NCBI GenBank assembly: GCA_963746855.1
Contig: CAVVDC010000002.1
Span: 7,588-71,587 of the forward strand
From: an uncultured Chloroflexia bacterium
GTDB taxonomy: Bacteria; Chloroflexota; Limnocylindria; Limnocylindrales; CSP1-4
Direction: 5' to 3'
Length of the DNA: 64,000 nt
Positions 1 to 64,000 of the stretch are shown one piece after another; within the stretch, counting starts at the first letter, position 1; every line of letters starts with the position of its first letter. The position numbers were made by a program, and so were the translations under genes. Below the pieces are notes generated by a model. That model made no database searches, was not told where the DNA came from, and was given only the letters and a program-made list of their open reading frames with translations.

Positions 1-1
1 C

Positions 2-400
2 GACGCGTGCTGGCCTGGCGGCCTGACCCTGGTCGTGCCGCAGCGCTCTGACGTCCGGCTGCCGCCAGCGCTCACGGCCGGGTCCCCGACGGTCGGCCTT
101 CGCGTGCCCGACCACGACGCGCCGCGGGCGCTCGCCAAAGAGATCGGTCCGTTCCCGGTCACCTCGGCCAACCGCTCGGGCCAGCCGGAAGGCCGCGACG
201 CCGCCGAGATCGACGCCCTCCTCGGCGACGCGATCGAGCTCGTGCTCGACGGCGGCCCGGCCCACGGCGGCCCGGCCTCGAGCGTCGTCGACTGCGCCAG
301 CGACCGTCCCCTGATCCTCCGCCAGGGGGCGATCCCACGTGAACGACTCATCGAGGTCCTGGACGCGGCCCGGGTCGCCCACGACCTTTCGCCAGGCTGA
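2..400 (+). CDS. L-threonylcarbamoyladenylate synthase (TsaC/Sua5/YwlC family), 5'-truncated at the window edge
   Basis: The frame is open from the window edge to TGA at 398-400. The translation has YrdC-domain C-terminal motifs (GLRVPDH, FPVTSANRSGQP, SSVVDC). A gene of this family sits upstream of the atp operon in both Bacillus and Mycobacterium. Confidence 0.8.
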   Translation, partial: DACWPGGLTLVVPQRSDVRLPPALTAGSPTVGLRVPDHDAPRALAKEIGPFPVTSANRSGQPEGRDAAEIDALLGDAIELVLDGGPAHGGPASSVVDCASDRPLILRQGAIPRERLIEVLDAARVAHDLSPG

Positions 401-508
401 CTCCGGTCATCCGCCACGTCCGACGGTCGTGGCCCGGGCGGTTCGTGGGAAGATAGCCCGCGGCGTGTCGGTCGGATCACGGGACCGGCAGGAAGGAGTC
501 GGCGAGCC

Positions 509-1837
509 ATGACCATCTCCCCAGCCAGGGGCGTCGCGCTTGAGTCGATCGCAGACGTCGACCCCGTCCTGTGGGAGGCGATGCTCGGCGAGCGCCGCCG
601 CCAGCACGACAAGATCGAGCTCATCGCCAGCGAGAACTACGTGTCGGCCGCCGTCATGGAGGCCCAGGGCAGCTGGCTCACGAACAAGTACGCCGAGGGC
701 CTGCCCGGCAAGCGCTACTACGGTGGCTGCGAGTACGTCGACATCGCCGAGCGGCTCGCCCAGGAACGAGCCCTGGCGCTCTTCCCCGGGTCCGAGCACG
801 TCAACGTCCAGCCGCACTCCGGGGCCCAGGCCAACATGGTGGCGTACTTCAGCGTGCTCCAGCCGGGCGACCGGATCATGGGCATGAACCTCGCCCACGG
901 CGGCCACCTGACGCACGGGATGGCGCTCAACTTCTCCGGGCGGCTGTACGAGGTCCATCCGTACGGCGTCCGCAAGGACACCGAGCGCATCGACTACGAC
1001 GCGATGGAGGTCCAGGCGAAGGAGATCCGGCCGAAGCTCATCGTGGGCGGGGCGAGCGCGTACCCGCGCCTGTGGGACTTCGAGCGGATGGCCGACATCG
1101 CCCGCAGCGTCGGTGCCGTCCTGTTCATCGACATGGCCCACATCGCGGGCCTGGTCGCCGCGGACGCGCATCCGAGCCCGTTCCCGTTGGCCGACATCGT
1201 CACGACGACCACGCACAAGACGTTACGCGGACCCAGGGGCGGGATGATCTTCAGCCGGACCGAGCTGCCGTCGTGGCTGGACGCAGCGACGTTCCCGAAC
1301 GTCAAGGGCACGCTCGCCGCGACCATCGACCGGACGGTCTTCCCGGGGGTGCAGGGCGGACCGCTCATGCAGGTCATCGCCGGCAAAGCCATCGCGTTCA
1401 AGCTCGCCGCCGAGGAGCCGTTCCGTTCGGATCAGCTCCGCACGATCGAGAACGCGAAGGTCATGGCCGAGACGCTGGCCGGCCTGGGCGCACGGGTCGT
1501 GTCCGGCGGCACCGACAACCACCTGCTCCTGGTCGATGTCACGCCGCTCGGCGTGACCGGCAAGGAAGCCGAGCACCTGCTCGACGAGATCGGCATCACG
1601 GTCAACAAGAACGCGATCCCGTTCGACGAGCTCCCGCCCAACACGGCCTCGGGCATCCGGATCGGGACCCCGGCGGCCACCTCGCGCGGCTTCGGGCCCG
1701 ACGAGATGCGGACCATCGGCCGGATCATCATCGACGCCATCCGCCAGCGTGCGGACGAGGGCGCCCAGGCTCGTCTCGCCGGGGAGGTGCGCGAGATCGT
1801 CGAGCGCTTCCCGGTCCCGGGCCTGCCTGCGGCGTGA
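509..1837 (+). CDS. glyA: serine hydroxymethyltransferase
   Basis: 442 aa with hallmark SHMT motifs ([44 protein letters not shown] including the PLP-binding lysine). Confidence 0.97.
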
Positions 1838-1898
1838 GGTCCGACCCCGCCGTCGACCTCGCGAGTCCGAGCGCGCCGGTCTTGAGACGCCCGTCGCG

Positions 1899-3053
1899 AT
1901 GACCTTCATCCCGACGCTCGGCGACGCGATCGGCCCGATCGCGCTGGCGTTCGCGACGGCGGGACTGCTGGCGCTCCTCCTGACCCCGCTTGTGCGGCGG
2001 GTCGTGGTCCGCTACAAGGTGGTGGATCGACCGGAGGCTCGGCGGGTCAACACCTCGCCGATCCCGCGAGGCGGCGGCATCGCGGTCGCGACCGCCTTCC
2101 TGGTGACGGTCGTGGTCTTCCTCCAGATCAACGCCGAGACCCTGCAGCTCTTCGTCCCGCTCCAGGCGAGCCAGTTCGCGGCGCTGCTCATCGGTGGCGC
2201 GCTGGCGGCCGCCATCGGCGGCCTTGACGACTTGCTGGACCTGCGCGCTCGTTGGCAGCTCGCCGGCCAGATCGGCCTGGCGCTCTTCGCGGTCGCGCTC
2301 GGGATCAACATCGGCTTCATCGCGAACCCGTTGAGCAACGGCGTCATCCGGTTCACGGGTCCGTTCGCGGTCGGCCTGACGGTCTTCTGGATCGTCGGGA
2401 TGATCAACAGCATCAACTTCATCGACGGACTTGATGGCCTGTCGTCCGGCATCGCCCTCATCGCCGCGGTGACGCTGGGGCTCATCAGCCTCACGACCGA
2501 GGTCAGCCAGCCGCTCATCGCGGTCCTGTGCTTCATCCTCGCGGGGTCACTGTTCGGGTTCCTGCGCTGGAACCTGCACCCGGCTTCGATCTTCCCGGGC
2601 ACGAGCGGCGTCCAGTTCGTCGGGTACACGCTCGCCCTGCTCGCGATCCTCGGCACCGCCAAGGTCGCCGTCGCCCTGCTCGTCCTCGGCGTCCCGATCA
2701 TCGACACCTTCTGGATCATCGTCCGCCGGGTCTCGCAGGGACGCTCCCCGTTCAGCCCGGACCGCGGGCACATCCACCACCGGATGCTGGACCTGGGCCT
2801 GTCGCACCGCCAGACCGTGTTCGCCATCTACGGCCTGTGCCTCGTGCTGGCGCTCCTCGCGCTGGCACTGTCCGGGGTCACCCAGCTGTACGCGTTCCTT
2901 GGCGTCTTCCTCGCGTCCGGACTCGTGCTCTTCATCCCGACGCGCGGCGCGCTGCGCCGACCGGAGGAGCTCGAGGCGGAGTCCTACGAGGACGACCCAC
3001 CGAAGGCCTCGGGGGCCGCTTCGGCGCCCGTCGACGGCCCTGAAACCGGGTAG
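1899..3053 (+). CDS. MraY/WecA-family polyprenyl-phosphate N-acetylhexosamine-1-phosphate transferase
   Basis: Polytopic membrane protein with motifs DDLLDL, NSINFIDGLDGL and HIHHR. The ORF-track start at 1749 overlaps glyA, so I place the start at ATG 1899 (MTFIPTLG). The position matches rfe/wecA upstream of atp in mycobacteria. Confidence 0.85.
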   Translation: MTFIPTLGDAIGPIALAFATAGLLALLLTPLVRRVVVRYKVVDRPEARRVNTSPIPRGGGIAVATAFLVTVVVFLQINAETLQLFVPLQASQFAALLIGGALAAAIGGLDDLLDLRARWQLAGQIGLALFAVALGINIGFIANPLSNGVIRFTGPFAVGLTVFWIVGMINSINFIDGLDGLSSGIALIAAVTLGLISLTTEVSQPLIAVLCFILAGSLFGFLRWNLHPASIFPGTSGVQFVGYTLALLAILGTAKVAVALLVLGVPIIDTFWIIVRRVSQGRSPFSPDRGHIHHRMLDLGLSHRQTVFAIYGLCLVLALLALALSGVTQLYAFLGVFLASGLVLFIPTRGALRRPEELEAESYEDDPPKASGAASAPVDGPETG

Positions 3054-3143
3054 GACCTTCGTACTGTTGCCGCCTGCCAACAGTCCTTGTCGGTCGGGTG
3101 CAGTGCGGTGCGAAGTGTGGCGGTGGGCGCCTATACGGGGCGG

Positions 3144-3152
3144 TGCTAGCAT
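3144..3152 (+). promoter_or_regulatory. candidate extended -10 element (TGcTAGCAT) upstream of the PKD-protein gene
   Basis: TGCTAGCAT at 3144-3152 in the 152-nt intergenic region. The same TGCTAnnnT pattern recurs at 54604 and 58585. Confidence 0.25.
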
Positions 3153-3205
3153 CGACCAGTACTCATCCCAGCGGGGCATGACTGGGATTCGATCCTGAGG
3201 TCCAT

Positions 3206-4915
3206 TTGAGCCTGGAAATCCTGCTCCTCGGGGGGACGATCGTCGTCGCCGTCGGCGCCGTGATCGTGGGCATGCTTCGGGCTGTCCTGGAGCGCCGTCG
3301 CGCCCCGTCGCTGATGGCGCAATACCGTTCCCGCCGGATCGAGCCCGAGCGCCTCGCGCGCGCGGTCCCTGGTCCGACGGCCGCGGACGGCTCGATCCGG
3401 GCGTTCGAGCTCCAGGCCCCGGCGATCGGGTCACGCTCGGCATACGCGACGCTCGGCGCGTCCGTCGTCAAGGACCCCGTCCCGGTCATGGCGGAGCCGG
3501 CCGTCGTCCTGCCGGAGCCCGTGCCGCTCGTGCCCGAGGCGATCGACGCGGCCGTGGCGGCGCCTGATGCCGTGCCCGAGGCCGTCGTGGCCGCTCCGGA
3601 ACCGACGGAAGTCGAGCCGGAGCCCGAGCTGGTCGACGTGGAACCCGAGCTCGTCGAACCCGAGTTGGTCGAGGTGACGCCCGAGCCCGAGCTGGTCGAG
3701 CCGGAGCCCGAGCCGGTGCCCGTGATGGCCGAGCCCGAACCGACGGCGCATGCCCACAGGTCGAGACCGACCGCGCCGGAGTTCGCTTGGGTCACGCCGG
3801 CGGTCGCGGCGGCCACGCCGGAGCCGGTGACCGACGAGCTCGTCGAGACGCGCCCGGCCGTGGAGGCCGAACCTGAGGTCGGCGCCGACGCGGAGCCGGT
3901 GCCGGACATCGCCGCGGCCGCGGCCGCGGCAGCGCCCGAGCCCGAGCCCGAACCCGCCGTTGCTGGACCGGTGCCGCTGTTCCTGCCCGGGACCTACCCG
4001 GTCGCCGAGGCCGACCTGGCGCCCGAGAACGGCAACCTCATTCCCATGCCCGCCGCAGCGCCAGCCGCCAAGGCCACGGCCGCCATGGTGGCCGGGTACG
4101 CGCCGGTCGCGCGCGCGATCGTGCGAGCGCCCGAGCCGGACGATGTCGAGGACGAACTCGCCTACCGGATCGGCATCCGGGGGGCGAAGCGTCCCGAGCG
4201 GCCGTCCGTCATCGAGGTCGCCGGGGGCCAGGAGGTCGTCGTCCCCGTCCTGCCGACCGTCGAGACGGAGGCCTGGCCGGAGCGTCGGAATCGCCGGCGC
4301 AGGCGGGCTGCGATCGGACTGGCGGCGCTCGTGGGTGCCACGTCCCTCGCACTCGCCGTCGCGGTCATCGTGCCGAATCTGCCGTCACAGGGCAGCGTCC
4401 TGACGGCGACCGGGACCCCACAGCCCACGAACGACGCGAGCGTCGTCCCTCAGGAGACCGCTGCGCCCGCGCCGCCCGCCACACCGACCGTGGTGCCTGC
4501 ATCGGTGGCTCCTGTCGCCTCGCCCTCGCCGACGGCGTCGTCATCGCCCTCGCCATCGGCGGCCGCGACCGAGCAGGTGAAGACTGCCTCGGTCACCCCA
4601 CGGCCCGTGGCGACGCCGCGAGCCGTGGCACCGACTCCGAAGCCCACTGCCAAGCCGACCGCCAAGCCCACGCCCAAGCCGGCCCCCGAGCCCATCGCCT
4701 TCTTCGCGTGCGTCGCCGATGGACTGACCCTCCACTGCGATGGATCCCAGTCGGACAACGCGGTGACATACCTGTGGTACTTCGGCGAAGGCGAGACCCA
4801 GACGGGTGCGCAGGCCTCTCACCTGTTCGCCTCGCCAGGCAGATACCTCGTCACCTTGACCGTCACGAACCCTTCTGGCTCGAACACGGACAGCAATAGA
4901 TACGTGATTCCCTGA
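3206..4915 (+). CDS. membrane protein with an acidic Pro/Glu/Val-rich periodic region and a C-terminal PKD domain
   Basis: TTG start. N-terminal hydrophobic helix (ILLLGGTIVVAVGAVIVGML), then a long EPEPELVE-type low-complexity region. A second helix follows an RRNRRRRR patch (AAIGLAALVGATSLALAVAVIV), then a P/T/S/A linker. The C-terminus has a PKD-like motif (YLWYFGEGETQTG...SHLFASPGRYLVTLTVTNPSG). Confidence 0.7.
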   Translation: MSLEILLLGGTIVVAVGAVIVGMLRAVLERRRAPSLMAQYRSRRIEPERLARAVPGPTAADGSIRAFELQAPAIGSRSAYATLGASVVKDPVPVMAEPAVVLPEPVPLVPEAIDAAVAAPDAVPEAVVAAPEPTEVEPEPELVDVEPELVEPELVEVTPEPELVEPEPEPVPVMAEPEPTAHAHRSRPTAPEFAWVTPAVAAATPEPVTDELVETRPAVEAEPEVGADAEPVPDIAAAAAAAAPEPEPEPAVAGPVPLFLPGTYPVAEADLAPENGNLIPMPAAAPAAKATAAMVAGYAPVARAIVRAPEPDDVEDELAYRIGIRGAKRPERPSVIEVAGGQEVVVPVLPTVETEAWPERRNRRRRRAAIGLAALVGATSLALAVAVIVPNLPSQGSVLTATGTPQPTNDASVVPQETAAPAPPATPTVVPASVAPVASPSPTASSSPSPSAAATEQVKTASVTPRPVATPRAVAPTPKPTAKPTAKPTPKPAPEPIAFFACVADGLTLHCDGSQSDNAVTYLWYFGEGETQTGAQASHLFASPGRYLVTLTVTNPSGSNTDSNRYVIP

Positions 4916-4971
4916 ACCGGTCGTCGTCCCGGTTTCGGGGAAAAGACTCGGGGAGCCCCGCGATCAACCGT

Positions 4972-7908
4972 TTGATGACCACGCATCGCCTCTCGCGTGC
5001 CATCGCTCTCGGGGTCATGCTCGCCCTGGTGATGCCCGGCGGTGCGCTCGCTGCCGCACCTGACGCGCAGGACGACTCGGCGACCGTCAACGAGGACGAG
5101 GCAACCCTCATCGACGTCCTCGACAACGACAGCGACGACGACATGGACATCCTCACCATCGTCGGCTTCACGGATCCTGACCACGGCACGGTCGAGTTTG
5201 CCGACGGCGGTTCGTCGCTCACCTATGAGCCAGCCGCGGATTACGACGGCAGCGACTCGTTCGATTACACGATCTCCGACGGGACCGACGAGGATACGGC
5301 CAAGGTCGACGTGACGATCGACCCGGTTGACGATCCGCCGGTCGCGGTCGACGACGCCGCAAGCGTGACCGAGGACGTCACGACGCCCATCGACGTCGTG
5401 GACAACGACACCGACATCGACGGCGGGACCAAGCTCGTCCAGAGCAAGACGAACGGAACCCACGGTGACGTCACGATCACGGGCGGTGGCACCGGGGTCA
5501 GTTACGACCCTGATCTCAACTACGCGGGGGCGGATTCGTTCAAGTACCACCTGAACGGCGGGTCGGAGGCGACGGTGAGCATCACCATCGCCGCCGTCGA
5601 CGATGCGCCGGTCGCGATCGACGACGAGGCCAACATCGCCGAGGACCTCGCGACACCGATCAATGTGTTGGGCAACGACGACGATGTCGACGGCGGCCTG
5701 ATGCATGTCGTCGCCAAGTCGAACGGGACGCATGGGACAGTCACGATCACGGGTGGCGGGACCGGGCTCAGCTACGACCCGGCCGTTAACTACACCGGCT
5801 CCGACTCGTTCACCTACGACCTGAACGGCGGGTCGCAGGCGACCGTGACGGTCACCGTCGGCGCCATCGACGACGCGCCGGTCGCGGTCGACGACGCCGC
5901 AAGCGTTGCCGAGGACGTCACGACGCCCATCGACGTCCTGGACAACGACACCGACATCGACGGCGGCCTGATGCACGTCGTCGCCAAGTCGAACGGGGTT
6001 CATGGCGACGTCGCGATCACGGGTGGTGGGACCGAGGTCAGCTACGACCCGGATCTCAACTACGTCGGCGAAGACACGTTCACGTACGGACTCAACGGCG
6101 GGTCAACGGCCACGGTGACGGTGACCGTCGGAGCCGCCGATGATGCGCCGGTCGCCGAGGACGACGAGTTCACGATCCTCGAGGACGCGACCATCCAAAC
6201 GTTCGACGTCCTCGACAACGACACCGACATCGACGCCGGCCCGATGTCCGTGACCTCGGTGACAGACCCCCCGAAAGGCACGGCCAGCCTCGCGCCTGGC
6301 GGCGCCGGTGTCCGCTACATCCCCTCGCTGAACGCCAATGGCGACGACGAGTTCGTCTACGCGCTGAACGGCGGATCGACGGCGACCGTGACTGTCCACA
6401 TCACGCCGGTCGACGACCCACCCGTGGCCGTGGGCGACAGCTTCACGGTCGCCGAGGATCCACTCAGTCCGGTGTCGCTCGATGTCCGGCTGAACGACAC
6501 CGACGTCGACGGTGGCCCGAAGACCATCGTGATCGTGACGAACGGGTCGAAGAGCACGGTGGCCATCGCGGGCGGCGGCACGAGCCTGAGGTACATGCCG
6601 GCGGCGAACGCGACCGGCGCGGACACCTTCACCTACACGCTCAACGGCGGCTCGGTCAGCGCGGTCCACATCGACATCACGCCATCGAACGATGACCCAG
6701 TCGCGGGTCCCGATTCCCTGAGCCTCCCGGAGGGCGCCTCGGCGGTCCCGGTCCCGGTCCTCGCGAACGACACGGACGTCGATGGCGACGCGCTGACGAT
6801 CTCCAGCACGACGGGGCCGGCGAAGGGCGCGGTCGCCGTCGGCGTCGGCGGCACGAGCCTGACCTACAAGCCGTTCCCCGGCCTCTTCGGCGCCGACTCG
6901 TTCACGTATACCGTCGCGGACGGCCAGGGCGGGTCGGCCGTCGGCACCGTCAGCGTGACGATCACGTCGGGCAATCATGCCCCGAGCGCCGTCAACGACG
7001 CCAGGTCCGTCCCGCAGGGCGCCGGCCCGACACCCCTGACGATCCTGGCCAACGACCAGGACCTCGACGGCAACACCCTGACCATCACCACAAAGACCAA
7101 TGGCGCCCATGGCACGGTCGTCATCATCGGCGGAGGCACCGGGCTGACCTACAACCCGGTCAACAGCTACGACGGGATCGACACGTTCACCTACACGATC
7201 AGCGACGGCCTGGCCTCGGACTCGGCCACCGTCCTGGTAACGGTCGTGCACGACACGGCGCCGCCGGTGGCCGTCGCGCCGGTGGCACGCTTCCCGGGCC
7301 AGACCGCCGGTGGCTCGACGACGAAGGCACGCGTGACGTGGGGCGCGACCGATCCGGGCTCAGGAATCAAGCGGTACAAGGTTCAGGTCAGCGTCGACGG
7401 CAAGGCGTGGAAGACGATCAGGCTCCCGAAGGCGACGACGCGGACGATCGTTTCGGCACTCAAGACCGGCCACAGATACCGCTTCCGTGTCCGGGCCACG
7501 GATGGAGAAGGCAACACCAGCGCGTACGTCAAGGGGCCGCTGCTCACGCCGGTCCGCTCCTCCGAGGCGAGCGCAAAGGTCACCTACGTCGGGGCGTGGG
7601 CGAAGACCAAGACCTCGAAGGCCCTCGGGGGCGCCACCCGACACGCGACGTCGAGCGCCAAGCGGGCGCGATTCGCCTTCACCGCCTACGACGTGGGCTG
7701 GATCGCCACGAGGACCACGAAGAGCGGCAAGGCCCGGATCTATCTCGACGGCGCGCTGGTCGCGACGATCGATCTCGACCGGGCGAAGACGACGTATCGG
7801 AAGCTCGTCTTCGCCCGCCACTTCGCGACGCTCGGCCCGCACGTCCTCGAGATCCAGCCGGTCGGCGACGGACGGGTCGACATCGACGGCTTCGTGGTCT
7901 TCCGCTGA
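4972..7908 (+). CDS. secreted tandem-repeat adhesin-like protein (cadherin-like/VCBS 'tandem-95' type repeats, an FN3-like domain and a C-terminal beta-rich domain)
   Basis: Signal-peptide-like N-terminus (AIALGVMLALVMPGGALAAAP). Nine repeats of about 90 aa follow the pattern xDDAPVAxDDxxxxxED...DVLxNDTDxDGG...NGxHGxV...Y.P..NY.G.DsFTY. After them comes an FN3-like segment (RVTWGATDPGSGIKRYKVQVSVDGKAW...YRFRVRATDGEGN). Confidence 0.85.
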   Translation: MMTTHRLSRAIALGVMLALVMPGGALAAAPDAQDDSATVNEDEATLIDVLDNDSDDDMDILTIVGFTDPDHGTVEFADGGSSLTYEPAADYDGSDSFDYTISDGTDEDTAKVDVTIDPVDDPPVAVDDAASVTEDVTTPIDVVDNDTDIDGGTKLVQSKTNGTHGDVTITGGGTGVSYDPDLNYAGADSFKYHLNGGSEATVSITIAAVDDAPVAIDDEANIAEDLATPINVLGNDDDVDGGLMHVVAKSNGTHGTVTITGGGTGLSYDPAVNYTGSDSFTYDLNGGSQATVTVTVGAIDDAPVAVDDAASVAEDVTTPIDVLDNDTDIDGGLMHVVAKSNGVHGDVAITGGGTEVSYDPDLNYVGEDTFTYGLNGGSTATVTVTVGAADDAPVAEDDEFTILEDATIQTFDVLDNDTDIDAGPMSVTSVTDPPKGTASLAPGGAGVRYIPSLNANGDDEFVYALNGGSTATVTVHITPVDDPPVAVGDSFTVAEDPLSPVSLDVRLNDTDVDGGPKTIVIVTNGSKSTVAIAGGGTSLRYMPAANATGADTFTYTLNGGSVSAVHIDITPSNDDPVAGPDSLSLPEGASAVPVPVLANDTDVDGDALTISSTTGPAKGAVAVGVGGTSLTYKPFPGLFGADSFTYTVADGQGGSAVGTVSVTITSGNHAPSAVNDARSVPQGAGPTPLTILANDQDLDGNTLTITTKTNGAHGTVVIIGGGTGLTYNPVNSYDGIDTFTYTISDGLASDSATVLVTVVHDTAPPVAVAPVARFPGQTAGGSTTKARVTWGATDPGSGIKRYKVQVSVDGKAWKTIRLPKATTRTIVSALKTGHRYRFRVRATDGEGNTSAYVKGPLLTPVRSSEASAKVTYVGAWAKTKTSKALGGATRHATSSAKRARFAFTAYDVGWIATRTTKSGKARIYLDGALVATIDLDRAKTTYRKLVFARHFATLGPHVLEIQPVGDGRVDIDGFVVFR
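5059..7253 (+). repeat. in-frame tandem repeat array, nine units of about 267-282 nt, inside the adhesin gene
   Basis: Repeat heads recur at about 5059, 5329, 5596, 5866, 6136, 6409, 6688 and 6970. Segment 5341-5427 is nearly identical to 5881-5967 (offset 540). Segment 5693-5737 is nearly identical to 5963-6007 (offset 270). Confidence 0.9.
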
Positions 7909-7993
7909 CCGATTCCGTCACGAAGGTTGCGATGCGGTTGCGGCGACCCGGAGTTCGCAGCTGCTATACTTCCGCCGCCTTGACAGGTCGCCC

Positions 7994-8215
7994 ATGATCG
8001 AGCCCGGCCGGGGTTGGGCCTACGTCGCCCTCTTCTCGGAGATCGGCATCTCACTCCTGGTGACGACGCTGCTCGGCGTGCTGGTCGGCTATTGGGCCGA
8101 CGGGCGACTCGGGACCATTCCGGTCTTCACGATGGTCGGCTTCTTCGCCGGCGCGGGATCCGGGGCCCTGATGATCTACAGACTGGTCAACCGGTTCCTG
8201 AAGACGATCGAATAG
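7994..8215 (+). CDS. atpI: AtpZ/AtpI-family small membrane protein
   Basis: 73 aa with two hydrophobic helices (YVALFSEIGISLLVTTLLGVLVGYW, VFTMVGFFAGAGSGALMIY), immediately upstream of atpB. It lies in the 3' part of ORF 7487..8215, and I set the start at ATG 7994. Confidence 0.7.
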   Translation: MIEPGRGWAYVALFSEIGISLLVTTLLGVLVGYWADGRLGTIPVFTMVGFFAGAGSGALMIYRLVNRFLKTIE

Positions 8216-8273
8216 CCGGTCTCATCGACGACCGGTCAGGGAGGATGCGAGCGCGGCGTCGAGCCGCGCTCCT

Positions 8274-9323
8274 GTGTGTGGAGCAAGCGTGTCGAGCGAG
8301 CAGGTCGTGACCGACGAGGTCCCCCAGGCCCCCGAACCGCAGCCGAAGCGCGGCCGCGGGCTGTCGTCGCGCTGGTTCCTGCTCATCGGCGCGGTCATCG
8401 TCCTTAACATCGTCGCGTTCATCCTCGTGCCGCCATTCCCGAAGGGCGGCCAACCGGGCGATGCCTGTGCCTTCCCGGTCTGCTTCATCAACGGCACGCT
8501 CGAGTTCCCGGCCCCGCACGTGGTCTGGGCACCGGCTGGCGCCGAAGCGCCGCCGACCGGCCTCATCGTCTTCTATCCGAGCATCAGCTCCAGCATCCTG
8601 ACGATGTGGATCGTCATGGCGATCGTGCTGGTGGCGGCCATCCTGATGACTCGCGGGCGGAAGTCCGTTCCCGGTCGCGCGCAGAACGTCTTCGAGTTCT
8701 TCTACGAGTTCCTGAGCGACTTCGGCGTCAGCATCGCGGGCCCGGCCGCCCGCCCGTACGTCCCGCTGTTCGCCGCATTCTTCATCCTCATCCTGTTCTG
8801 TAACTGGAGTGGCCTGGTGCCGCCGGTCGGGCGGGTTGAGGAACTCCGCGCACCGACCAGCGACGTCAACATCACGATCGGGCTGGCCCTCGTGAGCTTC
8901 GCCTACTTCGAATTCCAGGGCTTCCGACGTCTCGGGGTCGGCGGCTACCTCGGCAAGTTCTTTCCGCTCGGCGAGTTCCGGAAGGGCATCGGAGCGGGAG
9001 GCATCGCCCTGTTCGTCGGGCTGGTCGAGTTGATGCTCGAATTCGTCAAGCCGGTCACGCTCTCGATGCGTCTCTTCGGCAACATCTACGGCGGAGAAGT
9101 CGCGCTCGGCGTCATCACAGCGCTGACGATCGCGTTCATCCCGGTCGGCCTGCTCGGCCTCGAGGTCATGCTGAACGCCATCCAGGCGCTGATCTTCAGC
9201 GTCCTGACGCTCATCTTCATCACCCTTGCCATCGAGAGTCACGAACACGAGGAAGGCCACGTCGCCGACGAGGCGATCACGCTCGATGGATCTGAGCCTT
9301 CAGCGCTCCAGCCGGCCCACTGA
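8274..9323 (+). CDS. atpB: F0F1 ATP synthase subunit a, with N- and C-terminal extensions
   Basis: Core subunit-a motifs are present (FFILILFCNWSGLVP, SMRLFGNIYGGEV with the essential Arg). The start is uncertain: GTG at 8274 or 8289, or further downstream. Confidence 0.9.
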   Translation: MCGASVSSEQVVTDEVPQAPEPQPKRGRGLSSRWFLLIGAVIVLNIVAFILVPPFPKGGQPGDACAFPVCFINGTLEFPAPHVVWAPAGAEAPPTGLIVFYPSISSSILTMWIVMAIVLVAAILMTRGRKSVPGRAQNVFEFFYEFLSDFGVSIAGPAARPYVPLFAAFFILILFCNWSGLVPPVGRVEELRAPTSDVNITIGLALVSFAYFEFQGFRRLGVGGYLGKFFPLGEFRKGIGAGGIALFVGLVELMLEFVKPVTLSMRLFGNIYGGEVALGVITALTIAFIPVGLLGLEVMLNAIQALIFSVLTLIFITLAIESHEHEEGHVADEAITLDGSEPSALQPAH

Positions 9324-9399
9324 TGGGCACGGCCGCCTAGCCTGAACCACGTCCCACATATGTGACCCGGGCCGCCCGGGAGTAGGAGGAACCGACAAG

Positions 9400-9618
9400 A
9401 TGGAGTACTTCGGCGCCGGACTCGCCGCGCTTGGGGTGATCGGCCCCGGTATCGGGGTCGGCATCATCGGCGGCCTGTCCGCTGCGGCGATCGGCCGCAA
9501 TCCCGACGCGGCCGGACAGATCCGCGGCATCGCGATCATCCTCGCCGCGTTCGCCGAGGGCCTTGGCGTCCTCGCGATCGTCGTCGGTCTGCTCGCGATC
9601 TTCATCCAGCCGGCGTAG
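9400..9618 (+). CDS. atpE: F0F1 ATP synthase subunit c
   Basis: 72-aa hairpin proteolipid with a GxGxGxG helix, an RNP loop and the ion-binding Glu in AFAEGLGV. Confidence 0.95.
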   Translation: MEYFGAGLAALGVIGPGIGVGIIGGLSAAAIGRNPDAAGQIRGIAIILAAFAEGLGVLAIVVGLLAIFIQPA

Positions 9619-9624
9619 TCCACG

Positions 9625-10197
9625 GTGGACATCCTGGCCGTCGCCACGGAGGCGGGCCGTCACGCCGTCCAGCTTGCCGCCGAGGAGGGTGGAGGGGCGC
9701 TGTTCCAGATCAACCTGTTCTGGGTGATCGTCAGCGCGCTCAACTTCATCCTCTTCTTCGTCATCATCTGGACGTTCGCGTTCAAGCCGGTCTCGAAGAT
9801 GCTCGCCGACCGGTCGGCTCGCATCGAGCAGGGCCTGAAGGACGCCGAGCAGGCGCGGCGCGACCGCGAGAACGCCGAGTCGGAGCGAGTCGCGACGCTC
9901 GGCGAGGCGCGTCGGGAGGCGAATGACATCCTGGCTCGTGCCCAGAAGGTCGCCCAGGAGACGCGCGACGCCGATATCGCGGCGACCCGCGAGGAGCTCG
10001 AACGGATGCGCGTTCGCGCGGCGTCCGACATCGACGCGGAGAAGGGGCGAGCGATCGCCGAGCTGCGCGCCGAGGTCGCCGACCTGGCCCTCGCCGCGGC
10101 GAGCCGCGTGGTCGGCGAATCGATGGACGACGCCCGCCAGCGACGCCTGGTCGAGGAGTTCCTGCGCGAGGCGGCCGTCGACGGGTCGAAGAACTGA
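9625..10197 (+). CDS. atpF: F0F1 ATP synthase subunit b
   Basis: GTG start. One N-terminal TM helix (FWVIVSALNFILFFVIIWTFAF), then a long charged Ala/Arg/Glu-rich helix. It sits between atpE and atpH. Confidence 0.9.
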   Translation: MDILAVATEAGRHAVQLAAEEGGGALFQINLFWVIVSALNFILFFVIIWTFAFKPVSKMLADRSARIEQGLKDAEQARRDRENAESERVATLGEARREANDILARAQKVAQETRDADIAATREELERMRVRAASDIDAEKGRAIAELRAEVADLALAAASRVVGESMDDARQRRLVEEFLREAAVDGSKN

Positions 10198-10739
10198 TGG
10201 CTCGCGAATCGGCGGCCCGGCGCTACGCGGAGGCGGCCTTCCAGATCGCCATGCGCGACGGGACCGTCGAGGTGTGGCGTTCCGAACTCGACCTGGCCGG
10301 GGCGGTGGTCGAGGACCCGACCGTCGCCCGTGTGCTGGCCAACCCGGCCGTCGCGCTGGAGAGCCGCGACGCGATGGTCGATTCGGCCATCGGCCCGATC
10401 ATCTCCGGTCCGGTCCTCAACCTGGTCAAGCTCATGCTCCGGCGCGGCCGGATCGATCAGCTGCCGCGCGTCTCGGCGGAGTTCCGCCGACTCGACAACG
10501 CCCGCCAGGGCATCGTGCCCGCCACCGCCACCACCGCCGCTCCGCTCAGCCAGGACGAGGTCCGGGCACTCGTGGGTCGGCTCGAACAGATGACCGGCGG
10601 TCGCATCGAACTCGCGCTCCAGGTCGATCCCAGCCTGCTGGGTGGCTTGGTGGTCCGGGTCGGCGACCGCCTGATCGACGGGAGCGTCAGAGGCCGCCTA
10701 GAGCGGCTGCGCAACCAGCTGGTCTCAGGCGCCCTCTAG
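10197..10739 (+). CDS. atpH: F0F1 ATP synthase subunit delta
   Basis: 180 aa, OSCP/delta-like (RRYAEAAFQIA, LLGGLVVRVGDRLIDGSVRGRL). The ATG overlaps the atpF stop (TGATG). Confidence 0.9.
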   Translation: MARESAARRYAEAAFQIAMRDGTVEVWRSELDLAGAVVEDPTVARVLANPAVALESRDAMVDSAIGPIISGPVLNLVKLMLRRGRIDQLPRVSAEFRRLDNARQGIVPATATTAAPLSQDEVRALVGRLEQMTGGRIELALQVDPSLLGGLVVRVGDRLIDGSVRGRLERLRNQLVSGAL

Positions 10740-10751
10740 GAGATCCCACCC

Positions 10752-12284
<1,533 letters not shown>

Positions 12285-12347
12285 TCCGTTGATGGAACCG
12301 AGAATCCGGCGCTGGGGCGTCGAAGGGCAAGGCGGCGGTGCGCACGA

Positions 12348-12410
12348 GAGCGAGCGCACCCCAAGGTGCGTGAGCGAGCGCGCGCAGCCGACAACGCCGC
12401 CATGCGGCGA
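12348..12410 (+). repeat. REP-like palindromic intergenic repeat, copy 1 (atpA-atpG spacer)
   Basis: GAGCGAGCGCACCCCAAGGTGCGTGAGCGA...CAACGCCGCCATGCGGCGA. The core hairpin is GCGCACC/GGTGCGT. The reverse complement of 15202-15263 matches it at roughly 85% by eye. Confidence 0.7.
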
Positions 12411-12436
12411 TCACAGCGCCGGCCAGGGACCACGCA

Positions 12437-14732
<2,296 letters not shown>

Positions 14733-14734
14733 CC

Positions 14735-15163
14735 ATGCCGCTGCTGCTCGAGATCGTCACGCCCGAACGGTTGGCCTACTCGGACATGGTCGACTCGGTC
14801 GTCCTGCCCGGGAGCGAGGGCGAGCTCGGTGTCCTGCCCCATCACGCCCCGCTCGTCTCGATGCTCGGCGTTGGCGAGCTCCGCATCCGCAAGGGTGGCG
14901 TCGAGGAGTCGTTCGCCATCGCGGGCGGTTTCCTCCAGGTCCGCCCGGACAAGGTCGTGGTGATGGCCGAGACCGCTGACATGGCGAGTGAGATCGACCT
15001 CGAGAAGGCGCAGCAGGCGCGCCTGGAGGCGGAACGGGCGCTCGAGGAGGTCAGCGGCGAGCCGGCCGACCTGGCCCGCGCCCGCGCCCAGCTCCAGACG
15101 GCGCTCCTGCGGATCCGCGTTGCGGAACGTCGTTACCGAGAGGGTCCGCGGCACCGCGGGTGA
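14735..15163 (+). CDS. atpC: F0F1 ATP synthase subunit epsilon
   Basis: 142 aa with a beta-sandwich N-terminus (LEIVTPERLAYSDMVDSVVLPGSEGELGVLPHHAPL) and a helical C-terminus. Last gene of the atp operon. Confidence 0.92.
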   Translation: MPLLLEIVTPERLAYSDMVDSVVLPGSEGELGVLPHHAPLVSMLGVGELRIRKGGVEESFAIAGGFLQVRPDKVVVMAETADMASEIDLEKAQQARLEAERALEEVSGEPADLARARAQLQTALLRIRVAERRYREGPRHRG

Positions 15164-15201
15164 CGTTTTCGTGCCGACGAACAACGGGATCGCCGCGGCG
15201 C

Positions 15202-15263
15202 TCGCCCATGCCGGCGTTGGCGCCTCCGCTCGTTCGCTCACGCACCTTGGAGTGCGCTCGTTC
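15202..15263 (-). repeat. REP-like palindromic intergenic repeat, copy 2 (atpC-murA spacer), inverted relative to copy 1
   Basis: The reverse complement reads GAACGAGCGCACTCCAAGGTGCGTGAGCGA...CAACGCCGGCATGGGCGA and aligns with 12348-12410. Confidence 0.7.
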
Positions 15264-15321
15264 ACGTGCTCGACGCCGCCTTGGTCTGGACGGCGGCGCG
15301 GCGACTTCGCAGATCTGACGC

Positions 15322-16668
15322 ATGGCTGACGCTCGACCGTTCCACTGGGAGTACCGGCCGGATCCCGTGACGCGGGAACTCTTCCGGGTCGAAGGTGGTC
15401 GCCCGCTCAACGGGATCGTGCCGATCAGCGGCGCGAAGAATGCCGCCCTGAAGCTCATGGCCGCGGCCACCCTGACGGGCGAACGCTGCCGCCTCACGAA
15501 CGTGCCCGACATCGAGGACGTCCGGGTCCTCGCCGACACGCTGCGCGACCTCGGCGTCGTCGTCGACCGGACGGAGCCGAACACGTACGAGATCGCCTCG
15601 GGCGACGTCGAGTGGCTGTTCGTGCCTCTGGAGGCCGCGGCAAAGATGCGGGCCAGCTTCATCCTGCTCGGCCCGCTGCTGACCCGCTTCGGACGGGTCA
15701 TCATCAGCAACCCCGGCGGGGACCGGATCGGGCGACGTCCCGTGGACCTGCACGTCGACGCGATGCGCGCGCTCGGGGCTTCGATCGACTACCGCAACGG
15801 CTACTACTTCGCGACCGCGCCCGGACGACTGCGCGGGGCCGAGGTCACCTTCCCGTTCGTGTCGGTCATGGGCACGGAGAACGCGATGCTCGCCGCGACC
15901 CTCGCGGAGGGCCACACCGTCATCCGACCGGCCGCCCAGGAACCGGAGGTCGACGACCTCATCGCCTTCCTGTGCTCGATGGGCGCCGAGGTCGAGCGAA
16001 CCGCGCCGGACACGATCGAGATCGAGGGCCGCAAGCGCCTGCGTGGAGCCGAGCACCGGGTCGTGCCCGACCGGATCGAGGCCGGCACGTTCGTCGTCGC
16101 GGCGGCCGTCACCGGCGGGCGCGTGACCCTCGAAGGTGCGCCATGCGACCACCTCGGCGAGTTCCTCGACGTGATCGGCCGGGTCGGTGTGGGCATCGCC
16201 TGCGGGACCGACACCATCGAGGTGGACGGCTCCGCCCTGCGCGGGAGCGGGTACCGCTCGACCGATGTCGAGACCGCCCCGTATCCCGGCCTGGCGACAG
16301 ACCTGCAGCCAGCGGTCTGCGTCCTGCTGACCCAGGCCAAGGGCACGTCCCATGTCCACGAGGCGATCTTCGAGGACCGTCTCGAGTGGCTCACCGAGGC
16401 CCGCAAGATGGGCGTCGTCGCGGAGACGCAGGACGCCCAGCACGCGACCATCAGCGGTCCAGCGGCGCTGCGCGGCGCCGAGGTGGAGATCGGCGATCTT
16501 CGGGCTGGCGCGTCTCTCATCCTGGCCGCGCTGGCCGCCGAGGGCACCTCCACGATCCACGGCGCACACCACGTTCACCGAGGCTATGAGAACATCGAGC
16601 GGAAGTTCGTGGATCTCGGCGCCCGGATCGAGCGCCTCGCGGAAGGGACGACTGTCACCACCTCATGA
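15322..16668 (+). CDS. murA: UDP-N-acetylglucosamine 1-carboxyvinyltransferase
   Basis: 448 aa with motifs [28 protein letters not shown] (an Asp-type active-site loop), [15 protein letters not shown] and HRGYENIE. Confidence 0.95.
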
Positions 16669-17663
16669 AGATCGGCATCGACCTCGGCACGGCCAACGTG
16701 CTCGTCTACGTCAAGGGCAAGGGCATCGTCATCACCGAGCCCAGCGTGGTGGCCGTGTCCGACGACAACCGGATCGTGGCGGTCGGGGAGGAGGCCCGCG
16801 AGATGATCGGGCGCACGCCCGGCAACATCCAGGCCATCCGCCCGATGAAGGACGGGGTCATCGCCGACTACGTCATCACCGAGGCGATGCTCCGCTTCTT
16901 CATCGCCAAGGCCACCAAGGGTCGGATCGGGTTCAACCGTCCCGAGGTGATGATCAGTGTGCCGGCCGGCGTCACCAGCGTCGAGAAGCGGGCCGTTCGC
17001 GACGCCGCCCTCAAGGCGGGAGCCAGGGAGGCGTTCCTCATCGAGGAGCCGCTCGCTGCCGCCATCGGCGCCAACGTGCCGATCAGCGGCCCGTCCGGGA
17101 ACATGATCATCGACATCGGGGGCGGCACCAGCGAGATCGCGGTGATCGCGCTCGGCGGGATCGTCGTCTCGCACAGCCTGCGGGTCGGCGGCAACAAGTT
17201 CGATGAATCGATCGCGACCTACGTCCGCAAGAAGTACAACCTGATGATCGGCGAGCGGACGGCCGAAGAGGTCAAGATCCAGATCGGGACAGCCCTCCCG
17301 CTCGAGCGCGAGATGACGATGGAGGTGCGCGGTCGGGACCTGATCGCTGGCCTGCCGCGGACGATCCCCATCACGAGCTCCGAGGTGATGGAGGCCATCG
17401 AGGCGCCGCTCCAGCAGCTCGTGGCTGCGGTTCGCAGCGTCCTGGAGCAGACCCCGCCGGAACTGTCGAGCGACATCATCGACAAGGGCATGGTCATGTC
17501 CGGGGGCGGGGCGCTGCTGCGCAACATCGACCGGCTCCTGACGCAGGTCACCGGCGTCCCGTGCCACGTCGCCGAGGACCCGCTGAACTGCGTGGCGCTG
17601 GGCACGGGACTGGCACTCGAGCACTTCGACTTTTTCAAGAAGTCGCTCGTCCAGCAGATCTAA
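16665..17663 (+). CDS. mreB: rod-shape-determining actin homolog MreB/Mbl
   Basis: 332 aa with motifs [36 protein letters not shown] and [13 protein letters not shown]. The ATG overlaps the murA stop (ATGA). Confidence 0.95.
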
Positions 17664-17825
17664 CGTGGCCCGGACACGGCGGTCGGTCGCGGGTCCTGTC
17701 GGCGGGCGAACCCCGGTTCGCTTGGGCCGCGCTTCGCTGCCGGTCCGGCGCGAACCGAGAACCGCCCTCCGCCACCCGCGCCCCACCGCCGTGGTCGCCT
17801 CCAGCTCTCTCGTGACTCGCTTCCG

Positions 17826-18545
17826 ATGACTCGGGCGTTCATCGATCTGCATTGCCATACCGACGCCAGTTTCGACTCGTTGTCGAGGGCTCGCGATGTC
17901 ATGCGGGCCGCGGCGGTTCGGGGGTTGACGCACCTGGCCATCACGGACCACGACCGGATCGACGGGGCGCTCGCGGCGCGCGAGGCCGCCCCGGAGGGCC
18001 TCACCGTGATCGTCGGGGAGGAGGTCAAGACCGCGGACGGGGACCTGATCTGCATCTTCCTCGAACAAACGATCCCGCCCGGGCTCCCGGCTCTCGCGAC
18101 CATCCGGGCCGCTCGCGACCAGGGGGGCCTGGTCGGCATCCCGCACCCGTTCGATCAATGGCGTGGGTCGCTCTTGAAGGACGCCCGGATGGAGGCCATC
18201 GCGGCCCACGTCGACTGGATCGAGGGCCACAACGCCCGCCTGGTCGGCAGCGGCAACGATCGCGCCCTGGCCTTCGCCCGCGAGGTCGGACGTCCCGTGG
18301 TCGCCGTGTCGGACGCGCATACCACGCTCGAGGTCGCGGTCGCGTACACGGTCGTCGATGGCGATCCCTCGACCCCGGCTGGGCTGCTGGCCGCGCTCGC
18401 CTCGGCCCAGCTCGTCCCCGGGCGGGCGAGCTACCTCGCCCGGCTCGTGACCCCGGTCGCGAAGATCGTCCAGCGCAGCCGCGGGCGCGGCCGGATCCAG
18501 CCCGAGGCGATCGGCACGGGCCACTCGTCTGAAGGTCCGTCATGA
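17826..18545 (+). CDS. PHP-domain metal-dependent phosphoesterase
   Basis: Motifs IDLHCHTDASFDS, ITDHDRIDG, IPHPF and VSDAHT are typical PHP His/Asp ligands. Confidence 0.8.
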   Translation: MTRAFIDLHCHTDASFDSLSRARDVMRAAAVRGLTHLAITDHDRIDGALAAREAAPEGLTVIVGEEVKTADGDLICIFLEQTIPPGLPALATIRAARDQGGLVGIPHPFDQWRGSLLKDARMEAIAAHVDWIEGHNARLVGSGNDRALAFAREVGRPVVAVSDAHTTLEVAVAYTVVDGDPSTPAGLLAALASAQLVPGRASYLARLVTPVAKIVQRSRGRGRIQPEAIGTGHSSEGPS

Positions 18546-19726
18546 GCGGACCCGACGAACAGGACCATCGGCCGGTGGCGAACGAGCCGCCCGGGCCGGT
18601 AGCCTCCGAACCCATGGAGATCAGCCCCGGCTTGGAGCTTGCCCAGCCGCGCCCGGCGACCGGCCCGGCGCCCGCCGAGGACGACGTGACGCCCGAGCAG
18701 GTCTCGCTCGGAACGCGCCTGCGCCAGACGAAGACCATCGTTTCCATCCTGGTCCCGTTGGCCATCATCGTGGCCTTCGTCGGCCTCAACTGGCAGGTAC
18801 TCTCGAAGGTCCCGTCCCTGATCGCCGCCGCGAACCCGGCGCTCGTACTGGTCGCGTTCCTCGTGTTCTACAGCGGTTTCCCCCTGCGCGGTCTGCGCTG
18901 GGCGATCCTGCTGCGGGGGACCGGGTTCCAGATCCGGACCAAGGACTCTACCGAGATCATCTTCCTGTCCTGGCTGGTCAACTGCGTGGTCCCCGCCAAG
19001 CTCGGCGACTTCTACCGCGCCTATCTCCTCAAGATCAACAGCACCGTCTCATTGAGCCGGACGTTCGGGACCGTCTTCATCGAGCGGTGCCTCGACCTGA
19101 TCGCGATCGCGCTCCTGGGCATCGCCGCCGGCTACTGGAGCTTCCGCGACGGGCTGCCAGCGGCCATCCAGATCGTCTTCGGGATCGGTGTCGTGGTCGT
19201 CGCCGTGCTCGCGGTCGGGCTCTTCACGATGCGCAACTTCGGGCGACGGATCATCATCGCCCTGCCGCTCCCGCACAACGTCCTGGATCTGTACGATCGA
19301 TTCGAGGAGGGGGTCTTCGGGGCCGTCCGGCTGCGGCAGATGCCCGTGCTGCTCTTTCTGACGGGCACCATCTGGATGACGGAGGCGCTGCGGCTCTACT
19401 TCGTGGTCCAGGCGCTGGGCTTCCCGGACGTGGAGCTGGGCCTGTCGGGGGCGGTCTTCGTGGCGCTGATCGGCTCGCTGCTGACGGCGGTGCCCCTCAG
19501 CCCGGCCGGCCTCGGGATCGTCGAGGCGGGCGTGGTCGGCGTCCTGACCGTCGCCTATGGCATCCCGCTCCCCGAGGCGACGGCGATCGCCCTGCTCGAC
19601 CGCGTGATCAGCGTCTTCTCGGTCATCGTGCTCGGTTCCATCGCCTATGTCATCTCGCCCAAGCCACGCGGCATGGGCCAGATCGTGCAGCCGGCGACGG
19701 CGGCGACGCCCCTCTCGACCGTCTGA
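18542..19726 (+). CDS. flippase-like membrane protein (UPF0104 / lysylphosphatidylglycerol-synthase TM-region family)
   Basis: About 8 TM helices with family-typical motifs (RGLRWAILLRG, PAKLGDFYRAYLL, PLSPAGLGIVEAG). The ATG overlaps the PHP stop (ATGA). Confidence 0.7.
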   Translation: MSGPDEQDHRPVANEPPGPVASEPMEISPGLELAQPRPATGPAPAEDDVTPEQVSLGTRLRQTKTIVSILVPLAIIVAFVGLNWQVLSKVPSLIAAANPALVLVAFLVFYSGFPLRGLRWAILLRGTGFQIRTKDSTEIIFLSWLVNCVVPAKLGDFYRAYLLKINSTVSLSRTFGTVFIERCLDLIAIALLGIAAGYWSFRDGLPAAIQIVFGIGVVVVAVLAVGLFTMRNFGRRIIIALPLPHNVLDLYDRFEEGVFGAVRLRQMPVLLFLTGTIWMTEALRLYFVVQALGFPDVELGLSGAVFVALIGSLLTAVPLSPAGLGIVEAGVVGVLTVAYGIPLPEATAIALLDRVISVFSVIVLGSIAYVISPKPRGMGQIVQPATAATPLSTV

Positions 19727-19973
19727 ACGCGCGGGCACCTGGTCCGGACGGTGAACCGCCCGTCGCTGGGGGACGTACATTCGTCCGGGGGGACACCCCG
19801 ATCTTCTTCGCCCCTCTCCCGGCCTGACCGCACCGGACTCACCCGGTCGCAGAGGGGTGTTGCGAGCGTGCAAGCGGTACCAACGGGGGATACAGGACCC
19901 CTTGGGCTGACTCGATAGTTGGGGTATCGCGGCATCGGCCGCGGGCCGACCCGGACGGAGCGCCCTCTCTGAT

Positions 19974-20513
19974 ATGACGACCCAAAACGGCCGAGCCTTC
20001 AACGAATGGTTGAGAGCCCAGCTCAAGGCCAAGAAGATGTCCCAGCGGCAACTTGCCCAGCAGTCGGGCGTCGACCACTCGACGATCTCCCGGCTCATCC
20101 GCGGGGACCGCATGCCGTCGCTCGGCACCGCCACGAAACTGGCGCGGGGCCTGCGCGAACTGCGCGACGACGCTGATACGCCTCAATACCTCGGCCTGGT
20201 GGCCTCGGGCTCGATGAACCCGACCGCCCGCGTCGAGTACTCGCTTCGCGCGGACGAGCTCCTCACCGAGCCGCAGGTCCGCCAGATCATGGAGTACTAC
20301 CTGGCCGTGCGGATGCGCCGCTACGGCCGTCCGTTCCAGCCGACGGAGTCGGCCTCGGGCAACGCCGATCGCTCGAACGAGCGCACGCTGGGTCGTCCAG
20401 CCGCGCCCGGCCGACCGATGGGTGCCGGGGGGAGCTCGACGCCGGTCGGTGTGGGCATCGGATCCGTTCGACCGGTCACGCGCAGCGCGGGACCTGAGCG
20501 GGGCCGTTACTGA
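19974..20513 (+). CDS. XRE-family helix-turn-helix transcriptional regulator
   Basis: The N-terminal HTH is MSQRQLAQQSGVDHSTISRLIRGDRMPSLGTATKLARGL. Confidence 0.8.
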   Translation: MTTQNGRAFNEWLRAQLKAKKMSQRQLAQQSGVDHSTISRLIRGDRMPSLGTATKLARGLRELRDDADTPQYLGLVASGSMNPTARVEYSLRADELLTEPQVRQIMEYYLAVRMRRYGRPFQPTESASGNADRSNERTLGRPAAPGRPMGAGGSSTPVGVGIGSVRPVTRSAGPERGRY

Positions 20514-20567
20514 GCATCTACCAGGGCACGACCCGGACCGCCCTCCACCGTCCGGGTCTCGGGGACA

Positions 20568-20606
20568 GCGAACGCCGGCGTCTGGGGCGCCGGCGTTCGC
20601 CTTTCC
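20568..20606. terminator. bidirectional hairpin terminator between the convergent XRE and GT39 genes
   Basis: Perfect 13-bp stem GCGAACGCCGGCG / CGCCGGCGTTCGC with a 7-nt loop, followed by CTTTCC. Confidence 0.55.
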
Positions 20607-20616
20607 GGTTCCGGGA

Positions 20617-22215
20617 TCAGGGCTGGACGTAGACCGTGACGTACCGTCCGGGCGCGGCCTCGAACCGGTCGCGCACCACCGGCGCCTGACCGGCCCCGTC
20701 CGCCCCCGTTGCGGGGAACGGGTCCGCCTGGAGCATCGCCTCTTCCGCCGGGCCGCCGCATGGCGACGCGATCGCCGTCTCGAAGAGCGCGTCGCACACG
20801 ATCACGAGGGTCTGGGTCGCCTCCTCGGGGACGATATGGACGCCATCGCGGGTCAGCGGGTACCCGTACGTGTCGGCCGGCTTGAAGGTCGGCAGCGAGC
20901 GGATGGCCATGGCTCGCGCGTCCGTCGCCGCCTGGATGCGCGTCGCCGCCTCGGCAGCCGCGGGAAACCCGCCATCGGGCGCGATCGATGGTGGCAGGTG
21001 GGCCACGTTCCACGCGACGAAGGCCACGCCGACGACGCCCGCGACGACGACTGGCACGAGCGTCGCCGGTCGTCGGTCGGGTGACTCCCGCCAGTTCCGC
21101 CCGGCCGCCGCCGCCCCGATCCCGGCCAGCACGAAGACCATCGGGTCCGCGAATGCGTGGTAGTGGTCGTTGGGGAGGCCCGGCACCACGACCGCGAGGC
21201 TCGCCGCGGCGACGGTCAGGAAGCCCGCCGTCCAGAGCAGCCCGAGGCCAAGCCAGCGGACCGCCGTCCGTTCGTCGGCATCGGGGCTGCGCCAGCGCCA
21301 GATGACGATGCCGATCACGATCGCCAACGCCGCCACGGCGGCGGCGAGTGAATTGGTGATCAGCCCGGTCAGTGGCCACGAGACGACGCGGATGAACACC
21401 ACGAGGACGCGCGTGATGAGGGGCGACGCGACCGGGTCGCCGCCGGCCTGCAGGTAGTCGAGCGCCGCCCGGACCTCGGCGAAGTCGGTCGTGAGCTCGT
21501 GGACGACGAGCGGGACGTACGTCAGGGCGACGATCGCCAGACCGGCGAGACCCGCGCGGACGACCGCCTGACGGCCGGGCCCCGCGGCCTGGCGGCGCGC
21601 GTCGGCGACGAGCAACGCGCCAGTCACCGGAAGGAGGGTCACGCCGAGGACGTGGCATTGCATCGTCACGGCCGTGCCGACCGCGGCCAGGAGCCACCAT
21701 CGGGCACGCCCGGTCGACCAGGCGCGCCACGCGCCGGCCAGCGCGACCGCGCTCGACAGGGCGATGAGGTTCGGGTTCCAGATGAACGTCGACTCCTCGA
21801 CCGCGGACGCCGAGACCGCCATCGCGAGACCCGCCACGAACCCGGCGATCGGGCCGGCGATGGACCGGGCGAGCCACCAGGTCACGCCCACGGCGGCGAT
21901 CCCGAACAGGGCGATCTCGAGGGTCACGGCGAGCGGCGAATCGCCGCCGGTGAGGGCGGCGGACGGGGCGAGCAGGTAGTAGTAGACCGCGCCGTGGTGG
22001 AAGTCGCCGATCGACGTCGGCGGACCGAGGAGCGGCACGACGCCATTCCGGACAAGGGCACGCAGGACCAGCATGTCGTGGCCCTGGTCTGCGTCCCAGG
22101 TGCCCCGCGTCGCCAGGTCCGGCAAGCGAAGGGCGGCCGCGACGGCGAGGAGCACGAGCAGCGCGATCACGTCCCTGGCGATCGCGTCGCGCGGGCGCGA
22201 CGGCGCCGGGGTCAT
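20617..22215 (-). CDS. ArnT/PMT-like GT-C glycosyltransferase (GT39-like)
   Basis: 532 aa and polytopic. The N-terminal loop motif (DADQGHDMLVLRALV...LLGPPTSIGDFHHGAVYYYLLAP) is typical of GT39/ArnT-like enzymes. I chose this frame over the alternative frame 20507..22261. Confidence 0.75.
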   Translation of the reverse strand: MTPAPSRPRDAIARDVIALLVLLAVAAALRLPDLATRGTWDADQGHDMLVLRALVRNGVVPLLGPPTSIGDFHHGAVYYYLLAPSAALTGGDSPLAVTLEIALFGIAAVGVTWWLARSIAGPIAGFVAGLAMAVSASAVEESTFIWNPNLIALSSAVALAGAWRAWSTGRARWWLLAAVGTAVTMQCHVLGVTLLPVTGALLVADARRQAAGPGRQAVVRAGLAGLAIVALTYVPLVVHELTTDFAEVRAALDYLQAGGDPVASPLITRVLVVFIRVVSWPLTGLITNSLAAAVAALAIVIGIVIWRWRSPDADERTAVRWLGLGLLWTAGFLTVAAASLAVVVPGLPNDHYHAFADPMVFVLAGIGAAAAGRNWRESPDRRPATLVPVVVAGVVGVAFVAWNVAHLPPSIAPDGGFPAAAEAATRIQAATDARAMAIRSLPTFKPADTYGYPLTRDGVHIVPEEATQTLVIVCDALFETAIASPCGGPAEEAMLQADPFPATGADGAGQAPVVRDRFEAAPGRYVTVYVQP

Positions 22216-23213
22216 GACGCGAGCTCGCTCGGTGCGGGATCGGGCGGTCCCGTCCGGGCACGGCTGCCGCGCATCGTCAGCGCCTCGGGCGGCAGGTCCG
22301 CGAGCGGCCGGCCAGCCGCCAGGTCGTAGGCACGGGCCACGTTGACCGCGTCGTAGCCCTCGTCCATGCCAGGCGTCTCGAGGTAGTACGTCGTCTTGCT
22401 GAGGCCCGGGTGGGTCAGGATCGCCGCGAGGCCCGCGGCCCCGATCCGGCCGGCCCCGAGGTGCTCGTGGCGGTCGGCATGCGAGCCACGCTCCGACTTC
22501 GAATCGTTGAGATGGACCATGACCAGGCGGTCGAGCCCGATCCGCCTGTCGAAGTCGGCCAGGAAGGCGTCGATGGCGTCCGGGCTCGAGAGGTCCACGC
22601 CCGCGCCCCAGGCATGGGCGGTATCGAGGCAGAACGCGATCCGGTCGTCGGCGATCCCGCGCGCGGCGATCGCGTCGGCGATGTCGTGCAGCTCGGCCAC
22701 GCTCGTCCCGAGCCCGAACCCGCTGCCGGAAGAGTTCTCGAGCACGAGCCGTGCGGCACCAGGCGCGTCGTCGACCTCGGCGAGGACCTGCGCGACCGCG
22801 TCGGCCAGCCGGGTCGTGCCGGCCGCGACGGACGTGTCCCGGTGGGATCCGATGTGGACGTTGACGAACCGCGCCTCGAACGCTGGCGCGGCTCGGAGCT
22901 CATGCGCCAGCAACGAGATCGACCGTTCCCGGAAGTCCGGTTCCGGGCCGGCCAGGTTGATGAGGTACGACGCGTGGATGGCCACGGGTCCGACATCGCG
23001 GGCCAGGAGCCGCTCGCGGAAGGCGGGCAGCTCTGCCGGCGGCTCGGCGCGGCGACGCCAGGCGGTCGGGTTGTCGCCGAAGATCTGCAAGGCCGAGGCC
23101 CCGATGGTGTGGGCGCGCTCGACGGCCTTCACCATGCCGTTCGCCAGGGGCAGGTGGGCACCGAGGCGACGGCCGTCTGGAAGCACGGGCGCATCGTACG
23201 ATGCGCGCGCCAT
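22212..23213 (-). CDS. nfo: deoxyribonuclease IV (endonuclease IV)
   Basis: Motifs LGAHL, ALQIF, HASYLINL, VHIGSH, LENSSGSG, CLDTAHAWGAG and HLNDSK. The start is set at ATG 23213 (alternative GTG 23186), because the ORF-track start at 23363 overlaps the divergent gene. The stop overlaps the GT39 start (ATGA). Confidence 0.9.
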   Translation of the reverse strand: MARASYDAPVLPDGRRLGAHLPLANGMVKAVERAHTIGASALQIFGDNPTAWRRRAEPPAELPAFRERLLARDVGPVAIHASYLINLAGPEPDFRERSISLLAHELRAAPAFEARFVNVHIGSHRDTSVAAGTTRLADAVAQVLAEVDDAPGAARLVLENSSGSGFGLGTSVAELHDIADAIAARGIADDRIAFCLDTAHAWGAGVDLSSPDAIDAFLADFDRRIGLDRLVMVHLNDSKSERGSHADRHEHLGAGRIGAAGLAAILTHPGLSKTTYYLETPGMDEGYDAVNVARAYDLAAGRPLADLPPEALTMRGSRARTGPPDPAPSELAS

Positions 23214-23805
23214 GGACCACGACATGCTGACCGCGCTCCGGGCCCTCGCCGATCCGACTCGGCTGCGCCTGGCCGGTCGCCTGGCCGGTGAGCCGGCGAC
23301 CGAGTCGGACCTGGCCGCCGACCTGGGGCTGCCCGGCGCGACGGTCCGACGCCAGCTGGCCAAGCTCGTGGACGCCGGCCTGGTGGCGACGACCGACGAC
23401 GGTCACGGCGTCAGGCACGCCCTCCGACCCGAGGCGATCGGGGCGCTCGGCCGCCGGCTGGCCGCCCTCGAACCCGATGCCCGATCGGATGCCGGACCTG
23501 GCGTCGGGCCGGCCGGCGAACCGCTGCCCGCCGACGTGGCGCTAGTCCTGCGTGGGTACTTCGAGGCCGATCGGCTCACGACGATCCCGGCGCCCGAGGC
23601 CAAGCGGCTCGTCGTGCTGCGCTACCTGCGGGACCGCTGCTTCACCGAGGATCGCCCCTACCCGGAGAAGGAGGTCAACCAGCGTCTGGCGATCTTCCAC
23701 CCGGACGTCGCCTCGCTCCGTCGATACATGGTCGACGCCGGGCTGCTGACGCGGGCGGCCGGCGAGTATCGCGTTCCGGAGGGGACGACCGGCCCTCGTC
23801 AATGA
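23212..23805 (+). CDS. ArsR-family HTH regulator fused to a DUF2087-like C-terminal domain
   Basis: N-terminus is LRALADPTRLRLAGRLA...SDLAADLGLPGATVRRQLAKLVDAGLV. C-terminus is RLVVLRYLRDRCF...YPEKEVNQRLAIFHPDVASLRRYMVD. It lies in the 3' part of ORF 22396..23805. Confidence 0.75.
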   Translation: MDHDMLTALRALADPTRLRLAGRLAGEPATESDLAADLGLPGATVRRQLAKLVDAGLVATTDDGHGVRHALRPEAIGALGRRLAALEPDARSDAGPGVGPAGEPLPADVALVLRGYFEADRLTTIPAPEAKRLVVLRYLRDRCFTEDRPYPEKEVNQRLAIFHPDVASLRRYMVDAGLLTRAAGEYRVPEGTTGPRQ

Positions 23806-24392
23806 CGGCCGTTGGCTCGACCCTGGCCGCCGGTGTAATCGCCGCCGACGATGGGCTCGATCAGGCCGTAGCCGCCGTCGTCCCGGGCGTAGAGGATGGC
23901 GATCCGCTCGTTCTCCGCGTTCACGAAGACGAAGAAGCGATGGCCGAGCTCCTCCATCGCGTGGATGGCGTCCTCCTCGAACATCGGCTCGATGGCGAAG
24001 CGCTTGCTCTTGACGACACGCGACACGGGCGTCGCCTCGACGGTACCGTCCGCGACCCGGCGCAGGATGGCCTTCTCCTGGGTCGGGCGAGCGCGCACGC
24101 GGGGCCGTTCCTTGTGCGAGACGGCCTGGCGCTCGACCTTGTCGACGACGGTGTCGAGGGCGGCCTGGTAGCTCGAGCCCGTCGCCCGGCTGTGCATCGT
24201 CTGCCCGTTCACGACCAGGGCCACCTCGACGATGTGGGCATCGGCGGCACTGCGATGGTGCTCGTTGGAGAGCTCGACGAGGGCGTCCGTCCGATCGTCG
24301 ACGATCCGCGCGATGTGCCCGAGCTTGCGCTCGGCGTACGCGCGGACGCGCTCGGGGACCTCGACGTTCTTGCCCTTGACGATGGTTCGCAT
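23799..24392 (-). CDS. hpf: ribosome hibernation promoting factor, long form
   Basis: 197 aa. The N-terminal S30AE domain reads MRTIVKGKNVEVPERVRAYAERKL. The C-terminal dimerisation domain reads VVKSKRFAIEPMFEEDAIHAMEELGHRFFVFVN. Confidence 0.92.
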   Translation of the reverse strand: MRTIVKGKNVEVPERVRAYAERKLGHIARIVDDRTDALVELSNEHHRSAADAHIVEVALVVNGQTMHSRATGSSYQAALDTVVDKVERQAVSHKERPRVRARPTQEKAILRRVADGTVEATPVSRVVKSKRFAIEPMFEEDAIHAMEELGHRFFVFVNAENERIAILYARDDGGYGLIEPIVGGDYTGGQGRANGRH

Positions 24393-24474
24393 TCGTCACC
24401 TCCCGAGGGCCGAGTGCCAGAGCCTGAGTATAGTCCGCCCGGTTCCGCCGCCCCGGCCGCGGGCACACCGACCC

Positions 24475-25140
24475 TCAGCGCTCGCGTGCGACCGTGACCG
24501 CCGAGACCGCCTGGGCGCCGCTCTCGAGGAGAGCCGCCGCGCAGGCCGAAAGCGTGGCGCCGGTGGTCATGACGTCGTCGACGAGGACGACCCAGCGACC
24601 ACGGATCGCGGCGGGCGCCCGGCCCGAGGACACGTGGAACGCGCCGGCGACGTTGGCTGCGCGGGCCCGCCGATCGAGCTGGAACTGGGCGGTCGTTGCT
24701 GTCCGGCGCTCGAGCGCCTCGACGACCGGCATCCCGAGCGATCGGCCGGCCGCCCGGGCCAGCAGGACCGCCTGGTCATAGCCGCGCTGCGCGGCCCGGT
24801 CGCGATGGACCGGCACCGGAACGAGGAGGTCACCCACGGCGCCGGCCCTCGCCCAGCGTCGGGCGAGCGCCTGCCCGAGCGGGACGGCGAGGCGGCGTTC
24901 GCCGCCGTACTTGAGCTGATGGAGCGCGTCGCGGACGGTGCCGCTGAACGGCGCGCACCACTCGACCTGGAGGAGCCCGTCCGGCATGTCGGCCGGTAAG
25001 CCGATCGGCACGCCGGCCGCCAGGTCCAGGCGGACGTCGAGTTCGGGGGTACACGCGGCGCAGATCGGCTCGCCCTCGCGGCCGCAACCCACGCAGACCG
25101 CCGGGAATGCGAGATCGAGGGCGCGCGCGAGGACCGACAT
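24475..25140 (-). CDS. comF: ComF-family protein (ComFC-like phosphoribosyltransferase-fold competence protein)
   Basis: N-terminal Cys cluster (CVGCGREGEPICAAC) and a C-terminal PRTase motif (VVLVDDVMTTGATL). The start is set at ATG 25140 (MSVLARALDL). Confidence 0.85.
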   Translation of the reverse strand: MSVLARALDLAFPAVCVGCGREGEPICAACTPELDVRLDLAAGVPIGLPADMPDGLLQVEWCAPFSGTVRDALHQLKYGGERRLAVPLGQALARRWARAGAVGDLLVPVPVHRDRAAQRGYDQAVLLARAAGRSLGMPVVEALERRTATTAQFQLDRRARAANVAGAFHVSSGRAPAAIRGRWVVLVDDVMTTGATLSACAAALLESGAQAVSAVTVARER

Positions 25141-25208
25141 CGGTCGATCATCGACCGCGAGGCTGCACTCGCGCTTATGCGCGCCGAGCGTCACCGACAC
25201 GCGTGCGC

Positions 25209-25559
25209 TCAGTCGGGCGCCGGGTTCTCCAAGGCGACCACGTCCCCGACGAGCGTTCCGGTGCGTTCGATCGCACCGACCGGGAGCTCGAGGACGCCGT
25301 GGGCGCCACGGACTAGTGGCACCATCCCGGTCCACGTCCGCAGCGACCGATGGACGGAGACCACGCGGCGGCCCGCGCCGTCGGCGGGGTCAGGTCGATC
25401 GAGGAACACCGCGTCGATCGGAAACCGCATGAACATCATGTGGATGCCGTTGCTGTCGGGCAGCCAAAGGCCGGCGTCGGGCGCCAGCGCGGCACGCCCC
25501 ATCAGGCCCATGAACTTGCCCCAGAGACTCGCGGCGACCTCGACCCGCGTGGCGAGCAT
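25209..25559 (-). CDS. DUF192-domain protein
   Basis: 116 aa. The pattern GLMGR...GLWL...IHMMFMRFPIDAVFLD...VLELPVG is typical of DUF192 (COG1430). Confidence 0.75.
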   Translation of the reverse strand: MLATRVEVAASLWGKFMGLMGRAALAPDAGLWLPDSNGIHMMFMRFPIDAVFLDRPDPADGAGRRVVSVHRSLRTWTGMVPLVRGAHGVLELPVGAIERTGTLVGDVVALENPAPD

Positions 25560-25624
25560 GGTCCCGCGCGTAACGTTCCGGGCGACCAGCGCGGTCGCCC
25601 GGGCGTCCGGTGTGGTGTCCGTGG

Positions 25625-26557
25625 TCAGATCGTCAGGTTCTGGATGATGAGGATGATGGCCGGGCCAAGGATGACGATGAACAGCGACGGAAAGATGCAG
25701 CCAACGAGCGGGAACAGCATCTTGATCGGCGCCTTCGCCGCCTGCTCCTCAGCCCGCTGGCGCCGCTCGATACGGAGCTGCTCGGACTGGACCTGGAGCA
25801 CCTTGGAGATCGACACACCCAACTGCTCGGCCTGGATGATCGCGCCGATGAAGTTGGTCAGCGGCTGGACCTCGGTCCGAGGCACGATGTCCCGGAGGGC
25901 TTCGCGCCGCGCCTTGCCGACGCGGACCTCGGCCAGCGCCCGACGGAACTCATCGGACAGCGGGCCCTTGAGCTTCTCGACGACGCGTCCGAGCGCCGCA
26001 TCGAAGCCGAGGCCGGCGCGCACGGAGATCGTCAGGAGGTCGAGCGAGTCCGGGATCATCATCAGGATGGCCTTCTGGCGCTTGCGCACCCGGCCCCCGA
26101 GCCAGAACTCCGGGATCGTGTAGCCGAACGCGACGCCGACGGCCGTCAGGACGAACCCGATGAGCACCGGGAACTTCAGGACGCCGAGCACGACGAACAG
26201 CAGGAAGAACAGGATGCCGCCGACGATGGCGCCGATGGCCTTGATGCCGAGCCAGTCGGCGACGCGGAGGTCGCCGGGGTTGCCGGCCAGGGCCAGGCGC
26301 TTCTCGGTGCGATCCGAGAACGACGTGCTGGTGACCCGCGAGACGCTGTTGGACAGGCGCGACGCCAGCGGGCGGAGGGTCCGCTCGATGAACGGGGCCT
26401 GGAGCTCCAGCTCCTCGAGGTTCTTGGCCTGCATCGACCCGAGCTGGGTCAGGCGGGCCTGGACCGGGTCGACCGGCGAGCTGCCGGCGAGTCCGATGAA
26501 GATGAGCAGGATCGCTCCGGCTGCGACGGCTGCGATGACGATAGGCAGGATGGGCAT
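25625..26557 (-). CDS. tadC: Tad/Flp pilus assembly platform protein (T2SS-F family), TadC-like
   Basis: 310 aa with an N-terminal TM helix, a cytoplasmic T2SSF domain (PDSLDLLTISVRAGLGFDAAL) and C-terminal TM helices. Adjacent to its paralog and to cpaF. Confidence 0.85.
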   Translation of the reverse strand: MPILPIVIAAVAAGAILLIFIGLAGSSPVDPVQARLTQLGSMQAKNLEELELQAPFIERTLRPLASRLSNSVSRVTSTSFSDRTEKRLALAGNPGDLRVADWLGIKAIGAIVGGILFFLLFVVLGVLKFPVLIGFVLTAVGVAFGYTIPEFWLGGRVRKRQKAILMMIPDSLDLLTISVRAGLGFDAALGRVVEKLKGPLSDEFRRALAEVRVGKARREALRDIVPRTEVQPLTNFIGAIIQAEQLGVSISKVLQVQSEQLRIERRQRAEEQAAKAPIKMLFPLVGCIFPSLFIVILGPAIILIIQNLTI

Positions 26558-26561
26558 CGGG

Positions 26562-27569
26562 CTAGACCTCGATGTCGACGATCTTGCGGATGATCATGAA
26601 TCCGATGAACATCATGAAACCGCCAAGAAGCAGGATGATGACGCCGCCCGGAAGCCCGAGGACCTCCGGTGGCTTCGTGAACATGGGTGACATGAAGTCC
26701 GGGGCCGCGATGAACAGGAAGCCCGCCAACCCGATCGGCAGGAAGCCGACGACGTAGCCCGACAGTCGCTGCTGCGCGGTCAGGGTCCGGATCTCGCCCT
26801 TGATGCGGACGCGCTCACGGATCGTGAACGCGATGGAGTCGAGGATCTCGGCGAGGTTGCCGCCGACCTGGTGCTGGATCGAGATGGCGGTCGCCATCAG
26901 TTCGAGGTCGTCGGATCGCACGCGTCGGACCATGTTCTCGAGTGCCTGGTCGAAGGGCAGGCCCAGGTTGACCTCGCGGATGACCCGGCCGAACTCGGTC
27001 GAGATCGGCGGACGGGACTCGCGCACGACCAGCTCGATGGCCTGCAGGAACGACGACCCGGCGCGCAGCGCGTTCGCGATCAGGGTGATCGTGTCCGGGA
27101 GCTGCTTGTTGAAGGCACCGAGACGGCCATTCCGCCGGCGGGCGAGCCAGAAGCGCGGGATGAAGAAGCCGACGAGTCCGCCGATGAGCAGGAAGATCGG
27201 GTTGCCCAGCGTCGGCAGGAAGACCGACAGCAGGAGCATCGCGACCGGCACGCCGACGGTGCAGCCGATCCAGATGAGCAGGTATTCCGATGGCTTGAGC
27301 TTGAGGTCGGCGCGCGCGATCTCGCGCTGAAGATTGGCGCCGAAGTCGCGATTCTCGACGACCTTGTTCAGGCTGGCGAGGGTCGCGCTCTGGGTGATCA
27401 TGTCGGCGATGGCGCCCTGGCCGGTCGGGGCGGGCTTGGCCGGGCGGTTCGACGCGTAACGCTCGAGGCGGTCGGAGATCCCCGACCCACCGGAGGTGGC
27501 GACGCCGATCGCGATGAGCAGGATCGCCAGGGCGGCGACTCCGGCGATCGCGAGCGTCATGGTATCCAC
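26562..27569 (-). CDS. tadB: Tad/Flp pilus assembly platform protein (T2SS-F family), TadB-like
   Basis: 335 aa with a T2SSF domain (LPDTITLIANALRAGSSFLQAIE), immediately downstream of cpaF. Confidence 0.85.
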   Translation of the reverse strand: MDTMTLAIAGVAALAILLIAIGVATSGGSGISDRLERYASNRPAKPAPTGQGAIADMITQSATLASLNKVVENRDFGANLQREIARADLKLKPSEYLLIWIGCTVGVPVAMLLLSVFLPTLGNPIFLLIGGLVGFFIPRFWLARRRNGRLGAFNKQLPDTITLIANALRAGSSFLQAIELVVRESRPPISTEFGRVIREVNLGLPFDQALENMVRRVRSDDLELMATAISIQHQVGGNLAEILDSIAFTIRERVRIKGEIRTLTAQQRLSGYVVGFLPIGLAGFLFIAAPDFMSPMFTKPPEVLGLPGGVIILLLGGFMMFIGFMIIRKIVDIEV

Positions 27570-27590
27570 GGGCGAAGCTCCTTCCGTGGC

Positions 27591-29000
27591 CTAGTAGGTG
27601 AAGCCGAACAGGCCAGGCGGCAGGTTGATGCCCATGACCTCGAACTTCTCGACGAACTTCGGGCGGATCCCGGTCGGCTTGAGCCGGCCCTGGATCTTGC
27701 CCTCGACGACGCCCGTCTGTTCGAAGACGAACACGTCCTGCATGACGATCACATCACCCTCCATGCCCTGGACCTCGGTGATGTTCACGATCTTGCGGGT
27801 GCCGTCCTTGAGACGGCTCTGCTGGACGATGAGGTCGACGGCCGAGGCGACCTGCTCGCGGATGGCCCGCAGGGGCAGATCCACGCCGGCCATCAGGACC
27901 ATCGTCTCGAGGCGCGACAGCATGTCGCGCGGGCTGTTGGCGTGACCGGTCGACATCGAGCCGTCATGGCCGGTGTTCATGGCCTGGAGCATGTCCAGGG
28001 CCTCGCCGGAACGACACTCCCCGACGATGATGCGATCGGGCCGCATGCGCAGTGCGTTGCGGACGAGCTCGCGGATCGGGACGGCGCCCTTGCCTTCGAT
28101 GTTCGGCGGGCGGGACTCGAGCGTCACCACGTGCTCCTGGCGGAGCTGCAGCTCGGCGGCGTCCTCGATGGTGACGATCCGTTCGTCGTTCGGGATGAAC
28201 GACGAGAGGACGTTGAGGGTGGTCGTCTTGCCCGAGCCGGTGCCGCCGGACACGAAGATGTTCAGGCGAGCTTCCACGCAGGCGCGAAGGAAGTCGAACA
28301 TCTCGGCCGTGGCGGTCCCGAACCGGATGAGGTCGTCGACCGTGAACGGCGACGCCGAGAACTTGCGGATGGTGATGACCGGGCCGACCAATGAAAGCGG
28401 CGGGATGATGGCATTGACGCGGGAGCCGTCCGTCAGGCGGGCGTCGACCATCGGGCTCGACTCGTCCACCCGGCGACCGATCGGGGCGATGATGCGGTCG
28501 ATGATGCGCATGACGTGGTCGTCGTTCTGGAAGACGACGTTCGTCAGCTCGAGCTTGCCGGAGCGCTCGATGTAGACCTGGCGCGGGCCGTTGACCATGA
28601 TCTCGGTGATCGACTCGTCCCGCAGGAGCGGCTCGAGCGGCCCGAGGCCGATGATCTCGTCGGTGATCTGCTCCAGCATCCGGACGCGCTCGGCCCGGGT
28701 CAGCGCGAGGCCTTCCTCGTCGATGACCTTGCCGAAGATCTCCTCGATCTGGCGCCGGACCTCGACCTGGTTGGACAGGTCGAGCTTCGGATCCAGGTCC
28801 TGGATGACCCGGTTCTGGATCCGGAACTTCACGTCCCGGAACGACTCGCGGACCGGCGCCTGGCTGGTCAGCCTCGGCGAGGTCGGCGTGGGCGGCGCAC
28901 CGCCCGGTGCGACCGGCAGGTTCGAGCCGGGAGCGCCCGGCGCTGCGTCGGGTCCAGTGGACCCCGGTCGAGCGCTCTCGATCCGCTTCAGGAGGGACAT
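27591..29000 (-). CDS. cpaF: CpaF/TadA-family secretion ATPase
   Basis: 469 aa with a Walker A motif (GGTGSGKTTTLN), plus TIEDAAEL, IIVGECRSGEALDMLQAMNTGHDGSMSTGHANS and ITEVQGMEGD. Confidence 0.95.
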   Translation of the reverse strand: MSLLKRIESARPGSTGPDAAPGAPGSNLPVAPGGAPPTPTSPRLTSQAPVRESFRDVKFRIQNRVIQDLDPKLDLSNQVEVRRQIEEIFGKVIDEEGLALTRAERVRMLEQITDEIIGLGPLEPLLRDESITEIMVNGPRQVYIERSGKLELTNVVFQNDDHVMRIIDRIIAPIGRRVDESSPMVDARLTDGSRVNAIIPPLSLVGPVITIRKFSASPFTVDDLIRFGTATAEMFDFLRACVEARLNIFVSGGTGSGKTTTLNVLSSFIPNDERIVTIEDAAELQLRQEHVVTLESRPPNIEGKGAVPIRELVRNALRMRPDRIIVGECRSGEALDMLQAMNTGHDGSMSTGHANSPRDMLSRLETMVLMAGVDLPLRAIREQVASAVDLIVQQSRLKDGTRKIVNITEVQGMEGDVIVMQDVFVFEQTGVVEGKIQGRLKPTGIRPKFVEKFEVMGINLPPGLFGFTY

Positions 29001-29044
29001 CGCCTACACCCCTTTTCGCCCCGAGGGGCTCACTACGGCCGTGT

Positions 29045-30307
29045 TCATCGCCACGCGAACAGGGACTTCTTCTGGTTGGACTTCCGGCTCTCATCGCCGG
29101 CTGGCACGCTCTGACGTTCACCAGTGACCGCCCGAGCGAGGCGGAGGATGTCCTGGGAGACCTGGGCCTCCTTGTTGGACAGGTAAAACGGTACTCCACG
29201 GTTGAGCGCGTACACGACGCTGCGGCCGTCGCTGACGATCGTCTCGTCGACCTTGCGGCCGATCGATTGCTCGACGTCCACGACGCGGATGCCCAACGCC
29301 GAATCGGCGCGATTGAGGATCAGGCGGACCTTTCCAGTCTCGTATCCGAGCTGCTGGGCGACCTCGAGGAACAAGCGCATGTTCTTGATGCTCGTGATCT
29401 CCAGACTCAGCATCGTCAGGATCACGTCGGCGATGTCAAGGATCGCCAGCGTGGTGTCGTTGAAGAATGCGGTGCAGTCCACCACCACGAGGTCGTGGTT
29501 GCGGCGGAGCGAGTCGATCACCTTGCGGACGGCGGCCGGCGTGATCAGCTCGGCCGTCTCGGGCGTCGGCGGGGCGAGCAGGACGCGCACGCCAGAGCTG
29601 TGGTCGATGACGAACACGTCGATCGCGTCGGCTTCGTTCGCCTCGAGCTGCGGCAGGAGGTCGGCGATCGACTTGCTCTTGGGATTCAGGTTGAGCAGGA
29701 CGCCCACGTCGCCGAACTGGAACGAGGCATCGACCAGCACGACCTTCTTGCCGAGGTCCGTGGCCGCGGCGACCGCCAGGTTGACGGCGACCGTCGTGCG
29801 GCCGACGCCGCCCTTGGGACTGAACACGGCGACGACCCGACCCGGCTCTCCCGCGTATTCATCGGCCGACTCGCCCGAGCCGCCGCCGGTGGCGACCGTC
29901 GGGACGGCCGCCATGCGGCTGGCCTTGTCGCGTTCACGCGAGTGGACTTGTCGGATCGACGCGGTGAGTTCGTCGCTGCTGAACGGCTTGACGAGGAACT
30001 CCCTGGCCCCCGCCAGCATGGACCGTCGAAGGTAGTCCGCCTCGCCCTGGACCGACATCATCACGACGGCCGCCGAGGGGAGGGTCGCGGCCATCTGTTC
30101 CGTCGCCGTGATGCCGTCCATGTCCGGCATGTTGATGTCCATGAGGATGATGTCGGGCTTGAGCTTGCTGGCCACGTCCAGCGCCTCGCGTCCGGACGAG
30201 GCCGAACCGACCACGTCGATATCGCTCTCGAAGCTCAGCAGCTTCGTGAGGTGATCGCGGGTCTCTGGGATGTCGTCGACGACGAGGACTCGGATCTGGT
30301 CGGCCAT
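29045..30307 (-). CDS. response-regulator receiver domain fused to a CpaE/TadZ (ParA/MinD-like) pilus-assembly ATPase
   Basis: The N-terminal REC domain reads RVLVVDDIPETRD...DIILMDINMPDMDG...K. The central deviant Walker A reads VFSPKGGVGRTTVAVNLA. Confidence 0.88.
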   Translation of the reverse strand: MADQIRVLVVDDIPETRDHLTKLLSFESDIDVVGSASSGREALDVASKLKPDIILMDINMPDMDGITATEQMAATLPSAAVVMMSVQGEADYLRRSMLAGAREFLVKPFSSDELTASIRQVHSRERDKASRMAAVPTVATGGGSGESADEYAGEPGRVVAVFSPKGGVGRTTVAVNLAVAAATDLGKKVVLVDASFQFGDVGVLLNLNPKSKSIADLLPQLEANEADAIDVFVIDHSSGVRVLLAPPTPETAELITPAAVRKVIDSLRRNHDLVVVDCTAFFNDTTLAILDIADVILTMLSLEITSIKNMRLFLEVAQQLGYETGKVRLILNRADSALGIRVVDVEQSIGRKVDETIVSDGRSVVYALNRGVPFYLSNKEAQVSQDILRLARAVTGERQSVPAGDESRKSNQKKSLFAWR

Positions 30308-30463
30308 CTCGCTCTGATCTTGCTCTTCGGGTAGGTGATCGGTCCGAGGATCGATCGAAGGCCCTTGACGACGGCGGGCGCGCGACCCCTGGTGGGTCCG
30401 CCGCGCCCGCCGCGTCTGGGCTGTCTCAGCTCGGCCGACGTTCGGCCGTTTCCGGTCTAGGCC

Positions 30464-31405
30464 TTACCGCGGGGTCACGGTCTCGACGACTTCCGGCGGG
30501 ACGACCCCGTAGGTGTCGACGAGGGTCTTGAGGTTGACACCGGTCGTGGTGTTGGGGAGCGGCGCGGTCGGCTCGTGCGTGACCGGATCGAGGAAGTCGT
30601 CCGGCGAACGAAGCACGAGCGTGATGGACGAGTCGAGCTGGGCGAACTTGATGACCTCGGCCTGCTGGGCGTCGACCGCGAGGATCACGATCTGCTGCTG
30701 GCCGTTGAGGGCCGTGCCCGGCTGCGAGGTGTTGCCGTTCTGGTCGGCGTTGTCGCCGCTGTTGTCGTTGGTCGTGGTGGTCTCCGCGGCCGGCGGCAAC
30801 AGGGTGCCGAGGACCTGCATGCCTTGCAGCAGGATCTTGACGCTGGTGCTGTTGAGGCCGCTGACGACGCTGACCGAGTCATCGGCCGGGTTGACCGTGA
30901 TGACCGGGAACTTGTCGCCGGTCACGCCGCCGACGAGGTCGACGTAGTCGCCGGTCTTGATGACCGTACCGACGCCGGTGACCTGGTCGACCTGGACCGC
31001 GATGGCTCGCAGGCCCGGAGGCGTCACGATGTCGAGGATCTCGCCCTGGGCGCCACCGGTGATGGTGTCAGCCGTGATCTGGGCGCCGGTCGCGACCGGC
31101 TGGCGGGCGATCTTCCCGACGACCTGGGAAACGTCCGAGAACGCGCCCGGGTTGATGGAGTCGAGTGGGAGCTCGGTTCGCTTGAGCGCGGACGCCTCGA
31201 TCCGCCCGGACAGGGGGATATCGACGGTCGCGATGAGCACGAATCCCGTGGTCGGTGGCTTGTCCTTGACCTCGCCCGGCTGGCGCACGAGCAGGAGGAT
31301 CCCGACGAAGGCAACGATCGCGAGAAAGACCCCGACGAGCAGGACCAGACGATTAGAGCGCTTCAAGTTGTTACTCCCCGAGAGGCTTGTGACAGGTGGC
31401 ACCAC
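30464..31405 (-). CDS. cpaB: Flp pilus assembly protein CpaB/RcpC-like (SAF-domain protein)
   Basis: N-terminal TM anchor (RLVLLVGVFLAIVAFVGILLL) followed by SAF/RcpC-like beta domains. Positioned between the flp genes and tadZ. The start is uncertain: GTG 31405 or a downstream TTG. Confidence 0.8.
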   Translation of the reverse strand: MVPPVTSLSGSNNLKRSNRLVLLVGVFLAIVAFVGILLLVRQPGEVKDKPPTTGFVLIATVDIPLSGRIEASALKRTELPLDSINPGAFSDVSQVVGKIARQPVATGAQITADTITGGAQGEILDIVTPPGLRAIAVQVDQVTGVGTVIKTGDYVDLVGGVTGDKFPVITVNPADDSVSVVSGLNSTSVKILLQGMQVLGTLLPPAAETTTTNDNSGDNADQNGNTSQPGTALNGQQQIVILAVDAQQAEVIKFAQLDSSITLVLRSPDDFLDPVTHEPTAPLPNTTTGVNLKTLVDTYGVVPPEVVETVTPR

Positions 31406-31571
31406 TGTAGCATCGGCCCCGGGGCCCGCGACTATACGAAAGGCCTAGGACCATTAGGAGGAAACGGCAGGAATCCGTGCGTGACGCAAGGTTTCCTGAA
31501 AGGTCGGGGCGAGACGTGCCCGGCCGTCCGTGACGTGGTGCGCGACCCCTGATGCAGGGGCCGAAAACGTC

Positions 31572-31598
31572 GACAGCCCGCCGGTTCGGCGGGCTGTC
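31572..31598 (-). terminator. intrinsic terminator after flp copy 1
   Basis: Perfect 12-bp stem GACAGCCCGCCG / CGGCGGGCTGTC with a 3-nt loop, followed on the minus strand by GACGTTTTCGG. Confidence 0.65.
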
Positions 31599-31628
31599 AG
31601 CCAAGGAACAAGTAGACGGTCGGGATCC

Positions 31629-31820
31629 CTACGGTTGGACTGATTCCAGCTGACTTCCGATGACGCTGAGCTTGTCGCTGACTTGGCTACCCATGAAGAT
31701 GAGGGCGACGATAGCGACGATTGCGATAAGCGCGAGGATAAGAGCGTATTCAGCCAGGCCCTGGCCATCGACTTGTCGGATCCGGTTGACGATGGCGACC
31801 AGACGCGGGTGCGCGGTCAT
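31629..31820 (-). CDS. flp: Flp-family type IVb pilin (copy 1)
   Basis: 63 aa with the Flp processing motif G/QGLAEY and the hydrophobic core ALILALIAIVAIVALIF. There is a GGAGG RBS upstream. Confidence 0.9.
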   Translation of the reverse strand: MTAHPRLVAIVNRIRQVDGQGLAEYALILALIAIVAIVALIFMGSQVSDKLSVIGSQLESVQP

Positions 31821-31884
31821 CTTGATTCACCTCCTTTCCACGAGGCTCGCTAGCGGGCGCCGACCACCCGTGGCCGGTGATCCC

Positions 31885-31912
31885 ACCATAGGTCGAGGGG
31901 GGTACGTGTCAA
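31885..31912 (-). promoter_or_regulatory. candidate sigma70-type promoter for flp copy 1
   Basis: The minus strand reads TTGACA-16 nt-TATGGT, about 65 nt upstream of the ATG. Confidence 0.4.
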
Positions 31913-31950
31913 TAGCCCGAAGGTTGGCCTGTGGACGCGCGCGCACCAGC

Positions 31951-31991
31951 AACGAGAAAGGCCGCCGTGCCCTGGGGGGCGCCGACGGCCT
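31951..31991 (-). terminator. intrinsic terminator after flp copy 2
   Basis: The minus strand reads AGGCCGTCG...CGGCGGCCT (9-bp stem including one G-U pair), followed by TTCTCGTT. Confidence 0.5.
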
Positions 31992-32017
31992 CGTTGGCCC
32001 TGGGGTTGACTCAGCGA

Positions 32018-32185
32018 CTAGATCGAATCGCCGATCGTGCTCAGGATGGTGCTGACCTGGGTGCCGAGGAAGATGAGTGCCACGATCGCCACGATGGCGA
32101 TGAGGGCGAGGATCAACGCGTATTCCGCGAGACCCTGGCCGTCTTCCCGACGGAAGGACGAGATAAGAGCATGAAGCGGGGACAT
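32018..32185 (-). CDS. flp: Flp-family type IVb pilin (copy 2)
   Basis: 55 aa from ATG 32185 (MSPLHALISSFRREDGQGLAEYALILALIAIVAIVALIFLG...), with GAGGAGG upstream. Confidence 0.9.
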   Translation of the reverse strand: MSPLHALISSFRREDGQGLAEYALILALIAIVAIVALIFLGTQVSTILSTIGDSI

Positions 32186-32246
32186 GTGTCTGGGGGTACC
32201 TCCTCTCCGTGCAGATTCCACGAGCGCGGGGCTCATGGGACGTGTC

Positions 32247-32276
32247 ACGGTACGGGCGGTTCCCAGAGACTGTCAA
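32247..32276 (-). promoter_or_regulatory. candidate sigma70-type promoter for flp copy 2
   Basis: The minus strand reads TTGACA-18 nt-TACCGT, about 60 nt upstream of the ATG. Confidence 0.4.
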
Positions 32277-32314
32277 GGCGCCAGACGCGGGTTGCATGGC
32301 CGTCCTGCAAAACG

Positions 32315-32352
32315 AAAGACCGCCGGTCCTCAAGAGGTCCGGCGGTCTTTTT
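32315..32352. terminator. hairpin terminator after flp copy 3 (bidirectional shape)
   Basis: AAAGACCGCCGGTCC-TCAAGA-GGTCCGGCGGTCTTTTT. On the minus strand the stem is followed by TTTCGTTTT. Confidence 0.6.
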
Positions 32353-32372
32353 CGATCACTGAGGACCGACGA

Positions 32373-32543
32373 CTAGATCGAGTCGCCGACCGTGCTCAGG
32401 ATGGTGCTGACCTGGCCGCCCAGGAAGATCAGAGCGACGATCGCGACGATCGCGATGAGGGCGAGGATCAACGCATACTCGGCGAGACCCTGGCCTTCCT
32501 CGTCCCGGCGAAGGGAAGCGAGGAACGAAGTGAAGAGCGCCAT
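32373..32543 (-). CDS. flp: Flp-family type IVb pilin (copy 3)
   Basis: 56 aa from ATG 32543 (MALFTSFLASLRRDEEGQGLAEYALILALIAIVAIVALIFLG...), with AGGAGG upstream. About 85% nucleotide identity to copy 2 by eye. Confidence 0.9.
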   Translation of the reverse strand: MALFTSFLASLRRDEEGQGLAEYALILALIAIVAIVALIFLGGQVSTILSTVGDSI

Positions 32544-32711
32544 GTGGCAGCCTCCTGGATGAGTACTCACCCCCGAAATCTGAGGGCTGCGCCACTATAT
32601 GGAGAGGTGCTCCAGGAAAGCACTAGCACGATGGTACCGAACGTGCCCGGACTTACCGGAGGGCCGCTGTTGCCCCCGCGCCACGTTCGTGCGGGGTTCG
32701 CTGCAAAGCCG

Positions 32712-32879
32712 TCAAGTACCCCCCGTCGCGGCGTCGATCGCCTCCCCGATGCGTGCGAGCACATCGGCCACCGTTCCGCCGAAAACGCCCAGGATCACGA
32801 TCGTGAAAAGGACGGTCAGGACGAGGATCAGGCCGTACTCGACCAGCCCCTGTCCGCGGACGCCGGCCAGTCGGCCCAC
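32712..32879 (-). CDS. divergent fourth Flp-type pilin, absent from the ORF track because it is under 60 aa and starts with GTG
   Basis: My translation of the minus strand gives VGRLAGVRGQGLVEYGLILVLTVLFTIVILGVFGGTVADVLARIGEAIDAATGGT*. It has the G/QGLVEY Flp motif and a hydrophobic core. The start codon lies 1 nt after the stop of the upstream kinase-like gene. Confidence 0.7.
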   Translation of the reverse strand: MGRLAGVRGQGLVEYGLILVLTVLFTIVILGVFGGTVADVLARIGEAIDAATGGT

Positions 32880-32880
32880 A

Positions 32881-34146
32881 TCATCGCTCCGCTGGGACCG
32901 GCGCTTCCGCGACCAGGTGCAGCTCGGATCCGTCGTCGGACAGGTCGGCGAGGATGCCGAGCGTGGCCGCGCGGCTCTGGATCTCCTGCCAGATCGGGAC
33001 GGGCAAGGCGACGATCGCGTCGCGTCGCGCCGATTCGGCGGCGTCGCGGGCGTCGGCCCGGCGGTCCTCCATCATCGCCGCGAGCGCCGGCGGGAGATCC
33101 GCGCCGGTCGGGACGGCTGCCTCGGCGGCCTCGGGCGCCGGCTTGGCCTCGCTCTCGCTGGTCCGTTCGGCATGTACCCGGGCCTCGACCTGGTCGGACC
33201 AGTCGAGGCGCATCGAGATGCGGGTCGGCGATCGCTCGAGATACCCGACGAGGGCCTCGTCGAGCATGCGGAACAGCCCGCTCTCGAGGTCCATCGGGAG
33301 CCGGCGGTCCTGGCCCATCGAGTCGAAGTCGACGGCGACCCCGGCCTTGCGCCCGCGCTCGCGCGCGGATCGCCGGAGCGTCGGGACCAGGCCGAGGTCA
33401 TCGAGGACCATGGGTCGCACGTCGAAGATGAACGTCTTAGTAGCCTCGAGCGTCCGTTGGACCATGCCGATCAGCTGATGGACCTCGCCGAGCGCCGCGG
33501 CCGGGTCCTTGGCCACGAGCCGCTCGACGATCTGCGCCTGGAGGATGATGTTCGTCAGGCTCTGGGCGGGCCCGTCATGCATCGCCCGCGCGATCTCGCG
33601 TCGCAGGTCCTCCTGGCCGGTGAGCACGAGGCGGGAGACGGCCGGGGCCATCGTCTCGCCGTCGGACGCCGCCACCTTCCGTCCCGCCCTGGCTGCGCCC
33701 TGGGGCGACCCCACCGGCGTCGATGGGTCCATCGCCGCGACCGCATCGGCGTACAGCGCCATCGCCTCGCGATGCCGGGCCAGGGCGCGACGCTTGCCCT
33801 CGAGGACGTCGACCTGCGACTCCATCAGCGCGGCCCGCTTGGTGAGGGACGTCAGCTGGGCGCTCAGATCGAGGAGCTCGTTGGACTCGCCCTGCCCGGT
33901 GAGGGTCGCGAGCTTCTCGGCTGTGCTGTTCCGGCGGCTTTCGTGTCGCGCGGCCTCCGTGGTGGCCTGCGTCACGAGCAGGTCCACCTCGCCGAGCTCG
34001 CTGTCGAGACGCTCGACCTCCGCCGTCAGGCGAGCCGACAGCTCGGCCAGCGTTCGCGGGGCGGGGACATCTGTGGTCTCTGCCGGCGGAGCCTCGGTCG
34101 CTGGGGCGTCGGCGGTGGTCGGCTCGGTCGTCGACGCGTCGGTCAT
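32881..34146 (-). CDS. soluble HisKA_3-type histidine-kinase paralog with a degenerate ATP-binding domain
   Basis: 421 aa from ATG 34146 (MTDASTTEP...). It has a coiled-coil N-terminus and an intact H-box (AMHDGPAQSL). The N-box and G1-box positions read EALVGYLERS and VHAERTSES, not EALxNxxKHA and DDGxGF. A low-complexity insert follows. Confidence 0.7.
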   Translation of the reverse strand: MTDASTTEPTTADAPATEAPPAETTDVPAPRTLAELSARLTAEVERLDSELGEVDLLVTQATTEAARHESRRNSTAEKLATLTGQGESNELLDLSAQLTSLTKRAALMESQVDVLEGKRRALARHREAMALYADAVAAMDPSTPVGSPQGAARAGRKVAASDGETMAPAVSRLVLTGQEDLRREIARAMHDGPAQSLTNIILQAQIVERLVAKDPAAALGEVHQLIGMVQRTLEATKTFIFDVRPMVLDDLGLVPTLRRSARERGRKAGVAVDFDSMGQDRRLPMDLESGLFRMLDEALVGYLERSPTRISMRLDWSDQVEARVHAERTSESEAKPAPEAAEAAVPTGADLPPALAAMMEDRRADARDAAESARRDAIVALPVPIWQEIQSRAATLGILADLSDDGSELHLVAEAPVPAER

Positions 34147-34187
34147 GGGCGTTCGCGGGTCGCGTGCGTCGCTGGGGTCGTGATCGG

Positions 34188-34934
34188 TCAGTCCTCCGGC
34201 ATCCGGATCCAGCCCTGGCGCATCGCGTAGACGACCGCCTGGGTCCGGTCGTTGACGGACAGCTTGCGCAGGATGGAGCTCATGTGATTCTTGACCGTTT
34301 GCTCGCTGATCGACAAGGCATAGGCGACCTGCTTGTTGGTCATGCCCTGCGCGATATTGTCGAGGATCTCGACCTCGCGCGGTGAGAGCGGCGCAAAGAT
34401 CGGGGCGGCCTCCTGGCCGTAGACCGCCAGCTCGCGGAACTCCTTGAGGACGCGTGAGGCGACGGCCGGCTTCGCGAAGACCTTGTCGTTGATGAGGTAC
34501 TCGCCGGCGACCACCCGACGGATGATCGTGACGAGGTCGTCGGGCCCCACGTCCTTCAGGATGAAGGCCGCGGCACCGGCCTTGATCGCATCGAACAGGG
34601 CGTCCTCGTCCTCGCTGACCGCGAGCACGATGATGGCCGTCGAGGGCAGCTCGCGCTTGATGCGCTGGGTCGTCTCGATCCCGCCCGGTGCCGGCAGCGA
34701 GAGGTCCATCAGGACGATATCGGGCGAGGTCTCGATGGCGCGATCGATGGCGCTCCGCGAGTCGTCCGCCTCGGCGACGATGTCCAGGTCGGGCTCCCGA
34801 CTCAGGATGTTGGCGATCCCGACGCGGAAGAGGGCGTGGTCGTCGACGATCAGGATCCGGGTCCGGTCCCCGACGTTCCGCCGATCTGGCCCGCCTCTTC
34901 GGCGCTCGGGCCCGCCGTAGTCGACTGCGCTCAT
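34188..34934 (-). CDS. NarL/LuxR-family response regulator
   Basis: REC domain (RILIVDDHALFR...DIVLMDLSLP) plus a LuxR HTH (LSPREVEILDNIAQGMTNKQVAYALSISEQTVKNHMSSILRKL). Confidence 0.93.
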   Translation of the reverse strand: MSAVDYGGPERRRGGPDRRNVGDRTRILIVDDHALFRVGIANILSREPDLDIVAEADDSRSAIDRAIETSPDIVLMDLSLPAPGGIETTQRIKRELPSTAIIVLAVSEDEDALFDAIKAGAAAFILKDVGPDDLVTIIRRVVAGEYLINDKVFAKPAVASRVLKEFRELAVYGQEAAPIFAPLSPREVEILDNIAQGMTNKQVAYALSISEQTVKNHMSSILRKLSVNDRTQAVVYAMRQGWIRMPED

Positions 34935-36076
34935 CTGCTCTCCCTCTGCTCCGCCATGTCATGGATGGGGATCGACAGTCGAACGACGGTCCCGCCGTCC
35001 GGTCGCGATCGTATGTCCAAGCGAGCCCCGATCAACTCGGCGCGCTCGCGCATGAACTGGAGGCCAAAGTTGCTCCGGCCCCTGGCCGCAACGGCCCCAG
35101 CATCGAAGCCACGGCCATCATCGCGCACCTCAAGGGTCCAGGTATCCCCGTCGAGCGACGTGCTGACGCTCACGTTGCCCGCGGATGCGTGCTTGCGGAC
35201 ATTCTGCAGGGCCTCCTGGGTGACTCGAAGCGCGACGGTTCGCGCGCGATCGTCGAGGGCCGCGCTCGGCGCGGTCAGGTCGGTCGCGATGACCAGCCCC
35301 GTCATCGCGCTCATGTGCTCGATGGTGTCCATGATGGCGCCCTCGAGACCCAGCTCGTCCAGCAGCGGCGGGCGCAGCAGGCTGATGAACGCCCGGAGCG
35401 TGCCCAGCTCGCGGCGCAGCATCTCCCGCAGGGTCGCCAGCTCCGTCGCCGCGGCACGCGCGTCGGTCGGCAGGATGCGCTCGACGTACTCGATCTGGAA
35501 GATGGCGTTGCCGAGCACCTGGGCCGGGCCATCATGGATCTCCTGCGCGAGTCGGGACCGTTCGGCCTCCTGCGCCTGGACGATGCGCATCTGGATGTCG
35601 CCGGACGTCATCGGGCCGTCCGCCTCGGTGACCAGCGAGACGTCGCCGCGTTCCATGAACAGCCATGTCCGCTCGAGCGTGCTCTGGGCAAGCTCCAGCT
35701 TGGCAAGTTCGGACTGGTGGCCGCCCAGCTGCTCGATCAACAGGTCGACCTCCGAGCGCAGGTTGCGCCGCAGGGCATCGTCCGCCCCCACCTCGGCGGC
35801 ACTCGCCGCGAGCTCCTCGGCCGTCGCTCTTGTGGCGGGTTGCCGACTCTTGCGGGTGCCGCGATCGATGCCGTCGAGCTGGTCTCGAAGCATCTGCCAG
35901 CGCGCGAGCGCCTCCCCGTAGGCCTCGCGATAGCGCTCCCGGATGCCGCGCAGCGTGTTGGCGCTGTAGCCAACGGCCGCGCTCGCTTCCGCACGGAGCC
36001 CGTCGAAGCGGTTGTCCCCGGACTGCGTCCCGGCCCGTGCTTCCATCTTCGCCCGAGTATAGGGGTCGCCTTTCAT
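34931..36076 (-). CDS. soluble sensor histidine kinase (HisKA_3 + HATPase_c)
   Basis: H-box EIHDGPAQVL, N-box EALQNVRKHA, G1 box VRDDGRGFD and G2 region GLQFMRERAELIGARLDI. No TM segment. The stop overlaps the regulator start and the start overlaps the upstream GT-C stop, both as ATGA. Confidence 0.88.
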   Translation of the reverse strand: MKGDPYTRAKMEARAGTQSGDNRFDGLRAEASAAVGYSANTLRGIRERYREAYGEALARWQMLRDQLDGIDRGTRKSRQPATRATAEELAASAAEVGADDALRRNLRSEVDLLIEQLGGHQSELAKLELAQSTLERTWLFMERGDVSLVTEADGPMTSGDIQMRIVQAQEAERSRLAQEIHDGPAQVLGNAIFQIEYVERILPTDARAAATELATLREMLRRELGTLRAFISLLRPPLLDELGLEGAIMDTIEHMSAMTGLVIATDLTAPSAALDDRARTVALRVTQEALQNVRKHASAGNVSVSTSLDGDTWTLEVRDDGRGFDAGAVAARGRSNFGLQFMRERAELIGARLDIRSRPDGGTVVRLSIPIHDMAEQRESR

Positions 36077-37692
36077 GGGCAGGCGATCTCGAAGGCCCGA
36101 ACGTCGCCGAGCGGATCGTCTCGACCCGTCGGACCGGGGCCCAGCTCGAGCTCATGGAAGCACTCGACGTCCGGCCCGGGCTGGTCGAGGACGCCCGGCC
36201 AGCCGCCGTGGTCGGCGCCGATGACGATCACGAGCCGTGTGCCCGCGAAGGCCGGATCCGACGCCAGGTCGACGATGTCGCTGGGCTTCTCCGCCGGGAG
36301 GGCCAGCGCTCGGACGCCGTGCGTCTCGGCCAGCCAGATCGGGAAGTTGGTGACGATCGGCCCGCTCGACGCGTCAAGCGGATGCCCGATGGCCGCCATC
36401 CGCGTGGCCAGCTCCTCGTACAGGGTGGCGGTCGCGCGTGAGCCACTGCCGAATGACGGCAGGACCGCGATCGAGAAGAGCAGCGATCCGAAGACCCCGA
36501 GGAGGGCCCCGAGCCAGGCCACCGGCCGCGTCCAGCCAAGCCGCACGCCGAGGCGAGCGATCCCTGCGTCCAGGGCCAGGAGTGCCGACAGGACGAGCAG
36601 GACGTGGACGGGACCCGCAGCGTGCAGGAACGTGCCCCAGGTCGTCGCGACCGGGAAGGCGAGGCTCGTGATGAGGAAGGTCATCAGCCCCAGGAGGACG
36701 ACCGGGCGGACGGCTCGGTCGCGACCCTGCCACGGCAGCGCGGCGAACCCGATGAGCGAGATCGGCACCCCCGGCAGCAGCAGGACGGAGAACAGGTTGT
36801 GGGCCAGACCCTCCACCCGCATCTCGAGGAGCCGGGCAGGCCCGACCGCGAGGTAGCGGGCGAGCGTGGGCGGATCGTTCCAGGCGAAGATGTCGAAGCC
36901 CGTCACGGACAGGGCGTTCGCCGCCGCCTGGCCCGGCAACGGGCTGCCGAAGACCACCCAGTCGCGCCACGCCCACGGCGCGAAGACCAGGAGGGCGACC
37001 GCGCCGACGAGGCCGATCATCCGGACCCGTTCGGTCCGGGTGGACGCGCGTGCCCGCCACGCCACGATGGCCCACGTCAGCCCGATCCAGATCGCCTCGT
37101 TGCGGGTCAGGGCGGCCAGGCCGATGAGCGCTCCGAGGCCGATGACGCGTGGATCGCCCAGGCGGGCACCGCGCGGCTCGCGCGCGATCCGGGTCATCAG
37201 CAGGCAGGCCGCGAGGGCGAGCACGGCGAACGACATCGTCGAGTCCGGCAGGGCCGAATGCAGGAGCAGGGGCAGGTAGAACGCCGTCGTCAGGCCCGTG
37301 CCGAGGGCCAGGGTCCGGGCGCGCCCGGTGGGCAGGCCGCGCTCCTCGGCGACGTCCGCGGCGAGGCGCCAGGCCAGGACCGGCACGACCGCCCCGACGA
37401 CGATCGAGGAGACCTGCGCAGCCTGGAACGTCGAGCCGGCGATGGCCATCGGGATCGCGGCGAGGAACGTCGGCAGCGGCAGCCACACCTCGAACGCGGG
37501 CCGCGGGAAGATGAGCGGCGGTGTCTGGTAGCTCCACAGGGCATCGGACACCAGCCCGCGTCCGTCGAGCAGGTTGCGCGCGACGCCGACGTAATAAGCC
37601 GTGTCTTCCGGCTTGGGGAACACGATCTGCGAGGCGAAGATCGCACGCGTCACCAGCGCCACGACGAAGACGAGCGCGACGGACAGCCACAT
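36073..37692 (-). CDS. ArnT-like GT-C-fold membrane glycosyltransferase
   Basis: Polytopic. The first-loop motif (PEDTAYYVGVARNLLDGRGL...) parallels its upstream paralog. The start is set at ATG 37692 (MWLSVALVF). Confidence 0.7.
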   Translation of the reverse strand: MWLSVALVFVVALVTRAIFASQIVFPKPEDTAYYVGVARNLLDGRGLVSDALWSYQTPPLIFPRPAFEVWLPLPTFLAAIPMAIAGSTFQAAQVSSIVVGAVVPVLAWRLAADVAEERGLPTGRARTLALGTGLTTAFYLPLLLHSALPDSTMSFAVLALAACLLMTRIAREPRGARLGDPRVIGLGALIGLAALTRNEAIWIGLTWAIVAWRARASTRTERVRMIGLVGAVALLVFAPWAWRDWVVFGSPLPGQAAANALSVTGFDIFAWNDPPTLARYLAVGPARLLEMRVEGLAHNLFSVLLLPGVPISLIGFAALPWQGRDRAVRPVVLLGLMTFLITSLAFPVATTWGTFLHAAGPVHVLLVLSALLALDAGIARLGVRLGWTRPVAWLGALLGVFGSLLFSIAVLPSFGSGSRATATLYEELATRMAAIGHPLDASSGPIVTNFPIWLAETHGVRALALPAEKPSDIVDLASDPAFAGTRLVIVIGADHGGWPGVLDQPGPDVECFHELELGPGPTGRDDPLGDVRAFEIACP

Positions 37693-37703
37693 CTCGCGGC
37701 GGG

Positions 37704-39359
37704 TCACGAGGCGCTCCTCGTCGCAGCGCAGCGGTGATCGTCGGGTTCGACGCAGACCGGGTAGACGCCCACGCCGAAGCGCCCGTCGCCGCCGGGGGTG
37801 GCGGTCCGCGGCTCCGTGTAGACGGGCGAGCCGATCCACGCCGGCCGGGTGTCACTGTCGAGGATCGGCCCCGCGACCGTCACGGTGTCACCGGCATCGA
37901 GGACGAGCCAGTGGATGCCATACGCGCGCGCGACCGCCTCGACCGTGTCCAGCGGGTCGTTGACGAGGACCACGCCGCCCCGGCCGGTCCAGAACCGGGT
38001 GCCCGACGCGTCGATGGACATGACTCGGTCGCTCACCGGGGCCCCCACCGCGTCGAGTGCGGCCGCGACTGCGCGGAACCGGTCTGCCCGCTTCGCCCAG
38101 TTGGCGTGGACGACGAGCGTGCCGCCGACGGCACAGACGACCGCGAATACCACCGCCGCGGTCCCGAAGAATCGGGCGCCGGCCTCGGCGTCCCAGGCCG
38201 GGCGCCGGCGGGCGACCCAGGCGACCCCGACTGCGATGCCCTCAAGGGCGAGGATGTAGGAGTGCGGCGCGAGCCCGATCGCAGAATGGATGAACGTGCC
38301 ACCGGGGACGTGGACGGCCGAGACCAGGGCGGAGAACGCGAACAGGAGGCCGGCGAAGGCGAAGAACGGCCCGAAGTCGATCGATCGACGCCGCGCCCAG
38401 CCGCCGACGACCATGAACGGGGCGAGCACGAACCCAGCGACCAGGGTCGCGTAGATCATCACGGCGGCCGCCAGGCCCCCGACCCGACTGGCGATGAGCG
38501 GACCGGCGCCCATGCCCAGGAGGTGCTCCAGGGTGGCCGGCGTCGTGATGCTGTTCCACTCCGAGATGTCACGGATGAACAGGACCTTGCCGGATGCCGT
38601 CGATGGCGAGAGCGACCCGAAGACCGCCAGCTGTCGGGCCCACCATGGCGCCATGACGAGCGCGAAGAGGGCGACACAGGCGACCGCCGCGGCGAATGGG
38701 ATGGCCGGTCGTCGCGCCCCGCGCGAACGCCAGGCTCGCCAGCGATCCCACGCGAAGGCCAGGCCGAGGGCGACCAGGACCAGGAGTCCGTCATTGCGGG
38801 ACAGCGTCGCCAGGCCGGCGAGCAGGCCCGCGCCCGCGAAGGCCCGGCCCGATCCCTTGAGTCCACGGGCGCCGAGCCACAGGGAGCCCGCGACCAGTGG
38901 CTGGTAGAGCGAGAAGTTGTCCGGCTGGACGAGATAGACCGCCGACAGCAACGGGACCGCGACGAGAACACCCGCGCCGGTCTGCACCCAGGAGCGGGCT
39001 CCGGCGTCGCGCGCGATCGCCCAGGTCAAGGGTGCGGCCAGCGAGCCGATCAGGGCGAACGGTGCCGCCGACGCCCAGGCGACATCGCCGAACACGGCGA
39101 GGAACGGCACCTGGACGATGGACGCGAGCGGCATCCAGTGCGCGTTCGACGCGATGGGCAGGACCGGGTCGGCCGGAAGCTTGCCGCCGACCTCGGCGAA
39201 GATCCAGATGAAGTCGACGTTGAAGCCCTGCCCCGCATGGAGTGCCCGCGCGACGTCGACGTAGTAGGACGAATCGGGGTAGGCCGGCTCCGGGAAGTGC
39301 CAGATGAGGACCGCCCGAACGGCCAGGGCGAGCCCGTACAGCAGTAGGGGGATACGCAC
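37704..39359 (-). CDS. ArnT-like GT-C-fold membrane glycosyltransferase
   Basis: 551 aa and polytopic. The N-terminal motif reads YPDSSYYVDVARALHAGQGF. It has a soluble C-terminal domain. Confidence 0.72.
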   Translation of the reverse strand: MRIPLLLYGLALAVRAVLIWHFPEPAYPDSSYYVDVARALHAGQGFNVDFIWIFAEVGGKLPADPVLPIASNAHWMPLASIVQVPFLAVFGDVAWASAAPFALIGSLAAPLTWAIARDAGARSWVQTGAGVLVAVPLLSAVYLVQPDNFSLYQPLVAGSLWLGARGLKGSGRAFAGAGLLAGLATLSRNDGLLVLVALGLAFAWDRWRAWRSRGARRPAIPFAAAVACVALFALVMAPWWARQLAVFGSLSPSTASGKVLFIRDISEWNSITTPATLEHLLGMGAGPLIASRVGGLAAAVMIYATLVAGFVLAPFMVVGGWARRRSIDFGPFFAFAGLLFAFSALVSAVHVPGGTFIHSAIGLAPHSYILALEGIAVGVAWVARRRPAWDAEAGARFFGTAAVVFAVVCAVGGTLVVHANWAKRADRFRAVAAALDAVGAPVSDRVMSIDASGTRFWTGRGGVVLVNDPLDTVEAVARAYGIHWLVLDAGDTVTVAGPILDSDTRPAWIGSPVYTEPRTATPGGDGRFGVGVYPVCVEPDDHRCAATRSAS

Positions 39360-39567
39360 GGCCGGTGCAGCGTAGCACCGGGTTCCGGACTCGCCGACCA
39401 GTACCTTTCGCCTATCCGTGAGGAACGGCCGATGGGGCTGGATGGCAGGCGAATCGCCGCTCGGGACCAGGTCGCCGGCCTCCGACGAAGTGGGTCAGGC
39501 CCACATCCCGACGCGACGGTACGATGGAATGGTGTCCATCGAACGCCGCGGCTGACACGATGCCGGG

Positions 39568-40386
39568 ATGACCCCAGCCCGGGCCGTTCGTGACGGCGCC
39601 ATCGTCGCCGGCCTGCTCTTCACCGCGTATCTCTTCCTCGTCGTCGCGCCATCCGCCGGGACCTTCGGGTTCGACGCGTTCGCCTACTGGGCGGTCGATG
39701 GCAGCAACCCGTACGGGACCGGCGTCGGCGGGCTCGGGGCCTTCAACTACTCCCCACCGATCGCGCGGCTGTTCGACCCGTTCGGGGCGATCTCGTGGCC
39801 GGCGTTCCTGTGGATCTGGACGGCGCTCCTTATTGCGAACCTCGTCTTCCTCGGTCGGCGCGGCGTTCGGACGCTCTGGCTCCTCGCCCTGCCCCCGGTC
39901 GCCCTCGAGCTGTACCACGGCAATATCCATCTGTGGATCGCGGCGGCCATCGTGCTGGGCTTCCGCTACCCGTGGACCTGGGGATTCGTGCTGCTGACGA
40001 AGGTGACCCCGGGGGTCGGGCTCGTATGGTTCGCCGTTCGACGAGAGTGGCTGGCCCTGGCCATCGCGCTTGGGGTCACCGGGGCCATCGTGGGCGTGTC
40101 GGTGGTCGTGGATCGCGACCTGTGGGTCGACTGGATCCAGTTCCTATCCACGACGCCGGAAGGAGGATCCGTCGCCCAGTTCCAGATCGCCATCCCGCTG
40201 CTCATCCGGTTCCCTCTGGCCATCATCCTCGTCGCCTGGGGTGGCCTGACCGACCGGCGCTGGACGGTGCCGCTCGCTGCGACGTTGGCGCTGCCGGTCC
40301 TCTGGGTGAGCGGGTTCGCCATCTGCGCGGCCTGCCTGCCGCTCCTCGGGCGCCCGATCGCGACTCAGCCGGTCGCCGGACCGTGA
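39568..40386 (+). CDS. short GT87/DUF2029-like membrane protein
   Basis: 272 aa. The motif FDAFAYW...NPYG...FNYSPPIARLF and LTKVTPGVGLVWFAVRREW mark it as a paralog of 51357..52214. Confidence 0.6.
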   Translation: MTPARAVRDGAIVAGLLFTAYLFLVVAPSAGTFGFDAFAYWAVDGSNPYGTGVGGLGAFNYSPPIARLFDPFGAISWPAFLWIWTALLIANLVFLGRRGVRTLWLLALPPVALELYHGNIHLWIAAAIVLGFRYPWTWGFVLLTKVTPGVGLVWFAVRREWLALAIALGVTGAIVGVSVVVDRDLWVDWIQFLSTTPEGGSVAQFQIAIPLLIRFPLAIILVAWGGLTDRRWTVPLAATLALPVLWVSGFAICAACLPLLGRPIATQPVAGP

Positions 40387-41939
40387 CCGCCCACGCGGGC
40401 ACGGTCGCACCCGCGACCGAGCCGGTCCGGCGCCGCGGCGTCGGATGGCAGGCCCTCCTGTACCCGGCCGCCTTCCCGCTGAGCATCATCGTGCTCATCT
40501 GGGGGGAGTCGGAGATCAACCTCCTCGAGATCGTCCGACCCGTGCTCGTCGCCCTCGTCGTCACGGTCGGCCTCAACGTCCTGCTCGGTTGGCTGGCCGG
40601 TGACCGCCGGCTCGGGGCGATCGCGACGTCGGCCCTCATGATCGGGCTCATCGTCGATCGGCCTGAAGCTCGCATCCTGCTTGTCGTGGTTGCGGGCGCC
40701 GTCGTCCTCATCGGCTATGCCCCCCAGGGACGGACGCTCCGGGTGGCTGCCACGGCGACGCGGCTCCTTGAGGTCATCGGGACGATCGCGCTGGGCGCGG
40801 CACTCCTGTACGTCGCCGGGCGACCCGGTTTCCTCTCGGTCATCGGCGAGGCGTTCCTCCCCCCGCCCGGTCCCGCCACTCGTCCGATGCCACCGAATGG
40901 CACGCCCGACATCGTCGTGTACCTCATCGACGGTTACCCGGGTCTCACCGCCGCGTCACGGCTCCCCGGATTGGACGCCGCCGTCTTCCCGGACGCCCTT
41001 CGGGAACGGGGGTTCACCGTCCACGCCGACGCGCGGACGAACTACCTGATCACCCGGATCGTGCTCGCCTCGATGCTCGAGGGCCGGCACATCGCCGATA
41101 TTCCCTCGCTCTCGGCGCCGTTCGGCGATGACCCCGCCGTCGACGCCCGTCGCCTGCGGTCCGTCCAGGAGACCTCGGCCGGCCTGGCCGCCATCCGAGC
41201 GGCCGGGTACGACGTCGTGTGGGTATCGTCCGGCTGGTCCCATCTCGACATCCGCAACGTCGACCGCCGGATCGAGGCGCCCGGCCCGAGCGAGTTCGAG
41301 ATGGTCCTGTTCCGCGAGACCGCCATCGCCGACATCCTCGAGGCGATCGACCCGGCCGGGTTCGCCGACGTCATGCGGACGCGTATCGAGGCCGCTTTCG
41401 ACGAGGCCACGGCCATCGTGGCCGAGCCCCACGATCGGCCACGCTTCATCTTCGTCCACGTGCCGGCGCCCCATCCCCCGCCGGTCTACACCGCCACCGG
41501 CGCACCGGAGGACCGCAGCCCCGATTCGAGCTGGGACACGTTCGATCCGGCGTCGCAGACGCCGAGCCAACGCCTCGCCCTGCGGCCGGGGTTCGTGGAG
41601 ACGATCGGCCGGATGACCGTCGCGAGCGTCGACGCGGTACGATCCGCGGCCCCGACGCCGCCGGTGATGGTCGTCTTCTCCGACCATGGCACCGACGTCG
41701 GCTGGGATGACAGCGCGCCCATGACCTCCGATCTGGCCGAACGCAGCAGTTCGTTCCTCGCCACCCTGACCCCGGGGCGCCCGGACCTCTTCCAGGAGCC
41801 GACCACGCCCGTGAACATCATCGGGACGCTGACGAACGCCTACATGGGCACCGCCGTGCCCCGTCAGCCCGACGAAACCTTCGCCTATGACGGGTCCGTG
41901 CTCAACGTGGTCCCGATCCAGACGACCCCAGGCGACTGA
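40383..41939 (+). CDS. membrane-anchored alkaline-phosphatase-superfamily protein (sulfatase/LtaS/EptA-like), paralog 1
   Basis: N-terminal TM bundle followed by an extracytoplasmic domain with DIVVYLIDGYPG, RTNYLITRIV and VVFSDHG. A GTG start at 40383 overlapping the upstream stop (GTGA) is proposed, and the exact start is uncertain. Confidence 0.65.
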   Translation: MTAHAGTVAPATEPVRRRGVGWQALLYPAAFPLSIIVLIWGESEINLLEIVRPVLVALVVTVGLNVLLGWLAGDRRLGAIATSALMIGLIVDRPEARILLVVVAGAVVLIGYAPQGRTLRVAATATRLLEVIGTIALGAALLYVAGRPGFLSVIGEAFLPPPGPATRPMPPNGTPDIVVYLIDGYPGLTAASRLPGLDAAVFPDALRERGFTVHADARTNYLITRIVLASMLEGRHIADIPSLSAPFGDDPAVDARRLRSVQETSAGLAAIRAAGYDVVWVSSGWSHLDIRNVDRRIEAPGPSEFEMVLFRETAIADILEAIDPAGFADVMRTRIEAAFDEATAIVAEPHDRPRFIFVHVPAPHPPPVYTATGAPEDRSPDSSWDTFDPASQTPSQRLALRPGFVETIGRMTVASVDAVRSAAPTPPVMVVFSDHGTDVGWDDSAPMTSDLAERSSSFLATLTPGRPDLFQEPTTPVNIIGTLTNAYMGTAVPRQPDETFAYDGSVLNVVPIQTTPGD

Positions 41940-43492
41940 TGACGACTGCCGTCGACGCCTTGAGCGCGCCCGTCCCGCCCCAGACCAGCCGGGCGTGGTG
42001 GCCGATCCCGCTCTACCCGACGGCGTTCCCGGTGAGCTTCGTGCTGCTCATCTGGGGGAATGCGGTCTTCAACGTGATCGACCTCATCCGCCCCCTCGTC
42101 GTTGCCGTGGTGCTCGCGCTCGCGGTGACGCTGGTCGCGTGCTTGCTGGCGGGCGACCGGCGGTTCGGCGGGATCGCGGCGACGGCCGTGCTGGTGGGGC
42201 TGGTCATCGACCGACCCGAGGCGAGCGTCTTGCTGGCGGCTACCGGCCTCCTCGTCGTCGTCGTGAGTCGACTGGGCCGCCGGCAGGCCGAGCGTGCGCA
42301 GGGGGTGGCGACGCGCCTGCTCCAGATCATCGCGAGCATCATCTTGCTGGCGACCGTGATCAACGCGGCGAGCAAGCCCGGTTTCGTGCCGGTCATCGAG
42401 GAGGCGTTCCTGCCACTTCCCGGACCCGCCGAGCGACCGGTCCCGGACCCGAGCCAGCCAGACATCTTCGTGTACCTGCTCGACGGGTACCCAGGTTCGA
42501 CCGGATCCGCCGAGGCGACCGACTTCGATGCCGACGCCTTCCCGGACGCCCTCGCCGGGCGCGGATTCGAGATCCACCGGGACGCCCGGACCAACTACCT
42601 GCTCACCCGGCTTGTGGTGCCGACGATGTTCGAGGAGCGCCACGTCGCGGACATCCCGGGTCTCGCCGAGCCATTCGGGCCGTACCAGGCCGATGACGCC
42701 CGACGACTGCGCCTGACGCTCGAGACGTCGGCCGGACTCGCCGCGATCCGCGCCGCGGGCTACGACGTCGTGTGGATCTCCTCGGGCTGGAATCACATCG
42801 ACCTGCGCAACGTGGACCGTCGGATCGAGGCGCCCGGTCCCGATGAGCTCGAGATGGCGATGATCTGGGCCAGCGGCATCGGCACGATCCTGCAGGCCGT
42901 CGACCCCTATGGATTCGCCGATGTCCTGCGGACACGCATCCACTCTGCTTTCGACGCGGCGCGGACCATCGCGGCCGAGCCGCATTCGCGACCAAGGTTC
43001 GTCTTCGTCCACGTCCCGTCGCCGCATCCGCCACCCGTCTTCCACGCCGATGGGTCGCCGGTGGACTTCGGACCGGCCGCTCGCTGGGACAACTTCCAGG
43101 AGGGCGTCGGCTCATCCGACGCGCATCGCCGGCGCGTCTTCGGGAATGTCGAGGCGGTCGGGCACCTGGCGGTGGCCGGGATCGATGCCCTCCGGGCGGC
43201 CGCCGACCGACCGCCGGTCATCGTCGTCTTCTCCGACCACGGCACGGACATCGGCTTCGAGCCGGACGACCCCTTGTCGCATGACCTCGATTCGCGCACC
43301 AGCTCGTTCCTGGCGACATTGACACCCGCGCATCCGGAGCTCTTCCAGGCCCCGACGACTCCCATCAACATCATCGGCACGCTCACGAATGCTTACATGG
43401 GCACGAACGTCCCGCGCCAGCCGGACGAGACCTTCGCCTACGACGGCTCGGTGCTCAACGTCGTCCCGGTCGAGACGACACCGGGCGACTGA
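41939..43492 (+). CDS. membrane-anchored alkaline-phosphatase-superfamily protein, paralog 2
   Basis: 517 aa with the same architecture (DIFVYLLDGYPG, RTNYLLTRLV, VVFSDHG). The C-terminal roughly 60 aa are nearly identical to paralog 1. Confidence 0.7.
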   Translation: MTTAVDALSAPVPPQTSRAWWPIPLYPTAFPVSFVLLIWGNAVFNVIDLIRPLVVAVVLALAVTLVACLLAGDRRFGGIAATAVLVGLVIDRPEASVLLAATGLLVVVVSRLGRRQAERAQGVATRLLQIIASIILLATVINAASKPGFVPVIEEAFLPLPGPAERPVPDPSQPDIFVYLLDGYPGSTGSAEATDFDADAFPDALAGRGFEIHRDARTNYLLTRLVVPTMFEERHVADIPGLAEPFGPYQADDARRLRLTLETSAGLAAIRAAGYDVVWISSGWNHIDLRNVDRRIEAPGPDELEMAMIWASGIGTILQAVDPYGFADVLRTRIHSAFDAARTIAAEPHSRPRFVFVHVPSPHPPPVFHADGSPVDFGPAARWDNFQEGVGSSDAHRRRVFGNVEAVGHLAVAGIDALRAAADRPPVIVVFSDHGTDIGFEPDDPLSHDLDSRTSSFLATLTPAHPELFQAPTTPINIIGTLTNAYMGTNVPRQPDETFAYDGSVLNVVPVETTPGD

Positions 43493-44736
43493 CCGCCTGT
43501 GCGGTCCCGGATCGCGAGGGCCAGCACGACCGCGAACGCGATCATCAGGACCACCGGGACGCGGACCGGCGGGCCCTCGACGGCGTTCGCGCTGATCGAG
43601 TTCGTGACAAGGATGACCAGGGGTGACAGCGCCAGCGCGATCCCGATCCAGCCACCGTTCGCCCGTTCACGCAGGCCGCGGTAGGCGATGGCCGCGGCCG
43701 GGACGAGCAACAGGTCGTCGTGGGGGTTGAGGTGCGGACTGGTCAGCAGCCCGATGACCAGCGTCAGGGCGAAGCGCAGGTCGAAGTCCCGAGTCGCGGG
43801 GCTCCACCGACCGCGCCAGAGCCAGGCGACGGCCGCCAGGCCAAGGAGCTGTCCGGCAAGGCCGATCGTGTTGATGACGGTCGCCTGGCCGGCGGCCTGA
43901 TCGGGTCCGATCAGCAAGGTCAAGGTTCCTCGGAGGTTCCACATCACCGACGGCCGGACGCTGAACTCGTCGAACGTCGAGACGTACCGCGACAGGAAGC
44001 CCAGGTACTCGGACCAGATCCCCGGGCCGAGGACGACCGTCGCGATCGCCGCCAGGCCCAACCCGATCGCGGCCCCTGACGCGATGGCCCGCCAGCGGCG
44101 ACCGAGGAGCAGCATCACCCCCAGCGTGACCACCGCCTGCGGCTTGATCGAGGCGATCGCCAGCCAGGCTCCCGATCGGCCGTCGCGGCCGGTCCGGAGG
44201 GCGATGTAAGCCTCGGTGACGGCGACGCAGACGAGCAGCGAGAACGCGCCCTGCAGGAGCGTGATGACCAGGGGCGACGCCGCCACGGATGCGGCGATGA
44301 GGACCAGTCGCTCGTCTCGCGACCACTCGGCGGCGACGACCGTCCACAGTCGCCACAGCAGCCAGACGAGCAGGGCGAGCTGCACGACCGCCCACGCCAA
44401 ATAGCTGGCCTGGAGCGACAGCCAGGCGAGCGGGACGAACGGCACGACGAGATGGGGCGGGTTGTTGAAGGGATTCAGGCCGGCCTCGAAGGTCCGGCCG
44501 CCCAGGATCTCGCGCTGGACCTCAGCCTGGACGGCCGGGTCGTAGAGGTCGGCACCGCGGCCGTCCGAGACGATCGTCCAGCCCGTGTAGAACGCCGTGT
44601 AGTCGGCCTGCTCGGAATGGCCACCGGCGATGAGCGCCACCCAGAGCCCGAGGTAGATGGCGAAGACGGCGATGCCGACGACGACGAACACGCGACTGAA
44701 GAGTCGACGTCGGCCGGTCGCGGTTCGTTCGTCCAT
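43438..44736 (-). CDS. GT87/DUF2029-family membrane glycosyltransferase
   Basis: The start is set at ATG 44736 (MDERTATGRRRLF), with AGGAGG upstream. The motif reads DYTAFYTGW...ADLYD...FNNPPHLVVPFVPL. Confidence 0.7.
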   Translation of the reverse strand: MDERTATGRRRLFSRVFVVVGIAVFAIYLGLWVALIAGGHSEQADYTAFYTGWTIVSDGRGADLYDPAVQAEVQREILGGRTFEAGLNPFNNPPHLVVPFVPLAWLSLQASYLAWAVVQLALLVWLLWRLWTVVAAEWSRDERLVLIAASVAASPLVITLLQGAFSLLVCVAVTEAYIALRTGRDGRSGAWLAIASIKPQAVVTLGVMLLLGRRWRAIASGAAIGLGLAAIATVVLGPGIWSEYLGFLSRYVSTFDEFSVRPSVMWNLRGTLTLLIGPDQAAGQATVINTIGLAGQLLGLAAVAWLWRGRWSPATRDFDLRFALTLVIGLLTSPHLNPHDDLLLVPAAAIAYRGLRERANGGWIGIALALSPLVILVTNSISANAVEGPPVRVPVVLMIAFAVVLALAIRDRTGGQSPGVVSTGTTLSTEPS

Positions 44737-44901
44737 CGCACCTCCTGCCGCCGTCCGGCTCGCGCGCCCACAGGACCATCGGGGGATGCGAGGGGCCCGC
44801 CGACCTCCGCCATGATGGACTGCGACGGTTGCACGAATGCACCGCGTTCGGCACGCTGTGTGTTGCCCGCGCCCCCGAGGCGTCGGCGGAGGACTGATCG
44901 G

Positions 44902-45081
44902 ATGCTGCATCTTCTGGCATACATCGACCCGGGCTCGGGGAGCCTCATCATCCAGGCGGTGATCGCGACGCTCGTTGCCGTCCCGTTCTTCTTCCGGCAG
45001 CAGATCGCCCGCGTGGCTCGCACGTTCCGCGGCGACCGGACGGGCGAGCCGCCGACGACGCCGACGGACCGCGCCGCCTGA
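44902..45081 (+). CDS. small membrane protein (59 aa) with an N-terminal YIDPGSGS motif
   Basis: MLHLLAYIDPGSGSLIIQAVIATLVAVPFFF..., with GGAGG 9 nt upstream. It lies in the divergent spacer between the GT87 gene and paralog 3. Confidence 0.45.
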   Translation: MLHLLAYIDPGSGSLIIQAVIATLVAVPFFFRQQIARVARTFRGDRTGEPPTTPTDRAA

Positions 45082-45158
45082 GCCACGGTCACGCGGTGAG
45101 TCGGCCGCTGTGACCGCATCGACAGCGTCGGCGCCGGAGACCAGAGCGAACACGCCCG

Positions 45159-46685
45159 ATGACGGCCCCGGGCCCGTCGCGACCCTGGTGGCGGATCCCC
45201 TTCTATCCGATCGCGTTCCCGAGCGTCCTGGTGACGCTGATCTGGGCTGGCGCCGGTCTGCCGCCGATCGCCGGGGTCCGCCCGCTCCTGGTCGCGCTCG
45301 TCATCGGCGTCGTCGTGACGTTCCTGTGTTGCGCCGTGACCGGCGACCGGGACCGCGGTGGCGTCCTGGCGACCGTCGTCCTCATCGGCCTCATCGCGAC
45401 CGATCCGCGACTCCTGTGGATCCTGGCGATCGCCGGTGTCCTCCTGCTGCTCGAGTCGATCGTCCGGCGCGGGCATCCGTGGCGGCTCGGGCCGCTGGCG
45501 ACGCGGCTCATGACGATCGTCGCCGCGATCCTGCTGTTCGCGGCCGGGATCCGGATGGTGCAGGACGGGACGATCCCGGCGGCCATGACCGACCTGTCTG
45601 ACGAGTTCGCAACGCGCCCCGGACCGGCCGTCATCGACCGGTCACGCCCGGATATCTACGTCGTCGTCCTCGACGGGTACCCGGGCCCACGAGCGACTGC
45701 CCACGACCCGGCCTTCGACGCCGACGCCTTTCCGGCGGCCCTCGGGCAGCGCGGGTTCGTCGCGCAGGCCGACAGCCACTCGAACTACATGTTCACGCCG
45801 CTCAGCCTGACCTCGATGCTCTGGATGCGCCACATCGAGGACATCCCGTCCCTCGGCCCCCCGTGGGACTCCGGCAATGGCGACGGCCGCCGGCAGCGCC
45901 GGGCCTTGAACGAGGCCCCGGCTCTCGACGCGCTCGCCTCGGAAGGGTACGAGCTGGTCGCTGTCGCCTCGGGGTACGACCACGTCGAGCTCCGGCGAGT
46001 GGATCGGGTGATGTCGCTCCCGGAGCCGGGCGAGTTCGAGCTGGCGCTGGTGCGCCTGTTCCCGGCCGGCCACCTGCTCGACACGGTGTTCCCGGATCTG
46101 CTGTCCGGCATGGTCCGCGGTCGGGTCCTCGACGCGTTCGACGCGGTGCGCCAGGTGACGACCGAGCCCCATGATCGGCCCCGCTTCGTGCTAGGGCACA
46201 TCCCGGCGCCCCACTACCCCTTCGTCTTCGGCCCGGCCGGCGAGCCTCGCACGGTCCCGCTGGAGCGGCTCTTCGTCCAGGATCCGGGCCGCCTCGGCGT
46301 CTCGACCGAGGAGGCGTTCCGTCTCGCCACGGATCAGGCCGCCTACGTCGCCTCGCTCACGACGGACCTCGTCGATGACATCGTCGCCGCGGATCCGGGC
46401 GCGGTCGTCGTCGTCATGTCCGACCATGGGAGCGGCATCGGTCTCGACTCAGCCGATGCCTCGAAGAGCGATCTCGTCGAACGGTTCAGCAACATCATGG
46501 CGATCCGGGCCCCGGGCCACTCGGACATCCTCTCGCGCCGGCTGACGCCGGTGAACCTCATGCCTCGGCTGTTCGACACGTACCTCGGTCTGTCGGTGCC
46601 CGAGACGACCGACGCCACGTACTCGTGGACCACGAGCACGCTCGACCCGAAGCTGGTGACGCCGGTGCCGGAGTGGGTCCAGTGA
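45159..46685 (+). CDS. membrane-anchored alkaline-phosphatase-superfamily protein, paralog 3
   Basis: 508 aa with DIYVVVLDGYPG, HSNYMFTPLSLTSM and VVMSDHG. Confidence 0.7.
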   Translation: MTAPGPSRPWWRIPFYPIAFPSVLVTLIWAGAGLPPIAGVRPLLVALVIGVVVTFLCCAVTGDRDRGGVLATVVLIGLIATDPRLLWILAIAGVLLLLESIVRRGHPWRLGPLATRLMTIVAAILLFAAGIRMVQDGTIPAAMTDLSDEFATRPGPAVIDRSRPDIYVVVLDGYPGPRATAHDPAFDADAFPAALGQRGFVAQADSHSNYMFTPLSLTSMLWMRHIEDIPSLGPPWDSGNGDGRRQRRALNEAPALDALASEGYELVAVASGYDHVELRRVDRVMSLPEPGEFELALVRLFPAGHLLDTVFPDLLSGMVRGRVLDAFDAVRQVTTEPHDRPRFVLGHIPAPHYPFVFGPAGEPRTVPLERLFVQDPGRLGVSTEEAFRLATDQAAYVASLTTDLVDDIVAADPGAVVVVMSDHGSGIGLDSADASKSDLVERFSNIMAIRAPGHSDILSRRLTPVNLMPRLFDTYLGLSVPETTDATYSWTTSTLDPKLVTPVPEWVQ

Positions 46686-48208
46686 GGCGGGGCCTCGCGC
46701 TCTATCCAGCCCTGCTGGCCGCGACGCTCGTCGTGGAACTCGTGAACGTCTCGGGCGTCAGCCCGTTCTCGGCGGGTCGTCCGTTGCTCGTGGCGGTCGT
46801 CGCCGCGCTGCTCCTCGCCTTGCTGGGCCGCGTCCTGCTCGGCGACCCCGACCGCGGCGGGATCGCGGCCGCCCTCTGGGTGCTCGCGCTGCTCGGCGGC
46901 GACGATCCGCGCCTGGCCCTCGCGATCGGGGCGGCGACGGTCCTGCTCTTCGCGGAGCGATATCTGCTCCCGGCGGAGCGCCGGACCATCCGCTGGTCGA
47001 GGATCGGGCTCGTGTTCTCCCGACTGGCCGTCGTGTTCGCGCTCGCGGTCGCGATCCAGGCCGTCCAGACGGGTGCGCTCTCCGATGCCGTCCGCTCGGT
47101 GACCCACGAGACCGCCCTGCGTCCGGCGGCGGCCAGGGCCGCCTCGGGCGACACGGATCCCGATATCTACATGCTGCTCGTGGACGGCCACGCCCGAGCC
47201 GACGTTGTATCCTCCGTCTTCGAGAGCGACGGCGCGGGGCTCGTGAGCGCCCTCCAGTCGGACGGATTCGCCGTGGCGCCTCGAAGCCGGTCCAACTACA
47301 CCCAGACCGGCGAGACGCTGGCGTCGATGTTCAGCCAGGCCCAACTCGCCGACGTCCCGCGCATGGCCGACCTGCTCAGGGTGGCCGAGGACCAGCCGCC
47401 GGGCGGCATCGTCCGCAACGTCATCAACGACAACGCCACCTGGTCGTTCCTGCGCGACCGCGGGTACGAGATCGACTCGGTCTCGTCGGGTTTCGAGCAG
47501 GTCGCGCTGCGCGAGGCGGACCGGTTCGTGGACACCGGTCAGCTCAACGAGTTCGAGCTCGCGGTCCTCAAGCGCTCCGTCATCGGCCGGGTCCTCGAAG
47601 GCGTCGCGCCGGACGCCGTCAGCGGCCAGCAGCGGGACCGGATCCAGGGGATCTTCGATGCGTTCGCAACGGCGCCCTCATGGATCGGCGACCGGCCGCA
47701 GTTCGTGTTCGCCCATGTCCCGAGCCCGCATCCGCCATGGGTCTTCAACGCGGATGGGTCGCCGCGCACGGTGACCTTCCATGACCAGTGGCTGGCCGAG
47801 ACGCCGGCCTCGACCGGGCTGACCGTCGAACAGCTCAAGGCCGGGTACGCGGCGCAGGTCACCGACACAGACCGGCGCCTGCTCGAGGCGCTGCCCAGGC
47901 TGGACGCGGCGATCGCCGCCCGCGGCCGACCCGCGGTCGTGATCGTCTTCTCCGACCACGGCTCGTGGATCGGCGCCGACGGTGGCGACATCCGGCTCCG
48001 GTTCAAGAACCTGCTCGCGGTCCGTTCCTCCGACGACCGGGTGACCTTCGAGCCGAACCTGACGCTGGTGAACCTGTTCCCGAGCCTGTTCGAGCAGCTC
48101 TTCGGCGTCGAGTGGGTCCGTCGCCCGGACGCCGAATACCGGTTCGGGGAGCGCAGCGCGTTCGAATTGTTCGAGGTCGCGGACCCGGACGCCTCGGCCA
48201 GCCCGTAG
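46682..48208 (+). CDS. membrane-anchored alkaline-phosphatase-superfamily protein, paralog 4
   Basis: GTG 46682 overlaps the upstream stop (GTGA). Motifs are DIYMLLVDGH, RSNYTQTGETLASMF and VIVFSDHG. Confidence 0.65.
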   Translation: MRRGLALYPALLAATLVVELVNVSGVSPFSAGRPLLVAVVAALLLALLGRVLLGDPDRGGIAAALWVLALLGGDDPRLALAIGAATVLLFAERYLLPAERRTIRWSRIGLVFSRLAVVFALAVAIQAVQTGALSDAVRSVTHETALRPAAARAASGDTDPDIYMLLVDGHARADVVSSVFESDGAGLVSALQSDGFAVAPRSRSNYTQTGETLASMFSQAQLADVPRMADLLRVAEDQPPGGIVRNVINDNATWSFLRDRGYEIDSVSSGFEQVALREADRFVDTGQLNEFELAVLKRSVIGRVLEGVAPDAVSGQQRDRIQGIFDAFATAPSWIGDRPQFVFAHVPSPHPPWVFNADGSPRTVTFHDQWLAETPASTGLTVEQLKAGYAAQVTDTDRRLLEALPRLDAAIAARGRPAVVIVFSDHGSWIGADGGDIRLRFKNLLAVRSSDDRVTFEPNLTLVNLFPSLFEQLFGVEWVRRPDAEYRFGERSAFELFEVADPDASASP

Positions 48209-48218
48209 ACTTCCGGCG

Positions 48219-49019
48219 ATGTCCGCCGCCGACAGCCTGACGATCGTGCTGCCCGCTTATGACGAGGCGGAACGGATCGGCCCGGCGCTCGATGAGTTGT
48301 TCGGATACCTGCGCCGACGAGGGGATCGGGCTCGAGAGGGCGCTCCCGGGTCGGCCGGCCTGCCGGCACGGATCGACGTCCTGCTAGTGGACGACGGCAG
48401 CACCGACGGGACGGCCGCCCTCGTCCGCTCCCGACCCGAGGTCGCCGGCGACGCCGCGGTCCGCCTCGGCGTCCTGACCGTGCCCCACGGTGGCAAGGGC
48501 GCCGCGGTCCGGGCCGGGATGCTGGCCGCCGAAGGCGATCTCGTGGTCTTCGCCGACGCGGACATGGCGACCCCGCCCGATCAGCTTCCGCTGCTGGTGG
48601 CCGCGCTGGCCGACCACGACGTCGCGCTCGGGTCGCGGATCCAGGCCGATGGCTCGGACATGCGCGCCACCCAGCCGCGCTACCGACGCCTGTTCGGCAA
48701 GGCGTTCCACCTGCTCGCGTCGGCATGGGTCGTCGGGCCGGTCAAGGACACCCAGTGCGGCTTCAAGGGCTTCACGCGCGACGCCGCGCGCGACCTGTTC
48801 GCGCGACAGCGGATCACGAGCATCGTCTTCGACGTCGAGCTGATCTACCTGGCTCGTCGGCGCGGCTATCGGATCGACATCGTCCCGATCCACTGGTACG
48901 ACCGGCGCGGGTCGCGGATGCGCGCTCGGCCGGGTCTGGCCTTGCGCGTGGCCTGGGACCTCTTCCGCATCCCCCTCATCCATCGCGCCGACGGCCGGGG
49001 CGCCCGCCGGCCCACGTGA
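48219..49019 (+). CDS. GT2 polyprenol-phosphate glycosyltransferase (dolichyl-phosphate glucose/mannose synthase-like)
   Basis: Motifs LTIVLPAYDE, VDDGSTDGT, FADADMATP and DTQCGFKGF. Confidence 0.85.
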   Translation: MSAADSLTIVLPAYDEAERIGPALDELFGYLRRRGDRAREGAPGSAGLPARIDVLLVDDGSTDGTAALVRSRPEVAGDAAVRLGVLTVPHGGKGAAVRAGMLAAEGDLVVFADADMATPPDQLPLLVAALADHDVALGSRIQADGSDMRATQPRYRRLFGKAFHLLASAWVVGPVKDTQCGFKGFTRDAARDLFARQRITSIVFDVELIYLARRRGYRIDIVPIHWYDRRGSRMRARPGLALRVAWDLFRIPLIHRADGRGARRPT

Positions 49020-50101
49020 CCGCCGCCTTCGACCCGCCTCGGTTGGCCCGAGCGGCGCTGCCGATCGTCGCCATCCTGTGCTTCGCGGCGGTGATCGGTG
49101 CGACGGTCGCCGTCGCCGGTGACACGCTCGGGTTCGATTTCCTCGCCTACCACCAAGCAGCGACCCGACTGCTGGCAGGGGCCCGGGTCTACGACCTCGG
49201 GTTTGAGGCGAGCGGCGCCTTCGGGCTCTTCTACTACCCACCGACGTTCGTGCCGCTCGTCCTGCCGTTCGGGTTGCTGTCGGCCACGACCGCGGTCTGG
49301 GTCTGGACCGGCCTGCTGGTCGCGGCGTTCCTCGTCGGTGTCGCGATCCTGCCGGTCTCGGCGACGGTGCGCTGGTGGACGGTCCTCCTGGCAGGCCTGT
49401 CGTGGCCGTTCGCCTACGCGGTCAAGCTCGGCCAGGTCGGACCGATCCTGTTCCTCTGCTTCGCCGTCGGGTGGCGCTGGCTGGACGATCCGGTCCGCCT
49501 CGGCTTGAGTGGTGCCCTCGGCGCGGCGATCAAGCTCCAGCCTGGGCTCATCCTCGTGTGGGCGCTGCTGACTGGGCGATACCGAGCCGTCATCGTCGGC
49601 GCCATCGGGCTGCTCCTCCTCGCAGTCGCCGCGACCCTGACCGCCGGCATCGGGTCATGGGCCGACTTCGTCACGCTCATCCGCCAGGTCAGCGACCCGA
49701 TCACGACCGCGCACAACTTCACGCCCGGCGCGATCGTGTATCAGCTGGGCCTGAGCTCGGACGTCGCGGGCCTGGTCCAGCTGGCCAGCACGGTCGCGGT
49801 ACTGATCGCCGTCGTGGTCGCGGCCCGGTTCGCGACCGCCGAGGCGTCCTACCTCGTCGCGGTCGTCGCCAGTCAGCTGCTCTCGCCGATCCTCTGGGAC
49901 CATTACGCGATGCTGCTGCTGCTGCCCGTCGCGTACCTGCTCGCGGCCGGGCGCTGGTGGGCGCTCGCCATCCCCCTCGTGACCGCGTTCCCATTGGTCG
50001 GCATCACGCCGCCGGTCGTCTACCCGATCGTGTTCTGGGTCGCGCTCGTCGCGACCGCCATGGTGGGTGTCCGATCGCGGGCCAACGGCGTCGCCGCGTG
50101 A
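49016..50101 (+). CDS. GT87/DUF2029-family membrane glycosyltransferase
   Basis: GTG 49016 overlaps the GT2 stop (GTGA). The motif reads FDFLAYHQAATRLLAGARVYD...FYYPPTFVPLVLPF. Confidence 0.7.
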   Translation: MTAAFDPPRLARAALPIVAILCFAAVIGATVAVAGDTLGFDFLAYHQAATRLLAGARVYDLGFEASGAFGLFYYPPTFVPLVLPFGLLSATTAVWVWTGLLVAAFLVGVAILPVSATVRWWTVLLAGLSWPFAYAVKLGQVGPILFLCFAVGWRWLDDPVRLGLSGALGAAIKLQPGLILVWALLTGRYRAVIVGAIGLLLLAVAATLTAGIGSWADFVTLIRQVSDPITTAHNFTPGAIVYQLGLSSDVAGLVQLASTVAVLIAVVVAARFATAEASYLVAVVASQLLSPILWDHYAMLLLLPVAYLLAAGRWWALAIPLVTAFPLVGITPPVVYPIVFWVALVATAMVGVRSRANGVAA

Positions 50102-51321
50102 CCGAGCGCGGCGATCGCGCGATCCTGGTCGGCGTCGGGCTCGTCGCCGGGTCGGCGCTCGTCTACTTGCTCGCGAACCACCTGTTCGGGGCCGGTCGGC
50201 CGGACTTCTTCTACCTCGCCGACGCGTTCCTCCACGGCCGGACCTGGCTGGCCTTCCAGCCCGGTCCGTACGACGTCATCATCGTCGGCACCCACTTCTA
50301 CGTGCCGTTCGCCCCGTTCCCGGCCGTCGCGCTCATGCCGCTCGTCGCACTCATCGGGCCGGATGCGGCCGCCGGCCGGGAGCCGGTCGTCAACGCGTTC
50401 CTCGCGGCGAGCACCGTCGGGCTGTGCTGGTGGTTCCTCGGCCGGGTCAAGGTCGCGCGCCTCAGCGACCGCGTCTGGCTGACGATCCTGTTCGGGTTCT
50501 CGACCCAGATCCTCTGGGTGACCACCCGCGGCGGCGTCTGGCACACCGGGCACCTGATCGCCACGATCCTGACCTTCGCCTGCCTCATCGAGCTGTGGGG
50601 CCGCCAACGCGCCTGGCTCATCGGCCTGCTGGCGGGAGCGGCGTTCCTGACCCGCGCGCCGCTCGCGTTCGCGATCCCGTTCTACGCGCTGATGCTCGAC
50701 CCGCGGCCGGCCCTCGCCGCCGCGACCGTTCCGGGCGGCTACATCGAGCGGGCGAAGGGGTTCCCGTGGCGCTCATGGGTCTGGCTCGGGATCGGCGCCC
50801 TCCCGGCGCTCATCGCCTTCTTCGCCTACAACCAGATCCGGTTCGGGACGCCGCTCGAATCCGGCTACGCCCTGGCGACGCTCCCGCCGTTCCTCGAGTA
50901 CCTGCGCGACCAGGGGCTGTTCTCGGTCAGCCACATCACCATGAACCTTGACTACCTGTTCCTCCACCTGCCGCGACCGATCCCGGACTTCCCCTTCTTC
51001 ATGCCCGACGGCATGGGCATGTCGATCTTCCTGACCAGCCCGGGCCTGTTCTTCGCGGTGCGAGCGGACTGGCGAGAGCGACGCGCCTGGTTGCTCTTCG
51101 GGGCGACGATCGCGGTCCTGATCCCGACGCTGCTCTACTACGGAGGAGGCTGGCTCCAGTACGGGTACCGCTACTTCCTCGACTCGGTCCCGTTCGTCAT
51201 CGCCTTGTGCGGCCTGGCCGCCGCGTACCGAGGCTCGATCGGCACCGGCTGGCGCGTCCTGATCGTGTTCGGGGTCGTGGTCAACGCGATCGGCGTCTAC
51301 TGGGCGTACAACCTGCACTGA
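50098..51321 (+). CDS. GT-C-fold membrane glycosyltransferase (ArnT/PMT_2-like)
   Basis: GTG 50098 overlaps the upstream stop (GTGA). Polytopic, with the loop motif FFYLADAFLHGRTWL...YVPFAPFPA. Confidence 0.55.
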   Translation: MTERGDRAILVGVGLVAGSALVYLLANHLFGAGRPDFFYLADAFLHGRTWLAFQPGPYDVIIVGTHFYVPFAPFPAVALMPLVALIGPDAAAGREPVVNAFLAASTVGLCWWFLGRVKVARLSDRVWLTILFGFSTQILWVTTRGGVWHTGHLIATILTFACLIELWGRQRAWLIGLLAGAAFLTRAPLAFAIPFYALMLDPRPALAAATVPGGYIERAKGFPWRSWVWLGIGALPALIAFFAYNQIRFGTPLESGYALATLPPFLEYLRDQGLFSVSHITMNLDYLFLHLPRPIPDFPFFMPDGMGMSIFLTSPGLFFAVRADWRERRAWLLFGATIAVLIPTLLYYGGGWLQYGYRYFLDSVPFVIALCGLAAAYRGSIGTGWRVLIVFGVVVNAIGVYWAYNLH

Positions 51322-51356
51322 CATCTCACCCGCGCAGGTCGGCGCACCATCGCCGA

Positions 51357-52214
51357 TCAGGCGCCCTGCGACGACGGCCGGACATCCGGAGCGACCGGCG
51401 CGGCCGACACCAGGTTGACGGACCCGGGTCCGACCAGCCTCGGCAGCGCGGCGAGGAGCCCGAACGTCGAGAAGCTGATGTCCGGCTGTGCCAGGAGCAT
51501 CGCGATCGGGACCGTCCAACGTCGGTCCGTCCGGGCGCCGATGACGACGACGACGAGCGCGGCAAGTCCCCGGATCGGGAGCCCGGGCAGCGGGATGAGG
51601 AGGTTGGTCACGCCGGTTCCCGTGAGGTCCTGGCGTCGGATGAGGTCGAACCAGGTCGCCCACGCGTCGGGCGCGAGCGCGAACGAGATGGCGGCGATCG
51701 CGACGGTCGTGCCGATCGCGATGGCCAGCGACCGCCACTCGGCCCGGACCGCGAACCAGGCGATGCCGACGCCCGGCGTGAGCTTCGTCAGCAGCGGCAG
51801 CGCCCAGAGTGACGGGTACCGGAAGCCGAGGACCGCGACCAGGGCCAGCGCCCAGTACAGGTTGTCCGACGCCCAGACGACCGCGGCGATCAGGAACGGC
51901 AGGCGGAGGCGCCACGGGAGGTCGTTGAGCAGCCACGCGTACGCGGCGATCACCGCGGCGATCCACAGCGCCCGGAAGACCGGCCATTCGAGCTGGGTCA
52001 AGGGCCACAGCAGCTGCGCGAACGCCGGCGGGTAGCTGTAGCCCCGACTCCAGAGCGTGTAGTCGGGGTTGTAGAGCGGGGAGTGCCCGGTCAGCCAGTA
52101 CGCATTGGCATCGACGAGTCGGTCGAGCGTGTTCGTCGCGATCGCCGCCGCGATGCCGAAGATGGCCAGGAACCAGGCCAGGGCAAAGAGCGCCACCGGG
52201 CGCCATCGACTCAC
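51357..52214 (-). CDS. short GT87/DUF2029-like membrane protein
   Basis: 285 aa. The motifs DANAYWL...LYNP...YSYPPAFAQLLWPL and LTKLTPGVGIAWFAVRAEW mark it as a paralog of 39568..40386. Confidence 0.6.
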   Translation of the reverse strand: MSRWRPVALFALAWFLAIFGIAAAIATNTLDRLVDANAYWLTGHSPLYNPDYTLWSRGYSYPPAFAQLLWPLTQLEWPVFRALWIAAVIAAYAWLLNDLPWRLRLPFLIAAVVWASDNLYWALALVAVLGFRYPSLWALPLLTKLTPGVGIAWFAVRAEWRSLAIAIGTTVAIAAISFALAPDAWATWFDLIRRQDLTGTGVTNLLIPLPGLPIRGLAALVVVVIGARTDRRWTVPIAMLLAQPDISFSTFGLLAALPRLVGPGSVNLVSAAPVAPDVRPSSQGA

Positions 52215-52287
52215 GTCCGCCAGTATCGACGTTTCGGCTCGCGCCGGTCGCCGGGCGCTCGCGGCGCTCGCATGCGAGACTCAGGAC

Positions 52288-54555
52288 GTGGTGCGCAGCC
52301 TGGTCGTCCTCGGCCTCTTCGTCCTGTCCGGGGCCGCCGGGCTGATCTACGAGATCGTCTGGTCCCGCCAGCTGGTCCTCGTATTCGGGAACACGACCCA
52401 GGCGGTCTCCGCCATCCTGACCGGCTTCTTCGGCGGCATGGCGATCGGGGCGGCCGTCGGCGGCCGGATCGCCGACCGGGTCCGCTCGCCCCTGCGGATG
52501 TACGGGATCCTGGAGCTCGTCCTGGTCGGGGTCGTGCTCGTGACGCCGATCTCGTTCCGGCTCATCCACGAGGCCTACCGGGGCATCTACCCCAGCCTCG
52601 AGGGCGCCCCGGGGTTGCTCGCCCTCGTTCGCCTGGTCCTCGCGGTCGCGGCGCTCGCGCCGGCGACCATCCTCATGGGCGCCACGTTCCCGAGTCTCAC
52701 CCGATACCTCGCCCGGTCGAGCGCCCTCAGCCGCGCCTTCGGGCGCCTCTATGCGGCCAACACGTTCGGGGCCATCGTCGGGACCCTCGCGGCCGGGCTC
52801 GTCCTCATCGAGATCCTCGGCCTCGGCGGCGCGCTGACCGTCGGCGCGGTCTGCTCGGCCATCGCCGGGCTCGCTGCGCTCGGGCTCTCCAGGGGCGACG
52901 TCGACGAGCCAGGCACCGCCGCTCCGGACCCGCCCCGGGCCGCGCGTGCGGATCCGATCCGCGGCCCGGCGATCGCGGCATCGCGGGTCAGGCTCGCCCT
53001 CGTCATCGCGTTCGTGTCCGGCTTGACGTCGCTCGGGTACCAGGTGACCTGGACGCGCCTGCTCGCATCGGGCACGGGCAACACGACATACGTGTTCACG
53101 GTCATCCTCGCCATCTTCCTGAGCGGCATCGCGATCGGGGCGATCCTCTTCAACCTCCTTCGGTCGCGACTCGGCGATCCGCTGCGCCTGCTGGCCATCT
53201 CGCAGGTCCTGGTCGCGGGGCTCGCGCTGATCGGCCTGACCGGAGTCCTCGGCAAACCCGAGGAGCTCCATCCGGGACAGCCCTTCGAGACGCTCGCCGC
53301 GCTGTTCGGCAGCGCGATCCTCGTCGTCCTGCCCGTCACGATCGTCCTGGGCATCGCGTTCCCGACGGCGTCGAGCCTGTTGCGCGACGAGGCCTCCGAG
53401 GCCGGGTCGGAATCCGGGTCGCTGCTGGCGTCCAACACGACCGGGGCGATCCTCGGCAGCCTGCTCGTGCCGTTCATCCTGATGCCGACCATCGGGTCGC
53501 CGTGGGTCATCGTGCTGCTCGCGGTCGTGAACACGTTGCTCGGGATCGGCCTGGCCCTGATCGAGCGCCCGCGACGCATCGAGACGCTGGTCGTCGGGGC
53601 GGGCGTGCTCGCGGTCGTCGTCGTGTTCCTCGTGCGGCCGGGCGTCGTCGCCCAACCGAACGAGGCGTTCATCCACGCGGCCGGCGGCCAGGTCTTCGCC
53701 TCGACCGAAGACGAGATCGCCTCGGTCCAGGCCGGCCAGATCAGCTCGACCCCGGAGCTCTGGGTCGCGGGCACCTCGATGACGCTCCTGACCGTCGACG
53801 CCAAGCTGATGCCGATCCTGCCGCTCATCGCCCGCCCCGACTCGACGCGCGCCCTCGTCGTCGCGTTCGGCATGGGCACGGCGTTTCGCTCGGCGCTCAT
53901 CGCGGGGCTCCGGACGGACGCGGTCGAGCTCGTCCCGTCGGTCCCCGACATGTTCGGCTTCTACTACCCGGACGCGCAGGCGGTCCTGGCGGACCCGGAT
54001 GGGCGGGTGATCATCGCCGACGGCCGCAACCACCTCGAGCTCACGACCGAGCGGTTCGACATCATCCTCACCGACCCGCCGCCACCGATCGAGAGCTCCG
54101 GTGCGTCGGTCATCTCGTCCCTCGAGTACTACGAGGCGGGCCGCGATCACCTGACCGAGGACGGCGTGATGATGCAGTGGGTTCCGTACGGAGCCCCGGA
54201 ATCCGAATTCCGCGAGCACATCCGGACGTTCGCCTCGGTCTATCCGAATGTCGCCGTCATCAAGGGCGCCGGCGGCTACGGCGCCTACATGCTCGGCTCG
54301 GCGGCGCCGCTCAGCTTCGAACCCGACGCGATCCGCGCGATCCTCGGGCGACCCGGCGTCCTCGAGGACATCTCGTCCGCCTACGACTCACCGGCGAAGA
54401 CCGTCGATGCGTGGGTCGACGTCATCGCGCGACAACAGTGGCTGTCGGGCGTGGCGCTCGCGACGTACGCCGGGACCGGCCCGTTGATCACCGATGACCG
54501 CCCACGACCCGAGTATTTCCTCCTGCGCCGATGGTCGAGCGGGGACACACGGTGA
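52288..54555 (+). CDS. fused MFS-like membrane domain / spermidine-synthase-like protein
   Basis: The N-terminus (GAAGLIYEIVWSRQLVLVFGNTTQAVSAILTGFFGGMAIGA) plus about 12 TM helices is the hallmark of this fusion family. The C-terminus has the Rossmann motif FDIILTDPPPP. A GTG 52288 start is proposed because the ORF-track start at 52105 overlaps the divergent gene. Confidence 0.78.
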   Translation: MVRSLVVLGLFVLSGAAGLIYEIVWSRQLVLVFGNTTQAVSAILTGFFGGMAIGAAVGGRIADRVRSPLRMYGILELVLVGVVLVTPISFRLIHEAYRGIYPSLEGAPGLLALVRLVLAVAALAPATILMGATFPSLTRYLARSSALSRAFGRLYAANTFGAIVGTLAAGLVLIEILGLGGALTVGAVCSAIAGLAALGLSRGDVDEPGTAAPDPPRAARADPIRGPAIAASRVRLALVIAFVSGLTSLGYQVTWTRLLASGTGNTTYVFTVILAIFLSGIAIGAILFNLLRSRLGDPLRLLAISQVLVAGLALIGLTGVLGKPEELHPGQPFETLAALFGSAILVVLPVTIVLGIAFPTASSLLRDEASEAGSESGSLLASNTTGAILGSLLVPFILMPTIGSPWVIVLLAVVNTLLGIGLALIERPRRIETLVVGAGVLAVVVVFLVRPGVVAQPNEAFIHAAGGQVFASTEDEIASVQAGQISSTPELWVAGTSMTLLTVDAKLMPILPLIARPDSTRALVVAFGMGTAFRSALIAGLRTDAVELVPSVPDMFGFYYPDAQAVLADPDGRVIIADGRNHLELTTERFDIILTDPPPPIESSGASVISSLEYYEAGRDHLTEDGVMMQWVPYGAPESEFREHIRTFASVYPNVAVIKGAGGYGAYMLGSAAPLSFEPDAIRAILGRPGVLEDISSAYDSPAKTVDAWVDVIARQQWLSGVALATYAGTGPLITDDRPRPEYFLLRRWSSGDTR

Positions 54556-54603
54556 TCGCCGGTCGCGGTCAGGTTGCTGTCGCAACCATCTTCCCGGGGC
54601 CGA

Positions 54604-54612
54604 TGCTATCCT
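54604..54612 (+). promoter_or_regulatory. candidate extended -10 (TGcTATCCT), 7 nt before the ATG (leaderless mRNA candidate)
   Basis: TGCTATCCT at 54604-54612 and ATG at 54620. No Shine-Dalgarno sequence lies between them. Confidence 0.3.
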
Positions 54613-54619
54613 CCGGCCG

Positions 54620-55825
54620 ATGACCACCCAGACCCTCGACCGGGAGCCCGCCTGTCCGGGGCCGGCGTTCGACGTCGGCGACCCAGACGCGACCCCGATC
54701 GCGACGGCGCTGCGGATCGAACCGCGCGCCTTCGACGCGATCCCGCGCGAGACGTGGGACGGCCTGGTGGGCCGCAACCCGTGGGCGACCCCGTTCTCCG
54801 AGTGGGCCTTCCATCGGGCCTGGTGGGATGCTTACGGCCCCAACGCCCACGAGCAGACGCTCGTGGCCGTGCCGGCCGACGCGCCGGCCGATGGCGGGGC
54901 GGACCCCGTCGCCATCGTCCCGCTCATGCACCGCCATGAGGTCGAGCCGAGCGACGCCGCCACCCGGACGATGATGCGCCACGGGGGTGACGCCGAGCTG
55001 ACCCCGGTCGACCCGGACGCGACGGCCATCTTCTTCGGGGCGTCGTACCACGCCGATTACGCCACCGCCCTGGTCGCGCCAGCGGATCGGCCGGCGATGT
55101 GCGCCGCCCTCGCCGAGTATCTCGCCGGTCCGGGATCGGGCGACTGGGACGTCGTCGACCTGCGCCGTCTGCGCTGCGGCGATCCGTTCGCCGAGGAGCT
55201 GGCGGGCGCGCTCGGGGCGCTCGAGATCGCGAACGGCTGGACACTCAACGTCGAGCGTGAGGACGTCTGCCCCGTCGCGACGCTGCCCGACGGCGTCGAC
55301 ATGGACGGGTTCCTTTCGACCCTGGGCAAGAAGGAACGCCACGAGATCCGGCGCAAGGCCCGCCGGGCGACGGCCGTCGGCGAGATCCGTCTCGACGACT
55401 CGGCCGATCCGCTCGCCGACCTCGGGGCGTTCATCGACCTGCACCAGAAGCGCTGGGGGGCGGCCGGGCTCTTCCCGCCGACCATCGGCGGCGACCAGAG
55501 CCGGACGATGTTCCGGCGGATGTTCGAGCTGTGGGGCACGGACGGGCCGATCCGCCTGGCGTTCCTCACCGTCGGCGGCCGACGCATCGCGGCCGGCATC
55601 CACTTCGAGACGCCCGACGGCTACCTCTACTTCAACGCCGGCGTCGATCCCGATGCGCGCGACCTGTCGCCGGGCGTCGTCATGGTCCACGCCTATGTCG
55701 AGCGTGCCCTGGCCCTTGGCAAGCGCCGCCTCGACTTCCTCCGCGGCGACGAACCCTACAAGTACGAGTGGGGCGCGGTCGACGAACCCATCCAGCGCGT
55801 GCTGGTTCGACGTAGGACCAGGTGA
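54620..55825 (+). CDS. GNAT-fold acyl/aminoacyl-transferase (FemAB/CelD/BioF2-like, Acetyltransf_6-type)
   Basis: Motifs PFSEWAFHRAWWDAYG, FIDLHQKRWG, LAFLTVGGRRIAAGIHFE, YFNAGVDPD and LDFLRGDEPYKYEWGA. Confidence 0.72.
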   Translation: MTTQTLDREPACPGPAFDVGDPDATPIATALRIEPRAFDAIPRETWDGLVGRNPWATPFSEWAFHRAWWDAYGPNAHEQTLVAVPADAPADGGADPVAIVPLMHRHEVEPSDAATRTMMRHGGDAELTPVDPDATAIFFGASYHADYATALVAPADRPAMCAALAEYLAGPGSGDWDVVDLRRLRCGDPFAEELAGALGALEIANGWTLNVEREDVCPVATLPDGVDMDGFLSTLGKKERHEIRRKARRATAVGEIRLDDSADPLADLGAFIDLHQKRWGAAGLFPPTIGGDQSRTMFRRMFELWGTDGPIRLAFLTVGGRRIAAGIHFETPDGYLYFNAGVDPDARDLSPGVVMVHAYVERALALGKRRLDFLRGDEPYKYEWGAVDEPIQRVLVRRRTR

Positions 55826-55826
55826 G

Positions 55827-57029
55827 ATGACCGCCCCACGCCCATCGGACCCCTGTTTCGAGCCGGTCCAGCGGCCGGTCCTGACCGGGGACCGGATCCG
55901 TGTCGTCGAGGTGATCTCGACCGGCACGAACGGCGGTGCCCAGGAGCATCTCCAGTCGCTGGTCTCGCGGATCGACACGAGCCGCTATGACGTCTCGGTC
56001 GTGGCGATGTCGACCGGCAGCGCCGTGCGCAAGCTCCAGCGCACGAGCATCCCGGTCCTCGTCATCGACGACCCCGACGACGCCATCGCGGTCGGCGCGC
56101 TCGCCGCGCACCTGGCGGAGGTCCGGGCCGACGTCGTCCACGCCCATATGTACCGCGCCGAGACGGTCGCGACCCGTGCGGTCCTGGCCCTCGCCGAGAT
56201 CGGCCACCGCCGCCCCTACCTCGTCGCGACCGTTCATTCCAGCCGGGTCCGCCCCACCGAGGACCAGGCGTTCCTGCGCGAGCTGACGCCGCACATGGAC
56301 CACCTCATCGCCGTGTCACGTGCGATCCAGCACAAGCTGGTCGACGAGGAACGCACGACCGTCCCGGTCAGCCTCATCTACAACGGCGTGGACCTCGAGC
56401 GCTACGACCACCAGGAACCGTGCTGCACGCTGCCCGAGGAGTACGGCATGGAGCCCGGCTCGCAGATCGTCGGCGTCGTGGCCCGCCTCGAGCCCGAGAA
56501 GGGGCACCCCACGTTGCTCGAGGCCTGGCCGGCCGTCCTGCGGGTGGTGCCGGACGCGTATCTGCTCATCGTCGGGGAGGGGAGTCGCCGCGACGCCCTC
56601 GAGGCCCAGGCGCGCGAACTGCAGATCGCCCACCGGGTGGTGTTCACCGGGCGGCGCGATGACGTGCCGGCCGTGACCGCGGCGCTGGACGTCGCGGTCC
56701 TGCCGTCGTATCGCGAAGCGCAGGGGCTGTCCGTCCTCGAGGCCATGGCCCTGTCGCGTCCCGTGGTGGCCTCGAACGTCGGCGGGATCCCCGAGATGAT
56801 CAAGGACGGCGTCACGGGCCTGCTCGTCCCGCCGCGCGACGCGGAGGCCCTCGCGGCGGGGATCACCCGCCTCCTGCGGGATCACCCGTACGCCGACACG
56901 CTCGGGCGCGCGGGGCACGACCTCGTGCACGACCGGTTCTGCATCGAGTTGATGGTTCGCGCCGTCGAATCGATCTACGACGAGGGCGCCGGCACGGTCC
57001 GCCTGTCCGAGGTCGCGGCGGCCGGCTAG
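55827..57029 (+). CDS. GT4-family (GT-B fold) glycosyltransferase
   Basis: Motifs [22 protein letters not shown] and [44 protein letters not shown] (E-x7-E region). ATG 55827 lies 1 nt after the upstream stop. Confidence 0.9.
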
Positions 57030-57066
57030 GACCATCGGGCTGGTGCGGCCGCGCACCGCGGTTCGC

Positions 57067-57072
57067 TAGCAT
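57067..57072 (+). promoter_or_regulatory. candidate -10 (TAGCAT), 6 nt before the GTG start (leaderless candidate)
   Basis: TAGCAT at 57067-57072 and GTG at 57079. No Shine-Dalgarno sequence. Confidence 0.25.
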
Positions 57073-57078
57073 CGCGCG

Positions 57079-58590
57079 GTGACCCTGACCCGATTCTGGG
57101 CGTTCCTGGCCGTCGCGCTACCGGTCCTCGCCGCGCTCATCGCGAACCTGAGCTCGGTCGACCTCACGTACCACCTGCGTGCGGGCGACGAGATCCTCGC
57201 GACCGGTGCGCTCCCGGGCACGGACACGTGGACCTACACCGCTGCCGGCGCGGCGTGGGTCGACCAGCAATGGGGCGCCCAGGTCGTGCTCTCCGGCGTC
57301 TACCGGCTGGCCGGCTGGACCGGCCTCGTCATCCTGCGCGCGCTCCTCGTCGGGGTCATCTTCGGGTGCGTCTTCGAGATCGGGCGACGCCGTGGCCTCG
57401 GCACCCGCCGGGCTGCCGGGCTGACGTTCGCGGCATTCGTGGTCGCCGCCGTGGCGCTCGCCCTGCGCCCGCAGCTGTTCGGCATGGCCCTGTTCTCGAT
57501 CATCGTCCTGTTCGTCGTGGATCGTCGGACCCACCCGGACCGACTGTGGGTCATCCCGGTCCTCGTCGCGGTCTGGGCGAACCTGCATGGCAGCTTCTTC
57601 CTCGGCCCGCTCGTCCTCGGTCTGGCCTGGCTCGAGGACGTGCACGACCGGGTCCCCGGCGCGCGCCGGGTCCTGCTGATCGCCATCGTGAGCGCCGCGG
57701 CCGCCTGTCTGACGCCGTTCGGGCCGATGGTCTGGGTGTACGCCGTCGGTCTCTCGACCAACCCCGAGGTGACCGGCCGGATCAGCGAATGGCAGCCAAC
57801 ATCACTTCGCAGCGTCCCGGGCCTCCTCTTCTTCGCGTCGGTCGCCGCGGTCGTGGTCCTCATCGCCCGGCGCGGGGCCCGCACCAGCTGGCCGACCCTC
57901 GCCTGGCTCGCGGCGTTCGCGGCGATCGGCGCGTATGCCATCCGCGGCGTGGCCTGGTGGCCGCTCGGCGCCGTCGCGGCGATCGCCGGCGTGCTCGTGA
58001 CCGAGCCGGAACGAGACACAGGCGAGGAACGCCCGGACCCGGTCCTCATCCGTCGCATGAACGTCGTCCTTGCCGGCGCGATGGTGGTCGCGGGCATCGC
58101 GCTCCTGCCCGTGTGGCGGCCGCTTGACGAGGGGTTGCAGGCCCCGGCGGGGGTCGTCGGCAACGCGCCGCCAGGCATCACGGCGGCGCTGCGTGAGGTC
58201 GAACGCCCCGGCGATCGGCTCTTCAACCCGCAGCCCTGGGGATCCTGGTTCGAGTTCACGTTCCGGCACCTGCCGGTCGCCATCAATTCGCGGATCGAGG
58301 TGTTCCCCGTCGACGTCTGGGACCAGTACGAGCGCGTCGTGGCGGGCGTGGACGGGTGGCAGGACCAGCTCGACGAGTGGGGCGTGACGGTCGTCGTCGC
58401 GGCCGGCGACGGCCAGGACGCCTTCTCGGCCCGCCTCGAGGAGGCCGGCTGGCGCGAGGCATACCGGGACGCCGACGGCGCCGTCCTGGTTCGCCGCGAC
58501 CGACCGATCCTCGCGACGATCGACCATGTCGTCAGTACCGGGCACCGCCCGACCTTCGGGTCGCGGTGCGTGCTCGCACCCGGCTGCTAG
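57079..58590 (+). CDS. uncharacterised polytopic membrane protein with a C-terminal soluble domain (possible GT-C-like enzyme)
   Basis: 503 aa with about 10 TM helices. An early loop reads LTYHLRAGDEIL...DTWTYTAAGAAWVDQQWGAQV. I could not assign a family with confidence. Confidence 0.5.
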   Translation: MTLTRFWAFLAVALPVLAALIANLSSVDLTYHLRAGDEILATGALPGTDTWTYTAAGAAWVDQQWGAQVVLSGVYRLAGWTGLVILRALLVGVIFGCVFEIGRRRGLGTRRAAGLTFAAFVVAAVALALRPQLFGMALFSIIVLFVVDRRTHPDRLWVIPVLVAVWANLHGSFFLGPLVLGLAWLEDVHDRVPGARRVLLIAIVSAAAACLTPFGPMVWVYAVGLSTNPEVTGRISEWQPTSLRSVPGLLFFASVAAVVVLIARRGARTSWPTLAWLAAFAAIGAYAIRGVAWWPLGAVAAIAGVLVTEPERDTGEERPDPVLIRRMNVVLAGAMVVAGIALLPVWRPLDEGLQAPAGVVGNAPPGITAALREVERPGDRLFNPQPWGSWFEFTFRHLPVAINSRIEVFPVDVWDQYERVVAGVDGWQDQLDEWGVTVVVAAGDGQDAFSARLEEAGWREAYRDADGAVLVRRDRPILATIDHVVSTGHRPTFGSRCVLAPGC

Positions 58591-58593
58591 AGT
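58585..58593 (+). promoter_or_regulatory. candidate extended -10 (TGcTAGAGT), 7 nt before the ATG (leaderless candidate)
   Basis: TGCTAGAGT at 58585-58593 overlaps the upstream TAG stop. The ATG is at 58601. Confidence 0.3.
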
Positions 58594-58600
58594 CGGACGC

Positions 58601-59806
58601 ATGAGGGAAACGCCCGCCGATCTCGATGTCGTCGTCCTGGGCGGCGGGGGCCACGTCGGGCTGCCGCTCAGCCTGGCGTTCGCGCAGGCGGGCCTCACCG
58701 TCGGGATCTACGACACCAACCAGGACACGCTCGACCGCATCGCCGCGGGCGAGATGCCGTTCATGGAGGCGGGTGCCGACGAGCTGCTCCGCACCCTGCT
58801 CCCCACCGGACGGCTGGCGTTCGGCGCGGACGGCTCGATGATCGGCCGGACCGACCAGCTGGTCGTCGTCATCGGGACGCCGGTGGACGAATTCCTGGGG
58901 CCGTCGATGACGGTCTTCGAGCGGGCCGTCGACCAGATCGCGCCACATCTGCGTGACGGCGCCCTGGTCGTCCTGCGCAGCACCGTCTACCCGGGCACGA
59001 CCGGCTACGTGGCACAGCACTTGGCCGAGCGCGGCTGCACCGCGGACGTCGCGTTCTGCCCGGAGCGGATCGCGGAAGGCCACGCCCTCGAGGAGCTTCG
59101 CACGCTGCCCCAGATCGTCGGTGCCGACGACGAACGGGCCGCCGAACGGGCAGAAACCCTGTTTCGGCACCTCGCCGACAAGACGATCCGGACCTGCTCG
59201 AAGGAGGCCGAGCTGGCCAAGCTCTTCACGAACACCTGGCGCTACATGAAGTTCGCGGTGGCCAACCAGTTCCTGATGATCTCCGACCAGGCGGGCGTGG
59301 ACTACACGAACGTCCTGCGCGCGATCCGCGAGGACTACCCGCGCGCGGCCGACCTGCCCGGTCCCGGCTTCGCCGCCGGTCCGTGCCTGTTCAAGGACAC
59401 CATGCAGCTCGCCGCGTTCACGGCCGATCACTTCCCGCTCGGCCAGGCCGCGATGCAGGTCAACGAAGGGCTGCCGGCCTACATCGTCTCGGCGCTCGAA
59501 CGCCGCTACGGCGGGCTCCAGGGCAAGACCGTCGGGATCCTGGGCATGGCCTTCAAGAGCGAATCGGACGACACCCGGGCGTCGCTCAGCTACAAGCTGC
59601 GCAAGCTCCTCTCGTGGGCCGGCGCACGGGTCCTGGCCACCGATCCATACGTGGATGACGACCGCCTCGTCACGCTCGAGTGCACGCTCGAGGAGAGCGA
59701 CATCCTGGTCCTCGGGGCCCCGCACAAGGCGTACCGAGGGCTCCAGATCGGCGGCAAGGACGTGGTCGACGTCTGGGGGGCCCTCGGCGGGGGGATCCAG
59801 CTCTAG
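58601..59806 (+). CDS. nucleotide-sugar dehydrogenase (UDP-glucose/GDP-mannose dehydrogenase family)
   Basis: N-terminal Rossmann motif VVVLGGGGHVGLPLSLAFA, a catalytic Cys motif (GPCLFKD) and a C-terminal UDP-binding domain (GILGMAFKSESDDTR). Confidence 0.88.
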   Translation: MRETPADLDVVVLGGGGHVGLPLSLAFAQAGLTVGIYDTNQDTLDRIAAGEMPFMEAGADELLRTLLPTGRLAFGADGSMIGRTDQLVVVIGTPVDEFLGPSMTVFERAVDQIAPHLRDGALVVLRSTVYPGTTGYVAQHLAERGCTADVAFCPERIAEGHALEELRTLPQIVGADDERAAERAETLFRHLADKTIRTCSKEAELAKLFTNTWRYMKFAVANQFLMISDQAGVDYTNVLRAIREDYPRAADLPGPGFAAGPCLFKDTMQLAAFTADHFPLGQAAMQVNEGLPAYIVSALERRYGGLQGKTVGILGMAFKSESDDTRASLSYKLRKLLSWAGARVLATDPYVDDDRLVTLECTLEESDILVLGAPHKAYRGLQIGGKDVVDVWGALGGGIQL

Positions 59807-60828
59807 TGCGGATCCTCGTCACGGGCGCCGCCGGGTTCATCAACGGGTACCTGGTCCCCGAATTGCTCGAGGCCGGCCACGAGGTCGTCGGGCTCGACGA
59901 CTTCAGCAAGTACGGGCGCCTCGCGAAGTCCTATGACGGCCATCCGCGCTACCGGTTCGTCGAGGGTGACGCGAAGGACGCCGCGCTCATGCGCGAGCTC
60001 GCCGCGGACTGCGACCAGGTCGTGGCCGCGGCCGCGATGATCGGCGGCATCAGCTACTTCCACGAGTTCGCCTACGACCTACTCGCCGAGAACGAGCGGA
60101 TCCTCGCCTCGACGTTCGATGCCGCGATCGCCGCGCACCGCGACGGGCATCTCGCCCGCATCGTCGTCGTGTCGTCGTCGATGGTCTACGAGTCGGCGAC
60201 CACCTTCCCCACGCCCGAGGGCGCCCAGCGGACCTCGCCGCCACCGATCTCGACGTACGGCTTCCAGAAGCTCGCGTCCGAGTATTTCGCGACTGGGGCG
60301 TGGGAGCAGTACCGGCTGCCGTACACGATCGTCCGCCCGTTCAACTGCGTCGGCATCGGTGAACGTCGGGCGCTTCGCGACACGGACGTCATGAGCGGCA
60401 ACGTGAAGCTCGCGCTCTCGCACGTCGTGCCCGACCTCGCGCTCAAGATCCTCAAGGGCCAGGACCCGCTCCACATCCTGGGCGACGGCCACCAGGTCCG
60501 CCATTACACCTATGGCGGCGACCTCGCCCACGGGATCCGGCTGGCGATGGAGTCGGACGCCGCGGTCAACGAGGACTTCAATCTCTCGACCGCGGCATCG
60601 ACGACGGTGCTCGACCTCGCGGCGTGCCTCTGGCGCAAGGTCCACACCGACGGACGTCCCTTCTCCTACGTCAGCGACCCACCGTTCGAGCACGACGTCC
60701 AGCGACGCGTGCCCGATGTCCGCAAGGCGTGGGACGTGCTGGGGTTCGAGGCCACGACGTCGCTCGACGCGATGCTCGACGAGGTCGTGCCCTGGATCCG
60801 CGCCGAGGTGGAGGCCGGCCGGCTGTGA
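59806..60828 (+). CDS. NAD-dependent nucleotide-sugar epimerase/dehydratase (SDR family)
   Basis: GTG 59806 overlaps the upstream TAG. Motifs are ILVTGAAGFINGYL and YGFQKLASE (YxxxK). Confidence 0.88.
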   Translation: MRILVTGAAGFINGYLVPELLEAGHEVVGLDDFSKYGRLAKSYDGHPRYRFVEGDAKDAALMRELAADCDQVVAAAAMIGGISYFHEFAYDLLAENERILASTFDAAIAAHRDGHLARIVVVSSSMVYESATTFPTPEGAQRTSPPPISTYGFQKLASEYFATGAWEQYRLPYTIVRPFNCVGIGERRALRDTDVMSGNVKLALSHVVPDLALKILKGQDPLHILGDGHQVRHYTYGGDLAHGIRLAMESDAAVNEDFNLSTAASTTVLDLAACLWRKVHTDGRPFSYVSDPPFEHDVQRRVPDVRKAWDVLGFEATTSLDAMLDEVVPWIRAEVEAGRL

Positions 60829-61577
60829 CTGACTCGCCCGCGCCCGAGCTCGCCATCGTCCTGCCCGTCTACAACGAGGGCGAGGCCGTCGAGCCCGTGC
60901 TCCGCGCGCTAGCTGCCGGCGTCCGGACACGCCACGAGCTCGTCGTCGTCTACGACTTCGACGAGGACACCACCGTACCCGTGGTCGCCCGCCTGGCGAC
61001 CGAGATCCCGGGGCTGCGCGGTCTCCGCAACGACCTCGGGCGGGGCGTCCTCAATGCGATGAAGGCGGGCATCGCCGGGACGACCGCGCCGTATGTGCTC
61101 ATCTCGATGGCCGACGGCTCGGATGAGCCGCACGTGGTCGACCCGATGGTCGAGCTGGCCCGAGGTGGCGCCGACGTCGTCGCGGCCTCGCGCTACATGC
61201 GCGGCGGTCACCAGGTCGGCGGGCCGCCCCTCAAGCGATTGATGAGCCGGACCGCCGGCCTGACGCTGCACTGGTTCGCCGGCGTCCCGACCCACGATCC
61301 GACGAACAACTTCAAGCTCTACTCACGCCGGTTCCTCGAAGCGGTGACGATCGAGAGCACGGCCGGCTTCGAACTCGCCCTCGAGCTGACCGTGAAGGCG
61401 ACGGTGGCCAGACGACGGGTCGCCGAAGTACCCACGACGTGGCGCGACCGGACCGCCGGCCAGAGCAACTTCAAGCTGCGCAAGTGGCTGCCCCACTACC
61501 TGCACTGGTACTGGGCCGCGTTCCGGGGCCGCCTGTCACGAGGGCGAACCAGCGGGAACCACGGTGTCGCCGGATAG
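60825..61577 (+). CDS. GT2 polyprenol-phosphate-sugar synthase-like glycosyltransferase (DPM1/Ppm1-like)
   Basis: GTG 60825 overlaps the upstream stop (GTGA). Motifs are LAIVLPVYNE, SMADGSDEP and NNFKLYSRRF. Confidence 0.8.
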   Translation: MTDSPAPELAIVLPVYNEGEAVEPVLRALAAGVRTRHELVVVYDFDEDTTVPVVARLATEIPGLRGLRNDLGRGVLNAMKAGIAGTTAPYVLISMADGSDEPHVVDPMVELARGGADVVAASRYMRGGHQVGGPPLKRLMSRTAGLTLHWFAGVPTHDPTNNFKLYSRRFLEAVTIESTAGFELALELTVKATVARRRVAEVPTTWRDRTAGQSNFKLRKWLPHYLHWYWAAFRGRLSRGRTSGNHGVAG

Positions 61578-62340
61578 CGGTCCCGCCGCCGTGAGCCAGG
61601 CGCCCCGGCCGCTCGATCTCAGCCGCTGGCAGCCGATCGGTCGGATCCTCGGGCTGACGATCATCGGCGTCGAGGTCCTCTGGATCACCTACGTCATGGT
61701 CCAGAGCCTCGGGAACCCCTCGTTCGGGCTCGACTACCGCTGGCACATGGAGGCGGCCCAACGGCTGCTCGACACCGGCACGCCCTACCTGCCGTTCGAG
61801 CTGGCGGGCCCGTTCGTCATCGGGGCCGGGGCGATCCTCTACCCGCCGACGGCGTTCCTCCTGTTCATCCCGTTCCTGTGGCTGCCCGCCGTCCTGTGGT
61901 GGGTCATCCCCATCGCGATCCTCGCGTACGGGCTGTGGTGGCACCGCCCGCCACTCTGGGCCTGGGTCGTCATCACCTCGATCCTCGCCTTCGACAAGTC
62001 ACTCAACGTCTACGTCTTCGGCAACCCCTCGATGTGGGTCGTCGCGGCCATCGCGGCCGGGACCATCTGGCGGTGGCCGTTCGTGTTCGTCTTCGCCAAG
62101 CCGACGTTCACGCCGATCGCCCTGCTCGGCGCTCGTCGCCGGAGCTGGTGGGTCGCCCTGGCGGCACTGGGCGTCGCGTCGCTGCTCTTCCTGCCGATCT
62201 GGATCGACTGGTTCACGGTCGTGCGCAACTCGGACGTGTCGCTGCTGTACAACCTCCCGACGCTGCCCCTGATGCTGGCCCCGCTTGTCGCGTGGGCGTG
62301 CTCGATCCGGCGGTCAGGCGGCCTGCGCTTCGGGTCCTGA
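61564..62340 (+). CDS. short GT87/DUF2029-like membrane protein
   Basis: 258 aa with a GTG start. The motif reads GLDYRWHMEAAQRLLDTGTPY...ILYPPTAFLLFIPF. It overlaps the GT2 3' end by 14 nt. Confidence 0.55.
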   Translation: MSPDSGPAAVSQAPRPLDLSRWQPIGRILGLTIIGVEVLWITYVMVQSLGNPSFGLDYRWHMEAAQRLLDTGTPYLPFELAGPFVIGAGAILYPPTAFLLFIPFLWLPAVLWWVIPIAILAYGLWWHRPPLWAWVVITSILAFDKSLNVYVFGNPSMWVVAAIAAGTIWRWPFVFVFAKPTFTPIALLGARRRSWWVALAALGVASLLFLPIWIDWFTVVRNSDVSLLYNLPTLPLMLAPLVAWACSIRRSGGLRFGS

Positions 62341-63660
62341 CACCCCACGTCGCAGGAGCCAGATGGTGGTCGCCGCGATCGCGAGCATCGCGACCGACCC
62401 GGCGATGCCCAGCCAACCATCGACCGGGAGCAACTCGGCGATCCGCGGCGTGGGGGGCACCGCCGCCAGCAGGTTGAGCGTGAACACGACGCCGAACGCG
62501 ATCCCCAGCCAGCGCACCCGGGCCTCGGGGATCAGCAGCATCAGGAAGACCAGCGCGCCATACGCGTAGCGCTCGTGCATGCTCGTCAGGAAGCAGAAGG
62601 CGATGAGGGTGGCGGCCGCCAGGCCGAGGATGAGGGTCCGCGGACGCGGGTCGCGCAGGATGGCGAGCGCGACCAGGAGCGACGGCAACCCGGTCAGCAC
62701 GTAGCCGACGTGGCGAAGGGTCAGCGGACCGAGGAACGCCACGTCGTCCGCCACGAAGCCGCCGCCCGCGAACAGTGACTGGACGAGCCACCACAGGTTC
62801 CACGCCCGCAGCGAGAGGATGTTGAAGATCTCGCCCTGGTACTCCGCGAGGTTCTTGAGGTAGTTGGCCGGGCCACCGGCCGGGATGAACGGCAGCCAGA
62901 GCGCCATGATCACAACCAGGCCGATCGCCGCCGCACGCAGGAGCCCGCGCCACCCGCCGGTCGCCCAGAACCAGGCGGCAAACGGGACGAGGAAGGGCAG
63001 CACCTGGGGCTTGGTCATGAGTGCGACCGCCAGGAGCGCGGCGGCCAGCCCGTTTCGGCCGTTCACGGCGCAGATGACCGCGGCCAGGGTGGACGCCATG
63101 TAGATCGACTCGTACTGGCCCCACCAGGCGCTGATGTCGATGACGGCCGGGTGCAGCGCGATCGCCGCCGCTCCGATGACCGCCCATCGGGGCCGGTCAC
63201 GCAACGCGTAGGCCACCAGCAGGGCGAGCCCGATGTCCGCGACCGAGGCCGGGGTCTTCATCAGCGCCCGGATCGCCGGATCGGAGGCGTCGGTGACGGT
63301 CTGGAAGGCCGGCTGGACAGCCGCCAGCAGGCCCCAGACATAGGCCATCACCGGCGGGAAGGAGAGGTTCTGGTCGTAGGCGTTGGGCAAGCCATCGACC
63401 GCGATGCCGTGGACCCACAGGACGAACTGGTCGAGGTCGCCGCGGAGGCCCTCGGTCGGCAGCAGGACGACGCGGATGACGATGCCCGCGACGAGCGCGG
63501 CGATGAGCCCGACGATGTACGACGCCGGCCAGCGGGCTCCGGGCGCTCGGCCCGTTCCTGCGGCCCCAGGCGTCACCGGATCAGACGCGGCCGGAGACCC
63601 AGTACCGTTCCGCGGATCCGTCCACAGCGCCCAGCTCGGCGATCGCGCGTCCGTAGACAC
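62314..63660 (-). CDS. GT-C-fold membrane mannosyltransferase-like protein (Gpi18/PIG-V-like or GT87-related)
   Basis: Polytopic, with the loop motif GDLDQFVLWVHG...NAYDQNLSFPPVMAYVWG. The start is ambiguous. ATG 63660 overlaps the upstream gene by 80 nt. GTG 63576 lies 4 nt after the upstream stop and is probably better. Confidence 0.6.
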   Translation of the reverse strand: MSTDARSPSWALWTDPRNGTGSPAASDPVTPGAAGTGRAPGARWPASYIVGLIAALVAGIVIRVVLLPTEGLRGDLDQFVLWVHGIAVDGLPNAYDQNLSFPPVMAYVWGLLAAVQPAFQTVTDASDPAIRALMKTPASVADIGLALLVAYALRDRPRWAVIGAAAIALHPAVIDISAWWGQYESIYMASTLAAVICAVNGRNGLAAALLAVALMTKPQVLPFLVPFAAWFWATGGWRGLLRAAAIGLVVIMALWLPFIPAGGPANYLKNLAEYQGEIFNILSLRAWNLWWLVQSLFAGGGFVADDVAFLGPLTLRHVGYVLTGLPSLLVALAILRDPRPRTLILGLAAATLIAFCFLTSMHERYAYGALVFLMLLIPEARVRWLGIAFGVVFTLNLLAAVPPTPRIAELLPVDGWLGIAGSVAMLAIAATTIWLLRRGVSGPEAQAA

Positions 63661-64000
63661 GGACGGAGTCGGCCATCGCCTTCGTGCCGTCGAAGAGGCG
63701 CTCCAGCTGGCTCTGGTAGAGGTTGATGCCCGTGATCTTGCGCTCGAGCTGATCGGTGATGTCGGCGAACGTCGGCAGGATGGAGACGTCGCCCGGGAGG
63801 TCGGCCAGGGCGCCGGGACCGAGGTCCTCGAGCCGGCGGAAGTCGTTCCACCAGGCGTACGGGAAGTCCTCGTAGAAGGTGACGATCCCGGCGTATTCGG
63901 GGCCGGGCATCACCCAACGGCGGCCCTCCTGGAGGAGCCGGATGCCGACATCGCGACAGAGCTGATGATCGACATGGCCGCCGACGCCCAGCGGGAAATA
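63581..64000 (-). CDS. PIG-L/LmbE-family N-acetylglucosaminyl deacetylase, 5'-truncated at the window edge
   Basis: The minus-strand frame is open to the window end. The translation contains YFPLGVGGHVDHQL (the PIG-L HxDH metal motif), followed by ...YEDFPYAWW...INLYQSQL. Confidence 0.65.
   Translation of the reverse strand, partial: YFPLGVGGHVDHQLCRDVGIRLLQEGRRWVMPGPEYAGIVTFYEDFPYAWWNDFRRLEDLGPGALADLPGDVSILPTFADITDQLERKITGINLYQSQLERLFDGTKAMADSVRVYGRAIAELGAVDGSAERYWVSGRV

Follow-up and report, generated by a model that had tools for sequence, protein, structure and literature searches.

A 28-kb block of genes (positions 36073-64000) is probably responsible for building and decorating a cell-envelope glycoconjugate at the outer surface of the cytoplasmic membrane, a reading to which we assign a probability of roughly 0.6. 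The block lies in a window of 64,000 nucleotides (the whole stretch of DNA analysed) from an uncultured soil Chloroflexota bacterium that is Limnocylindria-like. Judging by its inventory of protein families, the product is best read as a lipoglycan-like, phospho-decorated envelope polymer made extracytoplasmically, probably a surface glycolipid or glycan so far undescribed, and the locus is best read by analogy as a variant of LM/LAM, Arn/Ept and GPI logic.

Gene content and setting of the locus

GC3 frame-plot calling found an open reading frame at every coordinate listed for this block in the initial annotation. The island genes and the flanking two-component system are given below (Pfam gathering scores: PMT_2 26.1 bits, GT87 25, Alg6_Alg8 25).

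32881-34146, minus: second HisKA_3 histidine kinase
34188-34934, minus: LuxR/NarL-type response regulator flanking the island (Response_reg 87 bits, GerE 80 bits)
34931-36076, minus: HisKA_3 histidine kinase (HisKA_3 and HATPase_c)
36073-37707 (frame open to 37839), minus: g03, GT-C protein of PMT_2 type (PMT_2 27.7 bits; about 10 TM segments)
37704-39359, minus: g04, GT-C protein of PMT_2 type, paralog of g03 (PMT_2 36.3 bits)
39568-40386, plus: g05, short GT87 protein of 272 aa (GT87 47.6 bits)
40383-41939, plus: g06, alkaline-phosphatase (AP)-superfamily membrane phosphotransferase paralog 1, predicted (Sulfatase 28.5 bits)
41939-43492, plus: g07, predicted AP paralog 2 (predicted model, invariant site)
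43438-44910 (frame open to 45153), minus: g08, GT87 protein (GT87 94.4 bits)
45159-46685, plus: g09, predicted AP paralog 3 (by paralogy; no Pfam match)
46682-48208, plus: g10, predicted AP paralog 4 (Sulfatase 23.4 bits, under the gathering score)
48219-49019, plus: g11, soluble GT2, polyprenol-phosphate-sugar-synthase-like (Glycos_transf_2 75 bits)
49016-50101, plus: g12, GT87 protein (GT87 80.8 bits; 4-bp overlaps with g11 and g13)
50098-51321, plus: g13, polytopic protein, probable GT-C related to PMT_2 (no Pfam match)
51357-52214, minus: g14, short GT87 protein (GT87 31.4 bits)
52288-54555, plus: g15, fused MFS/spermidine-synthase-like protein (MFS_1 42.6 bits, Spermine_synth 26.1 bits)
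54494-55825, plus: g16, CelD/BioF2-type GNAT (Acetyltransf_6 101 bits, Mig-14 30 bits)
55827-57029, plus: g17, cytoplasmic GT4 glycosyltransferase (Glycos_transf_1 146 bits)
57079-58590, plus: g18, GT-C_A-fold glycosyltransferase by predicted structure (no Pfam match)
58601-59806, plus: g19, NDP-sugar 6-dehydrogenase (TIGR03026 275 bits, cut-off 190; three UDPG_MGDP_dh domains)
59806-60828, plus: g20, SDR NDP-sugar epimerase/dehydratase (Epimerase 135 bits)
60825-61577, plus: g21, soluble GT2, polyprenol-phosphate-sugar-synthase-like (Glycos_transf_2 62 bits)
61564-62340, plus: g22, short GT87-like polytopic protein (by hhalign; no Pfam match)
62314-63660 (alternative start 63576), minus: g23, ALG6/ALG8- and GT87-like GT-C protein (Alg6_Alg8 33.2 bits)
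63581-64000, minus: g24, C-terminal 139 aa of a PIG-L-family deacetylase (by its ortholog), cut by the window end

GT-C genes make up 10 of the 23 complete island genes, whereas the genes scanned across the upstream 36 kb include just one (20617-22215). Starts and stops overlap by 1-14 bp at eight junctions (g05/g06, g06/g07, g09/g10, g11/g12, g12/g13, g19/g20, g20/g21 and g21/g22), which points to co-translated operons, and three strand switches divide the locus into several transcription units. A mobile island was ruled out: the GC content is the same as that of the flanks, the window holds no tRNA gene, a scan of all but a few small ORFs of the upstream 34 kb gave no integrase-family match, and the locus is syntenic in relatives. 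It is a chromosomal locus. Elsewhere in the window are a WecA-like gene, 35 kb upstream of the island (1899-3053), a Tad/Flp pilus locus and a 978-aa cadherin/Big_9 adhesin. The island is probably under the control of the adjacent HisKA_3/LuxR two-component system, whose response regulator recurs at 87-100% identity in at least 12 related loci, always with the PMT_2 pair adjoining; the kinase-regulator-kinase order is kept in related loci.

Enzyme families of the island

GT-C enzymes use polyprenol-phosphate-linked donors at the non-cytoplasmic face of the membrane. The initial annotation had counted nine GT-C/GT87-like proteins and left a polytopic protein at 57079 unclassified. All nine were upheld, but the count rises to ten because g18, at 57079, has a GT-C_A fold in its predicted model (AlphaFold2, pLDDT 85.5): its 16 best Foldseek matches in the PDB are all GT-C_A proteins (STT3, DPY19, ArnT, AftD, PglB and AftA), at query-normalised TM-scores of 0.43-0.55. 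More than 1600 homologs of g18 were found, nearly all annotated as hypothetical protein and none informative. The total of ten combines Pfam, hhalign and structural assignments, and all ten share an acidic residue just after TM1 (for example PEDTAYYV in g03, RPDFFYLADAF in g13, SVDLTYHLRAG in g18 and FGLDYRWH in g22). Among the proteins without a Pfam match, g13 belongs to a family of 2681 representatives (50% identity clustering) and had no match in 28 homologs either; its widened profile aligned with g04 in hhalign (90.7% probability, E 1.3e-6, 313 columns), and it weakly matched the LA_3751/2 putative glycosyltransferase family. Likewise, g22 aligned with the g05 and g12 families at 96% probability. 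The two PMT_2 proteins g03 and g04 share 27% identity (hhalign probability 99.9%), and g05 and g14 share 39%, while g23 reaches 22.4 bits against GT87, under the threshold, and has ten TM segments. Three of the GT87-like proteins are 258-285 aa long, below the length of characterised GT-C enzymes; for g05, whose stop overlaps the start of g06, the length is kept in orthologs (e.g. L001:9123-9941). Likely starts are 37707 for g03, since ortholog alignments begin near residue 45, and 44736 (preceded by GGAGG) or 44910 for g08, where they begin from residue 101-143.

The four membrane-anchored AP-superfamily proteins previously proposed are predicted phosphotransferases with EptA-like architecture, as supported by sequence and by a model. 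They share 31-58% pairwise identity (g06 and g07 58%; g09 36-39% to g06 and g07 over about 490 aa, with all invariant residues kept; g10 31-33% to its paralogs), and the residues D175, D182, T223, H358, H363, D433 and H434, an Asp/Thr/His/Asp-His site, are invariant in 39 sequences. Three of the four lie under the Pfam Sulfatase threshold, none matched an EptA or LtaS NCBIfam model, and the Pfam domain EptA_B_N was not detected in them. The AlphaFold2 model of g07 (pLDDT 89.6) has five N-terminal TM helices and an alpha/beta domain, and its best Foldseek matches were full-length EptA (5fgn) and the catalytic domains of EptC, ICR-Mc and MCR-1; this similarity is moderate (target-normalised TM-score 0.54-0.59 for the catalytic domains, 12-14% identity). 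The likely start of g10 is the GTG at 46682, overlapping the g09 stop, and not 46625. EptA, LtaS, OpgB and BcsG take their phospho-head groups from membrane phospholipids.

Both GT2 enzymes have polyprenol-phosphate-sugar synthases as nearest solved relatives, as anticipated, and each gene is directly followed by a GT-C gene. For g11, which has no predicted TM segment, these are ArnC (47 bits) and the Dol-P-Man synthase 5mlz, and its best NCBIfam matches (dolichyl-P-hexose transferase and ArnC) are both under cut-off; for g21, they are the P. furiosus Dol-P-Man synthase 5mlz (67 bits), then ArnC and GtrB. The single GT4 listed earlier, g17, is nearest to BshA (2jjm, 5d00), MshA, PimB' and PimA among solved structures, with all NCBIfam equivalog matches under cut-off. 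The sugar dehydrogenase and epimerase were also confirmed: the equivalog closest to g19 is UDP-ManNAc dehydrogenase, with UDP-Glc dehydrogenase second and both under cut-off, and g20 reached no NCBIfam equivalog. The fused MFS/spermidine-synthase protein was recovered by NF037959 (101.9 bits, cut-off 40), and the FemAB/CelD-like GNAT by its Acetyltransf_6 match, with no PDB relative by sequence. As for the PIG-L deacetylase, the 139 aa within the window have no Pfam match, but the fragment is 84% identical to L015:12753-13823 (minus strand), and the N-terminus of this full-length ortholog is a PIG-L domain (57.8 bits). In L015 the island ends after the PIG-L gene, with PCMT and an MFS transporter next.

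HMM, profile and structural comparisons thus upheld the GT-C/GT87/PMT_2, AP-superfamily and ArnC/DPMS/GtrB-like GT2 families. In agreement with the initial annotation, no island gene matched Wzx, Wzy, ABC transporter or ligase families at E<=0.01 in Pfam and NCBIfam. No flippase was identified in the island, with the MFS domain of g15 as the sole candidate. The view that the gene set is not a described pathway also held: homologs of the island proteins are nearly all annotated as hypothetical protein, no island membrane protein reached an NCBIfam equivalog, and full-text literature searches found no published account of the locus.

Proposed assembly and parallels with known systems

From gene families and gene order, we infer the following steps. 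Inside the cell, g17 would prime synthesis by placing a sugar, probably HexNAc, from a nucleotide sugar on a lipid or membrane-bound acceptor, after which g24 may remove the N-acetyl group; the pairs BshA/BshB, MshA/MshB and PIG-A/PIG-L suggest that the GT4 and the PIG-L protein may be linked in this way. A nucleotide (N-acetyl)hexuronic acid or an epimer would be supplied by g19 and g20, while g11 and g21 would load two different sugars on polyprenol phosphate, and these donors would be flipped outward before extension. Outside, the ten GT-C enzymes would lengthen and branch the glycan by one residue each time, the four EptA/MCR-like Thr-nucleophile phosphotransferases would add phospho-substituents from phospholipid head groups, and g16 and the aminopropyltransferase-like fusion g15 would add further groups, probably under the adjacent two-component system. 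The family inventory may equally fit polymerisation or decoration of a polymer made elsewhere; candidate acceptors are a lipid, peptidoglycan, a protein and a polymer begun at another place, and ten GT-C genes at one place need not serve a single product.

The initial annotation had likened the locus to mycobacterial LM/LAM and arabinogalactan assembly. The family inventory suggests stepwise extracytoplasmic assembly but gives no support to the arabinan-specific part, as Emb, AftA and AftB families and decaprenyl-P-arabinose genes are all absent from the window. Like the mycobacterial and corynebacterial PIM/LM/LAM pathway (PimA/PimB' GT4, Ppm1 GT2, PimE and MptA-C GT87), the island would combine a GT4 step, followed by GT2 polyprenol-P-sugar synthesis, with stepwise extension by several GT87 enzymes (four island proteins are above the Pfam GT87 threshold), and it has no Wzx/Wzy or ABC route. 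However, its GT4 is nearer BshA and MshA than PimA and PimB', the phylum is another and the proteins are not orthologs. The island adds genes for uronic-acid supply, a PIG-L deacetylase, two GT-C families that no Pfam model covers and the four EptA-like phosphotransferases, a battery that had been proposed as the difference.

By analogy, the fit of the gene set to the logic of GPI-anchor, Arn/EptA and Rgt systems is no worse. Among the Gram-negative lipid A/LPS-core modules (Ugd-ArnA-ArnC-ArnT, Rhizobium RgtE/RgtA-D, and EptA/B/C under PmrAB), the Arn order of chemistry, from making the sugar acid through polyprenol phosphate loading to GT-C transfer, recurs in g19-g22 (dehydrogenase, SDR, ArnC-like GT2, GT-C). 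ArnC is also the nearest solved relative of g11, the AP paralogs find their best fold matches in EptA, EptC and MCR-1, and a two-component system adjoins the island. In contrast, the island has no ArnB aminotransferase, formyltransferase or ArnE/F, no detected EptA_B_N domain and far more GT-C enzymes, its GT2 enzymes have no counterpart of the C-terminal TM helices found in ArnC and GtrB, and no lipid A pathway is evident in a host presumed monoderm. For the eukaryotic GPI-anchor core pathway (PIG-A GT4, PIG-L, DPM1 GT2, PIG-M/V/B/Z GT-C and PIG-N/O/G ethanolamine-phosphate transferases), each enzyme class has a counterpart: a GT4, a PIG-L-family protein (domain seen in the ortholog), a Dol-P-Man-synthase-like GT2, several GT-C proteins and several predicted AP-superfamily phospho-head-group transferases. 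This is a likeness in logic and not orthology; the AP paralogs have the EptA topology with TM helices first, whereas PIG-N has its catalytic domain first, and the window has no transamidase, inositol acyltransferase or PI synthase.

Alternative readings and variation among relatives

The locus is syntenic in many Chloroflexota MAGs (Limnocylindria/CSP1-4), and the rearranged loci L011 and L058 still carry the same gene set. An unlikely alternative is protein O-glycosylation, in which the PMT_2 and STT3/PglB-like GT-C enzymes would glycosylate secreted or surface proteins (an S-layer protein, the nearby cadherin/Big_9 adhesin or Flp pili) from polyprenol-P donors and the other GT-C enzymes would extend the glycan. 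Although g03 and g04 match PMT_2, a protein-mannosyltransferase-like family, this family also includes transferases of ArnT type that act on lipids and glycans. Among its best fold matches g18 has two oligosaccharyltransferases, STT3 and PglB, together with the C-mannosyltransferase DPY19, but Foldseek at a TM-score of about 0.5 cannot split GT-C_A subfamilies, and ArnT, AftD and AftA are among the same matches. The adhesin and pilus genes share the window with the island but are not syntenic with it in related loci. Actinobacterial Pmt works with Ppm1, a GT2, which we counted in favour; known bacterial O-mannosylation systems, however, do not have four EptA-like phosphotransferases, a GT4 and a PIG-L deacetylase.

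Slightly less probable still is that no single pathway is encoded and that independent modules of two to three genes have gathered, with different envelope targets, like Gram-negative Arn, Ept and Gtr. The modules g11-g13, g16-g18, g19-g22 and g23-g24 do recur separately in rearranged loci, paralog content varies among close relatives, and the strand switches imply several transcription units. Against this, many divergent MAGs, with protein identity down to about 55-60%, keep the modules linked even where they are reordered (L011, L058 and L066), and the strongly conserved two-component system adjoins them in at least 12 loci.

We rank lowest an LTA-like polymer, in which the AP paralogs would be LtaS-type primases/polymerases that use phospholipid head groups to grow a polyol-phosphate chain on a GT4-made glycolipid anchor, with GT2/GT-C pairs glycosylating it as in CsbB/GtcA/YfhO and the GNAT adding amino-acyl or acyl groups. 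Firmicutes LTA systems (LafA/B or UgtP, LtaS/LtaP paralogs, CsbB-GtcA-YfhO) resemble the island in their glycolipid-anchor glycosyltransferase, their GT2 and GT-C modules for extracytoplasmic glycosylation and their several paralogs with five TM helices and a Thr-nucleophile AP domain. A genome can carry several specialised LtaS paralogs: B. subtilis has four, and Listeria has LtaP and LtaS. Chloroflexota are also thought to be monoderm (PMC6169038). However, no LtaS structure is among the 50 best fold matches of g07 (EptA, EptC, MCR-1, ICR-Mc and sulfatases), there is no LtaS-type NCBIfam match, Pfam finds no Dlt or GtcA homolog in the island, and ten GT-C enzymes, compared with one, far exceed LTA glycosylation needs.

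Of the modules, the g11-g12-g13 triad is conserved best (about 23 loci). Phosphotransferase and GT87 paralog counts vary even among close relatives, suggesting that the decoration pattern is likely strain-dependent. AP copies at the same site range from 0 to 4, with up to 6 per 20-kb locus elsewhere. Compared with the closest relative, L001, the flanks share 87-92% DNA identity and the g05-g09 segment only 75%; g14 is absent at the corresponding site, where the blastn alignment skips 51314-52301, and each of the two genomes has one GT87 gene unique to it.

Gene layout and enzyme inventory

The island from 36073 to 64000 is best read as a locus for extracytoplasmic glycan assembly and phospho-decoration at the envelope, a reading to which we assign a probability of about 0.6. 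The initial annotation, which had proposed stepwise polymerisation from lipid-linked donors, is supported at the level of protein families and pathway logic. Genes were called from third-position GC and frame plots, which gave 24 genes between 34188 and the window end with nearly no intergenic space, and each gene position proposed from the sequence alone coincided with an ORF boundary. Four starts were revised from start-codon context and ortholog alignments (37707, not 37839; 44736 or 44910, not 45153; 46682, not 46625; and possibly 63576 instead of 63660). The genes are arranged as follows.

Order of the island genes (start positions, with the handles used in the text)
32881-36076, minus strand: HK-RR-HK, a LuxR-type regulator between two HisKA_3 kinases
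36073, 37704 (g03, g04): PMT_2 pair
39568 (g05): short GT87
40383, 41939, 45159, 46682 (g06, g07, g09, g10), with 43438 (g08): alkaline-phosphatase-superfamily (AP) paralogs and a GT87
48219, 49016, 50098 (g11-g13), plus strand: GT2, GT87 and g13
52288, 54494, g17, 57079 (g15-g18), plus strand: MFS/spermidine synthase, GNAT, GT4 and g18
58601, 59806, 60825, 61564 (g19-g22), plus strand: dehydrogenase, SDR, GT2 and g22
62314, 63581 (g23, g24): ALG6-like protein and PIG-L

Start and stop codons overlap by 1-14 bp at g05/g06, g06/g07, g09/g10, g11/g12, g12/g13, g19/g20, g20/g21 and g21/g22, and both plus-strand stretches, 45159-51321 and 52288-62340, therefore resemble long operons.

The Pfam gathering threshold for GT87 (PF09594, 25 bits) was passed by the proteins starting at 39568 (47.6 bits), 43438 (94.4 bits), 49016 (80.8 bits) and 51357 (g14; 31.4 bits), while the protein at 62314 scored just under it (22.4 bits) and matched ALG6_ALG8 at 33.2 bits; those at 36073 and 37704 belong to PMT_2. 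No Pfam family was matched by the proteins at 61564, 50098 and 57079, the first of which was related to the short GT87 paralogs by hhalign (96% probability). A shallow profile of g13 (50098) found no relative in hhalign, and its homologs (28 close and 10 distant) gave sub-threshold Pfam matches only (E 0.0019 to GT87 for one homolog, E 0.23 to DUF2079 for a second). Once widened with distant members of the 2681 representatives that an exhaustive HMM search returned, the profile aligned with the PMT_2-type g04 over 313 columns (hhalign 90.7%, E 1.3e-6); this link comes from the widened profile only, and on such profile evidence g13 is a probable GT-C protein. The protein at 57079 (g18), previously left as an unclassified polytopic protein, is now placed in GT-C_A by its predicted fold: for its AlphaFold2 model (pLDDT 85.5), ranks 1-16 of a Foldseek search against the PDB were GT-C_A structures only (STT3, DPY19, ArnT, AftD, PglB, AftA). 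Taken together, the Pfam, profile and structure results give ten GT-C proteins in the island, which retains all nine recognised initially and adds 57079. All ten are predicted to contain 5-11 TM segments, and all carry an Asp or Glu within a few residues after TM1 (FDAFAYW, VDANAYW, FDFLAYH, LDYRWH, ADYTAFY, GDLDQF, PDFFYLAD, VDLTYH, EDTAYY, PDSSYY); an acidic residue just past the first TM helix is a mark of GT-C active sites. Two of these GT-C families (g13 and g18) are without any Pfam model.

GT-C enzymes act at the outer face of the membrane and use polyprenol-phosphate-linked donors, which are products of ArnC/DPMS/GtrB-type GT2 enzymes. Both GT2 genes of the island have GT-C genes directly downstream, and this adjacency suggests that the island GT-C enzymes would also draw on polyprenol-phosphate-linked donors. 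The nearest solved relatives of g11 were ArnC (47 bits) and DPMS (39.5 bits), and those of g21 were the P. furiosus Dol-P-Man synthase (67 bits) followed by ArnC and GtrB, with all NCBIfam equivalog scores far under cut-off. The closest characterised relatives of both are therefore polyprenyl-phosphate glycosyltransferases, in agreement with their first assignment as polyprenol-phosphate-sugar-synthase-like. No TM segments were predicted in g11 or g21, which hence lack the C-terminal anchoring helices of ArnC, GtrB and archaeal DPMS; as soluble proteins they resemble the DPM1 or Ppm1-D2 type.

Family assignments were likewise confirmed for the GT4, the GNAT, the dehydrogenase with its epimerase and the MFS/spermidine-synthase fusion. 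The GT4 (g17) is nearest to BshA, MshA, PimB' and PimA among solved structures, g16 is an Acetyltransf_6 GNAT of the CelD/BioF2 type, g15 is an NCBIfam "fused MFS/spermidine synthase", g19 belongs to the nucleotide-sugar dehydrogenases and is closest to those for UDP-ManNAc and UDP-Glc, and g20 is a generic SDR epimerase/dehydratase. The PIG-L deacetylase was recovered indirectly: the C-terminal 139 residues of g24, whose gene is cut at the window end, matched no family, but an 84% identical gene in a related MAG (L015:12753-13823) encodes an N-terminal PIG-L domain (57.8 bits). GT4/PIG-L pairs (BshA/BshB, MshA/MshB, PIG-A/PIG-L) make a GlcN-linked core. An assignment of g17 and g24 as bacillithiol or mycothiol genes (BshA/BshB or MshA/MshB) was rejected, as the scores obtained (138 and 35 bits) were well short of the equivalog cut-offs (274 and 182 bits, respectively), and no Cys ligase is present. 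As noted initially, Wzx/Wzy-type functions are missing: none of the 24 island genes matched a MOP flippase, Wzy, O-antigen ligase or ABC transporter in Pfam and NCBIfam at E<=0.01. PDB sequence searches gave nothing useful for g07, g08, g16 and the g13 profile.

The PMT_2 proteins and STT3-like folds are what a protein O-glycosylation system would contain, but phosphotransferases, a GT4 and a PIG-L protein would be out of place in it, and we consider this explanation of the island unlikely.

Conservation of the locus and its variable core

A scan with the AP-family alignment, in which each species was represented by one genome, recovered 73 loci, nearly throughout in Chloroflexota MAGs, many of which carry the labels Ca. 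Limnocylindria, Limnocylindrales or CSP1-4; the closest came from MAGs of Danish soil under the label "uncultured Chloroflexia bacterium". Searching related loci with the island proteins (tblastn) found one gene set in one order in many genomes. Three loci (L011, L058, L066) are reordered with the modules still linked, and in two of these rearranged loci (L011, L058) the GT4 and PIG-L genes are found together; in L015 the island stops right after the PIG-L gene. The modules do recur singly, as would be expected of a cluster of independent decoration modules, but the linkage kept across deep divergence makes this alternative quite improbable. G+C is about 70% across the whole window, in agreement with the class median of 68.9% (PMC10608941). 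A mobile island was ruled out, with GC equal to that of the flanks and tRNA genes absent from the window, in which no Rfam families were found either; the island is a lineage-wide chromosomal locus.

Within this order, the AP/GT87 content varies from strain to strain. In comparison to its closest relative, L001, the window DNA is 92% and 87% identical in the flanks and just 75% identical in the g05-g09 segment. The GT87 gene at 51357-52214 is missing from L001, which has a GT87 gene of its own (31.5 bits) between its g04 and g05. Between common anchor genes there are 0-4 AP paralogs, and elsewhere up to 6 per 20-kb locus. Variation of this kind is the pattern of surface-glycan loci with varying decoration, and phage or grazer pressure may be behind the copy-number variation, as in O-antigen loci. 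Some relatives (L014, L035, L009, L007) have long tandem EptA-like arrays immediately upstream of the GT2-GT87-g13 triad, in which about 5-6 copies are confirmed and more fragments occur; genes fall into several tblastn pieces in many MFD MAG loci, probably through long-read frameshift errors, so that EptA-like copy counts are approximate. The LuxR-type regulator is 100% identical in L001 and 87-97% identical in distant MAGs, far above the adjoining glycosyltransferases. EptA-like members also occur under the labels Steroidobacteraceae, Actinomycetota, Ilumatobacteraceae and Zixibacteria (L028, L033, L041, L060, L064, L073), mostly on short contigs and with island genes alongside where context is visible (L033 has the Sulf-Sulf-GNAT order of the island); these are probably mis-binned contigs, the other explanation being gene transfer.

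EptA-like paralogs

The four AP proteins (40383, 41939, 45159, 46682) are mutual paralogs with 31-58% identity, and their superfamily is barely visible to Pfam: the Sulfatase model scored 28.5 bits for g06, 21.0 for g07 and 23.4 for g10 and did not match g09, so that one of the four passed the gathering score of 25. None of them matched the Pfam EptA_B_N domain or an NCBIfam model, that of LtaS included, and sequence searches returned no PDB relatives (E>=0.13 for the family profile). The AlphaFold2 model of g07 (41939-43492; pLDDT 89.6) consists of five N-terminal helices (25-42, 47-71, 74-89, 93-112, 114-144) followed by an alpha/beta domain. Its best Foldseek match was EptA (5fgn), full-length, at E 2.3e-7, followed in the PDB by the catalytic domains of EptC, ICR-Mc and MCR-1 and then by sulfatases. 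Seven residues (D175, D182, T223, H358, H363, D433, H434) are invariant in a 39-member alignment and in all four window paralogs, and the alignment contains the pattern of a Thr nucleophile with Asp/Glu, His and Asp-His metal ligands. In sequence spacing, this pattern resembles the MCR-1 site (E246/T285/H395/D465-H466). The original assignment to the alkaline-phosphatase superfamily holds for all four, with an EptA-like fold modelled for g07.

The AP paralogs share the architecture and Thr-nucleophile site pattern of phospho-head-group transferases, but in sequence they constitute a separate family, distinct from EptA/MCR-1 within one superfamily. This family comprises 215 clusters in 5.8 billion proteins, whose names are all absent or "hypothetical", and on the modelled structure it is a new EptA-like family with predicted phosphotransferase activity. 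Enzymes of the EptA, LtaS, OpgB and BcsG types take phospho-head groups off phospholipids and pass them to extracytoplasmic glycans. An LTA-like polymer as the island product is unlikely: the AP architecture is common to LtaS, but no LtaS entry was among the 50 best fold matches of g07.

Proposed pathway, related systems and neighbouring loci

Under extracytoplasmic glycan assembly with phospho-decoration, an acceptor would be primed inside the cell by the GT4 and possibly de-N-acetylated, and two polyprenol-P-sugar donors would be made, one of them probably uronic-acid-derived via g19-g21. Outside the membrane, the ten GT-C enzymes would extend and branch the glycan, the four EptA-like enzymes would attach phospho-substituents, and the GNAT and the MFS/aminopropyltransferase-like fusion would add further modifications; the neighbouring two-component system probably controls the locus.

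Several known systems are similar in part. The likeness to mycobacterial LM/LAM drawn initially stands for the GT4, GT2 and GT87 logic but not for arabinan: Emb (GT53), AftA (GT85), AftB (GT89) and decaprenyl-P-arabinose synthesis genes were not detected in the window; the only sign of AftA and AftD was in the fold search with g18, where they matched as generic GT-C_A structures. The g19-g22 module has parallels in Ugd-ArnA-ArnC-ArnT and in the galacturonic-acid system RgtE/RgtA-D of Rhizobium. The most complete match to the enzyme-class inventory is eukaryotic GPI-anchor synthesis, which likewise combines a GT4, a PIG-L, a Dol-P-Man-synthase-like GT2, several GT-C enzymes and several AP-superfamily phospho-head-group transferases. 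This is a likeness of logic, not of orthology; unlike in the GPI pathway, the island AP paralogs have EptA topology, and a transamidase and a PI synthase are not in view in the window.

A more specific and doubtful version is that Limnocylindria-type Chloroflexota make a GPI- or lipomannan-like glycolipid. Its core, a de-N-acetylated hexosamine-lipid, would be lengthened on the outer side of the membrane by some ten GT-C enzymes that use two polyprenol-P-sugar donors, and EptA-like enzymes, in a set that varies between strains, would decorate it with several phospho-head-group substituents. The glycolipid would be a main component of the outer electron-dense layer, so far unexplained, that these presumed monoderm cells possess; all of this taken jointly is improbable. 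If true, bacteria would have a pathway that follows the complete enzyme-class logic of eukaryotic GPI-anchor synthesis, and a GPI-like product would join this logic to that of bacterial lipoglycans in an unprecedented way.

The earlier view that the gene set belongs to no described pathway was sustained, as the cluster has no match among characterised loci and searches of the literature on Limnocylindria/Chloroflexota glycosyltransferases and envelopes, on MFS/spermidine-synthase fusions and on bacterial GPI found no description of it. Limnocylindria (Ellin6529/CSP1-4) are uncultured, abundant in soil and freshwater and small in genome (median 2.39 Mb; PMC10608941). The conserved block of about 28 kb takes up over 1% of a genome of this size, and this investment in extracytoplasmic glycan assembly implies a major, so far undescribed envelope component in an ecologically important lineage. 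The locus bears on the long-standing question of Chloroflexota envelope architecture and offers concrete targets in the two donor synthases, the ten GT-C enzymes and the new EptA-like family.

Elsewhere in the window, the following genes may be connected with the island.

1899-3053, plus strand: WecA/MraY-family polyprenol-phosphate HexNAc-1-P transferase (Glycos_transf_4, 118 bits)
3206-7908, plus strand: two large secreted or surface proteins
18542-19726, plus strand: LPG_synthase_TM "flippase-like domain" protein (TIGR00374, 131 bits)
20617-22215, minus strand: eleventh GT-C (PMT_2, 32 bits; weak Agl23 "flippase activity-associated" match)

The first of these scored 130 bits with the WecA model, under its cut-off, and adjoins glyA, with the atp operon (8289-15160) downstream and the island at a distance of 35 kb; its product could start a wall-linked glycan for extension by the island GT-C enzymes. 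Of the proteins at 3206-7908, one has 569 aa and a PKD domain, and the other has 978 aa, an fn3 domain and eight repeats of the Big_9/cadherin-like type; should the island act on proteins, both would be candidates for glycosylation. Of the genes scanned over the 36 kb upstream of the island, just one more, at 20617-22215, encodes a GT-C, and with 18542-19726 it is a possible pair for flipping or transfer of lipid-linked sugars. A Tad/Flp pilus locus lies between these genes and the island.

25625-32879, minus strand: Tad/Flp locus with two TadB/C-like T2SSF proteins, a CpaF-like ATPase, a CpaE-like ParA with an N-terminal receiver domain, and RcpC/CpaB
31629-31820, 32018-32248, 32373-32570 and 32712-32879, minus strand: tandem Flp-type pilin genes (55-76 aa)

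The four pilins scored 16-25 bits with Flp_Fap, below its threshold, and all four contain the G-(L/V)-(A/V)-EY motif.

Follow-up and report, generated by a model that had tools for sequence, protein, structure and literature searches.

A variable array of four membrane-anchored alkaline-phosphatase-superfamily paralogs, putative glycan-decorating phosphotransferases, in an uncultured soil Chloroflexota bacterium

The genome of an uncultured soil Chloroflexota bacterium encodes four neighbouring paralogs, here termed P1 to P4, and the question raised by this locus is what chemistry such an array carries out. We analysed a 64,000-nucleotide stretch of DNA (the window) for which the original prediction had described two coupled pairs of membrane-anchored alkaline-phosphatase-superfamily proteins, read as specialised transferases or a polyol-phosphate polymerase set; the observation was partly confirmed and its interpretation partly supported. 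Open reading frames and pairwise BLASTP bear out four paralogous genes, all on the forward strand: P1 at 40383..41939 (518 aa, a five-TM anchor with an EptA-like alkaline-phosphatase-superfamily domain), P2 at 41939..43492 (517 aa, 56% identical to P1), P3 at 45159..46685 (508 aa, 36% identical to P1) and P4, the most divergent paralog, at 46682..48208 (508 aa, 28% to P1), with E-values between paralogs from 0 (P1-P2) up to 5.5e-40 (P1-P4). The start/stop overlaps within both pairs are real, being TGATG at P1/P2 and GTGA at P3/P4, and P1 itself starts with a GTG inside a GTGA that it shares with the stop codon of the preceding gene, GT87a. A longer P4 of 527 aa, beginning at GTG 46625, is also among the listed open reading frames; translation likely begins at the coupled GTG 46682, which is the start assigned by gene callers on L081, a near-identical contig.

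Membership of the alkaline-phosphatase superfamily holds, Pfam being weak, profile-level matches significant and the predicted fold matched with confidence. P1 alone passes the gathering cutoff of the Sulfatase family PF00884 (28.5 versus 25 bits), while P2, P3 and P4 fall under it. AF2 models of P1 and P4 (pLDDT 89.8 and 88.2) both have five TM helices and an alpha/beta domain, and in Foldseek their best PDB matches were full-length EptA (5fgn) for P1 and full-length MCR-1 (9nww) and EptA for P4, each with probability 1.0 and with catalytic-domain TM-scores of up to 0.55-0.64. A 127-sequence family profile searched against the PDB matched a sulfatase (6s21, 2.9e-6), the best sequence-level match, covering the PH.P and SDHG motifs, and EptA (2.6e-3). 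Alignment of the family with E. coli EptA/EptB/EptC/OpgE (the YhbX/YhjW/YijP/YjdB family) by hhalign was significant across the whole catalytic domain (94.8%, E 5.2e-8, 267 columns). Five N-terminal TM helices followed by an outer domain is, as had been proposed, the architecture of EptA, LtaS and BcsG. We conclude that the nearest characterised relatives, as judged from sequence and predicted fold, are the phosphoethanolamine transferases EptA/MCR-1/EptC/OpgE.

The predicted catalytic residues (P1 numbering) are D183, T224, H359, H364, D434 and H435, which are conserved in 109-110 of 110 full-length family copies. T224 sits at a helix N-terminus, H359 and H364 form an HxxxxH pair and D434 and H435 an Asp-His pair; in hhalign they fall opposite T282, H380, H385, D455 and H456 of the E. 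coli transferases, so that the candidate Thr nucleophile and Asp-His metal motif of the original prediction, both of them invariant, do have their EptA equivalents in the alignment. All four paralogs contain the motif cores D..DG, [RH][TS]NY..T and SDHG, whereas the longer patterns first written fit P1 and P2 only, P3 having DIYVVVLDGYPG and VVMSDHG and P4 DIYMLLVDGHAR and IVFSDHG. The spacing is also alike, at 41/140/70 for D183-T224-H364-D434 and 38/103/70 for E244-T282-H385-D455 of E. coli EptA. However, identity to the EptA group is just 12-16%, the first metal ligand is Asp here, one position earlier than the Glu of the EptA group (D183 is one column off E244), and hhalign finds no counterpart of the second-site His ('LHG' motif) of EptA/MCR-1. 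The membrane module differs further: Pfam gave no match to the EptA N-terminal domain family PF08019 and hhalign no sequence alignment with the EptA TM region. K/R residues in the N-terminus and in the TM2-3 and TM4-5 loops flank the five hydrophobic segments, which by the positive-inside rule gives an N-in, C-out topology with the alpha/beta domain facing outwards. The module has an invariant residue of its own, R52 (106 of 106 copies), located at the end of TM2 that faces outwards; its conserved counterpart in EptA is a Glu, for which binding of the phosphoethanolamine amine has been proposed (PMC6111236).

A recent duplication of P1 and P2 had been claimed from near-identical nucleotides at their 3' ends, and this did not survive. 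The segments 41850-41936 and 43403-43489 match at just 71 of 87 positions (82%). Among residues conserved between P1 and P2, codons are identical for 27/47 within the final 60 codons of the genes and for 160/283 gene-wide (both 57%), and the fraction is 54% for P1-P3 and P1-P4; this agreement indicates that synonymous sites are saturated at the C-terminus as elsewhere, which speaks against recent duplication or gene conversion as the source of the alike C-termini. Distinct P1-type and P2-type orthologs are present in other genomes. The likeness of the C-termini reflects selection on the protein.

The family comprises 6885 clusters at 50% identity (E<1e-30), has no name and is essentially limited to Ca. 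Limnocylindria, with 1 to about 8 copies per array inside a conserved GT-C-rich glycosyltransferase locus. Compared with the closest GTDB relative (L001), P2 is 58% and P3 42% identical, as against 89-99% for the flanking genes. P3 is the most variable type among species-level relatives, where no GTDB representative locus exceeds 43% identity; in L081, a near-identical strain, the figure is 97.8%. In L081 a 1.2-kb block of P2 (42185-43384) is only 72-78% identical, against 85-96% for the neighbouring 3' half of P1 and start of P2 and 93-99% for the rest of the stretch from P3 to MFS; the block has been replaced between near-identical strains. The P4 type, on the other hand, is the conserved copy adjoining the GT2 gene in most relatives. 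We conclude that the family of which the paralogs are members is large, unstudied and quick to vary, with a chemistry that we infer.

The surrounding genes point to glycan synthesis. A LuxR-type response regulator and a HisKA_3 histidine kinase (34188..36076, reverse strand) are encoded at the left end of the locus, which is conserved, their position being kept in L001-L008, L012, L013, L021, L022 and L040. Next to these come two PMT_2-type (ArnT/PMT-like) GT-C glycosyltransferases (36073..39359, reverse; PF13231 3.6e-6 and 8.3e-9), syntenic in most relatives, whose ORF calls overlap, so that the first gene probably begins at an internal start. GT87a, a 272-aa GT-C glycosyltransferase (39568..40386, forward; PF09594 2.3e-12), is translationally coupled to P1. 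Between the two pairs, as predicted, are a small ORF and a family 87 GT-C gene, GT87b (43438..44724, reverse; about 428 aa; PF09594 5.6e-27), which is convergent with P2 and overlaps its 3' end by 55 nt; such a convergent overlap with the upstream paralog gene is also found in L001, L002 and L004. Starting 10 nt past P4 is a GT2 polyprenyl-phosphate hexose synthase-like gene of DPM1/ArnC/GtrB type (48219..49019, forward; PF00535 7.3e-21), with NCBIfam matches to dolichyl-phosphate hexose transferase and ArnC-like models. It overlaps as GTGA with GT87c (49016..50101, forward; 361 aa; PF09594 1.7e-22), which overlaps in the same way with a gene for a polytopic membrane protein of no known family (50098..51321, forward) in conserved synteny; the Pfam search found no match for this protein, which weakly matches the LA_3751/3752 putative glycosyltransferase family and is likely GT-C-like. 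The overlap-linked runs are therefore GT87a-P1-P2, P3-P4 and GT2-GT87c-TM protein. GT87d (51357..52214, reverse; 285 aa; PF09594 2.1e-7) is present in the window and L081 and missing from L001, L002 and L005. The order RR-HK-PMT_2x2-GT87-[AP array]-GT2-GT87-TM-MFS/SpdSyn-GNAT-...-UGDH-epimerase recurs in dozens of MAGs. One relative's locus has a PIG-V-type Mannosyl_trans2 gene. The window also contains a Tad/Flp pilus cluster, at about 25.6-31.4 kb, and in L080 Flp genes adjoin the locus.

Taken with the fold, this setting leads us to propose that P1-P4 are probably extracytoplasmic lipid-headgroup phosphotransferases that decorate a surface glycan, forming, within the alkaline-phosphatase (sulfatase-type) superfamily, a distinct branch that is uncharacterised. 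By analogy with EptA, LtaS and GacH they would work by a ping-pong mechanism, in which a divalent metal bound by D183/T224/D434/H435 would activate T224 to attack a membrane phospholipid, accessed through the TM module, at its phosphodiester. Diacylglycerol would be released, and the phospho-headgroup (phosphoethanolamine or glycerol-phosphate) held on the Thr would then pass to a hydroxyl on a surface glycan or lipoglycan. The co-operonic GT87 and PMT_2 enzymes would assemble this acceptor on the outward-facing side of the membrane, using polyprenyl-phosphate sugars from the adjacent GT2. To our knowledge Chloroflexota have no LPS, and the acceptor therefore cannot be lipid A. Different paralogs may serve different acceptor positions or structures, with P4-type as the conserved core copy and P2 and P3 as variable cassettes, in which case the array would diversify surface decoration between strains. 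EptA has five TM helices and a Thr280 intermediate (PMC6111236), though the EptA group lacks the variable tandem arrays beside GT-C genes seen in this Chloroflexota host. At the level of the system the closest analogue is GacH/SccH with GacI-GacL, where an alkaline-phosphatase-superfamily transferase encoded in a polysaccharide cluster with a GT2 polyprenyl-phosphate-sugar synthase and a GT-C enzyme transfers glycerol-phosphate from phosphatidylglycerol to extracytoplasmic streptococcal rhamnopolysaccharide (10.1101/337519). However, GacH spans the membrane 11 times, the Mn site of its LtaS-type domain is Glu-Thr-Asp-His, and it is single copy and falls outside the top fold matches of P1 and P4. 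The GPI system (PIG-N/PIG-O/PIG-G, PIG-M/V/B and DPM1) likewise combines several superfamily headgroup transferases with several GT-C mannosyltransferases that are supplied by a GT2 polyprenyl-phosphate-mannose synthase; here the originally noted likeness stands for the catalytic domain and fails for the TM layout, since most TM segments of PIG-N/O/G lie C-terminal to that domain.

It is unlikely that the proteins are instead membrane-anchored hydrolases (phosphodiesterases, phosphatases or sulfatases) that scavenge phosphate or sulfate or trim an envelope polymer. Sulfatases and nucleotide pyrophosphatases/phosphodiesterases do occur among the sequence and fold matches, type I (S1) sulfatases sharing PF00884 and supplying 6s21, and the isolated soluble domain of EptA keeps esterase activity (PMC6111236). 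However, the formylglycine motif C/S-x-P-x-R is absent from the paralogs, which have the invariant Thr at the nucleophile position; an invariant Arg and other conserved positions in a polytopic membrane module would be superfluous for a mere anchor; within a biosynthetic locus that is itself conserved, the genes show tight coupling to those for GT-C and GT2 enzymes; and phosphate- or sulfate-uptake genes are absent nearby.

A potential explanation closer to the polymerase set originally suggested, which we consider quite doubtful, is that at least one paralog builds poly(glycerol-phosphate) from phosphatidylglycerol on a glycolipid that the nearby glycosyltransferases supply, giving a lipoteichoic-acid-like product, with primase and polymerase roles split among copies. 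LtaS/LtaP share the five TM helices, extracellular domain and Thr/Asp-His site (10.1101/337519), as does OpgB, the missing second-site His makes the family more like a single-metal enzyme, and a weak hhalign match to OpgB pairs T224 with the Thr of its PGTDYT motif. Against this, LtaS/LtaP/GacH structures are outside the top 50 Foldseek matches of both models, whose lists are headed by phosphoethanolamine transferases, and apart from the generic PF00884 no NCBIfam or Pfam model of the LtaS/LtaP/OpgB family matched. OpgB aligns at E 0.053 versus 5e-8 for the EptA family, an uneven comparison of a single sequence with a four-sequence alignment. Variation from 1 to about 8 copies and allelic replacement suit decorating enzymes better than an essential polymerase.

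Improbable, too, is a glycosyl-phosphate transfer in which the Thr attacks the polyprenyl-phosphate sugar made by GT2, polyprenol leaves and sugar-1-phosphate passes to the glycan as phosphodiester-linked branches. We know of no alkaline-phosphatase-superfamily enzyme that uses such a donor, and the co-located GT-C enzymes already explain polyprenyl-phosphate sugar use, although P4 lies directly upstream of the synthase gene in most relatives, the TM module has no sequence relation to its EptA equivalent and the invariant outer-leaflet residue is Arg rather than Glu. Modification of proteins (cf. PptA/pilin and Campylobacter EptC/FlgG), for example of Flp/Tad pilins about 10-15 kb upstream, would accord with the pilus genes in the window and beside the locus in L080 and with the multi-target nature of EptC-type enzymes, but is highly improbable given that it is with glycosyltransferases, rather than pilus genes, that the family genes show conserved linkage and translational coupling, and that they adjoin glycan-synthesis genes in relatives examined for synteny.

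The decoration that we favour has a further parallel in BcsG, the cellulose phosphoethanolamine transferase, a five-TM enzyme of the superfamily that modifies a nascent polysaccharide. The nucleophile of BcsG is Ser, and its match to the family is limited to the EHG/DHG motif (E 0.14). The bcsG gene directly follows that of a single-pass microprotein, BcsF, in the same operon (PMC11470070), and the small ORF between the two pairs (44902..45081, forward) similarly encodes a 59-aa single-TM microprotein 78 nt upstream of P3; BcsF makes no contact with BcsG and has no sequence relation to this microprotein. One GT87::AP fusion protein (P0052) was seen among relatives, which could be a 1-nt assembly error because the GT87 and paralog genes overlap as GTGA. 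The microprotein follows the pattern AYIDPGSGSLIIQAVIAT.VA.PFFFR.QI.R..R..R with a near-invariant core; of the 74 sequences searched by tblastn (the window and 73 related loci), 47 gave a match, and it has at least 619 small homologs, which carry no family name.

The four proteins predicted to be membrane-anchored members of the alkaline phosphatase (AP) superfamily, here P1 to P4, are encoded by same-strand ORFs within 40383-48208 of the window, which has a G+C content of about 70%. P1 (40383-41939, 518 aa) and P2 (41939-43492, 517 aa) form one pair and P3 (45159-46685, 508 aa) and P4 (46682-48208, 508 aa) the other, all on the forward strand. ORF calls and BLASTP confirmed that the four are clearly paralogous, with P2, P3 and P4 sharing 56, 36 and 28% identity with P1, respectively, and E-values between paralog pairs ranging from 0 to 5.5e-40. 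The start/stop overlaps that had been described are present, as GTGA where P1 follows the glycosyltransferase gene GT87a (39568-40386, forward strand), TGATG at P1/P2 and GTGA at P3/P4. A mechanical ORF list places the start of P4 at 46625, but the likely start is the GTG at 46682, which overlaps the stop codon of P3 and was chosen by gene callers on a near-identical contig. Coupling continues downstream, where a GT2 gene begins 10 nt past P4 and GTGA recurs at the junctions of GT2 with GT87c (49016-50101, forward strand) and of GT87c with the next membrane protein. As described, the pairs are separated by a family-87 glycosyltransferase gene on the reverse strand (GT87b, 43438-44724) and a 59-aa ORF on the forward strand (44902-45081). 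P2 and GT87b are convergent and their 3' ends overlap by 55 nt (43438-43492), an arrangement also found in the related loci L001, L002 and L004; a GT87b-like tail is still readable on the antisense strand of the P1 3' end (SPGVVWIGTTLSTDPS). The motif cores D..DG, [RH][TS]NY..T and SDHG of the original prediction occur in all four proteins, whereas the long patterns given for them match only P1 and P2.

Searches with the Pfam Sulfatase model (PF00884, gathering cutoff 25 bits) gave scores of 28.5 for P1, 21 for P2, 11.4 for P3 and 23.5 for P4, so that only P1 passed the cutoff, and the model matched 22 of 35 homologs at E<=0.01 (best 8e-11). When a profile built from the four sequences was searched against PDB sequences, only noise was returned (CNOT9, olivetolic acid cyclase); significance was reached only with profiles of 35 and 127 sequences. 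The 127-sequence family profile matched S1 sulfatases (E 2.9e-6) and Neisseria meningitidis EptA (2.6e-3), placing HvpaPHaP on H..GSHGP of EptA and fSDHG on vSDHG. We conclude that the proteins belong to the AP superfamily, as had been proposed, with single-sequence scores that are weak and a family profile that is significant. An NCBIfam search of P1-P4 found nothing significant, the single match being an insignificant one to STM4013, and an exact look-up of P3 in the contig index gave no match. A role in anti-phage defence (PglZ-like) was considered and dropped, as no PADLOC model matched P1-P4 at E<=1; the sole PADLOC match of the 59-aa protein, to a phospholipase effector model (E 0.047), was not significant.

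AlphaFold2 models of P1 (pLDDT 89.8, pTM 0.88) and P4 (pLDDT 88.2, pTM 0.90) share one layout, with five TM helices (residues 22-145 and 8-129, respectively) followed by an alpha/beta domain. Foldseek returned 138 PDB matches for the P1 model and 161 for the P4 model at E<=1e-3, and the best 50 of each were all AP-superfamily structures. For both models the best matches were full-length EptA (5fgn) and full-length MCR-1 (9nww), followed by the catalytic domains of MCR-1, MCR-2, EptC and ICR-Mc (target-normalised TM-score 0.55-0.64) and then by S1 sulfatases. Hydropathy and the positive-inside rule agree with this layout and predict a cytoplasmic N-terminus, five N-terminal TM helices and an external catalytic domain.

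To compare catalytic residues, E. coli K-12 eptA, eptB, eptC and opgE products were aligned and set against the family profile with hhalign. This gave a probability of 94.8% and an E-value of 5.2e-8 over 267 columns spanning the whole catalytic domain; the TM module was not aligned to the phosphoethanolamine (PEtN) transferases, and the four-sequence alignment was needed, single-sequence comparisons with EptA, OpgB and BcsG being weak and partial. T224 (P1 numbering) falls on T282 of E. coli EptA, the second Thr of GTAT, which we take to correspond to the nucleophile, Thr280 in the N. meningitidis enzyme. M231 falls on the Met of EptA PCMF, H359 and H364 on H380 and H385, and D434 and H435 on D455 and H456. 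Among 110 full-length copies, drawn from the window and 73 related loci, D183, T224, H359, D434 and H435 are invariant and H364 is present in 109, while R52, at the outer end of TM2, is found in 106/106 copies. The Thr proposed as nucleophile and the Asp-His metal motif are therefore each conserved in 110/110 copies and aligned to EptA residues. From these residues and the predicted topology, all four paralogs look catalytically competent and would face the cell exterior.

The models thus place EptA/MCR-1-type enzymes as the nearest structural relatives. The five N-terminal TM helices and periplasmic catalytic domain of that family recur in the P1 and P4 models, and its Thr, x6-M-[FL] helix, HxxxxH and DH motifs are all matched. 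However, PF08019 (EptA_B_N) had no match at E<=1 in P1-P4, nor at E<=0.01 in the 35 homologs; the Glu that binds Zn in EptA/MCR-1 (E244 in E. coli EptA) is replaced by Asp183, one column earlier; and the second-site His of EptA (in 'LHG') falls in a gap, with no counterpart in the family. Because it fails these two defining tests, we place the family on a branch of its own within the PF00884 clan, apart from the Ept proteins. Type I sulfatases carry a C/S-x-P-x-R formylglycine motif, which is absent here: the nucleophile position is Thr in 110/110 copies and reads TRIVL, TRLVV, TPLSL and TGETL in P1 to P4, and the proteins are therefore not formylglycine sulfatases. In PIG-N/O/G the lumenal AP domain precedes a large multi-TM region at the C-terminus, whereas here the TM helices are all N-terminal and nothing follows the domain.

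Transfer of a lipid headgroup is the function that we consider probable by analogy, with the glycan or lipoglycan of the neighbouring enzymes being decorated. The enzymes would follow a ping-pong reaction like that of EptA, LtaS and GacH (PMC6111236; 10.1101/337519), in which the metal-activated Thr would take the phospho-headgroup off a membrane phospholipid, with release of diacylglycerol, and the headgroup would then be handed to a hydroxyl of the acceptor produced by the neighbouring enzymes. Separate paralogs would serve separate acceptor positions, the P4 type being constant and P2 and P3 variable. The Asp in place of Glu, the absent second-site His and the invariant Arg of the membrane module caution against assuming PE as donor or PEtN as the group transferred.

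A membrane-anchored hydrolase seems unlikely. An LtaS-like polymerase, which would fit the polyol-phosphate polymerase set originally suggested and shares the ping-pong scheme, is improbable: no LtaS-type structure was among the best 50 Foldseek matches of either model, the NCBIfam LTA-synthase models were unmatched by P1-P4, and LtaS, LtaP, GacH and OpgB did not emerge as closest relatives (OpgB hhalign E 0.053).

The gene order around the array is kept across dozens of MAGs. On the left lie a LuxR-type response regulator and a HisKA_3 kinase, two PMT_2 (ArnT/PMT-like) GT-C genes and a GT87 gene; the AP-family array follows, with or without an internal GT87, and then GT2, GT87 and a polytopic protein without family. 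Further right, the shared order continues with genes for an MFS/spermidine-synthase-like fusion protein (52105-54555 in the window), a FemAB-like GNAT (54494-55825), a second polytopic protein, 503 aa long and likewise of no family (57079-58590), then UDP-glucose dehydrogenase (58526-59806) and finally an NAD epimerase/dehydratase (59680-60828). The window has in addition a GT4-like glycosyltransferase gene (about 55830-57029) between the GNAT and the second polytopic protein. About ten GT-C-type enzymes are encoded in the locus. An Alg6/GT87-like GT-C gene lies at 62314-63660 on the reverse strand. GT2 is similar to polyprenyl-phosphate hexose synthases (dolichyl-P-hexose transferase, ArnC). 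These genes make up the set expected of an assembly line for an extracytoplasmic glycan, supplied with polyprenyl-phosphate sugars. The closest analogues at the level of the system are GacH with GacI/GacL and the GPI pathway (PIG-N/O/G, GT-C mannosyltransferases, DPM1). Transfer of sugar-phosphate from the polyprenyl-phosphate sugars is improbable, and protein modification we hold to be very improbable.

The regulator and kinase genes (34188-36076, reverse strand) form the conserved left edge in most relatives and may regulate the locus; the kinase N-terminus has no obvious TM segment. Further left is a Tad/Flp pilus cluster (25625-31444, reverse strand; RcpC/CpaB, a response-regulator-fused ParA/MinD-like ATPase and a CpaF-type T2SSE ATPase), and Flp pilin genes adjoin the locus in L080. 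In the distant relative L074 (321-5199), a PIG-V-type Mannosyl_trans2 gene, an 825-aa GT87::AP fusion (P0052) and a second GT87 were seen. As Rosetta-stone evidence P0052 gives weak support only, since it was seen on one contig of 6.4 kb and an indel of 1 nt where two genes overlap as GTGA would produce such a fusion, which may thus be an assembly artefact; in P0044, two AP genes have clearly been fused through a frame error.

The small ORF at 44902-45081 is a real gene, and its 59-aa product (MLHLLAYIDPGSGSLIIQAVIATLVAVPFFFRQQIARV...) has a single TM segment. Using tblastn, matches were found in 47 of 74 sequences (73 loci and the window). At least 619 homologs of 52-70 aa occur as free-standing proteins, none of them assigned to a family. 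The core AYIDPGSGSLIIQAVIAT.VA.PFFFR.QI.R..R..R, also written AYIDPGSGS...PFFFR, is near-invariant. Charge distribution predicts an N-out/C-in orientation, in which case the DPGSGS motif would share a side with the AP catalytic domains. In 17 cases, the window included, fewer than 400 nt separate the gene from an AP-family gene downstream of it; in 28 cases the distance is 0.4-3 kb, mostly about 1.4-1.5 kb. In the two loci inspected, the gap is filled by a gene for a class-I SAM-methyltransferase-like protein of about 478 aa (L021, 8517-9927; L022, 8459-9895), with an FRDPSGFV N-terminus and a weak Methyltransf_12 match; a tblastn probe for it matched more than 30 loci. The gene is absent from the window. 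The one precedent known to us, E. coli BcsF/BcsG, is genetic, a single-pass microprotein gene lying directly ahead of a pEtN transferase gene; BcsF makes no contact with BcsG (PMC11470070). We propose the conserved microprotein as a new and testable candidate partner of the AP-family enzymes.

It had also been proposed that P1 and P2 arose by a recent duplication, from two 87-nt stretches taken to be near-identical. These stretches are identical at 71 of 87 positions (82%). Where P1 and P2 have the same residue, the same codon is used in 57% of cases both in the last 60 codons and gene-wide, and since this is barely above the 54% found for P1-P3 and P1-P4, synonymous sites are saturated. Gene conversion or recent duplication of the C-termini was rejected, as synonymous divergence there is at the saturated gene-wide level. 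P1-type and P2-type genes are adjacent in L001 and L002, and a neighbour-joining tree resolves the two types as distinct clades. Given this saturation and the distinct clades, we conclude that the C-terminal likeness is kept by selection on the protein. The observation made originally is thus real except for the age of the duplication, and its interpretation is partly supported.

The AP-family genes are the variable part of the locus, with 1 to about 8 copies per locus; counts above 6 are approximate, owing to copies split into two or three adjacent fragments in MFD MAG loci (L003, L008, L012, L013, L018, L027, L057 and others), which may be assembly frameshifts rather than pseudogenes. The closest GTDB relative, L001 (MAG MFD02242.bin.2.217), is 92 and 87% identical to the window in the two flanks at the nucleotide level, and 74.7% in the centre (39512-46251). 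At the protein level the flanking genes are 89-99% identical, P4 89%, P1 85%, P2 58% and P3 42%. A much closer relative is provided by L081, a 13.9-kb JGI contig laid out as the window, in which GT87b, the microprotein, P3, P4, GT2, GT87c, the TM protein, GT87d and the MFS protein are 96-98% identical, while P2 is only 75.6% identical to its counterpart. By sliding-window identity, the two sequences are 85-96% identical over the 3' half of P1 and the start of P2 (40985-42184), 72-78% within a sharply bounded P2 block (42185-43384, residues about 83-482; L081 1201-2400) and 93-99% from 43385 on, save for one 88% window inside P4. Comparison of these sequences indicates allelic replacement by recombination inside P2. 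P1 was not the donor of the block, because it is only 65-70% identical to P2 in nucleotide sequence. Copy-number variation, together with a replaced P2 block between near-identical strains, suggests selection for surface diversity, with phages, predators and antimicrobial peptides as possible drivers.

A word-indexed search found only 53 relatives, every one labelled 'hypothetical', whereas an exhaustive HMM search gave 6885 clusters (50% identity) at E<1e-30 and 15874 at E<1e-3, the majority being full length at about 500 aa. Among contigs representing one genome per species, relatives are encoded in 154 stretches, and 73 loci were kept. Seventy of these are labelled Chloroflexota, many of them Ca. 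Limnocylindria or Limnocylindrales; the other three are labelled Steroidobacteraceae or Actinomycetota and may be mislabelled MAG bins. Ca. Limnocylindria are known mostly from metagenome-assembled genomes. Literature searches found no paper on their cell-envelope chemistry, and nothing relevant on Chloroflexi with LtaS/lipoteichoic acid or on GT87 with sulfatase.

Taken as a whole, the array could be the variable cassette of an undescribed Ca. Limnocylindria envelope pathway. GT-C enzymes would build an external GPI/lipomannan-like lipoglycan whose phospho-decoration is diversified per strain by gain, loss and allelic replacement within a lineage-specific EptA-like family. That family would act together with a 59-aa microprotein of its own, and its donor might be neither PE nor PG; this full picture is speculative, and we regard it as doubtful in its entirety. 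General knowledge of the enzyme class is unchanged by these findings, their value lying in a new lineage and a new subfamily, an EptA-like family of thousands of metagenome clusters that has no name. The family is set apart from EptA and LtaS by one metal ligand, by having no second-site His and by its membrane module, and could therefore extend the donors and acceptors known for lipid-headgroup transferases of the AP superfamily. Two points go beyond the original prediction for this uncultured lineage, a recombining variable cassette and a conserved microprotein.

Glycosyltransferase content also differs between relatives. A 366-aa GT87 lies between PMT_2 and GT87a in L001-L005 (7951-9051 in L001) and is missing from the corresponding interval of the window (39360-39567), while GT87d (51357-52214, reverse strand) is lacking in L001, L002 and L005 and is present in both the window and L081.

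Follow-up and report, generated by a model that had tools for sequence, protein, structure and literature searches.

Mycothiol synthesis in Actinomycetota relies on MshA (a GT4 glycosyltransferase), MshB (an LmbE deacetylase), MshC (a ligase that is a CysRS paralogue) and MshD (a GNAT), whose genes are dispersed, and bacillithiol synthesis on BshA, BshB and BshC. GPI anchors of eukaryotes and archaea are begun by PIG-A and PIG-L, and PIM/LM of actinobacteria is built by PimA, PatA, PimE/GT87 and Ppm1; in GPI, the glucosamine (GlcN) amine stays free. The double-GNAT transferases FemX, FemA, Sbb17/Sba18 and MprF are all aminoacyl-tRNA-dependent, and Sbb17/Sba18 have been solved together with the amino-sugar intermediate streptothrisamine. 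For a Fem-like enzyme, acylation of this compound in a Gly-tRNA-dependent reaction has been published (PMC12945691).

Here we describe the right end (54620-64000) of a 64,000-nt window, the whole stretch of DNA analysed, from a MAG of a Limnocylindrales-type Chloroflexota. A preliminary description had suggested that its genes together serve one GPI/PIM-like glycolipid. Our best reading is that two systems are interleaved here, a conserved three-gene module and variable cell-surface glycosylation genes, rather than one GPI-like pathway. We see an even chance that the GT4, the PIG-L and a FemX-like GNAT carry out GlcNAc transfer, de-N-acetylation and tRNA-dependent aminoacylation to yield a mycothiol/bacillithiol-like conjugate, the glycan genes being a separate envelope system.

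Gene content of the region

Genes in 54620-64000 were called by frame-specific GC3 and assigned to families with Pfam and NCBIfam profiles; gene families, folds, synteny and phyletic patterns were computed directly (Table 1). The families f1, f2 and f3 belong to the window's own class, and the f2 relatives are genomes of 1.1-1.4 Mb. The GNAT6 ATG was set by homologue lengths (395-405 aa), the dehydrogenase likely starts at M26 of a long ORF, the SDR start codon is inferred, and that of the minus-strand GT-C is uncertain, as its ORF overlaps the PIG-L stop by 80 nt.

Table 1. Features at the right end of the window and immediately upstream
Feature	Position	Strand	Evidence
FemX-like tandem-GNAT transferase 'GNAT6' (FemAB/CelD-like), 401 aa	54620..55825	+	PF13480, 101 bits
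GT4 retaining glycosyltransferase	55827..57029	+	PF00534/PF13692, about 145 bits
GT-C fold membrane glycosyltransferase 'TMunk503', 503 aa	57079..58590	+	AF2 model fold
NDP-sugar 6-dehydrogenase (UDP-Glc or UDP-ManNAc dehydrogenase type)	about 58601..59806	+	three UDPG_MGDP_dh Pfam domains
SDR NAD-dependent nucleotide-sugar epimerase or decarboxylase	about 59806..60828	+	PF01370, 134 bits
DPMS/ArnC-like GT2, polyprenyl-phosphate sugar synthase	about 60825..61577	+	PF00535
258-aa five-TM protein, weakly GT87-like	61564..62340	+	BLASTP to GT87 paralogues
GT-C glycosyltransferase (Alg6/GT87-like)	62314..63660	-	PF03155 (Alg6_Alg8) 33 bits, PF09594 (GT87) 22 bits
PIG-L/LmbE deacetylase, C-terminal 139 codons of 357 aa	63581..64000	-	PF02585, 60.6 bits
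Fused MFS/spermidine-synthase-like membrane protein	52105..54555	+	NF037959, 101 bits, above cut-off
Upstream variable glycan island	36073..52214	.	Pfam, paralogy, NCBIfam for GT2

The enzyme classes listed in the preliminary description are present, with some amendments. The GT-C class and fold hold, but no PIG-V family match was seen to support a specifically Gpi18-like enzyme; the PIG-N-like phosphotransferases exist as four EptA-like paralogues, but lie outside 54620-64000; and the end of the window cuts through the PIG-L gene, leaving only half of it inside.

A three-gene module recurs across Chloroflexota

The GT4 ATG lies 1 nt past the GNAT stop codon, and the order GNAT, GT4, PIG-L is found phylum-wide. 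The clustering is not due to chance: in the named genomes, all 27 Limnocylindrales-type loci have GT4 behind the GNAT, as do 28 of 47 other loci. The pair was also seen in 17 of 24 fetched loci (four from f2 and 20 from other families), with a short canonical PIG-L next in nine of those. Four f2 genomes have GNAT, GT4 and a convergent PIG-L immediately next to one another, and in these 1.1-1.4 Mb relatives and most other Chloroflexota the triad stands alone, with no GT-C, GT2 or EptA-like neighbour. It is single-copy and housekeeping-like, is retained in genomes of 1.1-1.9 Mb that lack surrounding polysaccharide genes, and recurs with two different PIG-L types. Judged by this synteny, the three genes are a real functional unit. 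In f2, a flippase-like gene is found three genes away from the GNAT.

The GT4 and PIG-L enzymes are divergent relatives of thiol-pathway enzymes

The solved structures closest to the window GT4 are those of BshA (2jjm, 3mbo and 5d00; BshA 105 bits), followed by MshA and PimB'. Its top NCBIfam match, over the full length, is stp2, a glycosyltransferase of a PEP-CTERM exopolysaccharide locus (182 bits), ahead of BshA (138 bits) and MshA (98 bits), all under cut-off; the thiol equivalog cut-offs are far above these scores (BshA 274, MshA 462), as is that of BshB1 for the PIG-L (35 against 182 bits). In the tree the window GT4 sits on a long separate branch, and the N-terminal domain of the Limnocylindrales GT4s differs from that of the MshA-like GT4s of other Chloroflexota. 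No PIG-A domain was listed for it by Pfam, and no TM segments were found. The same-position GT4 of other classes is MshA-like, with 272-411 bits on TIGR03449 (cut-off 462), can be aligned with C. glutamicum MshA over its whole length and conserves the inositol-phosphate-binding residues K78, Y110, T134 and R154.

The complete PIG-L gene runs on the minus strand over window-equivalent positions 63581-64654 (G000:C2:71168-72241), the part before base 64000 encoding residues 219-357 with the HxDH motif. The full 357-aa protein matches PF02585 in two stretches, and H9-P-D11-D12 and H227-x-D229-H230 are invariant in the alignment, so that the long PIG-L keeps both HPDD and HxDH. Save for an insert of about 100 aa, the short triad PIG-Ls can be aligned with it from one end to the other. 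It is present in 15 of 15 high-quality relatives (56% identity in f2) and has no detected TM segments. For its N-terminus and for the short triad PIG-Ls, the best matches are BshB1/BshB2, and the GT4-adjacent PIG-Ls of other classes are BshB/MshB-like (88-109 bits on BshB1/BshB2).

The GNAT is a FemX-like tandem transferase

The AF2 model of GNAT6 (pLDDT 87.8) found its best Foldseek matches in FemX, FemA, Sbb17/Sba18 and MprF (E about 1e-11, TM 0.5-0.6 against the double-GNAT relatives), while acyl-CoA tandem GNATs ranked lower. FemX was also the sole match of the family profile among PDB sequences, at an E of only 0.16. The family conserves a basic RHE-x-RRK-x-RR stretch and an invariant aromatic-Lys pair near the C-terminus. 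No TM segments were found in GNAT6, nor any match to the FemAB Pfam family or, at E<=0.001, to NCBIfam, a set that presumably includes a PEP-CTERM FemAB-type model. Unlike FemAB Pfam members, GNAT6 is a PF13480 protein (CelD/BcsL type), a family for which we know of no demonstrated donor, and its tRNA dependence is a prediction. GNAT6 shares the double-GNAT fold with FemX/FemABX, MprF and the Orf11/Sbb17-type transferases, and Orf11-type enzymes acylate an amino-sugar amine as proposed here.

The CelD/BcsL-type domain and the full-length stp2 match of the GT4 would also suit a triad that modifies an envelope polysaccharide or lipid-linked repeat unit, with GlcNAc being added, deacetylated and N-acylated. 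The glycan-island setting with a WecA-like gene at 1557-3053 agrees with this, and PEP-CTERM exopolysaccharide loci would offer a parallel. Another is the Caulobacter holdfast, with the HfsH deacetylase and the FemX-like HfsK (PMC5362036). We consider this quite unlikely: the triad persists as a housekeeping-like unit in small genomes devoid of neighbouring polysaccharide genes, the substrates of PIG-L/LmbE enzymes are small glycosides and deacetylases of polysaccharides form another family, GNAT6 lacks an NCBIfam match, and the GT4s of other classes are MshA-like.

The GNAT and an MshC-like gene are nearly mutually exclusive

A single-copy GNAT was found in 114 of 301 Chloroflexota genomes and an MshC-like CysRS paralogue (354-410 bits, additional to CysRS) in 134. 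Both occur in 16 genomes against about 51 expected, the GNAT only in 98, the MshC-like gene only in 118 and neither in 69 (odds ratio 0.095), kinship being ignored in these figures. The switch is seen inside the window's own class (f1/f2 vs f3) and inside families f16 and f25. In f3, a window-GT4 orthologue (48-53% identity) with the same GT4/PCMT synteny coexists with an MshC-like gene, and the GNAT is absent; lineages with an MshC-like gene have MshA-like GT4s in the same score range. The MshC-like genes checked are unclustered, and no mshC or bshC lies near the window module. BshC was found in none of the 301 genomes, and neither GCS2 nor GshB in five genomes; the thiol niche thus appears vacant.

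The preliminary description had opposed a thiol pathway to a GPI-like one. The evidence leans towards the thiol type, because BshA is closest to the GT4, other classes have an MshA-like GT4 with a BshB/MshB-like PIG-L, and the FemX-like and MshC-like genes nearly exclude each other; no mshC or bshC lies nearby.

The same chemistry and unity of the module would also serve a soluble non-thiol N-acyl or N-aminoacyl glucosaminide, e.g., an osmolyte or signalling metabolite bearing Gly, Ala, Ser or an acyl-CoA-derived group. The amino acid moved by Fem-like enzymes of known activity is mostly Gly, Ala, Ser or Leu, and some genomes hold both ligase genes, G241 and G250 having the full triad plus the MshC-like gene. 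Near-exclusivity with a cysteine ligase points instead to the same step and product class, and the vacant thiol niche further makes this alternative unlikely.

Several observations also stand against a thiol module. These are the 16 genomes with both genes, GNAT homologues that are solitary, ten GNAT-positive genomes in which Ino1 is absent, a genus (g5) that keeps GNAT and GT4 and lacks the long PIG-L, and the distance of GT4 and PIG-L from the thiol cut-offs, with stp2 as the best GT4 match. Enzymes with FemX-like folds, moreover, have lipids (MprF) and possibly polysaccharide (HfsK, PMC5362036) among their substrates.

A lineage-variable glycosylation cassette is inserted in the module

What separates GT4 from PIG-L is an insert of GT-C, dehydrogenase, SDR, DPMS-like GT2 and GT-C genes that varies with the lineage: this interval holds nothing, a GT-C alone or the full cassette, and in G007 its content is different again. 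The first insert gene, TMunk503, has no Pfam or NCBIfam match; its AF2 model (pLDDT 92) matches STT3, DPY19, AglB, ArnT, ALG12, PglB and AftA in Foldseek. Its family comprises 17,537 representatives, with D28 in the first loop invariant, and the gene occurs in 14 of the 19 Limnocylindrales-type loci with enough flank and is absent from f2 and other classes. The dehydrogenase reaches 275 bits on TIGR03026, above cut-off, and has 3vtf, 4r16 and Cap5O as PDB relatives, while those of the SDR are UDP-Glc 4-epimerases and UDP-GlcA decarboxylases. Congruently with the DPM1-like label given earlier, the closest PDB entry to the GT2 is the Pyrococcus dolichol-P-mannose synthase 5mlz (E 1.8e-17), followed by ArnC; its NCBIfam matches (AglJ, dolichyl-P-hexose transferase, ArnC, PpgS) are all under cut-off. 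Syntenic behind this GT2 in loci L015-L017, the 258-aa protein shows five hydrophobic segments, no Pfam match and BLASTP similarity to GT87 paralogues (E 1e-4 and 2e-3), and is possibly a short GT-C or else a membrane protein that works with the GT2. The minus-strand GT-C has eight hydrophobic segments, and its PF03155 score exceeds the cut-off of 25.

The MFS/spermidine-synthase-like gene is a conserved upstream neighbour of the GNAT in f1 only (syntenic in L015-L018 and L075-L084) and is not beside the triad in f2 or other classes. The island farther upstream, absent from the f2 syntenic backbone, holds two PMT_2 GT-Cs, four GT87s, a DPMS-like GT2, one unknown gene and, at 40383-48208, the four membrane-anchored EptA-like paralogues with weak Sulfatase matches (21-28 bits).

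Inositol-lipid genes, which the preliminary description had proposed to look for, are indeed in the genome: an operon on contig C15 contains a PIP-synthase-like gene, Ino1, two PIM-acyltransferase-like genes, a PHP gene and a GT4 that is the canonical, separate PimA-like gene. This PI/PIM-type operon is conserved even in 1.2-Mb relatives. A bacterial GPI/PIM-like anchor would thus have a lipid source, the GT4 making GlcNAc-PI or another GlcNAc-lipid at the inner leaflet that is deacetylated by PIG-L, (amino)acylated by the GNAT, flipped, extended by GT-Cs with sugars from polyprenyl-P donors and decorated by EptA-like enzymes. Every GPI enzyme class is co-localised, a GT-C follows GT4 in most f1 genomes, and the glycan genes are inserted exactly within the triad. 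Moreover, MshA-like GT4s recognise an inositol-phosphate-type acceptor that PI also offers, the GNAT has MprF synthase domains among its structural neighbours, and f2 has its flippase-like gene. We nevertheless find this pathway doubtful, and assigning all genes to one glycolipid does not agree with a triad that stands without GT-C, GT2 or EptA-like genes in f2 and most of the phylum, the intervening genes being lineage-variable. There is no detected PIG-A domain and no TM segment in the three enzymes, the canonical PimA-like GT4 is elsewhere, the GPI amine stays free while that of GlcN is predicted to be re-acylated here, and a lipid anchor hardly accounts for the complementarity with MshC, a ligase whose substrate is soluble, or for what is seen in f3. 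The same-strand GT-C behind GT4 in f1 and the glycan genes on both flanks could mean a shared membrane pathway, which would count against a thiol module.

Discussion

Under the two-system reading, the module would consist of three cytoplasmic enzymes. The GT4 would take GlcNAc or another HexNAc off a nucleotide sugar and attach it to an acceptor X, the PIG-L/LmbE metallo-deacetylase would take off the N-acetyl group, and GNAT6, as an aminoacyl-tRNA-dependent ligase, would re-acylate the freed GlcN amine with an amino acid, following the logic of MshA-MshB-MshC or BshA-BshB-BshC. The result would be a soluble conjugate of the form aminoacyl-GlcN-X, and most likely a low-molecular-weight thiol that carries cysteine; X would be inositol(-phosphate) in most Chloroflexota, those with an MshA-like GT4, and is left as X in Limnocylindrales. 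The cassette between GT4 and PIG-L, and also upstream of the module, would serve extracytoplasmic glycosylation: dehydrogenase and SDR would supply a uronic or derived nucleotide sugar, the DPMS-like GT2 would place this sugar on polyprenyl phosphate, and GT-C and EptA-like enzymes would transfer the sugar and attach phospho-groups outside the membrane. We infer all substrates, the amino acid and its tRNA-dependent transfer, and likewise that the module works independently of the glycan cassette.

Compared with mycothiol synthesis, the order of the chemistry is the same, the GT4 at this position in other Chloroflexota is MshA-like over its full length, Ino1 is present, and sister lineages carry an MshC-like gene instead of the GNAT. 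The module differs in that its genes are clustered, its GT4 and PIG-L are divergent in the window, and its ligase is a presumably tRNA-dependent tandem GNAT where MshC is ATP-dependent. The bacillithiol pathway has the same three-step logic, but all scores fall under the equivalog cut-offs and BshC is missing from the phylum sample; the acceptor here may be malate or another molecule. The GPI and PIM systems share the GT4 and PIG-L families, and DPMS-like GT2s, GT87/GT-C and EptA-like (PIG-N class) genes lie in the same island, with PI synthesis genes in the genome; against this, PIG-A and PIG-V signatures are lacking, the triad is independent of those genes in relatives, and the PimA/PatA-like genes belong to an operon of their own on a different contig.

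Judging from fold and phyletic pattern, the FemX-like enzyme seems to have taken the place of the MshC-type cysteine ligase by non-orthologous replacement. The module would thus resemble mycothiol and bacillithiol synthesis and stand beside them with a new kind of ligase.

A conserved gene triad amid variable glycan genes

The window spans positions 7588-71587 of contig C2 in a Limnocylindrales-type Chloroflexota MAG of 2.73 Mb (63% complete, ~70% GC), whose genes we called by frame-specific GC3 and annotated with Pfam and NCBIfam. An actinobacterial origin, suggested by the order of rfe, the atp operon and murA and by the GC content, was rejected because close homologues carry the source names Candidatus Limnocylindrales and Chloroflexota. 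Envelope-glycan genes are dense from 36 kb to just beyond the end of the window, and a FemX-like GNAT, a GT4 and a PIG-L deacetylase of 357 residues (the long PIG-L) lie among them. NCBIfam left the GNAT, two GT-Cs and the 258-aa protein unassigned, as well as the long PIG-L beyond 40 residues. Three half-size GT87-like membrane proteins align to the GT87 profile over its N-terminal portion only, and may be split or partner subunits.

Features of the glycan region, the triad and their surroundings (window positions)
Feature	Position	Strand	Remark
PHP phosphoesterase and flippase-like (LPG_synthase_TM) genes	17664-19726		after mreB
Two PMT_2 GT-C genes	glycan region from 36 kb
Four GT87 genes	glycan region from 36 kb
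Two DPMS-like GT2s	glycan region from 36 kb
Fused MFS/spermidine-synthase-like protein	glycan region from 36 kb
Half-size GT87-like protein	39568-40386		258-285 aa (all three)
Four paralogous membrane-anchored alkaline-phosphatase-superfamily proteins	40383-48208		EptA-like
Half-size GT87-like protein	51357-52214	minus
GNAT	54620-55825
GT4	55827-57029
Membrane protein, 503 aa	57079-58590		without Pfam match
NDP-sugar dehydrogenase, then SDR, then GT2 (60825-61577), then 258-aa membrane protein	downstream of the 57079-58590 gene
Half-size GT87-like protein	61564-62340		the 258-aa membrane protein
GT-C	62314-63660	minus
PIG-L	end 63581, start at window-equivalent 64654	minus	start beyond window
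Protein-L-isoaspartate O-methyltransferase (PCMT)	window-equivalent 64703-65374 (locus L003:1291-1962)	minus	directly upstream of PIG-L

We compared this arrangement with that of related genomes. In four small genomes of the sister family (f2), the GNAT, the GT4 and a PIG-L in convergent orientation lie side by side, and no glycan genes are near. The backbone of the small genomes (atp operon, murA, mreB, PHP, a flippase-like gene and then the GNAT) matches the window between 8 and 24 kb, so that the window's own Tad-pilus genes and glycan genes (about 24-54.5 kb) are insertions relative to it. In 1.2-Mb relatives, the PHP/flippase-like pair is found three genes away from the GNAT. Within the window's own family (f1), the stretch between GT4 and PIG-L holds nothing, a GT-C alone or a full cassette of dehydrogenase, SDR, GT2, small membrane protein and GT-C, and it is different again in genome G007.

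Among named species-representative genomes, the gene immediately after the GNAT is a GT4 at every one of 27 Limnocylindrales-type loci and at 28 of the remaining 47 loci. We fetched 24 loci for comparison (four from f2 and 20 from other families); 17 of these show the GNAT-GT4 order, with a short canonical PIG-L as the next gene in nine, and this PIG-L matches PF02585 from end to end (E about 1e-33). A single copy of a GNAT homologue was found in each of 114 of the 301 sampled Chloroflexota genomes, with closed genomes of 1.4-1.9 Mb among these 114. The triad is thus a conserved unit and the rest of the region is variable. The 301-genome tallies of GNAT, Ino1 and MshC-like genes include five unpublished genomes (G078, G170, G207, G242 and G301), which contributed to these counts only and to no sequence analysis, and without which our conclusions are unchanged.

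The GNAT resembles aminoacyl-tRNA-dependent transferases

The structural model of the GNAT (pLDDT 87.8) has a double-GNAT fold whose best matches are Weissella and S. aureus FemX, FemA, Sbb17/Sba18 (streptothrisamine complex) and MprF synthase domains. All these top matches are aminoacyl-tRNA-dependent transferases, and acyl-CoA-dependent tandem GNATs rank lower; judging from the model, the donor is presumably an aminoacyl-tRNA. At the sequence level, phmmer found no match to the GNAT among PDB sequences, the Pfam scan gave no PF02388 match, and a profile of the GNAT family matched a single PDB sequence, FemX, weakly (E 0.16). Near the C-terminus, the family has a Y380-K381 pair that is invariant and lies nine residues past the Asp aligned to FemX D288; a basic stretch, RHE-x-RRK-x-RR, is conserved as well. 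In sequence, the pair and the basic stretch appear to resemble the FemX catalytic Lys and tRNA-binding helix, respectively (PMC12945691). The Limnocylindrales GNATs are also extended at the N-terminus by ~60 residues (window 54620-54800) that include a conserved 'EPACPG' motif; this extension is modelled as disordered, and GNATs of other classes lack it.

Fem-like enzymes acting on amino sugars have precedents. One such enzyme is documented to acylate an amino-sugar intermediate in a Gly-tRNA-dependent reaction (PMC12945691). A related precedent, on polysaccharide, is the FemX-like Caulobacter protein HfsK, for which acylation of the amines exposed by the deacetylase HfsH has been proposed (PMC5362036). 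In the literature we searched, no prior description of a Fem enzyme with GlcN-Ins was found.

The GT4 and PIG-L partners

The GT4s that follow the GNAT in other classes are MshA-like: they score 272-411 bits on the MshA equivalog TIGR03449, full length and far above the next family, and still below its cut-off of 462.5. An MshA-like triad GT4 can be aligned with C. glutamicum MshA over the whole chain. It conserves K78, Y110, T134 and R154, the inositol-phosphate-binding residues of MshA, whose chain positions the alignment confirms. It matches a sucrose-phosphate synthase equally well; both of these enzymes act on soluble phosphorylated acceptors.

The GT4 of the window reaches 97.9 bits on TIGR03449, and no better match was found in its genome or in five near-complete relatives. 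On the BshA equivalog TIGR03999 it scores 138 bits, below the cut-off of 273.7, and its best relatives in the PDB are BshA proteins. In our tree it does not group with the MshA-like GT4s; it forms a long branch of its own, with relations that the tree does not resolve. Since five near-complete Limnocylindrales genomes contain no MshA-like GT4, the window GT4 is the equivalent by position.

The long PIG-L matches PF02585 with 60.6 bits (gathering score 28.2) and carries the metal/catalytic motifs AHPDD and HxDH, with H9, D11, D12, H227, D229 and H230 invariant. Its sole NCBIfam match is BshB1, at 34.9 bits over 40 residues, and it falls short of the MshB equivalog TIGR03445. The short triad PIG-Ls reach ~55 bits on MshB, for which the cut-off is 224; BshB1 and BshB2 are their best matches, followed by Mca and MshB. 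Long and short proteins align end to end, HPDD and HxDH included, except for a ~100-residue insert in the long one. We found PIG-L in 15 of 15 high-quality relatives, at 75-96% identity within the genus and 56% in the sister family (1.0-1.4 Mb genomes). Relatives of genus g5 (e.g., G203:C2:23548-24387; loci L091 and L093) keep GNAT and GT4, and their long PIG-L is absent or represented by fragment matches; the deacetylase is therefore dispensable or replaced there.

GNAT and MshC-like genes are distributed nearly complementarily

We then searched for the ligases of known thiol pathways. BshC (TIGR03998), detected in Bacillus, Thermus and Deinococcus in a control search, was found in none of five genomes and in none of the 301 genomes of the phylum; GCS2 and GshB were likewise not found in the five genomes. 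MshC proper (equivalog TIGR03447, cut-off 485 bits) is absent from the window's family; the genomes G000 (the source MAG), G010, G024, G025 and G028 gave matches at the CysRS level only (≤293 bits). A CysRS paralogue of 400-450 aa, always additional to CysRS, is present in 134 of the 301 genomes and reaches 354-410 bits on TIGR03447, above CysRS and below the cut-off; we call it MshC-like (e.g., G205:C1:1920060-1921283 and G293:C1:633299-634489; loci L159-L174). This gene does not cluster with MshA-like or PIG-L genes, none of which was adjacent in 12 loci.

The distributions of the GNAT and the MshC-like gene are nearly complementary. At E≤1e-105, the latter was found in none of 16 f1 and neither of two f2 genomes, versus all 15 of f3, a third family of the same class. 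Every sampled genome of f1 (16), f2 (2) and the families f9 (20), f19 (9) and f26 (4) has the GNAT and none has the MshC-like gene; conversely, GNAT is missing and the MshC-like gene is found in f3 (15/15), f13 (18/18), f23 (20/22), f30 (7/7), f8 (5/5), f17 (6/6) and f27 (5/6). Altogether, 98 genomes have only the GNAT, 118 only the MshC-like gene, 69 neither and 16 both, compared with ~51 expected to have both under independence (odds ratio 0.095), an anticorrelation that the Fisher p-value overstates because related genomes are not independent. The switch recurs, both in the window's class (f1/f2 vs f3) and inside families f16 and f25.

Family f3, which lacks the GNAT and the long PIG-L and carries its MshC-like gene elsewhere in the genome, has a GT4 orthologous to that of the window (48-53% identity), and the GT4/PCMT synteny is preserved, with the PCMT gene still adjoining the GT4. 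MshC-like-positive lineages of other classes have an MshA-like GT4 in the same score range as the GNAT-linked GT4s; the four such genomes that we checked (from f13, f23, f30 and f49) each encode one of about 395-400 bits. The simplest reading would be that FemX-like and MshC-like enzymes perform the same step. Together, the MshC-like and MshA-like genes are canonical-looking mycothiol genes outside Actinomycetota. The literature we searched made no mention of such genes in Chloroflexota, and the papers reported no low-molecular-weight thiol or mycothiol-type pathway for the phylum.

Inositol lipids and the GPI-like reading

The preliminary description had seen at the right end bacterial counterparts of almost every enzyme class of GPI-anchor assembly. 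The classes that it named are present, so the observation stands in part; the PIG-N-like genes lie outside the stretch in which it had placed them, and the PIG-L gene is cut by the window end. Its DPM1-like GT2 was borne out: the best solved relative is Pyrococcus DPMS (5mlz, E 1.8e-17), and the catalytic domain (PF00535, 61 bits; ArnC match E 2.3e-6) is closest to DPMS. For the Gpi18-like protein, the GT-C fold and class held up but a PIG-V/Gpi18 signature was not detected; neither the 503-aa protein nor the minus-strand GT-C gave PIG-V, PIG-M or PIG-B family matches. The latter is a GT-C by its Alg6_Alg8/GT87 matches. The former is a GT-C as judged from its predicted structure (pLDDT 92; best matches STT3, DPY19, AglB, ArnT and ALG12), with an invariant D28 in the first extracytoplasmic loop, and its family comprises 17,537 representatives at E≤1e-3 with no Pfam or NCBIfam model. 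The EptA-like paralogues match Sulfatase weakly (21-28 bits) and carry 4-5 TM segments at the N-terminus; phmmer with one of them found no match among PDB sequences. No PIG-A signature was detected in the window GT4, for which the Pfam scan listed no PIGA-family match at E≤0.01.

The proposed search for phosphatidylinositol synthesis genes was successful. An operon on contig C15 (C15:76430-82450; L014:6431-12448, minus strand) encodes a PIP-synthase-like CDP-alcohol transferase, Ino1, two PIM-acyltransferase-like proteins, a PHP phosphoesterase and a GT4. The PIPSynth (123 bits, cut-off 170) and PIM acyltransferase (~123 bits, twice, cut-off 209) matches are best hits below their cut-offs; Ino1 gives 126 bits on PF01658 (C15:80807-81133) and 535 bits on TIGR03450 (cut-off 638). 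The operon is conserved in four relatives (G010, G024, G025 and G028), including 1.2-Mb genomes, and Ino1, which would supply inositol-1-phosphate, is present in 280 of the 301 genomes. The PHP protein is a candidate PIP phosphatase; to our knowledge, that enzyme is still unidentified.

The existence of these genes means that a PI-anchored product is not refuted, and it speaks for a GPI/PIM-like glycolipid, as do two further features: a GT-C lies close to the GT4 on the same strand in the window's family, and glycan genes flank the triad on either side. Against PI anchoring, the GT4 at the PimA position is the one in the C15 operon, a different gene from the window GT4 and in a separate clade, which rules out that the latter is PimA. 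We consider the glycolipid unlikely. The same GT-C proximity and flanking glycan genes also keep alive a role of the triad in polysaccharide modification, which we regard as unlikelier still. Least likely in our judgement is that Limnocylindrales, and possibly other Chloroflexota, build a GPI-like anchor; PIG-L would deacetylate GlcNAc-PI, the FemX-like GNAT and a distinct flippase-like protein, as the two parts of a split MprF-like system, would aminoacylate the lipid, the island GT-Cs would extend it outside the membrane from polyprenyl-P sugars and the EptA-like proteins would cap it.

Discussion

The reading that we favor, to which we give an even chance, is that two systems are interleaved here: a cytoplasmic module and a variable extracytoplasmic glycosylation cassette or island. 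Every substrate assignment in either system is one that we infer. None of the three proteins of the cytoplasmic module has TM segments. In it, the GT4 would transfer a HexNAc, the PIG-L would de-N-acetylate it and the GNAT would catalyze an aminoacyl-tRNA-dependent N-aminoacylation, yielding a mycothiol/bacillithiol-like conjugate; its amino acid would most likely be cysteine, because the GNAT is complementary to MshC. In the second system, a nucleotide sugar would be oxidized and epimerized, the DPMS-like synthase would make a polyprenyl-P-sugar, and the GT-C transferases and EptA-like phosphotransferases would act extracytoplasmically.

Our results also call for caution in annotation, given that variable glycan genes inserted into a housekeeping module can mimic a 'GPI-like' co-localization. 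The data suggest that much of Chloroflexota carries MshA/MshB/MshC-like genes, and that another large part, including Limnocylindria (abundant in soil and freshwater), Dehalococcoidia and Anaerolineae, would swap the CysRS-derived ligase for a FemX-like, presumably tRNA-dependent transferase. If true, unrelated ligases of two classes would form the same amide bond on an amino sugar, a function could be assigned to the large CelD/BcsL-type GNAT family, and a major uncultured lineage would have a redox cofactor that can be named and tested.
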